Assembly (NCBI GenBank): GCA_950097015.1 | Contig: CATNEN010000034.1 | Coordinates: forward strand, 1,054,001 to 1,118,000 | Reading direction: 5' to 3' | Source of the DNA: Macrostomum hystrix | Taxonomy: Eukaryota; Animalia; Platyhelminthes | Length of the DNA: 64,000 bases | Part shown: positions 1-64,000 of the stretch, piece after piece | Numbering within the stretch: position 1 is the first letter of the stretch | How the letters are laid out: each line of letters starts with the position of its first letter | The notes under the pieces: model-generated | Told to the model about the DNA's origin: nothing | Seen by the model: the letters and a program-made list of their open reading frames with translations, nothing else | The model's database searches: none | Translations under genes and position numbers: made by a program

Positions 1-1248
1 AGGTTCCTGGGTCATTGTACATGCAGTAGGTCACTGTTGACCTAGGTTCCTGGGTCATTGTACATGCAGTAGGTCACTGTTGACCTAGGTTCCTGGGTCA
101 TTGTACATGCAGTAGGTCACTGTTGACCTAGGTTCCTGGATCATAGTACATGCAGTAGGTCACTGTTGACCTAGGTTCCTGGGTCATTGTACATGCAGTA
201 GGTCACTGTTGACCTAGGTTCCTGGGTCATTGTACATGCAGTAGGTCACTGTTGACCTACGTTCTTGGGACATAGTACATGCTGTAGGTCACTGTTGACC
301 TAGGTTCTTGGGACATAGTACATGCAGTAGGTCACTGTTGACCTAGGTTCCTGGGTCATAGTACATGCAGTAGGTCACTGTTGACCTAGGTTCCTGGGTC
401 ATAGTACATGCAGTAGGTCACTGTTGACCTAGGTTCCTGGGTCATTGTACATGCAGTAGGTCACTGTTGACCTAGGTTCCTGGGTCATTGTACATGCAGT
501 AGGTCACTGTTGACCTAGGTTCCTGGGTCATTGTACATGCAGTAGGTCACTGTTGACCTAGGTTCCTGGATCATAGTACATGCAGTAGGTCACTGTTGAC
601 CTAGGTTCCTGGGTCATTGTACATGCAGTAGGTCACTGTTGACCTAGGTTCCTGGGTCATTGTACATGCAGTAGGTCACTGTTGACCTAGGTTCCTGGGT
701 CATAGTACATGCAGTAGGTCACTGTTGACCTAGGTTCCTGGGTCATTGTACATGCAGTAGGTCACTATTGACCTAGGTTCCTGGGTCATTGTACATGCAG
801 TAGGTCACTGTTGACCTAGGTTCCTGGGTCATTGTACATGCAGTAGGTCACTATTGACCTAGGTTCCTGGGTCATAGTACATGCAGTAGGTCACTGTTGA
901 CCTACGTTCTTGGGACATAGTACATGCTGTAGGTCACTGTTGACCTAGGTTCTTGGATCATAGTACATGCAGTAGGTCACTGTTGACCTAGGTTCCTGGA
1001 TCATTGTACATGCAGTAGGACGTAGGTCACTGTTGACCTAGGTTCCTGGGTCATTGTACATGCAGTAGGTCACTGTTGACCTAGGTTCCTGGGTCATAGT
1101 ACATGCAGTAGGTCACTGTTGACCTAGGTTCCTGGGTCATTGTACATGCAGTAGGTCACTGTTGACCTAGGTTCCTGGGTCATTGTACATGCAGTAGGTC
1201 ACTGTTGACCTAGGTTCCTGGGTCATTGTACATGCAGTAGGTCACTGT
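1..1248. repeat. 43-bp tandem array (~29 copies, runs off the left edge)
   Basis: Unit AGGTTCCTGGGTCATTGTACATGCAGTAGGTCACTGTTGACCT repeats with a 43-nt period and few variants; one 7-nt insertion near 1018. Confidence 0.98.
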
Positions 1249-2723
1249 TAGTACATGAACAGACCATTAGCAAGCGCAAAATCTTAAAGTTGCAGCATCC
1301 GCCTTGTGTCAGTATTTCATAAATGGCTGCAAACCATGATTAAAGGCAGATTTTAACAGAATATGGAACTTGCTATTTAATTTTTAGCAAGCAGAAAAGC
1401 AACTTAGAAAGTAAGTAAGTGAATAAAGTGTTAAGGGATTGTTGATCTTTTACTTTTAAAAAGTACCAAAACCAGAAACCGAATCAATGTGTACTCCAGT
1501 ACCGGGCTGACTACTATGCTCACCTGACAGAACTCAAAACTGAATATCCAGGAGGGGAGGGAAGGAGGGCGAACCGGCGACGATGAGCTCTGGGCTTGGG
1601 GGGCAAATTTGTCCAAAATCAGCTAATATTTGTCTCCATTATCTTTCCCTCCTGCCTATTTGCCCACGGAACAGGTGCGCTGGCAAGAAGCGATAAGGGA
1701 GGAGAGATGAGGCAAGAAATGAGGTCCGCAGCTGCTCAGCTGGTGACACCTCTGTAAGCTGTCACGTGCAGCAGTTGTTGAGGCGAGGCCGCCATAACTA
1801 ATGTTTCAGTTTTCCTTATGAGCTCGGATCTTGAAGTGCGAGCATGATTTTACAGTTATCGCAACTGATTACGACAGGAAAAAGCTGAACGAAATTTCTT
1901 TTGTTTTAATTCTGTAGCCATAGAAACAGATGCTTCACCGGCCTACTAAGCAGTAAAAAATTGGTATGTAGGTCACCAAGTTTTACTACTCATATGTATT
2001 CGATATAATCGTGTATCTATGAATTATTCATCTCATGGCAGCCAAGGTGCCATGGGACAGTTAAGAAATAGAATAGGAGAGAGATGCAAGATAGATGCGG
2101 CACGGGACAGTTCAATTACATAAGGGGTGAACTACGGGGGAGATGAGTATGATAATAAATGAGACGATAATAAATGAGAGAGATGAGCCGAAAAAGGATA
2201 TTGTAATCATGAAATAAATCTTTTGAATAATGAATAATTATGCGAGCTTGTGTAAGTAAAAAGGGTTTGCTATAAAGTCGGTCGTCCTATAGTTTCCGAA
2301 TCGATAATGACCTTAAAGACATCGATCACAATGACCGGGGAGCCCAACAGAACCTTGCTTCGCTTCCACTATGCGCTCGTAAAACGGCTCCATGACGCAG
2401 TTTATGTCTGAATTAAGTTCCAAGCCGCAGCCAAGGAGCAGACGGCAATAAATCATGAAAGCCGGCAGCCGACCGCGCCATCTACTCAGTTTCAGAGTGC
2501 GACTTAATTAACGACTGGGCGCTGGGCTCTTTGCGAATGGGATTATTTTATCGTGCTAATAACTATAGAGCAAAGACGGAAAGAGAATTCGCGGTTGCTA
2601 GGCAGGCCTTGATGACAATCCTTACCACGGTTTCAGCATCCGGGGCCGATAGGAGTTTGCACTTAGTGAGCGGATTCGAGTTGCCACCAGCTTTTTATCC
2701 TGACTTGTTTTTTAAATCATCCC

Positions 2724-2826
2724 TGCCTGCGTACGGTATCTGTGTGCTTGTGCGCTCAGGAGTCAGCGAAATGGGCGGAATTGCCTCCTCGCTGGCTGCG
2801 GGTCTACTGTCACCAAATAATGTGCC
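2724..2826 (+). mobile_element. tRNA-derived SINE, 3' fragment (copy 1)
   Basis: GCTCAGGAGTCAGCGAAATGGGCGGAATTGCCTCCTCGCTGGCTGCGGGTCTACTGTCACCAAAT closely matches the 3' half of the copies at 28823-29187 and 49541-49872. Confidence 0.8.
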
Positions 2827-3293
2827 TTTTATTCCTCTTGCAAATATAGTTATTTTTCTCCACCAATGTTGCATCTAAGTGTACCTGTACGGAGTCTATC
2901 ACGGCAAATTAAATTTGGCAACATGACATCAGCGCTGTCAGATCCATCGATAAGACACTTTGACATGATTGACAGCTTGCGTGTTAGACTGTCATGTCCC
3001 CAGCGAGCAGCAGTTTCAGCCGCAATGCGAAAAAGTCCAAGTTTTCGTCGATACCAAATTAGCTCAGTCGGTTTGTTTGGGAATGGCTGTAGTGGTGCCG
3101 GTGGCACTGTATCCTTGCGACTGGCATTTCGCCCTTGTAAAAATAAGCAAACAGACAGTGCTACATTGTGTAACCCTGCTGTATGGGCCCGCACTGCGAG
3201 GCAACACCTTTGGCTCGATCATTCAGGATCAGTTCAAATCAAATAAACTGTTGCATTCTTGAATGAACATCAAAGAAAAAAGTTCTGTGGATT

Positions 3294-3580
3294 TTGTCAC
3301 AGAATCCAGTGGAATTTGAATCCCAGCTGTCACAGAATCCAGTGGAATTTGAATCCCAGCTGTCACAGAATCCAGTGGACTTTGAATCCCAGCTGTCACA
3401 GAATCCAGTGGACTTTGAATCCCAGCTATCACAGAATCCAGTGGACTTTGAATCCCAGCTGTCACAGAATCCAGTGGACTTTGAATCCCAGCTGTCACAG
3501 AATCCAGTGGACTTTGAATCCCAGCTGTCACAGAATCCAGTGGAATTTGAATCCCAGCTGTCACAGAATCCAGTGGACTT
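3294..3580. repeat. 33-bp tandem array (~9 copies)
   Basis: Unit TGTCACAGAATCCAGTGGACTTTGAATCCCAGC; explains the three overlapping repetitive ORFs. Confidence 0.97.
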
Positions 3581-4679
3581 AGATAGGCAGTGGATTAACT
3601 GTACAATGAACTGAACAACATTTTTATTACAAATTGATGTTTTGGGTCATAAATTCTACTTTATGACCTTTAATTTACATTAATCTACTTTATGCTTTTA
3701 TCTGCATCTGATAATAGATAAAAATTGGGAATCAGAGTTTAAATGGTCCCCGTGAATGCACTTGATATTACTTGGTATTTTTTTCAAGTACACTTAGACT
3801 GAAAGTGTATTTCATTCTCTTTTTCTACTTCTAGACTTTGAACCTGCTTGCTTCTTGAATTGCCCAGTCTTTTCAGCCGTGACTCGCTATTTTTGCAGAC
3901 AGTATAGGCGCTATTTTACTATTTGGAAAAGTCGGCCAGTAGCTCGTACTTCACCAACACACTTATATTTACCGGCCTCAAGCCGCCAGTGAGTTTCTTT
4001 TTATTTCGTTTCTCGCACAGCCTCCGCCTTGTTTCAGCGGCAGGTCGTTGATTTTACACAGTTCGCCGGAGAAACCGGACGGCAAATTCCCCCTTAGATT
4101 TGGACCCGGCTTTCGCTTGGCTGGAGCCCAAATTTAAGCATCTAAAATTCCCATCGGACAGTGGCAAATCCAATTACGACTTCCTTTTCCGTTTTTATCC
4201 GCGCTGCTTGAGCAGCGGTTGCTGGTGAACCTGGTCTTCTCCTCGGCTTGCCCTATCGGATGGCCTATACTTATCCACGCCTCCTCCCCCCTCTCTGTTG
4301 CTCCACTCCCAGCACGCTTCGACCCTCGAGTTTCAATCTCATTAGAAGAGGCCGCTGTATCCCTCTGTGTCTGTGAAACTTCACAGATATTTGCGTTTTT
4401 TTGGTTGGCCACACTTTTCTGCATCTAAACGAACCTATCTCTGTGTTTGTGAGTCTCGCCTCCATTTTCTATTGTGACTGCGTTTATCTTTCCTTGCTTA
4501 TTTGCATTTTATCTGCTTTCAAACTGAAGTGTACTTTGAGACAGTTTAACATCCGTCTTGTCTATTTAAACAGTGTAAAGCTTGTAAAGCGATAATATTA
4601 GTGAAGAGAAAATATTCCAGTGTCCTACCTTTCCTTCTTCTTTTGCCTGTTTTTCCCCTCCAACTGCAGTATTTGCAGT

Positions 4680-5225
4680 CTCTTCCTCCCGGTCTCCTCC
4701 TACCAGTCTCCTCCTCCCAGTCTCCTCCTCCCAGTCTCCTCCTCCCAGTCTCTTCCTTCCAGTCTCCTCCTTCCAGTCTCCTCCTCCCAGTCTCCTCCTC
4801 CCAGTCTCCTCCTACCAGTCTCCTCCTCCCAGTCTCCTCCTCCCAGTCTCCTCCTTCCAGTCTCCTCCTACCAGTCTCCTCCTCCCAGTCTCCTCCTACC
4901 AGTCTCCTCCTCCCAGTCTCCTCCTCCCAGTCTCCTCCTTCCAGTCTCCTCCTCCCAGTCTCCTCCTCCCAGTCTCCTCCTCCCAGTCTCCTTCTCCAAG
5001 TCTCCTCCTCCCAGTCTCCTCCTCCCAGTCTCCTCTTCCCAGTCTCCTTCTCCAAGTCTCCTCCTCCCAGTCTCCTCCTCCCAGTCTCCTCCTCCCAGTC
5101 TCCTCCTCCCAGTCTCCTCCTCCCAGTCTCCTCCTCCCAGTCTCCTCCTCCAAGTCTCCTCCTCCCAGTCTGCTTCTCCCAGTCTCCTTACCCTCCAACT
5201 GCAGCCGGTGCAGTCTCCTTCTCCA
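4680..5225. repeat. 14-bp pyrimidine-rich minisatellite
   Basis: Unit CCAGTCTCCTCCTC with point variants; both flanks carry CTCCAACTGCAG...GCAGTCTC. Confidence 0.95.
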
Positions 5226-5944
5226 GTCCTCTTACACAGTTTGCTCAGAAAGAAAGAAAAAACCGATCCGCAACAAGCCGTTCCCTTTTAGTTGCTCAAT
5301 CTCTCTGTCCTTTCTGAGGCGCAAAAGGATTTCTGTGTCAAGTTTTTTAAAGCAAAGAAAGCCTCGGTTCGCAGCTCAGGACAGAAGCTATTCCCACTGC
5401 GGCGAAGATGTTAGGCAAGGCGAAGTAACCTGATCTGCTCCGCTACCTGGCATGCACAATGCTCTCTCAACTGAGTTCAGCTCGGATTCAATATCAGTCT
5501 CTTGTGCCGCACTGTGCTCTAATTGGACTCAAAGTGCAAGCCTTCGCTCTACATGCAATATACTATGATGGCATATGCCTTCAGCTCTAGAGTAGACGTC
5601 ATCAAGATTTTTTGGTAAACAAGTTGAAGAGAGCCACCTTCGTGCTTCTGCAGTTTACAGTACGAGCGACTTCGATTTCAGAACAATGTCACCTCATCTA
5701 GACTGGGAGTTAATTAATATAAGCCATGATGCATTGGGTCTTGCATATTGCTGGTCTCAAGTTTTAACATTTTCGTTATATTTTTAGCCAACTTGAGCAC
5801 TGCTGACAGTTCTTGTCACCGTTCAGTAAAACGAGATATTTGTCGATTGATTCCTTGAGGTCTGCATTATCCTGACGGTGTTTTGTCTGTTCTAAATCCT
5901 TACTAATTGAGTAGCGTGTTGATGTGTTGTCTTCAATGCGTCAA

Positions 5945-6612
5945 TGAAGGATTGGAAGGCTGGGTGAAGGATTGAAAGGCTTGATGAAGGATTGGAAGGC
6001 TGGGTGAAGGATTGAAAGGCTTGATGACGAGTTGGAAGGCTGGATGACGAGTTGGAAGGCTGGATAAAGGGTTGGAAGGCTGGGTGAAGGATTGAAAGGC
6101 TTGATGACGAGTTGGAAGGCTGGATAAAGGGTTGGAAGGCTGGATGAAGGCTGGATGAAGACAGGATGAAGGGTTGGAAGGCTGGATGAAGGCTGGATGA
6201 AGACTGGATGAAGGCTGGATGAAGACAGGATGAAGGGTTGGAAGGCTGGATGAAGGCTGGATGAAGGCTGGATGAAGACAGGATGAAGGGTTGGAAGGCT
6301 GGATGAAGGCTGGATGAAGGCTGGATGAAGGGTATGAAGGCTGGATGAAGACTGGATGAAGGCTGGATGAAAACTGGATGAAGGCTGGATGAAAACATGA
6401 TGAAGGGTTTGAAGGCTGGATGAAGACTGGATGAAGGCTGGATGAAGACAGGATGAAGGGTTTGAAGGCTGGATGAAGACTGGATGAAGGCTGGATGAAG
6501 GCTGGATGAAGGCTGGATGAAGGCTGGATGAAGGCTGGATGAAGACTGGATGAAGGCTGGATAAAGGGTTGGAAGGCTGGATGAAGGCTGGATGAAGGCT
6601 GGATGAAGGCTG
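5945..6612. repeat. 11-bp-core purine-rich minisatellite
   Basis: GGATGAAGGCT core with GGTTGGAAGGCT and GAAGACT variants. Confidence 0.95.
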
Positions 6613-8384
6613 TGTGAAAGCAGTTGCTCAACTGCGGTAGGCAAGGAGTGTGGAGGAAAACGGTGACAGGATTGCAATGGCGTCTGCATTAACTGCAAGA
6701 ACTTGAAAGTTGCATTTTTGGTCTATTTGGTGCATTCTCAATAATGGCCTTTTCATGCTCAGAGATTGCTGCCATAGCACCCCTGAGCTATCTCAATTCG
6801 CATGATTGTGTGCGCACGGACATAGGCCGAAGATTGCGGTGAGAGTGATGGCAACTGATTTCGATGAGGCTCGGATGAGACTTGGGCTTAAAAATGGGGT
6901 CTTCGGTTTCGATTCTGCTAAAAAAATCTTCGGGAAATTCTCCCATCCCCCTTGCCTCTCTGGCCCCCAGCTAGGCCGATAATCTGTGAGCGATGCCCCC
7001 TCCAAATCTCTAAGCTGTGCTGGGGGGTCGGCCACCGCAGCTCAGGATCGGGTCTGGCCTAATAATAGCCACAAGGCTGATCTGCTCAAGGCCCGCTTCT
7101 CTGCCATGGATTTGAGCATTAAGCCGGGATTGGGAAATCGCCTTTCCTGCGTGTGTGTTTGTGTGAGTGTGTTTGGGCATTCCTTCGCCATCTATTTGAA
7201 GGATTTCGCAGGTAAAAAAGGGTTCTCATACGCATATAAATATAGTGTGCTCAAACCGGATAGCCGTGGGACTGCGTCATCATCCCCCATGCATCCTCTC
7301 TACCTCACCTTTGTGCTCAAACTTTTCTATCGGAACTTTTTTCTCCTCTACTTTTTAAAAGACATTTTCACCTGCTCGCGTTTGAAAGAAAATGAAAACC
7401 GCCAACCTTGCCGAGTTCCGAGCCGAATTACTTGATTCTTTGACATTACAAGCTTGAGAACACGGAGTCGATACTGACCTCTCGATGGGATTATCTTGGC
7501 AATTAGCCGAGTCAATGGAAGCTTTTTATGCTTCAAAAATGAGAATTGAACGCGCCTTTGTGACTTTCGTGTCAGCTATTCACCGCTTCTTTCGATTAGT
7601 TATTTTAGCCGGTTATTTTAAATTTGTAGAACTCTCCAGGACTTATTGGCAACTTTTAAATAATTTAAAGAACCGGCCGGCGTCTTTCGATTTCTTAGAA
7701 GCACGACTTTTTATAATCGTTATTTCTAAGAACTCTTGTTTCCTAGAAACTTTTTTAAATCTGTAGTTCTAAGAATTCGTATTTCTTAGATGCATGGTTT
7801 ATAACATTGCGATTTCAAATAATAAATTAAGATTCAATAAAGAAACTATTTAAACAACTGGGATTTCTGAGAATCGGACTTTTAAAGATCCGGAATTTCA
7901 AGGAATAAATGTTTTTAATAAACGAGATAAAAAACCTGATCTTAAATAATATGGATTTAAAAAAATTAGACTTCAAAGAATAGGGATTTCAAAGAATCGT
8001 GATTTCAAAGAACAATGGTTTCGAAGAATCGGGTTCATAATCAATCCCCACTATGATACGAACTATCGAGTTATTATAGACCCGGGACACAGAAGTACAA
8101 AAAAACATGAGCAAAGCTTATGCTGTGAAATGCTCATTTGTAATGAGTATTGTATGAAATTTCTCCTATTTAAATCTTCACGATTTCAGTCTAATGCTCT
8201 GGTCAAAACTCTAAGTTCCGCTAGAGGCACCGCCTGATGATGAATAACAATAACACTGGAGTGAGGGAGCCGAAGGCTAGCGAGAACCTCGGACCAATGG
8301 GACTGCCTTTTGCTATTCATTTTACTCCTTACCATTTGCACTTTCAATGAAAATGCGAGACGCAATAATTGTCGTTTGCAACGG

Positions 8385-9410
8385 GTTCGGGATGCGGTTG
8401 CTATGGGTCTGGGATGCGGTTGCTATGGGTCTGGGATGCGGTTGCTATGGGTCTGGGATGCGGTTGCTATGGGTTTCGGATGCGGTTGCTATGGGTTCGG
8501 GATGCGGTTGCTATTGGTCTGGGATGCGTTTGCTATGGGTCTGGGATCCGGTTGCTATGGGTCTGGGATGCGTTTGCTAATGGGTCTGGGATGCGGTTGC
8601 TATGGGTCTGGGATGCGCTTGCTATGGGTCTGGGATGCGTTTGCTAATGGGTCTGGGATGCGTTTGCTATGGGTCTTCGATGCGGTTGCTATGGGTATGG
8701 GATGCGTTTGCTATGGGTCTGGGATGCGGTTGCTATGTGTCTGGGATGCGGTTTCTATGGGTATCGGATGCGGTTGCTATGTGTCTGGGATGCGTTTGCT
8801 ATGGGTCTGGGATGCGTTTGCTAATGGGTATCGGATGCGGTTGCTATGTGTCTGGGATGCGTTTGCTATGGGTCTGGGATGCGGTTGCTATGGGTCTGGG
8901 ATGCGTTTGCTATGGGTCTGGGATGCGGTTGCTATGGGTCTGGGATGCGTTTGCTATGGGTCTGGGATGCGGTTGCTATGTGTCTGGGAAGCGGTTGCTA
9001 TGGGTCTGGGATGCGGTTGCTATGGGTCTGGGATGCGGTTGCTATGGGTCTGGGATGCGTTTGCTATGGGTCTGGGATGCGTTTGCTATGGGTCTGGGAT
9101 GCGGTTGCTATGGGTCTGGGATGCGTTTGCTATGGGTCTGGGATGCGGTTGCTATGTGTCTGGGATGCGGTTGCTATGGGTCTGGGATGCGGTTGCTATG
9201 GGTCTGGGATGCGTTTGCTATGGGTCTGGGATGCGTTTGCTATGGGTCTGGGATGCGTTTGCCATGTGTCTGGGATGCGGTTTCTATGGGTTTCGGATGC
9301 GGTTGCTATGGGTTTGGGATGCGGTTGCTATGGGTTTGGGATGCGGTTGCTATGGGTTTGGGATGCGGTTGCTATGGGTTTGGGATGCGGTTGCTATGGG
9401 TCTTGGGTAT
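8385..9410. repeat. 22-bp tandem array (~46 copies)
   Basis: Unit TGGGTCTGGGATGCGGTTGCTA. Confidence 0.97.
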
Positions 9411-10382
9411 CGCTAAATGCAAAAAAATCGGTATTTAATCAGTTGTTTTAAAGAGCGGGCATTCAGTAGAAGGGAATAGGCCATCTTGGATCACTATTTT
9501 TAGCCGCTGTAAAATCAGCTGGGCCCATTGCAGGGTTCAAGGCAGGTCCTGTATGTGTGTGCCTTATTTCTTGTCCAGACATGGACAACCGGCCAGATGT
9601 TAAACCAATGGATTGTCTATTGATTTTCCACTTCTTTTAGCATTAAAACTCTCCCAATGGTCTTGGATCCCTAACAGCATTTTCTACTTCGATTTCCCCC
9701 TGCATCAAATCGGCCATCCGCAATAAGTGGTACGGGAACTTTCCAGGAATACGAAATGCGGATAGCATTTCAACCTAGCCTTTTTAGCTACTTTTTCGGC
9801 TTTTGCGAGCAAAAACATTTAGGTGATAGAAAAAATCTAATCAAGCGAGGCTATGAAGCAAATTTATTTTTCATCGACAACTATTAAAAATGTAAAATAG
9901 ATGCAGCCACTGTGTACGACGGTGCAGACTCTGCAATCAATGATTAGAGAAAAATTGAGCCATGAAAAAGAATAATAAACACGTAGAAGACTTCTAAAAC
10001 GATTTTATTCTTAGTATATTCGAGTATAAATTATCTAGCTAATCGCTTATCGACTATGCGTTAGACAAACGACAAGTTCTTCAATAGTCAAGATTTATGG
10101 CATCTCTAGGTTGGATTTCTTGTGTTTTTTTATTTCTAGTGAATAGTAAGCTGGGTAGGTTTATAATCGTTAGACTTGGCGATCCCGTTGCTTCAACTGG
10201 CAACTAGCAACTCAGCGAAACCAGGAAACTAATGCCCTAACTATGAATTACCAAATTAATACACATTGTTGATGAGCTCGGTGAAAATGACCAAATATGA
10301 CAGTTAAAACAAAAAAAGCAACGAGAGACCTTAATGGACGATTGGAATAGACATAGATAGACTGTTATTATGAAGGCTTGAA

Positions 10383-10488
10383 AATATTAATCGCAGTAGG
10401 GCTGTCGGAACTGGCACATCATTTGGTGACACTAGACCCGCTGCCAGCGAGGAGGCAATTCTGCCCATTCCGCTGACTCCTGAGCACA
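10383..10488 (-). mobile_element. tRNA-derived SINE, 3' tail fragment (copy 2)
   Basis: GGCACATCATTTGGTGACACTAGACCCGCTGCCAGCGAGGAGGCAATTCTGCCCATTCCGCTGACTCCTGAGCACAC is the reverse complement of the SINE 3' end. Confidence 0.8.
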
Positions 10489-11710
10489 CCCTTGATGTGA
10501 GAGTAACCGCTCCTCAACTCACCCACCCCCTGATAATGGGGCCCACTTTGAGACTTTGCAATATTCAGACAGGGACAGAAGGAAGATTTCATCAATGCTT
10601 GCTTTGATTAACAGTAGGACTACCAAGCCATTTTGCCGCCCGTTTTTATACCAAGCCCCCCCGCTGAAAATGTTTTGCCAGCGCCGGAATGCTTTGGGGG
10701 TGACTGATTGGTTGACAGACTAGTCGAGGGTGTCCTGTGGTTGAGCTGCGCCTAATAGTTAGGCTTGAACAGTGAAATTGGAGAAATTCGCGTCAGGGTG
10801 TCCATAGTGGCCTAGTTCCACCTGTTGTAGCTCTTGAAGGTCTAGATAGATAAGAGAGATAGATCTAGATAAAGGTCGGTGACCGCCGAAGTCGGAGATG
10901 ATGCAAGCACATTCGGGTGACATGCTGATAAAGTTTGAAGGTCTGGAAAGGCCGCACTGAGGCGCAGTGCAAATTCGTGTATAGGGGTGTATGAAATACA
11001 CTAGCTCTTATGGGAAAAATCGGACCTTCGGCCAGAAACATTGAATATCTCGACGGTCTGAAGAGCTGGCGACTTGTTTCTTGTTTCAGAAGATGCGCAA
11101 CAAAAAGTTGGCCCGTGTTCTTGAGTTTCGTGTGCTTGCATTGTTCCGTTCGGGTGCAGCAAAAAAATTGTCCCCCCCTTGGTAGTTCTACTGTTAATCG
11201 TACAACGAGAACGCTAGTATAGGATGCATCGATGAATCCGCACATATAGATTAGTTCGGATGAAAAGCGATACATTTGCGGCCAATGATACGAAATGAAA
11301 GTTTAATTAGGTGCAACAACTAACAAAAAAAGAACTATTGAGAACGAAGAAAGCCTAATAAGTTAGATTAAATAAATTTTCGACAGCAGTTTTTACTTTG
11401 TTGAAATTTAAGCATTTTTAATACCCACCAATTAAGCTAAAGCCTATTTTAATGGAAAAAATCTTACTTTCATCTTCATTTCCTCCGAAGGAGGTGGTGT
11501 TTCACCCGATTCCTCACGAGGTCAATGTGTCCTCTCTGCTCCTATGGGTCTATGATTAGGCTCACTACTGTTTACTAGCAATCTATCAATGTTTCCTATG
11601 CAGCAATTGGGTCACTAAGATTCTGTTAAGTTCGAGAATTTCAGCCGTTAGCGACAGACGTGAATGACGTCCTGGTTACCCGCCCTCCCGCAATTTCGCC
11701 GCTGTGGCTG

Positions 11711-12904
11711 TCAGCTTGCAGCAGGAGAAGCCAGCAGGCCTCTTCGAGTCTCCTGCAGCTCCACGGCTGCGCCGGCAGCGCCAGCCGCTCTGCGCCCGGC
11801 TCCGGTTGTTTGTCGACGCCTCCAGACACGCCACGACGGCAGGCGGCCCAGCAGGGCCTTCAAATCGGCCATGAACAGCGAGGAGGTGAAGCTGAAGATG
11901 AAGAAGTGAATCAGGTGGTTAAGGCGCCCGAGGATCTGGCAGACAAGATCGATGCGGCTGCACATTAGCGAGTCGTAGCGGTCGAAGCAGCGGTCAGCGA
12001 AGGCGTGAAACCAGACCACAATGGGCGCCGTGAACAGCAGGTGGCTCACGGCCATGGCGAACACAGTGGCGAAGATTTTGTTCGACGCCTGACGCCCTCC
12101 GCCTCCTCCGCCGCCGCCGCCGCCGCCGTCAGCGCTGCCACCGCCACCACGGCTGCTCCGCGTGGTGGCTGCGGCTAGGCTGCGTCTCTGCCGTCCGAGT
12201 CTAACCAGGATGACGGCGTTGAGAGCCACAATTAGCGCAAACGGCAGGTAGCTGTACACGATGGAGTCCACAATGTTGAACACCGTGCGCAGTTTGCTGA
12301 ACTCCGGGCGCTCCCCGCAGGTCTCCGGCTCCACTATGAACAGCAGCGGCAGGTCGCACACGGCTAGCAGCAGAGCGGCTCCAATCAGCGCCGCGGCGCC
12401 GTTTCTCACCTGGCAGACCGACTTCATGCTGAATGGCCAGCAGACGCAAACTAGACGCTCGACGCACAGCAGGCAGATAATCCACACGGATGTATTGCTA
12501 AGCCAGGTGTAGAAGAATAGGGGCCAGCTGCAGTTTAGGAGTTTCCTGGGGTCCCGACAGGTGACGGTGATCACCAGGTGGCGCAAGCAGCCCTGCACCA
12601 GCACCAGTGTGTCAACCGCACACAGCACAGTCAGGAACAGGGCAGTGGAGCCGTGGGAACCCTTGATCCGCCTGTACCATAGCAGCATGGAGACCAGGTC
12701 GCCGGGCACTCCGACAAGCAGGAACAGCACGGAGTAGATGAGCAGCAGGTAGCGGGTGAGCGGGTCGTCGCCAGCCGCTTCAATGCTAACAAAGTAATTG
12801 CTGCTATCATTCAGCCAGCTGCAGTTGGGCAGGCCGCCTAGCAGTGACGATGACATGAGCGAGTCTGAGCTGCTACTATCAACTTGTGAGCAAGTGGCAC
12901 TCAT
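11711..12904 (-). CDS. Intronless rhodopsin-like (class A) GPCR, peptide-receptor type, ~397 aa
   Basis: Seven hydrophobic segments; TM1 GVPGD, TM2 LCAVDTLVL, TM3 LLCVERLVCVCWPF, TM5 YLPFALIVALN, TM6 LLFTAP, TM7 NHLIHFFIF; poly-Gly in ICL3. First ATG is at 12904 (the supplied ORF starts at a TTG), with a TTTCAG acceptor about 42 nt upstream. Confidence 0.9.
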   Translation of the reverse strand: MSATCSQVDSSSSDSLMSSSLLGGLPNCSWLNDSSNYFVSIEAAGDDPLTRYLLLIYSVLFLLVGVPGDLVSMLLWYRRIKGSHGSTALFLTVLCAVDTLVLVQGCLRHLVITVTCRDPRKLLNCSWPLFFYTWLSNTSVWIICLLCVERLVCVCWPFSMKSVCQVRNGAAALIGAALLLAVCDLPLLFIVEPETCGERPEFSKLRTVFNIVDSIVYSYLPFALIVALNAVILVRLGRQRRSLAAATTRSSRGGGGSADGGGGGGGGGGGRQASNKIFATVFAMAVSHLLFTAPIVVWFHAFADRCFDRYDSLMCSRIDLVCQILGRLNHLIHFFIFSFTSSLFMADLKALLGRLPSWRVWRRRQTTGAGRRAAGAAGAAVELQETRRGLLASPAAS

Positions 12905-13489
12905 CTGCCTTCTCTCTCCTTCAGGCTTCAGGCGTCGGGTCTGCTTCTGAAATGCTTTAATAATCCCTGCGAGCGCGCGGGATCGAGAGCTTCTGATTGG
13001 CTGGGTTCGGCTTTCAGCCACCCCCTGAAGATACGACCGCCAGATCCGAGGTTCCTTTCTTATGCTTTTCCTTTTCAAGTGATTTTCTGGCTCGCTTCCA
13101 GCCCCAGTGGGCTCGTTGGGCTGCAGTTCCTTGTCTGGTGCGGCCGGTCTGTTCCGGTCTAGTTCCCGGCCTCAGAAATGACAGCTCTCTGTAAGAACTC
13201 GTGCGCCCCCCCAGCCCTGCTTCATTTCCCAGCTCGCCTAGGCTGAGTGAATTGATGACCCTGTCTCCGGACCCATCCCCCATTCATAGTTTTCATTTTA
13301 TTTCTCAGGAGTTCAAATCAAATTTGACAAGTTCGTTTAGGTCCCATTCAACATTGCCTGTTAGCTGCATGGCCTTATCATTTTATTGGCGATCTGGCCA
13401 TGAGGAGACTTGGAACAGAAATTTATTATCTTGTCTAAACTGAAACCCCGAGTCTTCTTGGTTATTTGGGAGCTGGCTAAGACTTTCAA

Positions 13490-16245
13490 CTAGGTAACTA
13501 GGCAAATAGCATCTTTGGTAACTAGGCAAATAGCATCTTTGGTAACTAGGCAAATAGCATCCTTGGTAACTAGGCAAATGGCATCTTTGGTAACTAGGCA
13601 AATGGCATCTTTGGTAACTAGGCAAATGGCATCTTTGGTAACTAGGCAAATGGCATCTTTGGTAACTAGGCAAATGGCATCTTTGGTAACTAGGCAAATA
13701 GCATCTTTGGTAACTAGGCAAATAGCATCCTTGGTAACTAGGCAAATAGCATCTTTGGTAACTAGGCAAATGGCATCTTTGGTAACTAGGCAAATGGCAT
13801 CTTTGGTAACTAGGCAAATGGCATCTTTGGTAACTAGGCAAATGGCATCTTTGGTAACTAGGCAAATGGCATCTTTGGAAACTAGGTAAATGGCATCTTT
13901 GGTAACTAGGCAAATGGCATCTTTGGTAACTAGGCAAATGGCATCTTTGGTAACTAGGCAAATGGCATCTTTGGTAACTAGGCAAATGGCATCTTTGGTA
14001 ACTAGGCAAATGGCATCTTTGGTAACTAGGCAAATGGCATCTTTGGTAACTAGGCAAATGGCATCTTTGGAAACTAGGTAAATGGCATCTTTGGTAACTA
14101 GGCAAATGGCATCTTTGGAAACTAGGCAAATGGCATCTTTGGAAACTAGGCAAATGGCATCTTTGGAAACTAGGCAAATGGTATATTTGGTAGCTAGGCA
14201 AATGGCATCTTTGGAAACTAGGCAAATGGCATCTTTGGTAACTAGGCAAATAGCATCTTTGGTAACTAGGCAAATGGCATCTTTGGTAACTAGGTAAATG
14301 GCATCTTTGGTAACTAGGCAAATGGCATCTTTGGTAACTAGGCAAATGGCATCTTTGGTAACTAGGCAAATGGCATCTTTGGTAACTAGGCAAATGGCAT
14401 CTTTGGTAACTAGGCAAATGGCATCTTTGGTAACTAGGTAAATGGCATCTTTGGTAACTAGGCAAATGGCATCTTTGGAAACTAGGCAAATGGCATCTTT
14501 GGAAACTAGGCAAATGGCATCTTTGGAAACTAGGCAAATGGTATATTTGGTAGCTAGGCAAATGGCATCTTTGGAAACTAGGCAAATGGCATCTTTGGTA
14601 ACTAGGCAAATGGCATCTTTGGTAACTAGGCAAATGGCATCTTTGGTAACTAGGCAAATAGCATCTTTGGTAACTAGGCAAATAGCATCCTTGGTAACTA
14701 GGCAAATAGCATCTTTGGTAACTAGGCAAATGGCATCTTTGGTAACTAGGCAAATGGCATCTTTGGTAACTAGGCAAATGGCATCTTTGGTAACTAGGCA
14801 AATGGCATCTTTGGTAACTAGGCAAATGGCATCTTTGGAAACTAGGTAAATGGCATCTTTGGTAACTAGGCAAATGGCATCTTTGGTAACTAGGCAAATG
14901 GCATCTTTGGTAACTAGGCAAATGGCATCTTTGGTAACTAGGCAAATGGCATCTTTGGTAACTAGGCAAATGGCATCTTTGGTAACTAGGCAAATGGCAT
15001 CTTTGGTAACTAGGCAAATGGCATCTTTGGAAACTAGGTAAATGGCATCTTTGGTAACTAGGCAAATGGCATCTTTGGAAACTAGGCAAATGGCATCTTT
15101 GGAAACTAGGCAAATGGCATCTTTGGAAACTAGGCAAATGGTATATTTGGTAGCTAGGCAAATGGCATCTTTGGAAACTAGGCAAATGGCATCTTTGGTA
15201 ACTAGGCAAATAGCATCTTTGGTAACTAGGCAAATGGCATCTTTGGTAACTAGGTAAATGGTATCCTTGTTAACCAACTAGGCAAATGGCATCTTTGGTA
15301 ACTAGGTAAATGGTATCCTTGTTAACCAACTAGGCAAATGGCATCTTTGGTAACTAGGCAAATGGCATCTTTGGTAACTAGGCAAATGGCATCTTTGGTA
15401 ACTAGGTAAATGGCATCTTTGGTAACTAGGCAAATGGCATCTTTGGAAACTAGGCAAATGGCATCTTTGGAAACTAGGCAAATGGCATCTTTGGAAACTA
15501 GGCAAATGGTATATTTGGTAGCTAGGCAAATGGCATCTTTGGAAACTAGGCAAATGGCATCTTTGGTAACTAGGCAAATGGCATCTTTGGTAACTAGGCA
15601 AATGGCATCTTTGGAAACTAGGCAAATGGCATCTTTGGAAACTAGGCAAATGGCATCTTTGGAAACTAGGCAAATGGTATATTTGGTAGCTAGGCAAATG
15701 GCATCTTTGGAAACTAGGCAAATGGCATCTTTGGTAACTAGGCAAATGAATTCTTTGGAAACTAGGCAAATGGTATATTTGGTAGCTAGGCAAATGGCAT
15801 CTTTGGTAACTAGGCAAATGAATTCTTTGGAAACTAGGCAAATGGTATATTTGGTAGCTAGGCAAATGGCATCTTTGGAAACTAGGCAAATGGCATCTTT
15901 GGTAACTAGGCAAATGAATTCTTTGGAAACTAGGCAAATGGTATATTTGGTAGCTAGGCAAATGGCATCTTTGGTAACTAGGCAAATGAATTCTTTGGAA
16001 ACTAGGCAAATGGTATATTTGGTAGCTAGGCAAATGGCATCTTTGGTAACTAGGTAAATGGTATCCTTGTTAACCAACTAGGCAAATGGCATCTTTGGTA
16101 ACTAGGTAAATGGTATCCTTGTTAACCAACTAGGCAAATGGCATCTTTGGTAACTAGGTAAATGGTATCCTTGTTAACCAACTAGGTAAATGGTATCCTT
16201 GTTAACCAACTAGGTAAATGGCATCTTTGGTAGCTAGGCAAAATG
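13490..16245. repeat. 24-bp tandem array (~114 copies) with higher-order structure
   Basis: Unit TAACTAGGCAAATGGCATCTTTGG; block 13890-14297 recurs at 14850-15257 (960-bp offset). Confidence 0.98.
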
Positions 16246-16571
16246 GCAGCATGATAGTTAGTCAGCATCGTTGCTATAGAAACTATGCAGCTAGATTGGA
16301 TGGAGCGAGGCAGTGGCAGACAGTTTGCTGAGGGATGTTATATCTTTGTCTGAAAGTTTTAATTAGTCATCAAAAGGTATAAAAAATGATAGCAATTAAA
16401 ATAATCATTTCTAGTATGGTACTCAAAAATGTAATTAAAAAATATATTACACGTGAAAGTCGATATCAAGCAACACCAGAATTCATCTAGCACAGTTTGC
16501 CTTATATTAGTGTATATTTTCTGGTAAATATCGAAATTCCTTCTAAGGAATCAAAGGTAATCAAAGGTCAA

Positions 16572-17300
16572 CTCTCTATCTGATCCATGTCTAACAGGTC
16601 ACTCTCTATCTGATCCGTGTCTAACAGGTCACTCTCTGTCTGATCCGTGTCTAACAGGTCACTCTCTGTCTGATCCGTGTCTAACAGGTCACTCTCTGTC
16701 TGATCCGTGTCTAACAGGTCTCTCTCTGTCTGATCCGTGTCTAACAGGTCACTCTCTGTCTGATCCGTGTCTAACAGGTCACTCTCTGTCTGATCCGTGT
16801 CTAACAGGTCTCTCTCTGTCTGATCCGTGTCTAACAGGTCACTCTCTGTCTGATCCGTGTCTAACAGGTCACTCTCTGTCTGATCCGTGTCTAACAGGTC
16901 ACTCTCTGTCTGATCCGTGTCTAACAGGTCACTCTCTGTCTGATCCGTGTCTAACAGGTCACTCTCTGTCCGATCCGTGTCTAACAGGTCACTCTCTGTC
17001 TGATCCGTGTCTAACAGGTCACTCTCTGTCTGATCCGTGTCTAACAGGTCACTCTCTGTCTGATCCGTGTCTAACAGGTCACTCTCTGTCTGATCCGTGT
17101 CTAACAGGTCACTCTCTGTCTGATCCGTGTCTAACAGGTCACTCTCTGTCTGATCCGTGTCTAACAGGTCACTCTCTGTCTGATCCGTGTCTAACAGGTC
17201 ACTCTCTGTCTGATCCGTGTCTAACAGGTCACTCTCTGTCTGATCCGTGTCTAACAGGTCACTCTCTGTCTGATCCGTGTCTAACAGGTCACTCTCGTGT
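16572..17300. repeat. 30-bp tandem array (~24 copies)
   Basis: Unit AGGTCACTCTCTGTCTGATCCGTGTCTAAC, highly homogeneous. Confidence 0.98.
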
Positions 17301-17694
17301 CTAAGAGTTTAAAGTCTACGCATCTATGCAAATGTTTTTAGTGCATCTCAAATTTCTCAAAAAGTCAAAGCGGAAAACATCAACAGCTACAAGTTTAATT
17401 TAATCGTTCAGTTGGGTGCTGAAACTAATTAAGCAAATTGAAAGCAAAAAGGCCATGAAATATTCGGCAGTTTTTTCTGGTGCAACTGCTGATTTGAAGG
17501 CAATTACAAAGCCATCCGCATGTACCTCGGGAGGGGATAATTTTAAATCATCTGAGTCTCCCCCAGCTGTAATTCCAGCGAGACTTAGCGAAAGTAGCAA
17601 TCACCTGGATTTTAACTTCGCTTGTTTTTAAAGAGGTTAGACTAGAGCTTTGCATTAGATTACCGTTAGTAGCTCGTAAACATTCAGGATGAAT

Positions 17695-17912
17695 GAACTC
17701 ATACAGACACTGCTGATTCAGGGTGAGTGAACTCATACAGACACTGCTGATTCAGGGTGAGTGAACTCATACAGACACTGCTGATTCAGGGTGAGTGAAC
17801 TCATACAGACACTGCTGATTCAGGGTGAGTGAACTCATACAGACACTGCTGATTCAGGGTGAGTGAACTCATACAGACACTGCTGATTCAGGGTGAGTGA
17901 ACTCATACAGAG
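17695..17912. repeat. 34-bp tandem array (~6 copies)
   Basis: Unit GAACTCATACAGACACTGCTGATTCAGGGTGAGT. Confidence 0.97.
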
Positions 17913-18409
17913 CTCATGGTTCCTGGGCATAACAGCAAGCTGTGCTTCGTGCACTTTTGCTGAAAGAGTAATGCTTCTGCCTGACAGGCTTGCAGCCTAG
18001 GAACCCAGTAATTTTTCTCTTGTGATATTTGATTTGTGTGCATTTATTGGCTGCGGAATTGCTTGCTTTCTGTCTAATTCCATTCTATAAAATAATGCTG
18101 TGAAGCATGCAATGGTGTCCAGTTATTTTTTTACCAAAGTTACCGGTGAGCAGCAGCTGCGCAGCTCGATCAACTGATCCACCACTGATTGTGCGGTGTG
18201 CAAAGTCAAGCGAAGGCTAGTTAATTGCCTGGTTTTTATGACAGGCCACTGTAATTTAGTCATTGCGCCAATCAAAACATCTGTCATATCCGATCTGAGT
18301 AATAATTAATTAAGCCATTTTTGCGTAATTGCACCTTATTTTGCTAATAAGATTTGACTGCCGCTCCAAAAAATTCTATTTGAACTGCAAAAATATAACC
18401 GCTGTAGGA

Positions 18410-19345
18410 GCTGTGATTCAGGACGTGGGATAACAGCTGTGATTCAGGATGTGGGATAATAGCTATGATTCAGGACGTGGGATAACAGCTGTGATTCAGG
18501 ATGTGGGATAATAGCTATGATTCAGGACGTGGGATAATAGCTATGATTCAGGACGTGGGATAATAGCTGAGATTCAGGATGTGGGATAATAGCTATGATT
18601 CAGGATGTGGGATAACAGTTGAGATTCAGGATGTGGGATAACAGTTGAGATTCAGGATGTGGGATAACAGTTGAGATTCAGGATGTGGGATAACAGTTAA
18701 GATTCAGGATGTGGGATAACAGTTGAGATTCAGGATGTGGGATAACAGTTGAGATTCAGGATGTGGGATAACAGTTGAGATTCAGGATGTGGGATAACAG
18801 TTGAGATTCAGGATGTGGGATAACAGCTATGATTCAGGATGTGGGATAACAGTTGAGATTCAGGATGTGGGATAACAGTTGAGATTCAGGATGTGGGATA
18901 ATAGCTATGATTCAGGATGTGGGATAACAGTTGAGATTCAGGATGTGGGATAACAGTTGAGATTCAGGATGTGGGATAATAGCTATGATTCAGGATGTGG
19001 GATAACAGTTGAGATTCAGGATGTGGGATAACCGCTGAGATTCAGGATGTGGGATAACAGTTGAGATTCAGGATGTGGGATAACAGTTGAGATTCAGGAT
19101 GTGGGATAACCGCTGAGATTCAGGATGTGGGATAACAGTTGAGATTCAGGATGTGGGATAACCGCTGAGATTCAGGATGTGGGATAACAGTTGAGATTCA
19201 GGATGTGGGATAACAGTTGAGATTCAGGATGTGGGATAACAGTTGAGATTCAGGATGTGGGATAACCGCTGAGATTCAGGATGTGGGATAACAGTTGAGA
19301 TTCAGGATGTGGGATAACCGCTGAGATTCAGGATGTGGGATAACA
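18410..19345. repeat. 26-bp tandem array (~36 copies)
   Basis: Unit GATTCAGGATGTGGGATAACAGTTGA. Confidence 0.97.
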
Positions 19346-20149
19346 TTATTTAGAGCTGTGTTTGTTGCTCTTATTAGTAAATTTGAAAAATCACAAGTAA
19401 TTTAAATTTCGTTTTACTGCTGTCGATAATAGTGAGTAATAATTGTTATTGCTTTTTGCTTTTAAATACATATTTGCTATTGATAACTTTTTTGGTACGG
19501 AAAATTTTTGAATTCGAAAAATATTTTTTTGGTCGATTGCTATTGTTAAAACCAGATTAATAATCGTATTTTCTAGGTATTGAAATTCTTTAATTTCCAT
19601 GTCATTTGTCAATTGGTAAAATTATCCATACATTTAATTGGGCCTATCATATCTATATTTGTATACATTTATATTTCTAGCTTGACGAATTCTCATAGAA
19701 TCATTCAAAATCTGTATGTTTTTCAACAGGCTTGTCCCTTTCAGTATTTTTCTTATTTTTTCCCGGTACCAAGCTTAACCCTAAGTACGATAAATATACC
19801 TAGCTATAAAAATCTCCTATTGTCTAATACCTAGACCAACAAACGTATGCGGTGTATACGATGAAGTACTGACATTTTTATGCCTGGATCAAATGCTGCT
19901 CAATTTTCTGCCTGGTATTCATGTTGGTATAAATGGTGGGTGTGAAGGATTTGATTGTGAAGTATTGGGATCAGTGAAGGATTGTGTGGATTTTGCAACT
20001 GTAAACGCGGTAGTTCTGTATTTTTTCAATGTTGAAGCTCTTAAGGAAAATCGTGTATATAGAAGCTAATTCGCACCATTCGCTATTAGGAAGGAACCAG
20101 AGCATCAGAACATCAGAACATCAGAACAGAAGAGCAAATATATGTTCTG

Positions 20150-20640
20150 TAGTCTCGCGCTCTGTGGTCTACAGGTCGTCGCAGTCGCCGCAGACACGCG
20201 CAGCGTTCGACTCTTGGAGTAGGTCGAGGGCTTGATCACAGGGACCACGGGATCGTTAAAGTCAGTTGGCTCCCAGACCTCCATTCCTGATGCCCTCATT
20301 GTAGGCGTGCTTCAGCTAGGTCCTCGCGGATGGTGAAGGGAACAGGCCTGGCTTTCCGAAATACAGGCTTTGCATCCACGTTGAACTACAACTCCAACTC
20401 TTTAAGACAGCCCAGCTCGTCTTTCCACAGGTCTGGAAATTCGTTGCAAAGAGAAGGTGCAGAATCAGGCCACATTTCGGAAGTATAGAGTTCGGAAACG
20501 GAGTAAAGCTTGTTGGTGTAGCAGTCGCCAGCGGGAAGGCATGGCCGCAGCCGCAGAATTGCCTGCAGTTTAAAGGTCCAGCGACTTAATGAGGTCCAGC
20601 GTCATCTGGCCGTCGGTGTCCCGCCGTAGTTGAAGTTAAG
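20150..20640 (-). pseudogene. Decayed Ty3/gypsy pol fragment (protease-RT linker and start of RT)
   Basis: Minus strand reads CNEFPDLWKDELGCLKELEL*FNVDAKPVFRKARPVPFTIREDLAEA, then after frameshifts VWEPTDFND-PVVPVIK...LRVCGD, matching the typical gypsy LGCLK...KPVF.K.RPVPF...PVVP..K...LRVCGDY pattern; contains stops and frameshifts. Confidence 0.82.
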
Positions 20641-21060
20641 GTAATTGAAGAAGTTCAATTACTTCTGGAACACTGTTGTAACTTGGTGGCAGATCTTGCA
20701 GCAGGATCGATCCGTCATATCAGATATCCGGCGCGATCTTAACAAAATCTCGCCAAATCCTGCCTGATCAGCTATGCATTTTAATACGCCAGATCTTGTA
20801 AGCTCTTGCACGAACATAAGTAGAACCCTAAGTCCGATCTTGTAAAAATGTTGCAATTCATTGCCACAGGTAGGCGCGGCGTAGGCCAAACTTAATTCAG
20901 ATGCAGCACAAGTGAGTACATTCAAGAAGACCAAAAGTTGACAAAAACTTTGACAAACTTTGACAAAAGTAAGCACAAATATATTAATTCAGTCTGAAAT
21001 CCCAATATTTTCATTCTTCAGGCGTTCTATTACACGACACTCAAAAGACAAAATGTAATA

Positions 21061-22265
21061 TACCTTTTCCACTCCAAGTCTGTCACAAGTAACTTCAAAT
21101 CTGCCATCTCAGTCGCATTGAGAAACGGAGAATACACGGGTAGAAAACGTATGGTTTGGTCTTCCCTTTGCATCGGAGGTACGTTGGTGTGGGCTCTCGC
21201 ATTGTCCGCCACCATCACGAATGGTGCGTCAACAAGTACAGACACCTCCGAGCAGAATGCAGTGAAGCGTTCTTCTGTGAAGCCACCAACGTGGCATGCA
21301 TAGTGAACCAACCCAAGCTGCGGACTCACTGCGAGAACGACGGTGACATTGGGACCGCGCTGACCATCGGTGATTCGCACAGCACGATCGCCAGCAGCTG
21401 ACCAGCCTTTAGACCGCGAAGTCCACAAGTTAAAGCCACATTCATCGACGTATATCAGATGCTCTTGAAGATGACCCTCATTCATCATCCATTGCATGTA
21501 CATCGCTCGCGCATCCTTGGTGCCTGGCGCATTCCAGCCCGCGTGCACATGCCTGACGTCCTTTAAGGTTATCAGAGTACCGTCTAGCTTCTTGCTCAGG
21601 CATTGAGTAGAAACAGCGGGTGCGTCGGGAAATTCAACAGTCAGCCTTTCTCGCATTTCACTCAATGTGATGGTCGGCTTCTCAGCAACATACCGGTGAA
21701 GTGCTTGAAGCATCTGTTCACTTACTTTCACGTGTCTAGCCCCTCCTCTTGCTCTGTATTCTGTCCGGTTTTCCTCTAGATAGCGCTTTAGGATCAAGTT
21801 TGCGGTGGTCCTTTTGATTCCGAGGTCAATGGCCAGTCTCCTCCAGTCCCGTCCAGTGTGTAGCTGTTAACCAGGCGCTGCCTGTCTATTAAGCATATTC
21901 TTGCATAGGGCATGGTGGGTAAGGAAAGAAAAAATGGTTGTGAACTCGCGTTGCTGTCAACATATATATCTCTGACAGATTTGAACTTACTTGTGACAGA
22001 ATTTATATGTAAGATTGCCATAGACAAATAAGTTTCACTGTTAAAATCTGGGTCTGTCTATAAAGAAGTTTTCTAGTCTTTACTGCTTTGATTCCAACTC
22101 CCTATCTGTTCAGTGGACAGATTTGAAGTTACTTTTGACAGAATTGATCTGAGCTTTAACCATAGACTCTTAAGTTGGCGCTCGGCTTGCGAGCTGAATG
22201 TATGCCTTTCTGCTATCTATGGCAGATTTGAAGTTACTTGTGACAGACTTGGAGTGGAAAAGGTA
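21061..22265 (-). mobile_element. IS630-Tc1-mariner DNA transposon, internally deleted
   Basis: Perfect 52-bp inverted repeat at 21056-21107 and 22219-22270, with flanking TA at 21059-21060 and 22266-22267; three ~30-bp direct repeats (GRCAGATTTGAASTTACTTKTGACAGA) at ~21974, ~22116 and ~22221; encloses a transposase. Confidence 0.9.
21108..21913 (-). pseudogene. DDE transposase (IS630/Tc1 type), frameshifted and C-terminally truncated
   Basis: ATG at 21913 (MPYARICLIDRQRLVNSY); adding one G at 21848-21850 restores DWRRLAIDLGIKRTTANLILKRY. Catalytic motifs IYVDECGF, VADNARAH and FLPVYSPFLNATE are present; the coding sequence joins the TIR directly after the catalytic Glu. Confidence 0.88.
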
Positions 22266-23003
22266 TATTAAGAACTCGTTTTCTCCGTTATTATTTTAAA
22301 CAAAAGGCATACAGGTAAAGCTCAAGTCAAAGCACCATATACCAAGAAAGATGACTATGTGCATGAGGTTGAATTAACCCTAGACTTATGCTGGAATTTA
22401 TTTTATTTGACACTCATTTTTAAGCGAAAATCGTTTACCTTCATTTAAAATCAGTCATATCTAGAATCTAGTTAAGATGATCTAGAATCTAGTTAGCTGG
22501 CTGTTTACATCATTCATTCATTGTTAATGTTTACTTTTATGTATCAATTAAAAGCATATTTTTTGCTTAGAGGAGTTTATTTTAGCACCATATTTTTATA
22601 TAATTTATATTTTTGTAAAGACACAAAACATACCTTTTAAGGGGTACACAATTTACCTTTTGTATTTAAAATGTACATAATGGGCCTATAAAACTTTTGT
22701 TTTACTCTATTTAAAATTTTAAATAGCCAGATAGTAAGCCTATAATGATATGATTTTTATTAATGATAATGTCTTTGACCACTCATTGTCATTGTTTTCT
22801 TGTCATAGTTTTAAGTAAGATATATATTTTCTATTTGGTATTCTATAATACTATAGTTTAGCCTATACTAACTCACATTAGTTAAAAGGCTTTGGATTGT
22901 TTCTCAATATTAGGTCTTTACTTAAAGTAAAATAGGCTGAACTGAATTTAGATTTTTAAATATATAAAAAATTCATAAATGTTTTGAAAGATATAAAGTC
23001 TCA

Positions 23004-23392
23004 GCAATCCTCTAGTTTTGCATGTTAAATTATTTTACAAAATATTATGATTTTCTTAGTTATTGGTATACATACCATATACAGCAAGTAAATCATTGAA
23101 ATCTGTGAGTTTTTTATGATATGGTAGTGCATGGCTATGTATATGACCAAAACTAAAGTAAAAGGAGAAAGGTTGGGGGAAAATGAAAAAAAAGATTTCA
23201 TTCCCACCTTGTTGGCTATTGGCTAATAGCTCTTACCTTGTTACCATCTGGCAAAATTCTTTTCTGGGTGGCATACTACTATGCCATCTGAGTGCACCAC
23301 TGATTGGCTTGTTAGATCATAGATGTCTGTTAGTCATTGATTATATATTTTAATATAAAGAAGTTGTTGATTGTGCAAAACTAGAGGATTGC
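23004..23392. repeat. Perfect 19-bp inverted repeat around ~350 bp of AT-rich DNA (possible MITE remnant)
   Basis: GCAATCCTCTAGTTTTGCA at 23004-23022 and TGCAAAACTAGAGGATTGC at 23374-23392; no clear target-site duplication. Confidence 0.5.
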
Positions 23393-23935
23393 CTAATTTT
23401 TACTTATGTTAGATTTGCATGATTCATTATTGCTTTATTTTTGTTATTAAAAAGCCGAATGTATTAATGAATATATATCCAATATATCGAATATATCTAG
23501 ATAGTGGCATGATACATTCCATAATCTGTTATGGCAGGTAGAATCCTTAACAATAGCTGATCACAAGACTCTATTATGATCCAAATCTATATCAATTTTT
23601 CCAAATCCCCACCATCACACTAAATAAACTAGCACCCCAATACCTCCACCAATCATCCCAAATCCCTTCACTATCATCCCAATCCCTTCACAAATCTTCC
23701 CAAACCCCTTCACCATCATCCCAAGCCTTAAAACCAATCACCCAATCCAACTATCATTCCAATGCCTCCACCAATCACCCCAATCCTCTAACCATCATAC
23801 CAATGCTTCAAATATCATCTTGATTCCTGTAGTTGCATTACCTACCAATCTAACTTCGCATGAAATCAGGTCCATAAGAATATCCCATCCTATCATGCCA
23901 GTGCATTTTCTCAATCCTGGCGTTTACAGTCAGCC

Positions 23936-25030
23936 ATGGCTGAGCAGCGGCACCAACTCTTGTCGGTGGCAGCCGCCGGACTGGCTGGCCTGACGGCTGG
24001 CCCACTAATCGAGCGCCTAATCCGTTTTGTCTTCCGACGCCTCAAATGGAGCCAACTTAAGCGCCGTTGCCTCCGCCAATTCGACGTGGCCTTTTTCTCA
24101 GGCGGCAGCCTGACGCCGCCGTGCCAAGCTGCTGGTCGCGCCCTAGTCAGCGGCGCTGCCGCCGCCAATGCTGCCGCCGGCGACGCAGACGCAGCCGCCT
24201 ACTGTCCATCGCCGTCAGCTTGCCAGCTGAGTCACAGCGCCGGGCATCCGTATTTCCAACTGATCCGTCAGCTGTTGGTCGCTGAGTGCAGTCTCGACGT
24301 GTGCATGTACACTTTGAGCAGTCCTGAGTTGGCCAACTTGCTTATTGCTTTGAATCGGCGAAAGCCAAAGTCTGTTCGAGTGAGTCGCTTAGGGAGCTCA
24401 CATAGTTCTTGTGAATGCTTGAATCATGATTTAGTCTGATTTCTTGTTGTAATCCTTTTGTAAATGAGTTGCAATTGTGATACTGGAATTATAACCTATG
24501 CGAACAATAGTTTTTAGATGATTATTTAATGGCTTAGGAAAGTTCGGGATTTGTATAAGATATGGGCTCTAGATTTTTTATTTTATGTTTGGTATTACTG
24601 GACCCACTAGAATCCCAGTTTAATGGGATTCGGGTTTGGGATTATTAGACTGACTGGAATCCCAATTTTAGAGGATTAATTGTGGGATTAGGGAGCGCAC
24701 TATTCAATTGTCAACATTCCTAAATCCCAGTTGATCCCAATCCACACCTAGGTTCGCATAATCTGTGACTCTGAGCAGCTGCACAGTCCGGGCAGCGCCA
24801 TCGCTAAGCTCCGCTCATCCGGTGTACCAGTCCGGGCCGATTCAACCTCGTATTTCATGCATCACAAATTCTGCATTATCGATTCCCGGTTGGTGCTGAC
24901 CGGCAGTCTGAATTGGACTGCCCAGGGCACCCTCGGCAACTGGGAGAATGTGGTGGCCCTGGACGATGCCGATGTTGTTGCCAAGTTTAGCCAAGAATTT
25001 AAATGCCTTTGGAATGAATTTTCACATTGA
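23936..25030 (+). CDS. PLD6: PLD6/MitoPLD/Zucchini-family nuclease-phospholipase, 2 exons (23936-24379, 24752-25030), 240 aa
   Basis: N-terminal hydrophobic anchor; CPSPSACQLSH zinc-wing-like motif; SLDVCMYTLS; a GT-AG phase-0 intron joins KSVR|VRIICD; single HKD motif MHHKFCIID followed by TGSLNWT and GNWEN. Confidence 0.93.
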
Positions 25031-25126
25031 AGGCGTTTCTTGTATCATTTCTCTTCTATCTGTGCATTTACTTGTTACTTATTCAAATAATCAAGTAATA
25101 ATCAATGGAACAGAGACACTAGACCA

Positions 25127-25200
25127 CGCCCTAAATGAATGTGGCCTCGCCGCGGAATCGAGCTTAGGGACCTCAGTGCGAGACACAAACGCGTTGACCG
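25127..25200 (-). mobile_element. tRNA-derived SINE, 5' fragment (copy 3)
   Basis: Reverse complement reads AACGCGTTTGTGTCTCGCACTGAGGTCCCTAAGCTCGATTCCGCGGCGAGGCCACATTCATTT (B-box-like). Confidence 0.72.
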
Positions 25201-25738
25201 TATTATCCATTTTTGGATAACGACAGCATTCGTTATAATTAAAAGCAGTGAAGATTCAAAGATGATTCAAACTATTCGAAAAAAGTGTTTTGAGCACTGT
25301 CACAGTGTATTAAAAGCGCATTAAAGGTGGTAGGTACAGTGTAGTAGGTGGGGTTAAACCACTTTACACGACACGCCTACAACACTGTGTAAAACGGTCA
25401 TATTAGTCTTACATTAATAAAATGATGATTCAGCATTTTTAGCTATAATCATTTCTAACTATTTTTACGGTGTTAAAAATACACTGCCATAGCATGAAAA
25501 CTTGCATAGTTAATTTGTCATACTCTTGCATGTCGAAATGAGTTAATCTATTGTAATATTTTGGCAAATAGATAACTTATTAACCAATAGCCTATTTGCA
25601 TATCATAAACATAACACAACGCTTGCATTTTGTCAATACTGTCTTGCTAGACTTCCCTACTGTAGTTTTAAGTGCATTAGAATTGCTGTTTGAAAGTGAA
25701 AGAAAAAAATTGACTCAATTTCAGCCACTCTGTCCGAA

Positions 25739-28700
25739 ATGCTTCGATTGTGGAATTGCGCGTTCGGACCGCAGCTCTATCGGTTCTTTGATGCACGGGA
25801 GGTTGTAAGTGTTCCTTGTACACTTCATTTTACTAAATATCAGTACTATTTAAGTGACTACTTCCCCCTCCCTGACCCTCATTTGCCACAGCTCCTGACC
25901 CTGTTTCATTGACCCTGCCCCTGACCCTCTCTCATTGGCCACTAATCCTGACCCGCCTTCTTTGGCCACTGCCCCTCTTTCCCTCTGACCCGCCGCCCAT
26001 GACCCTCTTTCATTGGCCCCTGCCCCTGACCCTCCTTCATTGTCCCCTGCCCCTGTCCCTCTTTCTTTGGCTCCTGCCCCTGACCCTCTTTCTTTGGCCA
26101 CTGCCCCTGACCCTCTTTTATTGGCCACTGCTCCTGACCCTCTTTTATTGGCCACTGCTCCTGACCCTCTTTTATTGGCCACTGCTCCTGACCCTCTTTT
26201 ATTGGCCACTGCTCCTGACCCTCTTTTATTGGCCACTGCTCCTGACCCTCTTTTATTGGCCACTGCTCCTGACCCTCTTTTATTGGCCACTGCTCCTGAC
26301 CCTCTTTTATTGGGTCAGGTCCGTCACCATGCACTTTATTTTATCTGACTTCTATTTTTTCTTTGTCCTATACTTCCAGTCTTCATTCTATGCTGTGGCA
26401 TGATCTAACTTTGTATTGTAGAGTCAAATCTATCAGCAGAACCTGATGGAGTCTGTGCCAAATTACGTTCTAGGAGCGGTAAGATTATAATCAAAATTAT
26501 AATGGTTCTTTCATGGTTCTTTCGTTCCCTAAATGTGTTCATTTAGGAATTTCTGGCTTTTCTGCAAAACGCCATTTTTAAAGCTCGCCATTCTATCTAG
26601 TTTTCTATCTAATTTTTTAGGCTGAATTCTGCTTCGGGATTGCTAAATACGGCTGGCCATTCTATATGCCCTATGTTGTTAAACGACTAGTTAGTAGCAC
26701 AGGTAAATTTAGTTTTCTTTCTGTCAATAGTCACTTATAATGCAACGTAAACTACTATAAGTAGTAGAGGTAGATTTTCGATTCATTTTTTTGTCAATAA
26801 ATATTTGCGATTTTAGGTGAACGAATTCGAGTTCGCAGCGTCACGTATGTTGTCTACTCAGCTGGTGTGCTCTGCCTGTTGGCCTGCGCCGTACTTCTTC
26901 GCGGAATCGGTCGGGCATTGAACCCGACCTATTCAGAGTTCATCGCTGTGCTAGGCCGTGCTCAGCGCAGCCTGACCACTGAGAACAAAGAGGCGCTTTC
27001 CAGGTTCGATTTCGAATTCTGGGCCTGGCCAGTAGAATTCGACGCCGCCGGCGGTGGCGGACAAACGACTAGACGAGTTCGTCAACATCCAGCCGTCGAT
27101 GCCAATCCGGGCGCTGGCGGCCCCAGCGATTGGTTGTTGAATCTGTGCGCAGCCGGCCTAATTCGCTCGGTCGGCGTGCGGCTAACTTACCCAGGTTGCA
27201 CCAGTCTGATGAATGCCGTAACCAGGCCGTTCGTTCAACAGGTGCCTTGTCAAAATTATCTTTGTGATAATAATTGCCAGATTTCAGCGATTTACTGGAT
27301 CTTCACAAGAGAGTAGTAGCTACTTACGTTAAAAGCGAATGTGAGGTGCAGCGGGTCTCTTAAATATCAAAAGAGAGCTGCGGTTGCACACTTTATGATC
27401 GCTTGAAAAATTGATTGGCGGCTCACTTATAGAGCAAAGGGAAGCTGCGGCGGTTCACTTAAAGATCAAAGGTGAGCTGCGGCGCCCCACTTAAAGATGA
27501 AAGGTGAGTTACGGCGGCTCAATTACAGATCAAAGGGAAGCTGCGGCGGCTCAATTACAGATCAAAGAGAAGCTGCGGCGGCTCAATTACAGATCAAAGT
27601 TGAGCTGCGGCGGCTTACTTGCAGATCAAAGGGAAGCTGTAGCGACTCACTTGCAGATTAAGAGAAAGCAGATGCGCTTCATTACATTTCTAAGTGATGT
27701 AAAGTTTTTTAGGACTATCGAATGGACTTAAGTCGTTTAACATATGGAAAAAACAAAAATTAAAACAGGCTCGCTCCAGGCTGCGCCTAGAGCACGGCGC
27801 CAATCGTTATAAGCTGCGCACTCCGAATGGCTACGAAGTTGAATTATTCTTTGTTGATAAGCGAGCCAGCGGCGGAGCTAATGGCTCCACCTTGATTGTG
27901 TGCTGCGAGGGCAACGCCGCTTATCCGGAGATTGGCGCCACCGGCGTGCCTCTTGACGCTGGCTACTCCGTCATTGGCTGGCATCATCCGGGATTCGGTG
28001 GCAGCACGGTGTGTTGCTCGCAACAATTTTCCTAATAAAAAACAATAATAATTGCAGGAAAGCTGCTGACAATGGTACAATCGTCATTTAGTGGCACTAG
28101 ACCCGCAGCCAGCAAGGAGGCAATTCTGCCCATTTCGCTGACTCCTGAGCACACACGCACACAGATACTGTACGCAGGCATACGCTCACACAGGTGTGTA
28201 CATCTGCCCTGACTTTCTCATTGTCAGGCAGTGTACACTTACACTGTGCTTTGGAGGTTGGCCCTCGAGGGCGTAAATTGCAAGACAAGCCCTCAAGCCT
28301 TCTCTCCGCGGCTGCGCCCCAAAATGAATGTGGCCTCGCCGCGGAATCGAGCTCAGGGACCTTGGTGCAAGGGAAAACGCGTTAGATCGACCTCCCAATA
28401 ATTTCCTAATTCTGAATTAATTTTTTCGAGAGGATCTCTATTATTTTCTTCGCGAAAAAATTCAGGGTCTTCCACTGCCCAACACAGAGCAAGAGTTCAT
28501 CAGTACAGTGCTACAGTTTGCTGAGCAAATGCTGCGATTCCGTCTGAAAGACACGGCCATTCTGGCCTGGTCGATTGGCGGCTACACGGCTAGTTGGGCT
28601 GGAGCAAACTATCCAGAGCTAAAATATGTCATGCTGGATGCCACATTTGACAACATTGAAGAGCTGGCTGTCAAAGCCATGCCCAAGTTTGCTAGCGGCC

Positions 28701-31700
28701 TGGTGCGAGAGGCTATAAAACGCGAGATGAATCTGAACAATGCGGAACTGCTGTGCCGGTAAGCCATCAATGAAATCAAGCTGTCATTCGTGTGGTGTCG
28801 CAGTTTTCATTTTTCCCGTGAGATAATAAATAATAATAATTGCAGGAGGGCTGCGGGCAGTGGCACATCATTTGGTGGCACTAGACCCGCAGCAAGCGAG
28901 GAGGCAATTCTGCCCATTTCGCTGACTCCTGAGCACACACGCACACAGATACTGTACGCAGGCATACGCTCACACAAGTGTGTACATCTGCCCTGACTTT
29001 CTCATTGTCAGGCAGTGTACATTTCACTGTGCTTTGGAGGTTGGCCCTCAAGGGCGTAAATTGCACGACAAGCCCTCAAGCCTTCTCTCCGCGGCTGCGC
29101 CCCAAATAAATGTGGCCTCGCCGTGGAATCAAACTTAGGGACACTGGTGCGAGAGGCAAACGCGACAACCGCTCTGCCACCGACCCCTGTTCCCTTAGGA
29201 AACTCTTATCCAAGAGAGTCCTGCAGTTCTCGGATGCCCTTAGGAAACTCCTATCCAAGAGAGTCCTGCAGTTCTCGGATGCCCTTAGGAAACTCTTATC
29301 CAAGAGAGTCCTGCAGTTCTCGGATGCCCTTAGGAAACTCTTATCCAAGAGAGTCCTGCAGTTCTCGGATGCCCTTAGGAAACTCTTATCCAAGAGAGTC
29401 CTGCAGTTCTCGGATGCCCTTAGGAAACTCTTATCCAAGAGAGTCCTGCAGTTCTCGGATGCCCTTAGGAAACTCTTATCCAAGAGAGTCCTGCAGTTCT
29501 CGGATGCCCTTAGGAAACTCTTATCCAAGAGAGTCCTGCAGTTCTCGGATGCCCTTAGGAAACTCTTATCCAAGAGAGTCCTGCAGTTCTCGGATGCCCT
29601 TAGGAAACTCTTATCCAAGAGAGTCCTGCAGTTCTCGGATGCCCTTAGGAAACTCTTATCCAAGAGAGTCCTGCAGTTCTCGGATGCCCTTAGGAAACTC
29701 TTATCCAAGAGAGCCCCGCAGTTCTCGGATGCCCTTAGGAAACTCTTATCCAAGAGAGTCCTGCAGTTCTCGGATGCCCTTAGGAAACTCTTATCCAAGA
29801 GAGTCCTGCAGTTCTCGGATGCCCTTAGGAAACTCTTATCCAAGAGAGCCCCGCAGTTCTCGGATGCCCTTAGGAAACTCTTATCCAAGAGAGCCCCGCA
29901 GTTCTCGGATGCCCTTAGGAAACTCTTATCCAAGAGAGTCCTGCAGTTCTCGGATGCCCTTAGGAAACTCTTATCCAAGAGAGCCCCGCAGTTCTCGGAT
30001 GCCCTTAGGAAACTCTTATCCAAGAGAGTCCTGCAGTTCTCACTCGTTAGGCTTGGTCTGATGCTTTCGTGAAGATTCGTCGAGGTCGGACAAAGACGTC
30101 TGAGATTTTTGGGCTCTCGGGTGTCTCGTATTTATAGCCAATCTGGACCCCTCCCAGCGATGCTATTGGCTGGGCTCATTCGAGCTCTCTCATTGGCTGG
30201 AATGAAATCATTCAGCGGGTGTGCCACAACAGCGGTGAAAAACCTTGGAATTGGAGATAACTGCCAACGGATTGCCTAGCACAGACGCTAGCAGACACCC
30301 TAGCTCCCAATCTTAACTCAACTAAAAAGATAGGACTTAAGCTAGGCTATCTAGCGACCCACTGCATTTGGATGCCTAAATTCTTCACTGGAATTTCTAT
30401 AATTATGGACAGAAAGTTTCCTAAATTCTGTTCAAGCCGTACTAGAATTTTCCTACAGTCTTAGTGGAATTTTCCTACTCTTGAGTAGGTTTCCTACGGT
30501 TTTTAGTGGAATATCGATACATTCTTAATTAGACTTTGTCTGCATACTTTAGTGTAATTTTACTAAACTTTTAGTACAATTGTGGTGTTAAAATTTTAAC
30601 GGAATAATAATTAAACTCCTTTAAAACAAGCTTGAACTTTTAAGATGGTTAAATCTTTATTAATTTGAATCTCTTTTATTTTTACTGTCAGTTGTCATCA
30701 AGTATCGATGTCTGTAAAAGCTATTAAAACAATGCAGATAGTAGGGCAAAGCAACACAGTTTGCTGCATCACATCATTAAAAAACGAGTGATGCGTCTGG
30801 TGATGTATTCGGAATGCACTTTTGCAAGCTAATGATCGTCTGTGCAGAGTGCGCAAGAGCAGCATCTAATAATTCTCATATGCAAGTCTAGTTTTGTTCT
30901 TGTCTCTTTATGTAGATGATCACCATCAATCAGTCTAGATCAGCTTCTACTCTGAGTCAAGACTTGGGGTTTGGAATGACAATTTTAAATGAGCTCAAAA
31001 CTAGCTTATATATGGTTTGGCAAGCCCGACCGCTTGAGCGACGGTGCGTGTTTTCTACTGCGTAAAACTGGGCCGATATAAAATCTACCCTCAGGCTGAC
31101 CCATTTTGTAACCAGATTTAACTATTGCTAAGCTGGCTAAAATATGAAAATGGATTAATGGGTTTTAGCCCAGATTTTAGGCTCTATAAACTGACAGAAA
31201 AAGTTGTGGTTCACGGAGAGCGTAATTTCGTATGTATTTTGCATATGGCAGCCCTAGTTATTCTTTCAAAAAATTCGCACGAAATCTGACTCAAATGTCA
31301 GACTGGTCCATAATATTCGCCGGAATGTGACCCGGATACACCACATAGAACGCGTCATGTTTTTCTGTTTTATGTTTCTGGAAACTCTAGAGGCGTGCAG
31401 CACGACTATAAAGTACCAGTTGATTCAGTATTGTTTTTTTATGGCTCCTCTTCGTCATCGAAGTCGTCATCTTCATCTCCAGTCTCCGCAGCTGGAGACG
31501 TCGGTGTTTGATTGTCGTCAAAGTTATCTGATGCGGCTGTGGCCATAGAATCGTCCAGGTCAGCGGCGTCGGAGACGCATGCTGCCGCTTGCCATGCGGC
31601 CAATCGGAGTCGCTTGTCGGCTGCCAGAAAAAATAATGGATAGGCCAGGCAGGCGGCGTAGGCGATCCACTTGGCGTCTGCCAGAGTCCTTGCCGACGGT

Positions 31701-34700
31701 TGGGCACTCGCCATGCAGTGAAAGTTCAAACAGAGACAATGTGCCAGGCTACCCAGCATGTAGGGTGACCAGAATACGACTGCTACGAAGAATAAGCACA
31801 GATTGATCGTGCACGCAGAGCGCTCCTCCTGCAGCATTCGACGCCATGAGTTACTTGCTGATCCGCTTCTGTTTTTTTGCAAAAATTTAAGTGAATAAGC
31901 GAGTCATGGATGAACTAATGAGTTTGGTATGCCTATAACTAGCCACCACTAGTTCGTTAAAAATCAGTTTAACCCGAAACATCAGTGCAAAAGAGCGACT
32001 CGCTGTCATGCGAGCGCCATGCTTGCTCACCACTATCTTGTCACTAGGCACACTCGCATATTAAGTAGGCAGTCCTTACGTCTCCCATTGTCCGCTGCGA
32101 GCTGTCTGAATCTCCACTTCTGGTTCTCTGGCCAGTGCCGCAGTGTCCGCTGCTGACGTCTGGCCCTGCGCATCCGTCGTCGTTGACGTGGCAGCCGCTG
32201 CTGCTGCTGCCGCTTCGTATAGCGCGCGGCCGTGTCTGGGACAAACAGCACAATCTTGTGCCAACCTGTGCAGCGCCCTGTCGGTTGTGTAGCTAGCTGG
32301 TAGTGAGGCCTGCCCACGATTAGGACTGTGATGCTGTCGCCACCAGTTTGCGTTTCCGCTGCCGAATGTAACAGTGCGATTGTACTGTCGAGAGTCCAAA
32401 GTCTGACAGCTCTGGCTTCCAACAATCTGGCCAGCGACTGATTGTTGGCCACCTGAGTTTGTCAGCGTTTCGTCGTTCGCCTCCGGAATGGTTGCCATGT
32501 GGTACATTTCCAGGAAAATACCGCTACCTCCGCTACTGTCGAGTGTCAGAGCTGCAGCTGTGTCTGTCGGGTGCAGAAGCAGGGTCTCAGCTGTAGTGTC
32601 GCGTTGCATTTCGATCACACTTGGTGACCAATGCTCCTGCTCATGCTGCTGCTGCTGCTGTTGTTGCAGCTGTTGCATTCTTTGACGTCTTATTTGTCGA
32701 CGCCGGCGTCTAGAAGCCGCCTTCATCAGGCCGGCGGTGGCAGCTTCGGCATTGCCGTCGCTGCGACGAAGCGCAGCGAATTGGCGAAACGCCATCAGCA
32801 GCAGGGTCAGACTGGCTAGGCCGGGGAGGCCGTAAGACATGCAGGCGCGTAGGATAACAAAGTTGGGATCTCGGTGCAGGCAAGCGCCCCCTGTCACATC
32901 GAAGAGATCTTCATAACTGAAATTTTGCCAATGAAGTCTTTATACTACTAACATCCGTCCACCAAACGCTCCTTACTCGACACCTTGCTTTTGATCTTGA
33001 ATAAAGCGGTCAGGTACTAGTTGAAACTTACTGCTTGCTGATTGCAAACTCGGCTGTAGTTTGTATAAAGCTAACACTCCATGGTGCGCCAATCTTCAGG
33101 CAGGTAGATCCGCGCCCAGTAGAATGTGAATAGCTCATTGGATAGCGCAATCTTAGCCAGGTGTCTATAGCGCAGCCGAGGCAGTGCAGGAACACCAGGT
33201 TGCATAAAAAGGTGTCCATGTATAGCCAAACTATGCACAGTGTGTCTAGCAGCTGCTTGTACTTTTCGCCTGACAAACGATTGGTCAATTGTATAAGTTT
33301 CCATAGAGCATGGTTCAAATTTCGTTCAATTCAACTCTTTGAATAATACGAATACGATAGCTTCAAAAACAAGTTCATCAGCTAATCGATACCATCAATT
33401 TTAATGGTAGTCTAGCTAGGCACAAATTGAATTTCATGATTATGCTATGAATAATAATAATCTTCTTTCCACAAGCTAAAGAGGATTAAAGATTTTTGTT
33501 CGGAGAGTAAAAATCTACACAAAATTTCTCTTTGGACTGCCAATATTTGGATCCATACTTTGCTTACATAGCCTGTATACATATATCCATAATCAGGTTA
33601 GTGGGAGAGGGTGTGTTCAGCCACGGCTTCAGATTCTAATCGCTAGATGATCCGCCTCTGGTCTCCGCCGGTGAGCGTTTCCTCTGTTTTTCTTCTTCAT
33701 TGGCGAAGAGAGAGAGTTGTAATTGCATCAAAGGAGGGATAGAAGAGAATTGTCTGTCGCTTTGGGATCACTTCATCTCGAAGTGAAGGGATTGGTTCTC
33801 CAGCCCCTCCCCATTCGAGCCGATTGCTGTAGGATCAATCGCCTCTGGGATAGAAGTAGGATTATGAGAGATTAAGAAAAGCGAAAGTGATGGGCAGTGA
33901 GGCGTTTGTGTCGAATTCCTGGATCATGAAACTTGCCGCATGCGCAAACCAAAGCTTTTCTGCAACCTGTAGTTGGATTTATTCGCGCCACGTTGCTCGT
34001 TATATTTAAGCTATGTAGAGCTTAGATTTTGCGTGCCAGTTAGCGTTGATGAATATCACACCTGTATTTTTATTTCTATTCCTACAAATTTGTGCTTTTT
34101 ATAATAGACAAGCATCAGTTGTCTTCGGAAACAAGCAATAGAAGGAGGGCCAGACAAAGTGGGAAGAGGTCAGTGAGAACCAGAATGGGAATTGGTCAGT
34201 GAGAAGCAGAGTGGGAAGAGGTCAGTGAGAACCAGAATGGGAATTGGTCAGTGAGAAGCAGAGTGGGAAGAGGTCAGTGAGAAGCAGAGTGGGAAGAGGT
34301 CAGTGAGAAGCAGAGTGGGAATTGGTCAGAAGAAACGTAAATGAACATAAGTTAAGAAAAATGAAGAAGTTTGAAGCGATAGTAAGGTGTCCAAAATATT
34401 TAAGTTCAATTTAGATAACAAGCACAATGCACAGTCGTGAATGACTTCAGAAGCAGAAAAAAATGGAGAGAAATGGTGAGACGGTTGGTGTAAACAGATG
34501 CTAGAAGTAAAAGAATTAGATAAAGAGTGAGTCAAAGAGAGGGAAGGAGAGAACGCCAACATAGAATCGACAAGTAGTGAAAAAATTGGACCACGGTAAC
34601 CAGAAGCGCAGTGGCAACGCGGACCCGCATCAATCAGAATGCGGAATGTCGATACTGTTTTCAAGCTCCCATTTTCATCCTTATAGGCGCTATAGGCGAA

Positions 34701-37700
34701 CGGGGTTAGGGTGATGAGAGAAAAAATGGGAATGGAAACTAGAGCCTTGGGCGATAATAACAGCTGAACTATATAGCGACTCCGGTTAATCTGTGCGCCT
34801 GGAAACCCTCGCGTTGGATTGAAAGCTAAGCCGGCAGTGAGCGATAGAAAGCGAAAGAGGAACTGCCTAATTAGACCGTCACCCTGGCGACCTCATCCGC
34901 CCGGCGGTTGGCGCAGCTGCTCCACACTCTATTTTCAGAAGAAAAACGCCATTTAGAGAGAAGGCCTGCTGTAAGAAGTGGTCTTTTAAGCATCAGTGGT
35001 CTCAAAATGAATCGCAAAAGACGCAACGACCGTATGGCCATAAGTTAAAATTTTAGTGAGAAAAAAGTAGAAGGCCGGCACCTTAAAGTGACACCTTAAT
35101 TTGTAGTTTGAGGATAACTCAGGTTATCAAAACGGCTGACTTGCTGAACCAAAATTTATCTCTCAACCTAACAGATCATTAGATTGCATCAAACCTACCA
35201 GATGCCATCCCATCCTGCAAAATCCTCAGATTGAAAGTCTTAAGTCAAGTTCAAGGCAATCATTTGCTTAAAGTGCTTGCGCTTTAGCCAAACAAGCCGC
35301 ACTATCGGTGAGCTGGTATTTAAGAAGTACAACTGGCAAATTGAATCACACTCGTTGTCCTTAGCCCTCCGTCAAATTCACTTTATTCGGACCATAATTG
35401 TGTAAAATGATTGGCCCCTCTAGAGTGATTGGCCAAGCAGCATCGATCGATGTAGTAAAAATCAACCGAACAACGCGATACAATGACGCTTTTCTAGAGA
35501 CTCAATCACATTTTCTTGTTTGAGCTGCTCTGAGACTCCAAAAAAATTCGATTGGCTGATGACTGTTGCTTCTAGTTAATAAGCTCTCGTTTGTTGCTGC
35601 AGTGGCCTGACTGCTTCTGACAATACTACGAGCTATGAAATTTTATTATTTACAGAATAAAATTTCGCTACGAATCAGAGCTTAAATTTTTAAGCTTGTA
35701 AAAGAAGTGGGTGGCATAGAAGTAGAGATTTGCTTTGTGAGATAAAGATTCAGATGCGGACATAGGTAGAGTGGTGGACGGAGAGCGGTAGAGAGTGGTA
35801 GGCGGAGAGAGGTAGAGTGTTTGGCGGAAGAGGTAGAGAGTGGTTGGCAGGTAGAGGTAGGGTTGCTGAGAGGTAAATGTTGGTAGATCGAGAGGTACTT
35901 CATATACTAACTGAGAAAGGTTGTTTGGAATAAAGAAGAACATTGATTAAATTTGTAAGGTATCTATTAAAGAGTTACGTGTCCAGTTTAGCCTCACCAA
36001 CAATGTCGAACACAAGGTCTGGCGGCACAGCCACCAGGCACTGCAGCAGCATAGCGGCGCACACAGAGTTGGCATAGTAGTAGGTGACCGCCCGCAGAGA
36101 TCTGTTACGCCGCATGCCAGTCAATAAAAGGCTGTTCAGCACCAGCGCCAGGACTAGAATTGTGGCGCCAATGGCCAGGGTGGCCGCGGTTGGCAACGGC
36201 ATGGAGTCGCGTAGTTTGTTTTGCAATGTTCTTCGCCGTACTGTCAGAGTATTTTTGATCTGCTGGATTAGGCCTTATTCCATTTCGTGCATTTATTCAA
36301 CCGGCATTAGTCTGAAATGCCCCATGATTGGACACTGGATGGCATCAGCGATGGCTATTGGACAAGCGGCTGACTGGCTTGGGTTGCTGTGTAGCCTAGA
36401 AATATCACAGCGAAGGCGGCCCGAAGGTTATTGCGCTCAAGTGCAGGGCCACTGTCGCAATCTCTTGGGAGCTAAGGCATGTCCGAGCGAGGGCATCGCA
36501 TCCCTGGCGGCAACAATTTTCATTCTGTTAGGATTCAATTTCCATATTCACTATGCTGTAGTAGTGCTAGTTGCTATACTCTGCAACTGTAGAGTTTGCT
36601 TGCCTCGTCAAATTATTTTCATCTGAAAAATTTCGACTTGAAAATGCAAGTTGCAAAATGTCGAACGAATTTTGATTTTTAACTCCCTACTACGTCTTGT
36701 GAGTTCTCACTGGATTATTGACTTATGAATCAAATTTCTGCTGCTGCTGCTGCTGTTCGCATAGCAGCCTAGTCTTCGGTTTCAAGTATTAACATTCTAC
36801 AGTATTTAGATTTTTTCTCCATTCTATTGATGTTCGCGACAGAAACGCTGAAGATATGGAGATCGATTCTTGACTTGCTTGACTTAGCGCACGCTCGCGA
36901 CAGTTCCATGAGAGAGCATTCTTGGCCCACTTTCACCTACTTTAAAAGCTGCTGCTGCTGTTGCTGTTGCAGAGGACAGATATGTCACTGTGGCTCTCAC
37001 GCATTTGTGACAGAGCCAAAATGTGCTATGGAGGCGCGAAGGAAATCGAAATGCGCGGATCACAAAAACACATCGGAGTTCTAAGGTGGGCAAGCGCCTT
37101 CCAAAAAAAACTAAAATCTAGGGCGGTGAGGGGATCAAGGTATTTTTGGCCTAGTACGCGAGAGAGAGCTAGTAGCTACCTTAGTCTCCTGCTTCTAATT
37201 TGTTTTCCCACCCGACGGCTGATTCCATCTTTCCGACCCGTTTCTGATTGCGCCACATGCCATAGGAAATCTGTTGCCATGTTGCCATGCGGTGCGCACT
37301 TCTGTTTGCAGGATATTTGGTCAAAGTATATGTGCGTTTGCTGTGGAGGCTGCAGGAGCGAAGAAGTCAGAAAACTATAGGCACTTTATTTGTCTTATTG
37401 GGGAAGTTAAACCGAATGGCTTGTTGTAATTAATCAAATTGCTGCGGGTTTGCACACATTGCGTGCATCACTCATTGCATAGATTCGTCAGTTTGACCAG
37501 CGGTTTGAGAAAATGCTGAATTCTTAGCACTACCCACCGTAGCGTAACATTACCTTGTCGCCAACTGGAGACAATCGCCAGTCATTTCCAATTACTGCAT
37601 TACTAATTGCATCCACATTGCATTGTGCAGCTACCCGGGACCAGTGAAGTTAATTCGACGCTCCCAGGACGAAATGATCACCACTGGCCGACCGGACGAA

Positions 37701-40345
37701 TTGCTCACAAACCGCGGCAACAACCTGCTAATCACTCTGCTAAACTTCCGCTACCCCAACCTGTTCTGCCCGGCTAGTCAGGCCGCTTTAAACCAATTCC
37801 TTGCCAAACGCAAATCTGTAGAGGTTCGTCAATATCTGGCCTCGATGGATGTTGTCGAGGACGAATGCGTCGGTTATCTTCGGCGACACCTGGCTAGTAG
37901 TGGCAGATCGGCGGAGCGGAATCTTTATCCGTGCCTTGTTGGCGACGGGCTGAGCGAGGTCGAGAAGCGGAATCTGCTGCTGTTTCTGGTGGGTTGATGT
38001 GTGAAGCGACACAGTAGATATAAGCTGATAAGTTGATATTGAGTAAGTGGGGAAGTAGATATGGGGTAAGGGGGGAAAGTAGATATGGGGTAAGGGTAGG
38101 AAAATAGATATGGGCTAAGGGAGAGAAAGTAGATATGGAGTAAGGGAGAGAAAGTAGATATGGAGTAAGGGAGGGAAAGTAGATATGGGGTAAGGGAGAG
38201 AAAGTAGATATGGGGTAAAGGAGGAAAAGTAGATATGGGGTAAGGGAGAAAAAGTAGATATGGAGTAAGGGAGAGAAAGTAGATATAGGGTAAGGGTAGG
38301 AAAATAGATACGGGGTAAGGGAGAGAAAGTAGATATGGGGTAAGGGAGGGAAAGTAGATATGGGGTAAAGGAGGGAAAGTAGATATGGGGTAAGGGAGAA
38401 AAAGTAGATATGGAGTAAGGGAGAGAAAGTAGATATAGGGTAAGGGTAGGAAAATAGATACGGGGTAAGGGAGAGAAAGTAGATATGGGGTAAGGGAGGG
38501 AAAGTAGATATGGGGTAAGGGAGAGAAAGTAGATATGGGGTAAGGGAGGGAAAGTAGATATGGGGTAAGGGAGAGAAAGTAGATATGGGGTAAAGGAGGA
38601 AAAGTAGATATGGGGTAAGGGAGAAAAAGTAGATATGGAGTAAGGGAGAGAAAGTAGATATAGGGTAAGGGTAGGAAAATAGATACGGGGTAAGGGAGAG
38701 AAAGTAGATATGGGGTAAGGGAGGGAAAGTAGATATGGGGTAAAGGAGGGAAAGTAGATATGGGGTAAGGGAGAAAAAGTAGATATGGAGTAAGGGAGAG
38801 AAAGTAGATATAGGGTAAGGGTAGGAAAATAGATACGGGGTAAGGGAGAGAAAGTAGATATGGGGTAAGGGAGGGAAAGTAGATATGGGGTAAGGGAGAG
38901 AAAGTAGATATGGGGTAAGGGAGGGAAAGTAGATATGGGGTAAGGGAGAGAAAGTAGATATGGGGTAAGGGGGGGAAGTAGATATGGGGTAAAGGAGGGA
39001 AAGTAGATATGGGGTAAGGGAGAAAAAGTAGATATGGAGTAAGGGAGAGAAAGTAGATATAGGGTAAGGGTAGGAAAATAGATACGGGGTAAGGGAGAGA
39101 AAGTAGATATGGGGTAAGGGAGGGAAAGTAGATATGGGGTAAGGGAGAGAAAGTAGATATGGAGTAAGGGAGAGAAAGTAGATATGGGGTAAGGGATGGA
39201 AAGTAGATATGGGGTAAGGGAGAGAAAGTAGATATGGGGTAAAGGAGGAAAAGTAGATACGGGGTAAGGGAGAAAAAGTAGATATGGAGTAAGGGAGAGA
39301 AAGTAGATATAGGGTAAGGGAGAGAAAGTAGATATGGGGTAAAGGAGGGAAAGTAGATATGGGGTAAAGGAGGGAAAGTAGATATGGGGTAAAGGAGGGA
39401 AAGTAGATATGGGGTAAGGGAGAGAAAGTAGATATAGGGTAAGGGTAGGAAAATAGATACGGGGTAAGGGAGAGAAAGTAGATATGGGGTAAGGGATGGA
39501 AAGTAGATATGGGGTAAGGGAGAGAAAGTAGATATGGGGTAAAGGAGGAAAAGTAGATACGGGGTAAGGGAGAAAAAGTAGATATGGAGTAAGGGAGAGA
39601 AAGTAGATATGGGGTAAGGGAGAGAAAGTAGATATGGAGTAAGGGAGAGAAAGTAGATATAGGGTAAGGGTAGGAAAATAGATACGGGGTAAGGGAGAGA
39701 AAGTAGATATGGGGTAAGGGATGGAAAGTAGATATGGGGTAAGGGAGAGAAAGTAGATATGGGGTAAAGGAGGAAAAGTAGATACGGGGTAACGGAGAAA
39801 AAGTAGATATGGAGTAAGGGAGAGAAAGTAGATATAGGGTAAGGGAGAGAAAGTAGATATGGGGTAAAGGAGGGAAAGTAGATATGGGGTAAAGGAGGGA
39901 AAGTAGATATGGGGTAAGGGAGAGAAAGTATATATGGGGTAAGGGAGAGAAAGTAGATATAGGGTAAGGGTAGGAAAATAGATACGGGGTAAGGGAGAGA
40001 AAGTAGATATTTGGTATGGGAGAGAAAGTAGATATGGGGTAAGGGGGGAAGTAGATATGGGGTAAGGGGGGAAGTAGATATTAGGTGGGAAGGCAAGGGT
40101 ATTGAGATTGATAGGTAAGAGAGGGACTAGCCAACTTGTTGACTGAGTTGAGGCCAAACTGCCCACTGTAGGCCAGCAAGACCATGGTGAATCAAGAGGC
40201 TACGCATTGCGCGCCGCTAAAACCGGAGCTGTTCACCCCGCCCTGGTCGGACGCGAGCCTCCTGGCTTCCGGCGGCAGAGGCGGCCCCGGTGGCGGCAGC
40301 AGCAGCAACGGCAGCGACAGTGACGCATCCTGGGAGCGCACGTGA
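25739..40345 (+). CDS. ABHD16A: ABHD16A/BAT5-like phosphatidylserine lipase, 8 exons: 25739-25804, 26422-26478, 26621-26702, 26817-27241, 27769-28008, 28466-28758, 37631-37988, 40172-40345 (564 aa)
   Basis: All junctions are GT-AG with consistent phases. Family motifs: GPQLYR, LRGIGR.LNP.Y, FDFEFWAWPVEF, VCCEGNAAYPEIG, GWHHPGFGGSTG, nucleophile elbow AWSIGG, LDATFD, LIRRSQDEMIT and catalytic-His region EATHCAPL. Confidence 0.93.
25900..26305. repeat. 27-bp array in ABHD16A intron 1
   Basis: Unit CCCTCTTTTATTGGCCACTGCTCCTGA, degenerating toward the 5' side. Confidence 0.95.
27375..27665. repeat. Degenerate 32-bp array in ABHD16A intron 4
   Basis: Unit approximately GCTGCGGCGGCTCAATTACAGATCAAAGGGAA. 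Confidence 0.88.
28040..28392 (-). mobile_element. tRNA-derived SINE, near full length (copy 4), in ABHD16A intron 5
   Basis: High similarity to copy 5 over ~300 bp, including the (AAT)n tail and B-box GAGCTCGATTCC. Confidence 0.85.
28823..29187 (-). mobile_element. tRNA-derived SINE, full length (copy 5), in ABHD16A intron 6
   Basis: Minus strand starts GGGGTCGGTGGCAGAGCGGTT (A-box-like), then AAGTTTGATTCC (B-box-like), a central hairpin and an (ATT)n tail. Confidence 0.85.
29190..30041. repeat. 45-bp tandem array (~19 copies)
   Basis: Unit CCCTTAGGAAACTCTTATCCAAGAGAGTCCTGCAGTTCTCGGATG; open in three frames, which produces the spurious long ORFs. Confidence 0.98.
30129..30196 (-). promoter_or_regulatory. 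CCAAT/CCAAT/ATTGG plus TATAAATA cluster (Pol II promoter-like, possibly LTR-derived)
   Basis: Minus strand reads CAGCCAATGAG...CAGCCAATAGC...AGATTGGCTATAAATACGAG. Confidence 0.4.
31439..36202 (-). CDS. Divergent biogenic-amine-type (5-HT2-like) class A GPCR nested in ABHD16A intron 6; exons 36202-35998, 33269-33032, 32916-32080, 31868-31439 (569 aa)
   Basis: Four GT-AG-joined exons in consistent phase (1710 nt). TM1 LVLNSLLL; TM3 CIVWLYMDTFLCN with the amine-binding Asp; TM4 LKIGAPW; TM5 FVILRACMSYGLP; long Gln/Ala-rich ICL3; TM6 EERSACT...VVFWSPY; TM7 WIAYAACLAYPLFF. Confidence 0.82.
34155..34330. repeat. Short degenerate ~26-bp array
   Basis: AGTGGGAAGAGGTCAGTGAGAAGCAG variants, about 6-7 copies. 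Confidence 0.85.
38050..40090. repeat. 25-bp purine-rich array (~80 copies) filling ABHD16A intron 7
   Basis: Unit AAAGTAGATATGGGGTAAGGGAGAG with recurring variant blocks. Confidence 0.97.
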
Positions 40346-40939
40346 CCAATTCTGAACTGCTCATCTGACCAGTGATCATCGATTAGGCCGAGCTGACTGG
40401 ACTTTAGGATCTTCTTTACTGTTTTTTGAAGGAAATCTAACAAAAAACTATGCCTGTACTAAAAGGCTTGTTCTTAAGTGCTTAATTATTTTGTTTGGTT
40501 TAGCAAGTGCCTACTACGATTCTGCCTTAACAATCGTGTTTTGTACTTACTACTACTTAGTAAAATAAGTAAGCACTAGTTACTTTAAGCAGAAATATAT
40601 TCATGGTTATTGTTATCTTCAAATATTTAAAATCACTCAAATAACTAATTGTTTACGGTAACCATTGAGCCCATAAGTAACAAAAATATGAGATACTCGG
40701 ATACCCTATTTATTGTAGCATTCGCCTTACGGGTTTTAATTATTTTTTCATTCCATTATTGTTTTGGCCTTTTCATAGGTAATAGCTAATTAGATTGATA
40801 AAATAAAGTTTTAGATGTCAGGTGATTAGATTGGTCCTACACTGGCTGTAATCTCGGATAGTTCTGTCAGACCGTGGGTTAAGTTGTAGAACATAATAAT
40901 CACGCCAGGTGCACGCGCACCAACAAGCCAGACTACAGT

Positions 40940-41322
40940 TCATAGACAGGCACTGTCGTATTGGATTGGTCATTGACAGGCACTGTAATATTGGATTGGT
41001 CATTGACAGGCACTGTAGTATTGCATTGGTCATAGACAGACACAGTAATATTGGATTGGTCATAGACAGGCACTGTAATATTGGATTGGTCATTGACAGG
41101 CACTGTAGTATTGCATTGGTCATAGACAGACACGGTAATATTGGATTGGTCACAGACAGGCACTGTAGTATTGGATTGGTCATTGACAGGGACTGTTGCT
41201 TTGGATAGGTCATTGACAGACACTAATATTTCATTGGTCATAGACAGGCACTATTGTATTGGATAGGTCATTGACAGGCACTGTAATATTGGATAGGTCA
41301 TTGACAGGCACTGTAATATTGC
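40940..41322. repeat. 30-bp array directly upstream of Rab21
   Basis: Unit GACAGGCACTGTAATATTGGATTGGTCATT, about 12 copies. Confidence 0.95.
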
Positions 41323-41368
41323 AATGACCGCCAATCAATCCGCAGAGATCGACTGCAGGCCAGCAGGA

Positions 41369-42102
41369 ATGTCAGTTGGCGATGCAGCCAGCTTCAAATT
41401 GGTTCTGCTAGGCGAGGGCTGCGTTGGCAAGACTTCGCTAGTGCTGCGCTACGCCGAGGGCAAGTTCAGCGACAAGCACGTGACCACCTTGCAGGCATCA
41501 TTTCTAACCAAGCGAATAAACCTGTCCGGCACCCGGGTTACCTTGAATATCTGGGACACGGCCGGCCAAGAAAGATTTCACGCTCTCGGTCCGATCTATT
41601 ACAGAGATAGTCACGGCGCCTTACTAGTTTACGACGTCACCGATGAGTCGTCGTTTCAGAAGGTTCTTTTCAAGTGGTTATTTTATCTAGTATTTCTACT
41701 CACAGTAGAATAGTTTGCTTCTCTCCGTTATTTATGCTTTGTTTTCTCCTATCCGCAATTGCGCAGGTGTGCAGCTGGGTGAAAGAGCTGCGCAAAATCT
41801 GCGGCGATCAAGTCTGCCTGTGCATCGTCGGCAACAAGATCGACTTGGAGCGCGACAGGCGCGTCAACGCCGACGAAGTCGCCGCATTCGCCGAGACTGT
41901 CGGCGCCGCCCATTGTCTGACCTCGGCGAAGCTCAACCGCGGCGTTGAGGAGGCTTTCCTGGGCCTGGCGCGGCGCATGTTGCAGCGATCGATGGCAGCG
42001 GGACCTGCGGCCGTCGATAGCGCCAGGTCGTCCGGCATCGTTGTGGCCGACGAGGGCGACCATGACAGCGCCAGCGGTGGACACTCTAAGGCCTGCTGCT
42101 AG
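41369..42102 (+). CDS. RAB21: Rab21 small GTPase, 2 exons (41369-41662, 41767-42102), ~209 aa; alternative in-frame ATG at 41324
   Basis: FKLVLLGEGCVGKTSLVLRY, Rab21-diagnostic TTLQASF, WDTAGQERFHALGPIYYRDS, GNKIDL, TSAK and a C-terminal CC prenylation motif; 104-bp GT-AG intron. Confidence 0.95.
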
Positions 42103-42139
42103 TAAGGAAGCCTGTGCTAGTTCTGTTCATGACAGCCCT

Positions 42140-42140
42140 T

Positions 42141-42219
<79 letters not shown>

Positions 42220-42220
42220 G
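42140..42220. repeat. (TCTG)~20 microsatellite in the Rab21 3' region
   Basis: Direct reading of the sequence. Confidence 0.98.
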
Positions 42221-42884
42221 CCTGAGTCTCAACCGACAATACACCCTTAAGTTGCACAATTTCAGAGCTGTTGGGTCCGCAAGAGAATATGCCGCTGCCA
42301 GTGTCTCGCAGGTTTGGTCTGTTCAAGTCGGATTCAATTGTTCGGAGCAACAAACGCAGTGATCACCGTTACTATTATAAACAGATTATTTAGCATCAGT
42401 TTCTCTAGCAAGCAGTCACTTAAATTTAATCTTGTCTGCCTGTTTCGTCAAGCACAGCTGCGCCTCCTCGTAATAATAAAACTAAACCAGATTTTATTGC
42501 AAGCTATACTTTTCTATCTTTTCCCTTTTGTTTTTTTTTGTTTATTAGTCGCGTATTGTGTTTATCTCCCTTCATTTTGCAGATAAAGATATTTTTTGCT
42601 CTGAATCGATTCATAAAATCGAGTAAATCCGTTTTTCTGTGTACAGTTTTGTTTTCATGTTTTTATTTGTTGTGTGATAATTTACTTAAAAGATTTTATC
42701 CTGACTGTTGTGTGCCTCCGAACATCACTTGTCACTTATTTTCTCTGTGTTTGTATAATATCTGCTTTTTGTCCTCTGTACACGTCCACGTTCGCCTTTT
42801 GCTTTCCTAATTCTGATTTTATTTAAACTCATCTCTTTATCCCCCAATTCTTCCTTCCACGCTTTGTCTGTCTCTTTTCATCTC

Positions 42885-43070
42885 CCCCCTCGTCCGCCCC
42901 AGCCTCCCTTCATCTCTTTCTTTGTCCGCCCCAGCCTCCCTTCATCTCTTTCTTTGTCCGCCCCAGACTCCCTTCATCTCTCCCTTCGTCCGGTTCAGTC
43001 TCCCTTTATTTTTACTTTTCCGCCCAAGCCTCCCTTCATCTCTCCCTTCGTCCGCCCCAGCCTCCCTTAA
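42885..43070. repeat. Degenerate ~32-bp pyrimidine-rich array
   Basis: TCCGCCCCAGCCTCCCTTCATCTCT... recurs about 5 times. Confidence 0.8.
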
Positions 43071-43269
43071 CCGCACCCGGCTTGTATGTCGGTGACCAAA
43101 CTGTCTAGTTGCTGTTTAATCTCACCAGTCGTGTTACATTCGCACTCTAAAGCAGATGAGAAACAATAATTATTTACGGTTGTAGGAACGCGTGCACCTG
43201 GACCGTACTGCCAGCTGTGCGCTATACTCTTACCCGTATTTTGTAGTGTTTTTACATTTTCCTAGTCAG

Positions 43270-43861
43270 TGATCCTCTGCTGCGATTCTAGCTGAATGAT
43301 CCTCTGCTGCGATTCTAGCTGTATGATCCTCTGCTGCGATTCTAGCTGTATGATCCTCTGCTGCGATTCTAGCTGAATGATCCTCTGCTGCGATTCTAGC
43401 TGAATGATCCTCTGCTGCGATTCTAGCTGAATGATCCTCTGCTGCGATTCTAGCTGTATGATCCTCTGCTGCGATTCTAGCTGAATGATCCTCTGCTGCG
43501 ATTCTAGCTGAATGATCCTCTGCTGCGATTCTAGCTGAATGATCCTCTGCTGCGATTCTAGCTGTATGATCCTCTGCTGCGATTCTAGCTGAATGATCCT
43601 CTGCTGCGATTCTAGCTGAATGATCCTCTGCTGCGATTCTAGCTGAATGATCCTCTGCTGCGATTCTAGCTGAATGATCCTCTGCTGCGATTCTAGCTGA
43701 ATGATCCTCTGCTGCGATTCTAGCTGAATGATCCTCTGCTGCGATTCTAGCTGTATGATCCTCTGCTGCGATTCTAGCTGTATGATCCTGTATGATCATA
43801 CAGCTAGAATCGCAGCAGGATTATACAGCTAGAATCGTAGTAGAGGATTATACTGCTAGAA
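43270..43861. repeat. 27-bp array (~19 copies) ending in ~2.5 inverted copies
   Basis: Unit GATCCTCTGCTGCGATTCTAGCTGAAT; from ~43796 the sequence reads ATCATACAGCTAGAATCGCAGCAGG, the reverse complement of the unit. Confidence 0.95.
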
Positions 43862-45026
43862 TGAAATATGAAATACGTGGTTAGTCGCGGAGGCTATTGA
43901 AGTCTCATTAGTTTTTTGCGTTTCATCAGTTTTCATATAAAATTCAAATGCAGTCCCTTTTCTGCTACTTAATAAGTAGAGTGGGCAGAAAATACTAGAA
44001 AAGCCATTTGTTGCAAAGTTATTTTCGGTATTTCCAAAAGCTCGCTAAGCTTGAAGACTTCAAACCGTCTTCTGGTATAGTTTTGCCCCCTCCTTGTAGT
44101 GTGGTACGAGTATGTGGTAATCCTCGCCTTTAAGCAACAGCGACAGCAACAGAAATATGGATTGAAAAGAAACGATTATGATTATGAGAATCTGTAATTT
44201 TAATGCTTTTACAACAGCTGTTATCGCCTGTTTCTGTGTTCATCGTCTACACGAGTTCACAATATTAAAAGAACTTTAAAAGGTCCTCAGTAGTTAACAA
44301 AGTAAACACTTACATGAACTCATAGGCGGGGACAAGTTAAATCTGCTAAATGCTGGCCGTTTAAATGAACAGACCAATGAGGCCCCAGTCATGTCTTAAC
44401 ATTTCTCAGTCTCTCAGCATTACATTGAAGTACAGTGTATTTGTAAAGTGCCTTGAATTGACAACAAGCCTATGCTGCAGTTGCTATGGCCTTACAGACT
44501 GAGTCGTCTAGCAATTATACTCGTTGCATTGCCACACAACACTTCAATTGTCGAGTTAAATTTAGACACCGCGGTGAAATGTAGGCGGTGAATTGATGGA
44601 ACTCGACTGCCTGGACTCGATTGCAAACGAAAATGGGGCAGTAAATTCATTGGCCTAACTAACTGAATCTTGGCCAGCCAACATTTGCTCTTATTATTTT
44701 CAATCCTCTCTTTGAGTCTATCTCTCTCTGTCTCATCTAGCAGCACTATTCGGTGCCAAGCCTGACCTGTCAACCGCAGCTCGTATTACGCATGGTTCGC
44801 CGCCTTTTTTTCATACTTTACAAACTTATAAATAGAGGGTAAGAGATATTTATATATAGGGCTGCTTCATCATCAACTTGCAAAGCTGCTCCAATTAAAC
44901 AGACTTCTACCTTGAGGTCGGCGGCCAATTTAGTTTAAATCAATTATATTGTGTTAAGGATTTAATTTGCAGGTGAGTGACTTATTCTATTGCAAACTGT
45001 TTTCATCCGATTAATTCGATACCTTC

Positions 45027-45352
45027 AGTCAGATCCCACACATCCCAGATCCCACACATCCCAGATCCCACACATCCCAGATCCCACACAGCCCAGATCC
45101 CACACATCCCAGATCCCACACATCCCAGATCCCGCACATCCCAGATCCCACACATCCCAAATCCCACACATCCCAGATCCCACACATCCCAGATACTACA
45201 CATCCCAGATCCCACACATCCCAGATCCCACACATCCCAGATCCCACACATCCCAAATCCCACACAGCCCAAATCCCACACAGCCCAGATCCCACACAGC
45301 CCAAATCCCACACATCCCAGATCCCACACATCCCAGATTCTACAAATCCCAG
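45027..45352. repeat. 16-bp array
   Basis: Unit CCCAGATCCCACACAT. Confidence 0.96.
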
Positions 45353-45784
45353 ATCGGATTTGACCTTTGCACTGAACCCATAAAGTAAATTTCAATTTGG
45401 AGGAGCTATGCAAACCCAGGGTGACAGCGCATTAGTGACAGATAAAAACTGACTGACAAAGGAAGGGAGGAGGCGGGGGAAGGGCAAAATTAGGGCGAAC
45501 TGGAGTTGGGACGGGCCGAGACAAAGCCAAGGTACGTCCCCTGCTGGCAACCAATCAGAACTGACCTGCCAGACTCAAAGACTCTGGCACAGCTAATAAA
45601 CTTCTGTGCTTAAGATTTAGACAGGCAGAATTTTAACTTACTTTTCATGACCTTCTTTGAGTCGTTCTTTTCATCCCATCTGCCGCCTCTTTCGAAGAAA
45701 GTTGTTCCTCGGGACTCCGCGACCTCTCGGTGACTTTTTCAGCGCCTGGGTCCGGAAGGCTTCGCCAGTTTTCGCTATTGTACG

Positions 45785-48700
45785 ATGGCGAGACTCTTTC
45801 GTGCTGCAGCTCGCAAGGGCCAGTGGAATCGAGCCCTGGACTACCACAGGAGCGTGCCAAGACCAGGGCCTCTGGTGTGCTGCCTAATTAGCCTCTGCCT
45901 GCTCACCTGCCTCTGGCTGGCCATCCGCTATTGTAAGGACATCTGGGATCTGAGGTGTGGGATCTGAGATGTGGGATCTGAGATGTGGGATCTGAGATGT
46001 GGGATCTGAGATTTGGGATCTGAGATGTGGGATCTGAGATGTGGGATCTGAGATGTGGGATCTGAGATGTGGGATCTGAGATGTGGGATCTGAGATGTGG
46101 GATCTGAGATCTGGGATCTGAGATGTGGGATCTGAGTATAATTGAAGGAATAAGGAAATCAACAGCAATTTTGCTATTGTTTCTATCCTCCTGTTTCTCT
46201 TTGTAAGCTAGTCATGCAATTAAGGTGTTTTCTACAGACGCACTAATCTCTGCACCATAATTATCAGCTAGTCATGCAGTCAAGGTGTTTTTTTACAGAC
46301 GCACTAATCTCTGCACCATAATTATCAGCTAGTCATGCAATTAAGGTGTTTTTTACAGACGCACTAATCTCTGCACCATAATTATCAGCTAGTCATGCAG
46401 TCAAGGTGTTTTTTACAGACGCACTAATCTCTGCACCATAATTATCAGCTAGTCATGCAGTCAAGGTGTTTTTTTACAGACGCACTAATCTCTGCACCAT
46501 AATTATCAGCTAGTCATGCAGTCAAGGTGTTTTTTACAGACGCACTAATCTCTGCACCATAATTATCAGCTAGTCATGCAGTCAAGGTGTTTTTTACAGA
46601 CGCACTAATCTCTGCACCATAATTATCAGCTAGTCATGCAGTCAAGGTGTTTTTTACAGACGCACTAATCTCTGCACCATAATTATCAGCTAGTCATGCA
46701 GTCAAGGTGTTTTTTACAGACGCACTAATCTCTGCACCATAATTATCAGCTAGTCATGCAGTCAAGGTGTTTTTTTTACAGACGCACTAATCTCTGCACC
46801 ATAATTATCAGCTAGTCATGCAGTCAAGGTGTTTTTTACAGACGCACTAATCTCTGCACCATAATTATCAGCTAGTCATGCAGTCAAGGTGTTTTTTTAC
46901 AGACGCACTAATCTCTGCACCATAATTATCAGCTAGTCATGCAGTCAAGGTGTTTTTTTACAGACGCACTAATCTCTGCACCATAATTATCAGCTAGTCA
47001 TGCAGTCAAGGTGTTTTTTACAGACGCACTAATCTCTGCACCATAATTATCAGCTAGTCATGCAGTCAAGGTGTTTTTTACAGACGCACTAATCTCTGCA
47101 CCATAATTATCAGCTAGTCATGCAATTAAGGTGTTTTTTTACAGACGCACTAATCTCTGCACCATAATTATCAGCTAGTCATGCAGTCAAGGTGTTTTTT
47201 TACAGACGCACTAATCTCTGCACCATAATTATCAGCTAGTCATGCAGTCAAGGTGTTTTTTTACAGACGCACTAATCTCTGCACCATAATTATCAGCTAG
47301 TCATGCAGTCAAGGTGTTTTTTTACAGACGCACTAATCTCTGCACCATAATTATCAGCTAGTCATGCAGTCAAGGTGTTTTTTTACAGACGCACTAATCT
47401 CTGCACCATAATTATCAGCTAGTCATGCAGTCAAGGTGTTTTTTTACAGACGCACTAATCTCTGCACCATAATTATAAGCTAGTCATGCAGTCAAGGTGT
47501 TTTTTTACAGACGCACTAATCTCTGCACCATAATTATCAGCTAGTCATGCAGTCAAGGTGTTTTTTACAGACGCACTAATCTCTGCACCATAATTATCAG
47601 CTAGTCATGCAGTCAAGGTGTTTTTTTACAGACGCACTAATCTCTGCACCATAATTATCAGCTAGTCATGCAGTCAAGGTGTTTTTTTACAGACGCACTA
47701 ATCTCTGCACCATAATTATCAGCTAGTCATGCAGTCAAGGTGTTTTTTTACAGACGCACTAATCTCTGCACCATAATTATCAGCTAGTCATGCAGTCAAG
47801 GTGTTTTTTACAGACGCACTAATCTCTGCACCATAATTATCAGCTAGTCATGCAGTCAAGGTGTTTTTACAGACGCACTAATCTCTGCACCATAATTATC
47901 AGCTAGTCAAGCGAGAAGTCAGAAAAGCTACTCGTAAAGGAAATTTGAGATGATTTTCTGCTTAATATTTGGCAACTGCCCCTTCAGATTTTTACTGAAC
48001 TGGACTCACTTCATTTTCACTGAACCTGCTCAAAGCCTACTCAGGTTCGGATGGCCGGAGCCAAGAAGTGCTAATTATGGCAGCTTAAAGGGGCTAATTA
48101 TCCTCACTGGCCCGTTGCTCCCTCGAGTCACTGACTTATTGGGATCTTGGGATCTCGCAATTCTAGGTACGGCTGACCTCCCCTTAGGATTTGTTTAGAT
48201 CCCATGTTCTTGCTGGAAGGGGACAGCTAAACTCCAAGAATTTCTCTGATTCCCCAGTCATTGAATGAAGGGACAGGTCATCCCCTGAGATAAGAGGCCT
48301 ACCCATTTTACAAATTTAAATTTCTAAAATACCTCAGAAGGTAATGAAATTTGAATCATTCTCGTAACTTTTCGTCCGTTTCTCTTCCTCGCCGATTTCC
48401 TTCTCAACCGCCTATCCCTTTCAGCACAATGTGATTCCAAAGATGGAATCCAATTGGTGCTCAGCAATGGCTCGCTAAACGAGAGAAAGACTTTCCCGAG
48501 ACTGTTTTTAGGAATATTGTCTATAGTTGCCATGGTTACTAAAATTTAAACCACTTCTCGTGATTCTTTCTGTCAATAAAAACTGTCGAAGTTGAAAGTA
48601 CTAAATTTTTCATTGTCTAATTCAATTTAAAAGCGAAGGCTTTTACCCTGTGAAAAGGACTTTATGATATAAAACTTCTCGTGTTATCCCAGGTTAGTAT

Positions 48701-51700
48701 ATTGAACTAGCATTTTAGCCCCCCCCGACCAGGAAGCATTCAAAATTTCCTAGCGATCTCAATGTCACAGCGCAATTCAAGTTCACAGTTGAATGAAATC
48801 GGGAACCGGAGTTTAAGCCTAGTCGATGTCACTAACTTAGTGCGAGCAATATATAGACTAGTACTCACAAGCCCCTGAATCAGTGACGTAATAACATGGC
48901 CCGATTACATTACTTAATGCACACTCTGCGCACAGTCGGTGCAGGAATTTTCAACCGCCGTAACCATGGAAACAACGACAGTCAGCTTCGACGATTGCAC
49001 GAAGTGTCTTCATCGCTGGCCATCTCAGCTGGGGAGGCTCCGGGCAGGCGCCGCCTGCTAGAGTCAGCCTCTGATCCGAACGCGACCTACTACAATTACT
49101 TGTGCGAGAGGGTCAATGCGAGCACCCGCACTGCGGTGGCCTGGGAGAATTGCGACGCAGAGAAAGCGACAGGGAATCTGGGCGGCTGGATTGTGCTGTA
49201 CATTGTGTGCACCATCATCATCTTCATTGGTGAGTGCGCAACTAACCATATTGTAATATATGCTGGAGGGCTGCCCGCACTTGCACATCATTTGTACACT
49301 GGCACACGCTCAGACTGGTGTCGGATGGTCTATAGGATCTGAGACCATTTTGTTATCATCGGGTTCATTATTATTGGGTTAGCCCTCTCGGGCGTAAGTT
49401 TTACAAGCCCACAAGCCCACAAGCGACTGCGCCTAAAATATTTTAAATGGACTCTAAGAGCCCAATTCGAGACGTTGCAGGGACATTGTGTTAGAGGCAA
49501 ACACGTTAACCGCCCGCTAAGCAAGTAAACCGCGAATAAAGGGGTCTGTGTCAGAGCGGTCAGAAACGAGCTCGATTCCGAGATGAGGCCACATTTATTT
49601 AAGGCGCAGCCGCGGAGAGAAGGCTTGGGGGCTTGTCGTGCAATTTACACCCTTGAGGGCCAGCCTCCAAGGCACAGTGAAGGACACTGCCTGACGATGA
49701 GAAAGTCAGGGCGGATGTACACACCTGTGTGAGCGTACGTCTGTGTACAGTATCAGTGTACGTGTGTGCTCAAGAGTTAGCGGAATGGGCAGAATGGCTC
49801 CTCGCTGGCTGCGGGTCTAGTGTCACCAAATGATGTGGCATTGCCCGCAGCCCTCCTGCAAATATTATTATTCTTGAGCCAGTATTAGATGATATTAGAA
49901 GATATGAAGATTTTAGGAAAAGTTATCCTCGTGCCATAGTTTAAGCCCTACATAAAATCGCACCTTGGTAAACTAATAAACTAAAAAGTAAACTGACAGT
50001 TACAAGCTTAGAAACCCAGACGCATAAATCATTTGAGTTCCAGTTATCCTATGCTCATGCGGCTTCCTTCCGCTGAGCTCACAGTGTGACCATGGAATTG
50101 CTAACTCAAACTATTATAGTAGAAATTTTCAAGGCAAATCACTGCCCATAGATTCTCATAGGATGGGGTGGGTCAGTTTGCTTGGCTGTGCTCATCCGTG
50201 GCTGAGCACACTAAAGGGCGAGTGTCTATGCCATGAGCCCCCCAGGCCATTAGGCCTCTTTAATGACGAGCCTGTGAGACCTGTCTTCTCTTACCTCTCC
50301 TCTCCCCCCTCTCCCCTCCTCGATCTCCGCCCTGATTCCAGAGAAGCCTTCTCTAGCCTCGTTGAGCAGAGCTGAGCAGCCTGAGGCTCCTCCTCTGTCT
50401 GACCTGAATAAAAGTTCCTGTTCAGAATCAGAATCATCTCTGACAGCGCGAGACTGGCTTGTCATAGCTGGCGATCAAAAGCATGTTTCATAGGCCTATT
50501 TTATCATTTTGACAATGAGGGCTTCCACTCTATATTCTGATAGTGAAGATTTCCTACGCCTGATTGTAAGAATCAGTTCGTTGTCTTGGCAACCGTCTTT
50601 TAGGTAAATGGGGAGCCGTCAACTTTGAGATCTTGAAGCCTATGTGATCCTGAATGAATCTTTAAGCGAACTTGTAGATTGTTGGCAGATCGCTTCAGGA
50701 TTGTCGTCAGATTTCTTCAGGATTGTTGTCAGATTTCTTCAGGATTGTTGTCAGATTCATTCAGTCAGATTCATTCAGAATTGTTGTCAGATTCCTTCAG
50801 GATTGTTGTCAGATTCCTTCAGGATTGTTGCAAGATTCCTTCAGGATTGTTGTCAGATTTCTTCAGGATTGTCGTCAGATTCCCTCAGGATTGTTGTCAG
50901 ATTTCTTCAGGATTGTTGTCAGATTTCTTCAGGATTGTTGTCAGATTCATTCAGAATTGTTGTCAGATTCCTTCAGGATTGTTGTCAGATTCCTTCAGGA
51001 TTGTTGCAAGATTCCTTCAGGATTGTTGTCAGATTTCTTCAGGATTGTTGCAAGATTTGTTCAGGATTGTTGTCAGATTCCCTCAGGATTGTTGTCAGAT
51101 TTCTTCAGGATTGTTGTCAGATTCATTCAGGATTGTTGTCAGATTCCTTCAGGATTGTTGCAAGATTCCTTCAGGATTGTTGTCAGATTTCTTCAGGATT
51201 GTTGCAAGATTTGTTCAGGATTGTTGTCAGATTCCCTCAGGATTGTTGTCAGATTCCTTCAGGATTTTTGTCAAATTCCTTTTTAGTTGTTAGCAGATTT
51301 AATTCAAGTCATATTTAACAACACTTTTCCAGCCGTGGCCATTGTGTGCGACGACTTCTTCGTGCCCTCGCTGGAAATCATCTCAGAGAAGTTGAAGCTC
51401 ACAGAGGATGTGGCCGGAGCCACCTTCATGGCCGCTGGCAGCTCAGCGCCTGAGCTTTTCAGCTCTGTGGCAGCCGTTTCATTCGACTCGGACGCTGGGG
51501 TTGGCACCATCGCGGGGTGAGTAGAATCTCCCCCTACCCTGTCTGATCTCACCCTACCCTGTCTGATCTCACCCTACCCTGTCTGATCTCACCCTACCCT
51601 GTCTGATCTCACCCTACCCTGTCTGATCTCACCCTACCCTGTCTGATCTCACCCTACACTGTCTGATCTCACCCTTCCCCTGTCTGATCTCACCCTTGCC

Positions 51701-54700
51701 TGAATGATCTCACCCTACACTGTCTGATCTCACCCTACCCTGTCTGATCTCACCTTACCCTGTCTGATCTCACCCTACCCTGTCTGATCTCACCCTCCCC
51801 CTGTCTGATCTCACCCTTGCCTGAATGATCTCACCCTACACTGTCTGATCTCACCTTACCCTGTCTGATCTCACCCTACCCTGTCTGATCTCACCCTACC
51901 CTGTCTGATCTCACCCTACACTGTCTGATCTCACCCTTCCCCTGTCTGATCTCACCCTTGCCTGAATGATCTCACCCTACACTGTCTGATCTCACCCTAC
52001 CCTGTCTGTTCTCACCCTACACTGTCTGATCTCACCCTTCCCCTGTCTGATCTCACCCTTGCCTGAATGATCTCAAATTTTTTTCTCACGACAAAATAAA
52101 CAAAAATCTCACTGAGCTGTCAATTAAGATTCTGATAAAAAAATGGACACTGCAGATCGGCTGTGTTCAACCTGCTGGTGATCATCTCCCTGACTGCCGC
52201 CTTCGCTGGCAAGGTGAGTTCAAATCTATTCGGTCCTAATGAATTCCCGAGCTCTTTTTACCTCGAGACTTACGAATGCAATGGCGGTCCGTCAAATCCA
52301 AGCTAGCGGCCCGTCTAATCCAAGCTAGCGGCCCGTCAAATCCAAGCTAGCGGCCCGTCTAATCCAAGCTAGCGGCCCGTCAAATCCAAGCTAGCGCCCC
52401 TCCAAATCCAAGCTAGCGGTCCGTCAAATCCAAGCTAGCGCCCCTCCAAATCCAAGCTAGCGGCTCGTCAAATCCAAGCTAGCGGTCCGTCAAATCCAAG
52501 CTAGCGGCCCGTCAAATCCAAGCTAGCGGCCCGTCAAATCCAAGCTAGCGGCCCGTCAAATCCAAGCTAGCGGCCCGTCAAATCCAAGCTAGCGGCCCGT
52601 CAAATCCAAGCTAGCGGCCCGTCAAATCCAAGCTAGCGGCCCGTCAAATCCAAGCTAGCGGCCCGTCTAATCCAAGCTGGCATCCCTCTAAATCCAAGCT
52701 GGCATCCCTCTAAATCCAAGCTGGCATCCCTTTAAATCCAAGCTGGCATCCCTCCGAATCCAAGCTGGCATCCCTCCAAATCCAAGCTGGCATCCCTCCA
52801 AATCCAAGCTGGCATCCCTCCGAATCCAAGCTGCCATTTCTCCAAATCCAAGCTGGCATCCCTCCGAATCCAAGCTGGCATCCCGTCCGAATCCAAGCTG
52901 GCGCCCGTCCAAATCCAGGCTGCATCTCTCCGAATCCAAGCTGGCGCCCCTCCAGATAAAACGTGGCAACCCTCAATAAATGTCCTGGCCACGTGACTGC
53001 CTGTAAGCTAATGAAGCCCCGGATTCGAACTCGGTAACCTTGGTGCTATAATATCCTTGTCGCAGATTCTTCACCTCGACTGGAGACCCCTGGCTCGCGA
53101 CTCCATCTTCTATCTGATCTCCATCGCCTACTTCATTGTCATGATGTATGACACAGTAGTGCAGATCTGGGATGCAGTTGTACTGTTGGTTCTCTACGCA
53201 ATCTACATTGTCATCATGGTGCTGAATCCGCGGCTGATGGACAAACTCGCCGAGCTGGAGAAGAAGTGTCTCTGCCATTGGTTAGACAGAATTTCGCTTT
53301 GCTTTACTGGAGCAATTAAATTGCCTCAGGTCTATTCAGAGAAATATTCTGCACACACATGTTAGACGCGAGTTTGAACAGTGAGACACAATAAAAACAT
53401 GTTAGACGCGAGTTTGAACAGTGGGACACAATAAAAACATGTTAGACACGAGTTTGAACAGTGGGACACATAAAAAACATGTTAGACACGAGTTTGAACA
53501 GTGGGACACAATAAAAACATGTTAGACACGAGTTTGAACAGTGGGACACAATAAAACATGTTAGACACAAGTTTGAACAGTGGGACACAATAAAAACATG
53601 TTAGACACGAGTTTGAACAGTGGGACACAATAAAAACATGTTAGACACGAGTTTGAACAGTGGGACACAATAAAAACATGTTAGACACGAGTTTGAACAG
53701 TGGGACACAATAAAAACATGTTAGACACGAGTTTGAATAGTGGGACACAATAAAAAAATGTTAGACACGAGTTTGAACAGTGAGACACAACAAATTGGCC
53801 TTCAGAGAGTCAGAATTCTAAAGCGGCAGGATACTGCTCACATTTTCAGCCGGGTTCAGCCAGCCGAAGAGGAGCAACAAGTGGAACCGGTTGCCGAGGA
53901 ATCCGAAGCTGATACGGGACGGAGGGTGAGACTGCGGGGGAAAGGGAGGGTAAGACTGCGGGGGGAGAGGGAGGGTAAGACTGCGGGGGGATGGGTGGGT
54001 GAGACTGCGGGGGAGAGGGAGGGTGAGACTGCGGGGGAGAGGGAGGGTGAGACTGCGGGGGATGGGTGGGTGAGACTGCGGGGGATGGGTGGGTGAGACT
54101 GTGGGGGAGAGGGAGGGTGAGACTGCGGGGGATGGGTGGGTGAGACTGTGGGGGAGAGGGAGGGTGAGACTGCGGGGGAGAGGGAGGGTGAGACTGCGGG
54201 GGATGGATGGGTGAGACTGCGGGGGATGGGTGGGTGAGACTGCGTACTGCATTGACGGGAGTAAGCCTGTGAAGTGAGGACAGTTGAATGATGGACATCT
54301 GCACCCTCCGCAGGCCTCCGTGCTGTCCGCAGCCAGCGCGCACAGCCTGGAGAAGCGGCAGTTCCGTCACGATCGCCGGAACTCGGTGCTGCTAAACCTG
54401 CACAGCTCGCCATCCGGAATGCGCACTGAACGGAGGGGCAGCGTGGCGCAGTCCACTGTGAGTACCTTCAGGCTGTTAGCTATCTTCTTCAGGCTGTTTG
54501 CTATCCTCTTCAGGCTGTTTGCTATCCTCTTCAGGCTATTAGCTATCCTCTTCAGGCTGTTTGCTATCCTCTTCAGGCTGTTTGCTATCCTCTTCAGGCT
54601 ATTAGCTATCCTCTTCAGGCTGTTTGCTATCCTCTTCAGGCTGTTAGCTATCCTCTTCAGGTTATCAACTATCTTCAGGGCCTTTGTCTACTCTACACTC

Positions 54701-57700
54701 TCGTTATTAGGGTATGCATCATTATCTTCCCATCCACTCTCCACTTTGGCTATCTTCGTCGGGGTATTATTAGTAATAGTCTATTGGCTGACCAGCAGGT
54801 ATGCACACCCTTTAAATGCACATTCGTCCCTGCGCTGTCGCGCCTCGTAGCCACCTCACTCCTTGCTCTTTACTCTCCATATTCTCCTATTGGCTGACCA
54901 GCAGGTATGCACACCCTTTAAATGCACATTCGTCCCTGGGTTGTCCCGCCTCGTAGCCACCTCACTCCTTGCTCTTTACTCTCCATATTCTCCTATTGGC
55001 TGACCAGCAGGTATGCACACCCTTTAAATGCACATTCGTCCCTGGGTTGTCCCGCCTCGTAGCCACCTCACCCCTTGCTCTTTACTCTCCATATCCTCCT
55101 ATTGGCTGCCCCACTGTCTAAAAGTACATTCGCGTCCACTGGTCGCGAATGTCGGAAGGTCTAATTTATACGCTCGTATTTAAAGCTAGTTTAACTCAGT
55201 AAAATAGGAAGTCGCTTAAAATACGTTCCTCCTCAGATTTTGGAGTCTTGCATCATTCCCGAGGAAAAAAAGCAGGAGGAAGTGGACCTCGGCACGCACG
55301 AAGTCACATTTCAGTTTCAGGAATTTGAGACCTCCACAGTGAGATTCGCGTTAATGAAGCCAATCGTAAAAAACGAGTTTCTCTCTCATACATTGCCTGC
55401 TAAATCTTCAATGACATGTGTACTATGAGTAGCTGTTGCGAATTTCTAATAATCTAATAATCTAATAATCTAATTTTTACTGATAATCTAATTGAATTTG
55501 ATACTGCAGCTTTTGTTTGGTTTGACTTGTCTAAAAATCGCTTTTTATAATATTATAGCTATTCATCAGTAGTTTGTCTTAGTAATAAAAAACCTAAAAG
55601 GTTGGGCACTCAAAAACGCACCAGATTGCGACCGAGGCAGCTGCAGCCTTAAGTACATCAATCCGTTGCGACAGCGGCGTTGGCGCTGGCAGCGACTCCT
55701 GCAGACCGTCATCGGCCGAATCAGCGGGAGACGTGCAAAAGGAAGGAGACTCTGGTGACCGACGGCGGAGGCCGCGGCGGCTGCCTCAAAAGCCGGTGCC
55801 CGACGGGGCGATCGGGGAGCTTGGGCTGAACGGTCAGCGACAGGTCCTGGTCAGTCGACACTCGTTGCCACCGTTGCGCCTTAACCAGGCGCCTGTTCTT
55901 CAGCAGCAACAGCAGCAGCAGCTGGACACCCTGCCGCCCATTCACCTTCAGCAACTGCGCAATCAGGGCCAGCAGCTCTGTCGACCACCTTTTGAGGTTG
56001 CCGAACTTTTGGAATCCGACTTGAAGCTCCCAAGGGTCCTTCAACTGGCCGCAACCTCACTGGGTCCTTCAACTGGCCGCAACCTCACTGGGTCCTTCAA
56101 CTGGCCGCAACCTCACTGGGTCCTTCAACTGGCTGCAACCTCACTGGGTCCTTCAACTGGCCGTAACCTCACTGGGTCCTTCAACTGGCTGCAACCTCAC
56201 TGTGTCTTTCAACTGGCCGCAACCTCACTGGGTCCTTCAACTGGCCGCAACCTCACTGGGTCCTTCAACTGGCTGCAACCTCACTGGGTCCTTCAACTGG
56301 CTGCAACCTCACTGGGTCCTTCAACTGGCCGCAACCTCACTGGGTCCTTCAACTGGCTGCAACCTCACTGGGTCCTTCAACTGGCTGCAACCTCACTGGG
56401 TCCTTCAACTGGCCGCAACCTCACTGGGTCCTTCAACTGGCCGCAACCTCACTGGGTCCTTCAACTAGCCGCAACCTCACTGGGTCCTTCAACTGGCTGC
56501 AACCTCACTGGGTCCTTCAACTGGCTGCAACCTCACTGGGTCCTTCAACTGGCCGCAACCTCACTGGGTCCTTCAACTAGCCGCAACCTCACTGGGTCCT
56601 TCAACTAGCCGCAACCTCACTGGGTCCTTCAACTGGCTGCAACCTCACTGTGTCCTTAAATCGGATCCTTCGAAACATGCCTAGGCAAACTTTTATTTCC
56701 GCTTGAGGCGGTACAGCTAACTCACTCTAACGAATATGAAAGAAAAGTTCAACGAAAAATGCTCCCAGCTTCTTTGTTAGAAAAGTCAAAACATTGCATC
56801 TTTCAGTCCACGCTGAAAGAAGAGGACCCGGCTGCTGGCGCGAGCAACAGCGACATTTTTGCTAACGGAAGCAGCAATGCCAGGAAGAGGCCGGACAGCA
56901 AAACTGGAGGCGAAGGCGACGGCGATAGAGAAGGCGATGACGACGATGACGATGAAGACGCCAGGATCAAGTGCTGCAGCTGCTGCTCCTGCTGCCCGGA
57001 CATCCGTGGCGCTCCGCCGACGAAGTCAGAAACAATGACGCCGGCCAAGTGGGCTGTCTATGTGCTGAAGTGGATCGTCTTTGTGCTGGCCTTCCCATTC
57101 CTGTGCTTGTTCAGCTGGACCATTCCCGAGTGCTCAAAGGAGCACCTCAAGTGAGCTCGCGGGATGACTGAGCAGGGCGCACAGACAACATTGTCTGGGG
57201 GGTAGCTGTAAAAGTACATCACAAGCGCACCTTCAACTTCTACAGAAAATACTTCATAGCCAGCTTCTTGATGTCGGTGCTGTGGATCGCTGCCCTGTCC
57301 TTCGGCATGGTGACTGTGGTGGCCAGGCTGGGCTGCCTGCTCGGAGTTGACACTTTCGTGATGTCCCTGGTGGTGCTAGCAGCTGGCACCAGCGTGCCGG
57401 TGAGGGCCCAGCTGCTCATATTGACAGGTTTGATTGGTTTAGACTCACAAGCAGCTCACCAACCTTCTCTAAAATGCCGCTCAGGATCTGCTCAGCTCCA
57501 TCATCGTTGCCAGGGATGGCTTTGGCGACATGGCCGTGTCGAACGCCATCGGCTCCAACGTGTTCGACATCAACATGGGCCTCGGCCTGCCGTTCTTCAT
57601 CCGGCTCTGCATCAACAAGATTGTTCCGCTGGACATGTTCAGCGACAATGAGAGGGTGAGCTGCGGACCAAGGACACCCCACAGGACACCCACTGTGCCT

Positions 57701-58297
57701 GACACTACCCTGTCCCGGACTCCAATCCACGGGACACCCACTGTCCCAGACTCCAATCTACGGGACACCCACTGTCCCAGACTCCAATCCACGGGACACC
57801 CACTGTCCCAGACACCAATCCACGGGTCACCCACTGTCCCAGACACCAATCCACGGGTCACCCACTATCCCAGACACCAATCCACGGGACACCCACTGTC
57901 CCAGACACCAATCCACGGGACACCCACTGTCCCAGACTCCAATCCACGGGTCACCCACTGTCCAATCCACGGGTCACCCACTGTCCCAGACTCCAATCCA
58001 CGGGACACCCACTGTCCCAGACTGCAATCCACGGGACACCCACTGTCCCAGACACTAGTAGCCCACTAGCCACAACAATCCGCATTGCAGAGAAGCTACT
58101 GCGAAGGCCACATGAAGATGATTCCACACGTCAAATTCGGTATTATTCTAATCATACTGCTAGTGATCGCTATTGCAGTGATCGGAATTGCCAGATTCCG
58201 TCTAGGCAAGATCATTGGCGTATCGTTCTTCATCCTGTACATAGCGTTCCTAGTGTACGCGTTCTGTCAGGAATTTCTCTGCAACTACGACTGCTGA
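45785..58297 (+). CDS. SLC24A: K+-dependent Na+/Ca2+ exchanger (NCKX, SLC24 family). Firm exons: 48936-49229, 51333-51516, 52156-52213, 53066-53280, 53850-53925, 54284-54457, 56807-57150, 57246-57399, 57485-57655, 58091-58297. Probable exons: 45785-45932 (signal/TM0), 55237-55338, 55625-~55996
   Basis: Alpha-1 repeat [20 protein letters not shown]...GTIAGSAVFN; alpha-2 repeat LAAGTSVPD...[15 protein letters not shown], with the Asp after GTSVP associated with K+ dependence; WRPLARDS motif; exon phases are consistent. The first exon and loop exons are less certain. Confidence 0.88.
45935..46137. repeat. 14-bp array just after the putative NCKX exon-1 donor
   Basis: Unit GATCTGAGATGTGG. Confidence 0.96.
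46205..47909. repeat. ~60-bp tandem array (~28 copies) with variable T-run
   Basis: Unit AGCTAGTCATGCAGTCAAGGTG(T)5-8ACAGACGCACTAATCTCTGCACCATAATTATC. Confidence 0.98.
49541..49872 (+). mobile_element. tRNA-derived SINE, near full length (copy 6), in an NCKX intron
   Basis: GGGGTCTGTGTCAGAGCGGT...GAGCTCGATTCC...CTGACGATGAGAAAGTCAG...CCAAATGATGTGGC...GCCCTCCTGCAAATATTATTATT; short deletion in the tRNA head. Confidence 0.85.
50695..51265. repeat. 22-bp array
   Basis: Unit TCAGGATTGTTGTCAGATTYCT. Confidence 0.96.
51535..52075. repeat. 21-bp array in an NCKX intron
   Basis: Unit CCCTACCCTGTCTGATCTCAC, starting ~19 nt after the donor at 51517. Confidence 0.96.
52290..52950. repeat. 22-bp bipartite array in an NCKX intron
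   Basis: AAATCCAAGCTAGCGGCCCGTC switches to AAATCCAAGCTGGCATCCCTCC near 52670. Confidence 0.96.
53355..53790. repeat. 40-bp array (~11 copies) in an NCKX intron
   Basis: Unit ACATGTTAGACACGAGTTTGAACAGTGGGACACAATAAAA. Confidence 0.97.
53920..54244. repeat. G-rich 24-25-bp array beginning at an NCKX splice donor
   Basis: Units GGGTGAGACTGCGGGGGAGAGGGAG / GGGTGAGACTGCGGGGGATGGGT. Confidence 0.95.
54466..54680. repeat. 21-bp array
   Basis: Unit CTTCAGGCTGTTTGCTATCCT, ~9 nt after the donor at 54458. Confidence 0.95.
54781..55110. repeat. 106-bp unit, three tandem copies
   Basis: CTATTGGCTGACCAGCAGGTATGCACACC... starts at 54781, 54887 and 54993. Confidence 0.95.
56033..56655. repeat. 28-bp array (~22 copies)
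   Basis: Unit TCCTTCAACTGGCYGCAACCTCACTGGG. Confidence 0.97.
57670..58055. repeat. 31-bp array in the last NCKX intron
   Basis: Unit CGGGACACCCACTGTCCCAGACACCAATCCA. Confidence 0.94.
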
Positions 58298-58504
58298 TAG
58301 ACCTGCTGCACTAGGCTGAACAAAATCAGCTTAGCAACTAGCTTTTGCTTGGATTTGACCGCATGGCGTGGCACTAATATGTCCTCAATAGATGCCATTG
58401 ACACTTTGCTTTAGTTTGTTTATATTTTGCTACTTAAATGACTTGTAGCACGAGCTATGCTTTTTCTGATGCTTTGCAATTCAATAGGATTTGCAGGAAG
58501 TATA

Positions 58505-59905
58505 GAATTGGCTATTTTTTAATGACAGGGAGGATGGGATTGGCTACTGAATGACAGGGAGGATGGGATTGGCTATTTTTGAATGACAGGGAGGATGGGA
58601 TTGGCTATTTTTGAATGACAGGGAGGATGGGATTGGCTATTTTTGAATGACAGGGAGGATGGGATTGGCTACTGAATGACAGTGAGGATGGGATTGGCTA
58701 CTGAATGACAGTGAGGATGGGATTGGCTATTTTTGAATGACAGGGAGGATGGGATTGGCTATTTTTGAATGACAGGGAGGATGGGATTGGCTACTGAATG
58801 ACAGGGAGGATGGGATTGGCTACTGAATGACAGTGAGGATGGGATTGGCTACTGAATGACAGTGAGGATGGGATTGGCTACTGAATGACAGTGAGGATGG
58901 GATTGGCTACTGAATGACAGTGAGGATGGGATTGGCTACTGAATGACAGTGAGGATGGGATTGGCTACTGAATGACAGTGAGGATGGGATTGGCTACTGA
59001 ATGACAGTGAGGATGGGATTGGCTACTGAATGACAGTGAGGATGGGATTGGCTACTGAATGACAGTGAGGATGGGATTGGCTACTGAATGACAGTGAGGA
59101 TGGGATTGGCTACTGAATGACAGTGAGGATGGGATTGGCTACTGAATGACAGTGAGGATGGGATTGGCTACTGAATGACAGTGAGGATGGGATTGGCTAC
59201 TGAATGACAGTGAGGATGGGATTGGCTACTGAATGACAGTGAGGATGGGATTGGCTACTGAATGACAGTGAGGATGGGATTGGCTACTGAATGACAGTGA
59301 GGATGGGATTGGCTACTGAATGACAGTGAGGATGGGATTGGCTACTGAATGACAGTGAGGATGGGATTGGCTACTGAATGACAGTGAGGATGGGATTGGC
59401 TACTGAATGACAGTGAGGATGGGATTGGCTACTGAATGACAGTGAGGATGGGATTGGCTACTGAATGACAGTGAGGATGGGATTGGCTACTGAATGACAG
59501 TGAGGATGGGATTGGCTACTGAATGACAGTGAGGATGGGATTGGCTACTGAATGACAGTGAGGATGGGATTGGCTACTGAATGACAGTGAGGATGGGATT
59601 GGCTACTGAATGACAGTGAGGATGGGATTGGCTACTGAATGACAGTGAGGATGGGATTGGCTACTGAATGACAGTGAGGATGGGATTGGCTACTGAATGA
59701 CAGTGAGGATGGGATTGGCTACTGAATGACAGTGAGGATGGGATTGGCTACTGAATGACAGTGAGGATGGGATTGGCTACTGAATGACAGTGAGGATGGG
59801 ATTGGCTACTGAATGACAGTGAGGATGGGATTGGCTACTGAATGACAGGGAGGATGGGGTTGGCTACTGAATGACAGGGAGGATGGGATTGGCTGCTGAA
59901 TGTGT
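58505..59905. repeat. 29-bp array (~47 copies) downstream of the NCKX stop
   Basis: Unit GAATGACAGTGAGGATGGGATTGGCTACT; older 32-bp variants at the left end. Confidence 0.98.
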
Positions 59906-60199
59906 ACAGTAGGCTACTAACTGGATTAAACTGTTGAGAAGCCACAGTTACAAACTACTGTACCTCTGAAAATCTTTCCTGCACAATTATCTTTTTCCTG
60001 TCCACTATTTTTTCAATAAAAGTAGTAATAACTGTACTCTCTTTATTTGATTTGAGCAGGCCTTACAAATAAGCGCCCAGTGTTCCCAGCGGCTTCATCT
60101 GCTGACAATTTATTATCTGAGTTTTTTAAGATTTCAATACTAATTCTTTTATATAATAAAAAAAAAAAAATTCCTGAAATTTAAAGCAAAAAACTGCCT

Positions 60200-62765
60200 T
60201 CGGACACAAACTGATCCAGATACTAGCCCCTAGGACACAAACTGATCCAGATACTAGCCCCTAGGACACAAACTGATCCAGATACTAGCCACTAGGACAC
60301 AAACTGATCCAGATACTAGCCACTAGGACACAAACTGATCCAGATACTAGCCACTAGGACACAAACTGATCCAGATACTAGCCACTAGGACACAAACTGA
60401 TCCAGATACTAGCCCCTAGGACACAAACTGATCCAGATACTAGCCCCTAGGACACAAACTGATCCAGATACTAGCCCCTAGGACACAAACTGATCCAGAT
60501 ACTAGCCCCTAGGACACAAACTGATCCAGATACTACCCTAGGACACAAACTGATCCAGATACTAGCCACTAGGACACAAACTGATCCAGATACTAGCCCC
60601 TAGGACACAAACTGATCCAGATACTAGCCCCTAGGACACAAACTGATCCAGATACTAGCCCCTAGGACACAAACTGATCCAGATACTAGCCACTAGGACA
60701 CAAACTGATCCAGATACTAGCCCCTAGGACACAAACTGATCCAGATACTAGCCACTAGGACACAAACTGATCCAGATACTAGCCCCTAGGACACAAACTG
60801 ATCCAGATACTAGCCCCTAGGACACAAACTGATCCAGATACTAGCCCCTAGGACACAAACTGATCCAGATACTACCCTAGGACACAAACTGATCCAGATA
60901 CTAGCCACTAGGACACAAACTGATCCAGATACTAGCCCCTAGGACACAAACTGATCCAGATACTAGCCCCTAGGACACAAACTGATCCAGATACTAGCCC
61001 CTAGGACACAAACTGATCCAGATACTAGCCCCTAGGACACAAACTGATCCAGATACTAGCCCCTAGGACACAAACTGATCCAGATACTAGCCCCTAGGAC
61101 ACAAACTGATCCAGATACTAGCCCCTAGGACACAAACTGATCCAGATACTACCCTAGGACACAAACTGATCCAGATACTAGCCACTAGGACACAAACTGA
61201 TCCAGATACTACCCTAGGACACAAACTGATCCAGATACTAGCCACTAGGACACAAACTGATCCAGATACTAGCCCCTAGGACACAAACTGATCCAGATAC
61301 TAGCCCCTAGGACACAAACTGATCCAGATACTAGCCCCTAGGACACAAACTGATCCAGATACTAGCCACTAGGACACAAACTGATCCAGATACTAGCCCC
61401 TAGGACACAAACTGATCCAGATACTAGCCACTAGGACACAAACTGATCCAGATACTAGCCCCTAGGACACAAACTGATCCAGATACTAGCCCCTAGGACA
61501 CAAACTGATCCAGATACTAGCCCCTAGGACACAAACTGATCCAGATACTAGCCCCTAGGACACAAACTGATCCAGATACTACCCTAGGACACAAACTGAT
61601 CCAGATACTAGCCACTAGGACACAAACTGATCCAGATACTAGCCCCTAGGACACAAACTGATCCAGATACTAGCCCCTAGGACACAAACTGATCCAGATA
61701 CTAGCCCCTAGGACACAAACTGATCCAGATACTAGCCACTAGGACACAAACTGATCCAGATACTAGCCCCTAGGACACAAACTGATCCAGATACTAGCCA
61801 CTAGGACACAAACTGATCCAGATACTAGCCCCTAGGACACAAACTGATCCAGATACTAGCCCCTAGGACACAAACTGATCCAGATACTAGCCCCTAGGAC
61901 ACAAACTGATCCAGATACTAGCCCCTAGGACACAAACTGATCCAGATACTACCCTAGGACACAAACTGATCCAGATACTAGCCACTAGGACACAAACTGA
62001 TCCAGATACTAGCCCCTAGGACACAAACTGATCCAGATACTAGCCCCTAGGACACAAACTGATCCAGATACTAGCCCCTAGGACACAAACTGATCCAGAT
62101 ACTAGCCCCTAGGACACAAACTGATCCAGATACTAGCCCCTAGGACACAAACTGATCCAGATACTACCCTAGGACACAAACTGATCCAGATACTAGCCAC
62201 TAGGACACAAACTGATCCAGATACTAGCCCCTAGGACACAAACTGATCCAGATACTAGCCCCTAGGACACAAACTGATCCAGATACTAGCCCCTAGGACA
62301 CAAACTGATCCAGATACTAGCCACTAGGACACAAACTGATCCAGATACTAGCCCCTAGGACACAAACTGATCCAGATACTAGCCACTAGGACACAAACTG
62401 ATCCAGATACTAGCCCCTAGGACACAAACTGATCCAGATACTAGCCCCTAGGACACAAACTGATCCAGATACTAGCCCCTAGGACACAAACTGATCCAGA
62501 TACTAGCCCCTAGGACACAAACTGATCCAGATACTACCCTAGGACACAAACTGATCCAGATACTAGCCACTAGGACACAAACTGATCCAGATACTAGCCC
62601 CTAGGACACAAACTGATCCAGATACTAGCCCCTAGGACACAAACTGATCCAGATACTAGCCCCTAGGACACAAACTGATCCAGATACTAGCCCCTAGGAC
62701 ACAAACTGATCCAGATACTAGCCCCTAGGACACAAACTGATCCAGATACTAGCCCCTAGGACACA
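60200..62765. repeat. 31-bp array (~83 copies) with higher-order periodicity
   Basis: Unit GGACACAAACTGATCCAGATACTAGCCCCTA; 29-bp deletion variants at about 60535, 60874, 61151, 61211, 61581, 61951, 62166 and 62536. Confidence 0.98.
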
Positions 62766-63107
62766 GGAGACTACCCACAGGACACCCACTGTCCCAGACA
62801 TCAAAGTAAAAAATGACGGAACGATACCATGAAGATAAATTATTTTAAAGAACTCTTACGCACGGAGATTAATTGCATTGATACATCAGGATTCTTGATA
62901 AGTAAGTGTGCTGTCTATGTGTATTTATGTATTTTTTAAAGACTATACAAAAAAATTGCGGTACAATGTGAACGAATCAAACAACAACGACAACAACACA
63001 AAAAAGTTTTTTAACTAAAAAAATACGCGTGACATGTTAACAATAATGAGTTACAAACCTATAAAAATTATTGGAACCTTCACTAAAAAAACTAAAAACT
63101 AAGAGTG

Positions 63108-63998
63108 CTAAGAATGAGCGGCAAAGTGTGTCACGTGATGCGGAGGTGACGAAGCCAGTAGAGAGTGCGGCCGCGGCTGAGCAGGCACCAACGGCTGCTG
63201 CTGCTGCTGTTGCTGCCGCTGTTGCTGACTGTTGTTACCAGCTGAGCGGCACAGGCCGCGATACCTGCTAGAGAATGCGTCATGCCTGGCAGTCTTCTTC
63301 CACAGGTAATAAAAGTGCACCAGCTGGCCGACGGATCGGCAGCGCAGACGCTCGGCCTGGACTAACCAGAAATTCTTGCCGTAGTGCAGCAGGCCGTTCT
63401 CGAACGCGTCAACATCGTCCGACGGCCACATGGCCAGCACATCCGGGCAGGGCAGGTCGGGCCGAAGCCGGACCCGCAGCAGCGCCTCCGTGGCAGAGTA
63501 TTTGCAGGCTTGCAACTCGAACAGCCAGCGCTCACTGTCGGGAATCGGGCGGTGTGGCGGGAAGGCAACGCCAGGCTGGGCCCGGCGCAGATAGTCAACA
63601 ACGTCGGCTTCGGGCAGGCGCAGCGGATCCCACAGCTGAACAGCTCGGCTGTCGTCGGCAGTGCCGGGCAATGCCGGAGGTCTGCGGGGAATCGGCAGGT
63701 CGCCCACCTGGTATTCCGCACCGACGCGAGGCTCGCGTCGCCAGGCGATGCCGGAACCCGACGAGGCTGCAGCAGCTGCAGCGCCAGTCGATGATGCCGC
63801 GGCTGCTGCGGAGGACGTCACTGCGGATGAAGAGGACGATGTCGACGGAGCGCAAGACGGCGCGTTCCGTTGGTTGCCTCCAGCGACGCCTGAAGTTGAA
63901 GCCTCTTCTTCCTCATCTTCTTCTTCTTCCTCCCCTTCCTCGTCTTCTTCCGCATCCTCGACAAGGCCATTCTCGTCGGCGGAGTTGGAGCTGGCCTC
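63108..63998 (-). CDS. MIER: MIER-family ELM2-SANT corepressor, 5'-partial (frame open to the window edge)
   Basis: Acidic tract (EEDEEGEEEEDEEEE), ELM2 WRREPRVGAEYQV...LWDP...DSERWL...ALLR, SANT WPSDDVDAFENGLLHYGKNFWLVQ...RSVGQLVHFYYLWKKTARHD. Confidence 0.88.
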   Translation of the reverse strand, partial: EASSNSADENGLVEDAEEDEEGEEEEEDEEEEASTSGVAGGNQRNAPSCAPSTSSSSSAVTSSAAAAASSTGAAAAAASSGSGIAWRREPRVGAEYQVGDLPIPRRPPALPGTADDSRAVQLWDPLRLPEADVVDYLRRAQPGVAFPPHRPIPDSERWLFELQACKYSATEALLRVRLRPDLPCPDVLAMWPSDDVDAFENGLLHYGKNFWLVQAERLRCRSVGQLVHFYYLWKKTARHDAFSSRYRGLCRSAGNNSQQQRQQQQQQQPLVPAQPRPHSLLASSPPHHVTHFAAHS

Positions 63999-64000
63999 CT

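Follow-up and report, generated by a model that had tools for sequence, protein, structure and literature searches.

Spliced-leader trans-splicing of an ABHD16A-like gene in a head-to-tail run of four genes of Macrostomum hystrix

The mRNA of an ABHD16A-like gene of Macrostomum hystrix receives the Macrostomum spliced leader (SL) at the AG acceptor at 25723-24 on the plus strand (AATTTCAG). All positions are those of the window, the whole 64,000-nt stretch of DNA that was analyzed. The gene belongs to a plus-strand run in which PLD6/Zucchini-like, ABHD16A-like, Rab21, and Na/Ca-exchanger genes follow one another head-to-tail, and direct reading confirmed both the coordinates given by the initial annotation and the AG that it had placed just before each start ATG, at 23928-29, 25723-24, 41365-66, and 45741-42. 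Minus-strand genes flank the run, a GPCR gene at 11.7-13.2 kb and MIER from 63.1 kb. No gene was found on either strand in the three intergenic gaps, leaving the four genes adjacent on the same strand, and Rfam and tRNA scans of the window returned nothing. We consider it likely that the locus is nothing unusual for Macrostomum: a cluster of conserved genes whose transcripts become mature mRNAs by SL trans-splicing.

RNA evidence came from Logan contigs (de Bruijn assemblies, k=31) over 22400-25878, from four runs (X1 to X4) belonging to two studies; contigs of this type carry no information on the ends, strand, or level of an RNA, and nothing can be concluded from a hole in them. In all four runs the contigs carry AAGACTCAATTTATTGCAT, or its last 12 to 15 letters, as a loose end before 25724, and this sequence equals the 3' part of the Macrostomum SL. 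The trans-splicing that had been proposed for this AG is therefore borne out by SL letters joined to it in four RNA runs. The initial annotation had identified no upstream exon for PLD6 or ABHD16A, and in the RNA contigs no cis-spliced upstream exon is used at either acceptor. One could suppose that the SL letters reflect an assembly chimera formed at a shared word, since Logan builds its contigs by de Bruijn assembly and thousands of transcripts share the SL as a hub. However, the junction is identical to the base in four runs from two studies and falls at a canonical TTTCAG acceptor; the SL-bearing contig of X4, 2057 nt long, runs from exon 1 into letters at 26422, where exon 2 starts, as do those of X1 and X2; and a k=31 graph would be expected to retain the 12 to 23 SL letters that are present. 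We give the chimera almost no credence.

The M. hystrix genome holds 23 exact copies of the 35-nt M. lignano SL, many of them in arrays, and in the SL RNA gene the leader is followed by a GTAAG donor and a U-rich Sm-like site. Within the window, no SL-like sequence was found at three or fewer mismatches. The genome thus has an SL RNA gene with a splice donor, and the leader is not encoded beside its target. SL splicing has been reported for 30% of the genes of M. lignano (PMC8629364) and for 10-20% of those of M. cliftonense and M. hystrix (PMC10468722), and the published Macrostomum acceptor motif is [T/C]TNCAG (PMC8629364). The motif ends 50 nt or less upstream of all four start ATGs but does so for only about 10% of all 1159 ATGs of the window, and so the four acceptors exceed chance.

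The PLD6-like gene (23930-25162, plus strand) has its first exon at 23930-24379, a GT..AG intron at 24380-24751, and a second exon from 24752 to at least 25162, with the ATG at 23936 and the stop codon at 25028-25030. The RNA joint 24379>24752 in X3 and X4 shows the intron skipped. Exon 2 matches PLDc_2 (E 2.9e-21), with the HxK motif within HHKFCIID, as well as the solved structures of mitochondrial cardiolipin hydrolase/Zucchini (E 8e-22), and the best named matches outside Macrostomum are vertebrate PLD6 proteins, at 40-50% identity. A single HKD PLD-like domain, an N-terminal hydrophobic anchor, and PLD6 as closest relatives uphold the original identification, and the gene is predicted to encode a PLD6/Zucchini/MitoPLD protein.

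In X3 and X4 the PLD6 contigs first match at 23929, the G of the AG at 23928-29 (TTTACAG, plus strand), and ahead of this point lie 20 and 23 letters, themselves unread, that do not match. This is the geometry seen at the proven ABHD16A site, and because the contig patterns are equal, the SL is probably added to PLD6 mRNA at this AG. The contigs have no RNA depth upstream of PLD6, at 22400-23907. The terminal AUG of the SL would be in frame on PLD6, 6 nt before ATG 23936, and would add 2 codons.

Exon mapping against M. lignano together with the RNA contigs gave an exon model for the ABHD16A-like gene (25725-40673, plus strand, with a probable 3' end near 40673): 25725-25804, 26422-26478, 26621-26702, 26817-27241, 27769-28008, 28466-28758, 37631-37988, and 40172-40345. 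The ATG is at 25739 and the stop ends at 40345. The short second exon, at 26422-26478, corrects the initial annotation; in the RNA contigs exon 1 joins letters located at 26422. Measured from the acceptor, the mRNA contigs are 2038 nt in X3 and X4 alike. Searched one at a time, as were those of the other genes, the exons match ABHD16_N (PF22990, 3.1e-14) and, at 3e-4 and 21 bits, below the 25.8-bit cut-off, Abhydrolase_1 (PF00561). The two matches sustain the identity that had been assigned, without separating paralogue A from paralogue B. On this mRNA the SL AUG lies in another frame and begins an overlapping upstream ORF of 35 codons, and therefore the true start would have to be reached by leaky scanning. 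Intron 6 contains, in antisense and so outside the plus-strand run, a rhodopsin-type GPCR-like gene (31442-36274, minus strand), which has blocks conserved with M. lignano, minus-strand ORFs, and 7tm_1 pieces in the correct order, each singly below the Pfam cut-off.

The Rab21 coding region (41369-42102, plus strand) consists of two exons, at 41369-41662 and 41767-42102, the second of which codes for a terminal CC prenylation motif. The protein belongs to the Ras family, and its best named relatives are all Rab21, at 72-91% identity; these and the C-terminal CC support the name given at the outset. Three AGs at 41344-41366 on the plus strand are candidate acceptors (41344-45, 41357-58, and 41365-66). 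The last of them, proposed originally within CAGCAG (41361-66), is present, but the match to the motif is CTGCAG at 41353-58. The AG at 41344-45 coincides with the start of the M. lignano Rab21 gene model. We think it fairly probable that Rab21 mRNA is SL-spliced at one of these candidates.

The fourth gene, of the Na/Ca-exchanger family and called NCKX in the initial annotation, occupies 45785-58297 on the plus strand, from its ATG at 45785 to the end of its stop codon at 58297, and its introns are inflated by minisatellites. Na_Ca_ex matches fall in four exons, two of them above the Pfam cut-off. The best match among solved structures is NCLX, and the profile matches reach the family level only; the alpha-1 motif, which we take to be NCKX-like, is a lead. 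The candidate acceptor at 45741-42 on the plus strand (TTTTTCAG) fits [T/C]TNCAG, and an SL AUG added there would lie 42 nt ahead of ATG 45785 in the same frame, extending the coding sequence by 14 codons. SL splicing at this acceptor is somewhat favored, to the same degree as for Rab21, and the exchanger gene most likely has its own promoter.

The nearest proteins are those of M. lignano. The initial annotation had suggested a check of synteny in related species, and the order of the four genes is indeed kept on M. lignano scaffold NIVC01001708.1, where the neighbor corresponding to the exchanger carries PF01699. All three M. lignano copies retain the PLD6-ABHD16A linkage, and such synteny is to be expected of two congeners. 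When the intergenic regions were aligned with those of M. lignano, exons alone aligned, at 67-80%. The starts of the M. lignano gene models were considered as a proxy for SL sites; those of Rab21 and PLD6 lie 0-2 nt from the AG, but the proxy was dropped because the ABHD16A model starts 20 nt upstream of the AG. One further PLD6 locus, consulted for linkage outside Macrostomum, had no ABHD16A neighbor but is uninformative. A search of the literature for the M. lignano gene identifier found no mention of it.

Upstream of ABHD16A, unspliced RNA runs through the acceptor, defining a transcribed outron (25297-25724, plus strand) of at least 428 nt. The X3 contig covers 25297-25753 at a depth of 5, versus 63 for the ABHD16A mRNA contig, and the X4 contig covers 25362-25626. 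These contigs are not DNA contamination, because the PLD6 intron and the region upstream of PLD6 show no depth. PLD6 RNA extends to 25162 or beyond, and both X3 and X4 lack a contig at 25196-25296. Because this 100-nt hole parts the outron from PLD6 RNA, the contigs speak neither for nor against a polycistronic PLD6-ABHD16A precursor. Transcription of the ABHD16A pre-mRNA thus covers 428 nt or more ahead of exon 1, and this outron is removed and the 35-nt SL joined at AG 25723-24; PLD6 is very likely processed in the same way at AG 23928-29, with the SL AUG in frame.

A dispersed-repeat fragment at 25127-25195, at the PLD6 3' end, breaks the RNA contigs, with numerous loose ends and word depths of 720-1240; further copies lie at 28318-28383, 29098-29164, and 49569-49606. 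By eye it resembles a reversed tRNA 3' end; ARAGORN calls no tRNA.

Operons of Macrostomum have been defined as genes on the same strand, with the downstream gene SL-spliced, that lie less than 1 kb apart after removal of repeats (PMC8629364). The first gap, between the end of PLD6 RNA (25162 or later) and the ABHD16A acceptor, is at most 562 nt, and by strand, SL, and distance PLD6-ABHD16A is a predicted operon under this definition. About 680 nt separate the ABHD16A RNA end (~40673) from the Rab21 acceptors, of which 382 nt are a 30-bp minisatellite (40940-41321), leaving ~300; this pair is also a predicted operon by distance, if Rab21 is SL-spliced. The third gap spans 3640 nt between the Rab21 stop and the exchanger acceptor, or ~2.5 kb minus tandem repeats, and exceeds 1 kb, in line with the earlier view of it as the weakest link. 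The operon-like trans-spliced run that had been put forward stands in part: the SL is on ABHD16A and probably on PLD6, but no contig bridges the ABHD16A outron to PLD6 RNA. After repeat removal, the first two gaps (~300-560 nt) are several times the mode of ~100 bp found for Macrostomum operons (PMC8629364).

We place co-transcription of PLD6 with ABHD16A slightly short of an even chance. The contrary account, in which there is no operon, each gene is transcribed from a separate promoter in the preceding gap, and SL addition only trims off an outron measuring tens to hundreds of nucleotides, receives a little under half of our belief; it overlaps that part of the preferred reading, SL maturation of a conserved cluster, in which co-transcription is left undecided. 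Separate promoters would agree with the lack of contigs at 25196-25296 in X3 and X4, even though the outron further downstream is covered, but holes are common in these contigs at depths of 3-5. An outron of ~430-560 nt is ordinary for a non-operon trans-spliced gene, as known from C. elegans, and by eye there is a TATA-like TATAATTAAAAG at 25234-45, just before the outron contig starts. The word depth of the ABHD16A mRNA contig is about four times that of PLD6, a weak argument in the same direction, and in other animals PLD6 is germline-biased while ABHD16A and Rab21 are broadly expressed. Of the 8 sites in the two species, 7 have a sense CCAAT no more than 200 nt before the acceptor, versus a background of 11-15%. 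However, this pattern was spotted post hoc, it is absent at the neighboring MIER acceptor, a diluted test over 264 kb was not significant (10/44 versus 15%), and the outron RNA starts upstream of the ABHD16A CCAAT; as promoter marks, the CCAAT boxes are only a lead. The first two gaps, moreover, lie within the published operon distance.

The most ambitious model has one promoter upstream of PLD6 driving a four-gene polycistron of ~34 kb that SL addition resolves at each AG. It draws on the shared strand between minus-strand genes on both flanks (GPCR and MIER), on the acceptor motif before all four ATGs, and on the gene order kept in M. lignano. Nevertheless, we regard it as very improbable, given a Rab21-exchanger gap of 3.6 kb (~2.5 kb minus tandem repeats, beyond the 1-kb limit) that measures 4.8 kb in M. 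lignano, Rab21 and exchanger acceptors that are putative, and the fact that 93% of predicted M. lignano operons hold two or three genes only (PMC8629364). In both species a CCAAT with good NF-Y flanks precedes the exchanger acceptor by 140-190 nt, which also speaks, weakly, against it. We assign a similarly slight chance to the entire PLD6-ABHD16A-Rab21-exchanger run being one conserved transcription unit across Macrostomum. If it were one unit, the dosage of a piRNA-pathway nuclease would be tied to lipid and endosomal housekeeping genes, and the SL AUG would tune translation gene by gene, in frame on PLD6 and with an overlapping upstream ORF on ABHD16A.

The 3'-terminal AUG of flatworm SLs reportedly serves as an initiator. 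The in-frame SL AUG on PLD6, and the one that would be in frame on the exchanger, resemble this arrangement, but it is not needed on either because both genes have their own ATG, and on ABHD16A the SL AUG is out of frame. The closest comparison is with the M. lignano system (Ustyantsev & Berezikov 2021, PMC8629364), with which this locus shares the identical 35-nt SL ending in AUG, acceptors fitting [T/C]TNCAG, same-strand genes conserved with human genes, and, in the first two gaps, repeats that inflate an intergenic space of less than 1 kb after their removal. It differs in species, in adjusted gap length, and in a third gap that is too long; the published definition is distance-based and is itself no demonstration of co-transcription, there or here. 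C. elegans operons, including hybrid ones with internal promoters (Blumenthal & Gleason 2003; Allen et al. 2011, as cited in PMC8629364), are alike in that leader trans-splicing caps the downstream genes and unrelated housekeeping genes are linked, whereas the intercistronic distances here are several times larger and Macrostomum has no dedicated SL2-type leader. Leader identity therefore cannot separate an operon from outron-bearing single genes in Macrostomum.

The initial annotation knew of no earlier description of the linkage, but the idea that it is notable is not supported: such operons take in about 15% of M. lignano genes (PMC8629364), the four genes have no evident functional relation, and their shared order is what congeners should have. 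SL trans-splicing and operon-like clusters are already documented in the genus, there is no new mechanism here, and nothing at the locus departs from descriptions of Macrostomum. The building of PLD6 or ABHD16A reporters in Macrostomum depends on locating the true promoter. For annotation, the value lies in the true 5' ends of two genes, proven for ABHD16A and probable for PLD6, and in an SL AUG that would supply an in-frame start on the latter and opens an upstream ORF on the former.

Four genes lie head to tail on the + strand, and reading the sequence directly bore out every coordinate that the initial annotation had assigned to this run. The PLD6-like gene (exons at 23936-24379 and 24752-25030) has an HKD motif and matches both PLDc_2 and solved Zucchini/MitoPLD structures; its exon 1 is 58% identical to the nearest protein, which is from Macrostomum lignano. 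The ABHD16A-like gene matches ABHD16_N, with an alpha/beta-hydrolase fold match that is below Pfam's cutoff; the exon model, built against M. lignano, has eight exons and 1,695 coding nt. Rab21 has two exons, the named relatives nearest to it are all Rab21, and its exon 1 is 91% identical to the nearest protein (M. lignano). The fourth gene, previously called NCKX, belongs to the Na/Ca-exchanger family, as its Na_Ca_ex segments indicate, but the subfamily label was not confirmed, the best solved match being NCLX.

Minus-strand genes bound the run, a DDE transposase and a G protein-coupled receptor (GPCR) upstream and MIER downstream. The region 21033-22270 contains the DDE_3/HTH transposase open reading frame (ORF) (21033-21866, − strand) and a perfect 52-nt inverted repeat (21056-21107 versus 22219-22270); the inverted repeat suggests a recent DNA transposon, located 1.7 kb upstream of PLD6.

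Spliced leader (SL) trans-splicing and operon arrangement are routine in Macrostomum. In M. lignano, 30% of genes are SL spliced and 15% are in operons (PMC8629364); M. cliftonense and M. hystrix have the SL in common with M. lignano, and 10 to 20% of genes are SL spliced (PMC10468722). An exact search of the 220-Mb, 42-contig M. hystrix assembly with the 35-nt M. lignano leader (sequence from PMC8629364) gave 23 copies genome-wide, many of them arrayed in tandem. Downstream of one copy are a GTAAG donor, a U-rich Sm-like site, and a hairpin, as expected of an SL RNA gene. On contigs C15, C17, and C42, the exact copies are mostly spaced 11.6 to 11.7 kb apart. A further 26 SL-like copies with one or two mismatches, scattered over the chromosomes, may be pseudogenes or retrocopies of SL-bearing mRNAs. 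The repeat core GCAGAGCCCCTC..GGGCTGATCCGCGGG is found directly upstream of an SL RNA gene of M. hystrix (L001, 1440-1480) and within the PLD6-ABHD16A gap of M. lignano (L008, 12860-12900); thus, this repeat family is common to both species.

The initial annotation had placed a splice acceptor near each of the four start codons and had read these as candidate trans-splice sites. The published acceptor motif, [T/C]TNCAG, scored when it ended ≤50 nt upstream of an ATG, preceded all four start codons versus ∼10% of the ATGs in the window. For Rab21, however, the match was CTGCAG at 41353-58 and not the AG originally marked at 41365-66.

We mapped Logan contigs of four runs from two studies to 22400-25878. 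The PLD6 intron (GT..AG) was skipped, and there was no depth in that intron or in the 1.5 kb upstream of PLD6; thus, the runs are RNA. In all four runs, ABHD16A exon 1 contigs carried AAGACTCAATTTATTGCAT, or its last 12 to 15 letters, immediately before 25724, and exon 1 continued with the letters found at 26422. AAGACTCAATTTATTGCAT corresponds to the 3′ portion of the SL, and the last G of the SL falls on the G of the AG at 25723-24. No SL-like sequence was found within the 64-kb window. From these results together, ABHD16A is SL trans-spliced at this acceptor, as had been proposed. Two PLD6 contigs began to match at 23929, the G of the AG at 23928-29, after 20 and 23 unmatched letters (known by length only); such an overhang is what a k=31 assembly retains of a common leader. 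It is therefore very likely that the SL is also added at the PLD6 acceptor, and for this gene the trans-splicing reading is nearly confirmed.

The SL ends in AUG. On PLD6 this AUG would be in frame, 6 nt before the gene's own ATG; on the exchanger, if SL spliced at the candidate AG (45741-42), it would likewise be in frame, at a distance of 42 nt from the ATG. In the ABHD16A mRNA, which is proven to carry the SL, the AUG of the leader is not in frame with the gene's own start codon. It begins a 35-codon upstream ORF (25725-25804 plus 26422-26451) that enters exon 2 and overlaps the true start codon, which is 14 nt farther downstream; ribosomes presumably get to the latter by leaky scanning. 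The PLD6 model deposited for M. lignano (L008, 9985-10030) is 5′ partial and has no ATG. There, the SL AUG would be out of frame if the SL were joined at the AG at 10000-01; 13 nt upstream of where the model begins, there is an in-frame ATG.

PLD6 contigs end at 25113-25162, inside a dispersed repeat (25127-25195). An unspliced contig (25297-25753) crosses the ABHD16A acceptor at ∼8% of the depth of the mRNA contig, and a second run covers 25362-25626; thus, the ABHD16A outron is at least 428 nt long and comes within ∼100 to 135 nt of PLD6 RNA. No Logan contigs were found at 25196-25296, a hole that is uninformative at such depth. Read-through from PLD6 and a promoter directly past the PLD6 3′ end fit the outron RNA equally well. 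The M. lignano operon rule requires a gap of <1 kb after repeat removal and an SL-spliced downstream gene, and by this rule PLD6-ABHD16A is a predicted operon. Both ABHD16A mRNA contigs are 2,038 nt counted from the acceptor, which, given the exon model, puts the 3′ end near 40673, ∼680 nt (382 nt of it minisatellite) from the putative Rab21 acceptors; this pair would be a predicted operon if Rab21 is SL spliced. The Rab21-exchanger gap is 3,640 nt, or ∼2.5 kb without tandem repeats, and is not a predicted operon. The rule is a distance criterion and does not prove a shared transcript. In addition, gaps in Macrostomum operons have a mode of ∼100 bp, whereas the first two gaps here are several times larger. 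We tentatively consider a PLD6-ABHD16A operon plausible; inclusion of the exchanger in the same operon is unlikely.

A lead against a single promoter, to which we give little weight, was a sense CCAAT that preceded the SL acceptor, proven or putative, by 27 to 195 nt at seven of eight sites in two species (background, 11 to 15%). The sites are at 23734-23845, 25584, 41331, and 45551 in the window and at 9930 and 13061 (L008) and 17547 (L005) in M. lignano. The pattern was spotted post hoc, CCAAT was absent upstream of the acceptor of the neighbor gene MIER, and a diluted 264-kb test of this genome gave no significant enrichment (10 of 44 versus 15%).

The proposed check for synteny in a related species found the four genes in succession, with order and orientation unchanged, on scaffold NIVC01001708.1 of M. 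lignano (L008, then L005), and PLD6-ABHD16A adjacency was retained in each of the three M. lignano copies. Such synteny is consistent with an operon, yet it is also simply expected between two congeners. In DNA alignments, exons were 67 to 80% identical, and intergenic sequence was unalignable. A (TCTG)n microsatellite lies 40 to 100 nt past the Rab21 stop in both species (42141-42224; L005, 12941-13183), in flanking 3′ sequence that is otherwise unalignable. The 8.9-kb ABHD16A intron contains, in antisense orientation, a rhodopsin-type GPCR-like gene (31442-36274, − strand), the four exon blocks of which have 70 to 81% DNA identity to the corresponding M. lignano intron; the surrounding intron is unalignable.

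The repeat at 25127-25195 has copies at 28318-28383, 29098-29164, and 49569-49606. By eye it resembles a tRNA 3′ end in reverse; ARAGORN called no tRNA at 25127-25195. Its RNA word depth was 720 to 1,240 in the transcriptome runs; copies are thus embedded in many transcripts. Every contig breaks at this repeat, at the PLD6 3′ end. The PLD6 CCAAT is carried by a 21-bp minisatellite. The MIER acceptor GATTTCAG has a 32-bp minisatellite ≤90 nt upstream (L010, 355-760, − strand, past the window end), and the acceptors of PLD6, Rab21, and the exchanger likewise have minisatellites directly before them. The minisatellite at 45029-45355, which precedes the first exon of the exchanger, is the reverse complement (75 to 84% identity) of that at 45941-46134, at the start of the exchanger's first intron, so exon 1 is flanked by inverted repeat arrays that could pair in the pre-mRNA.
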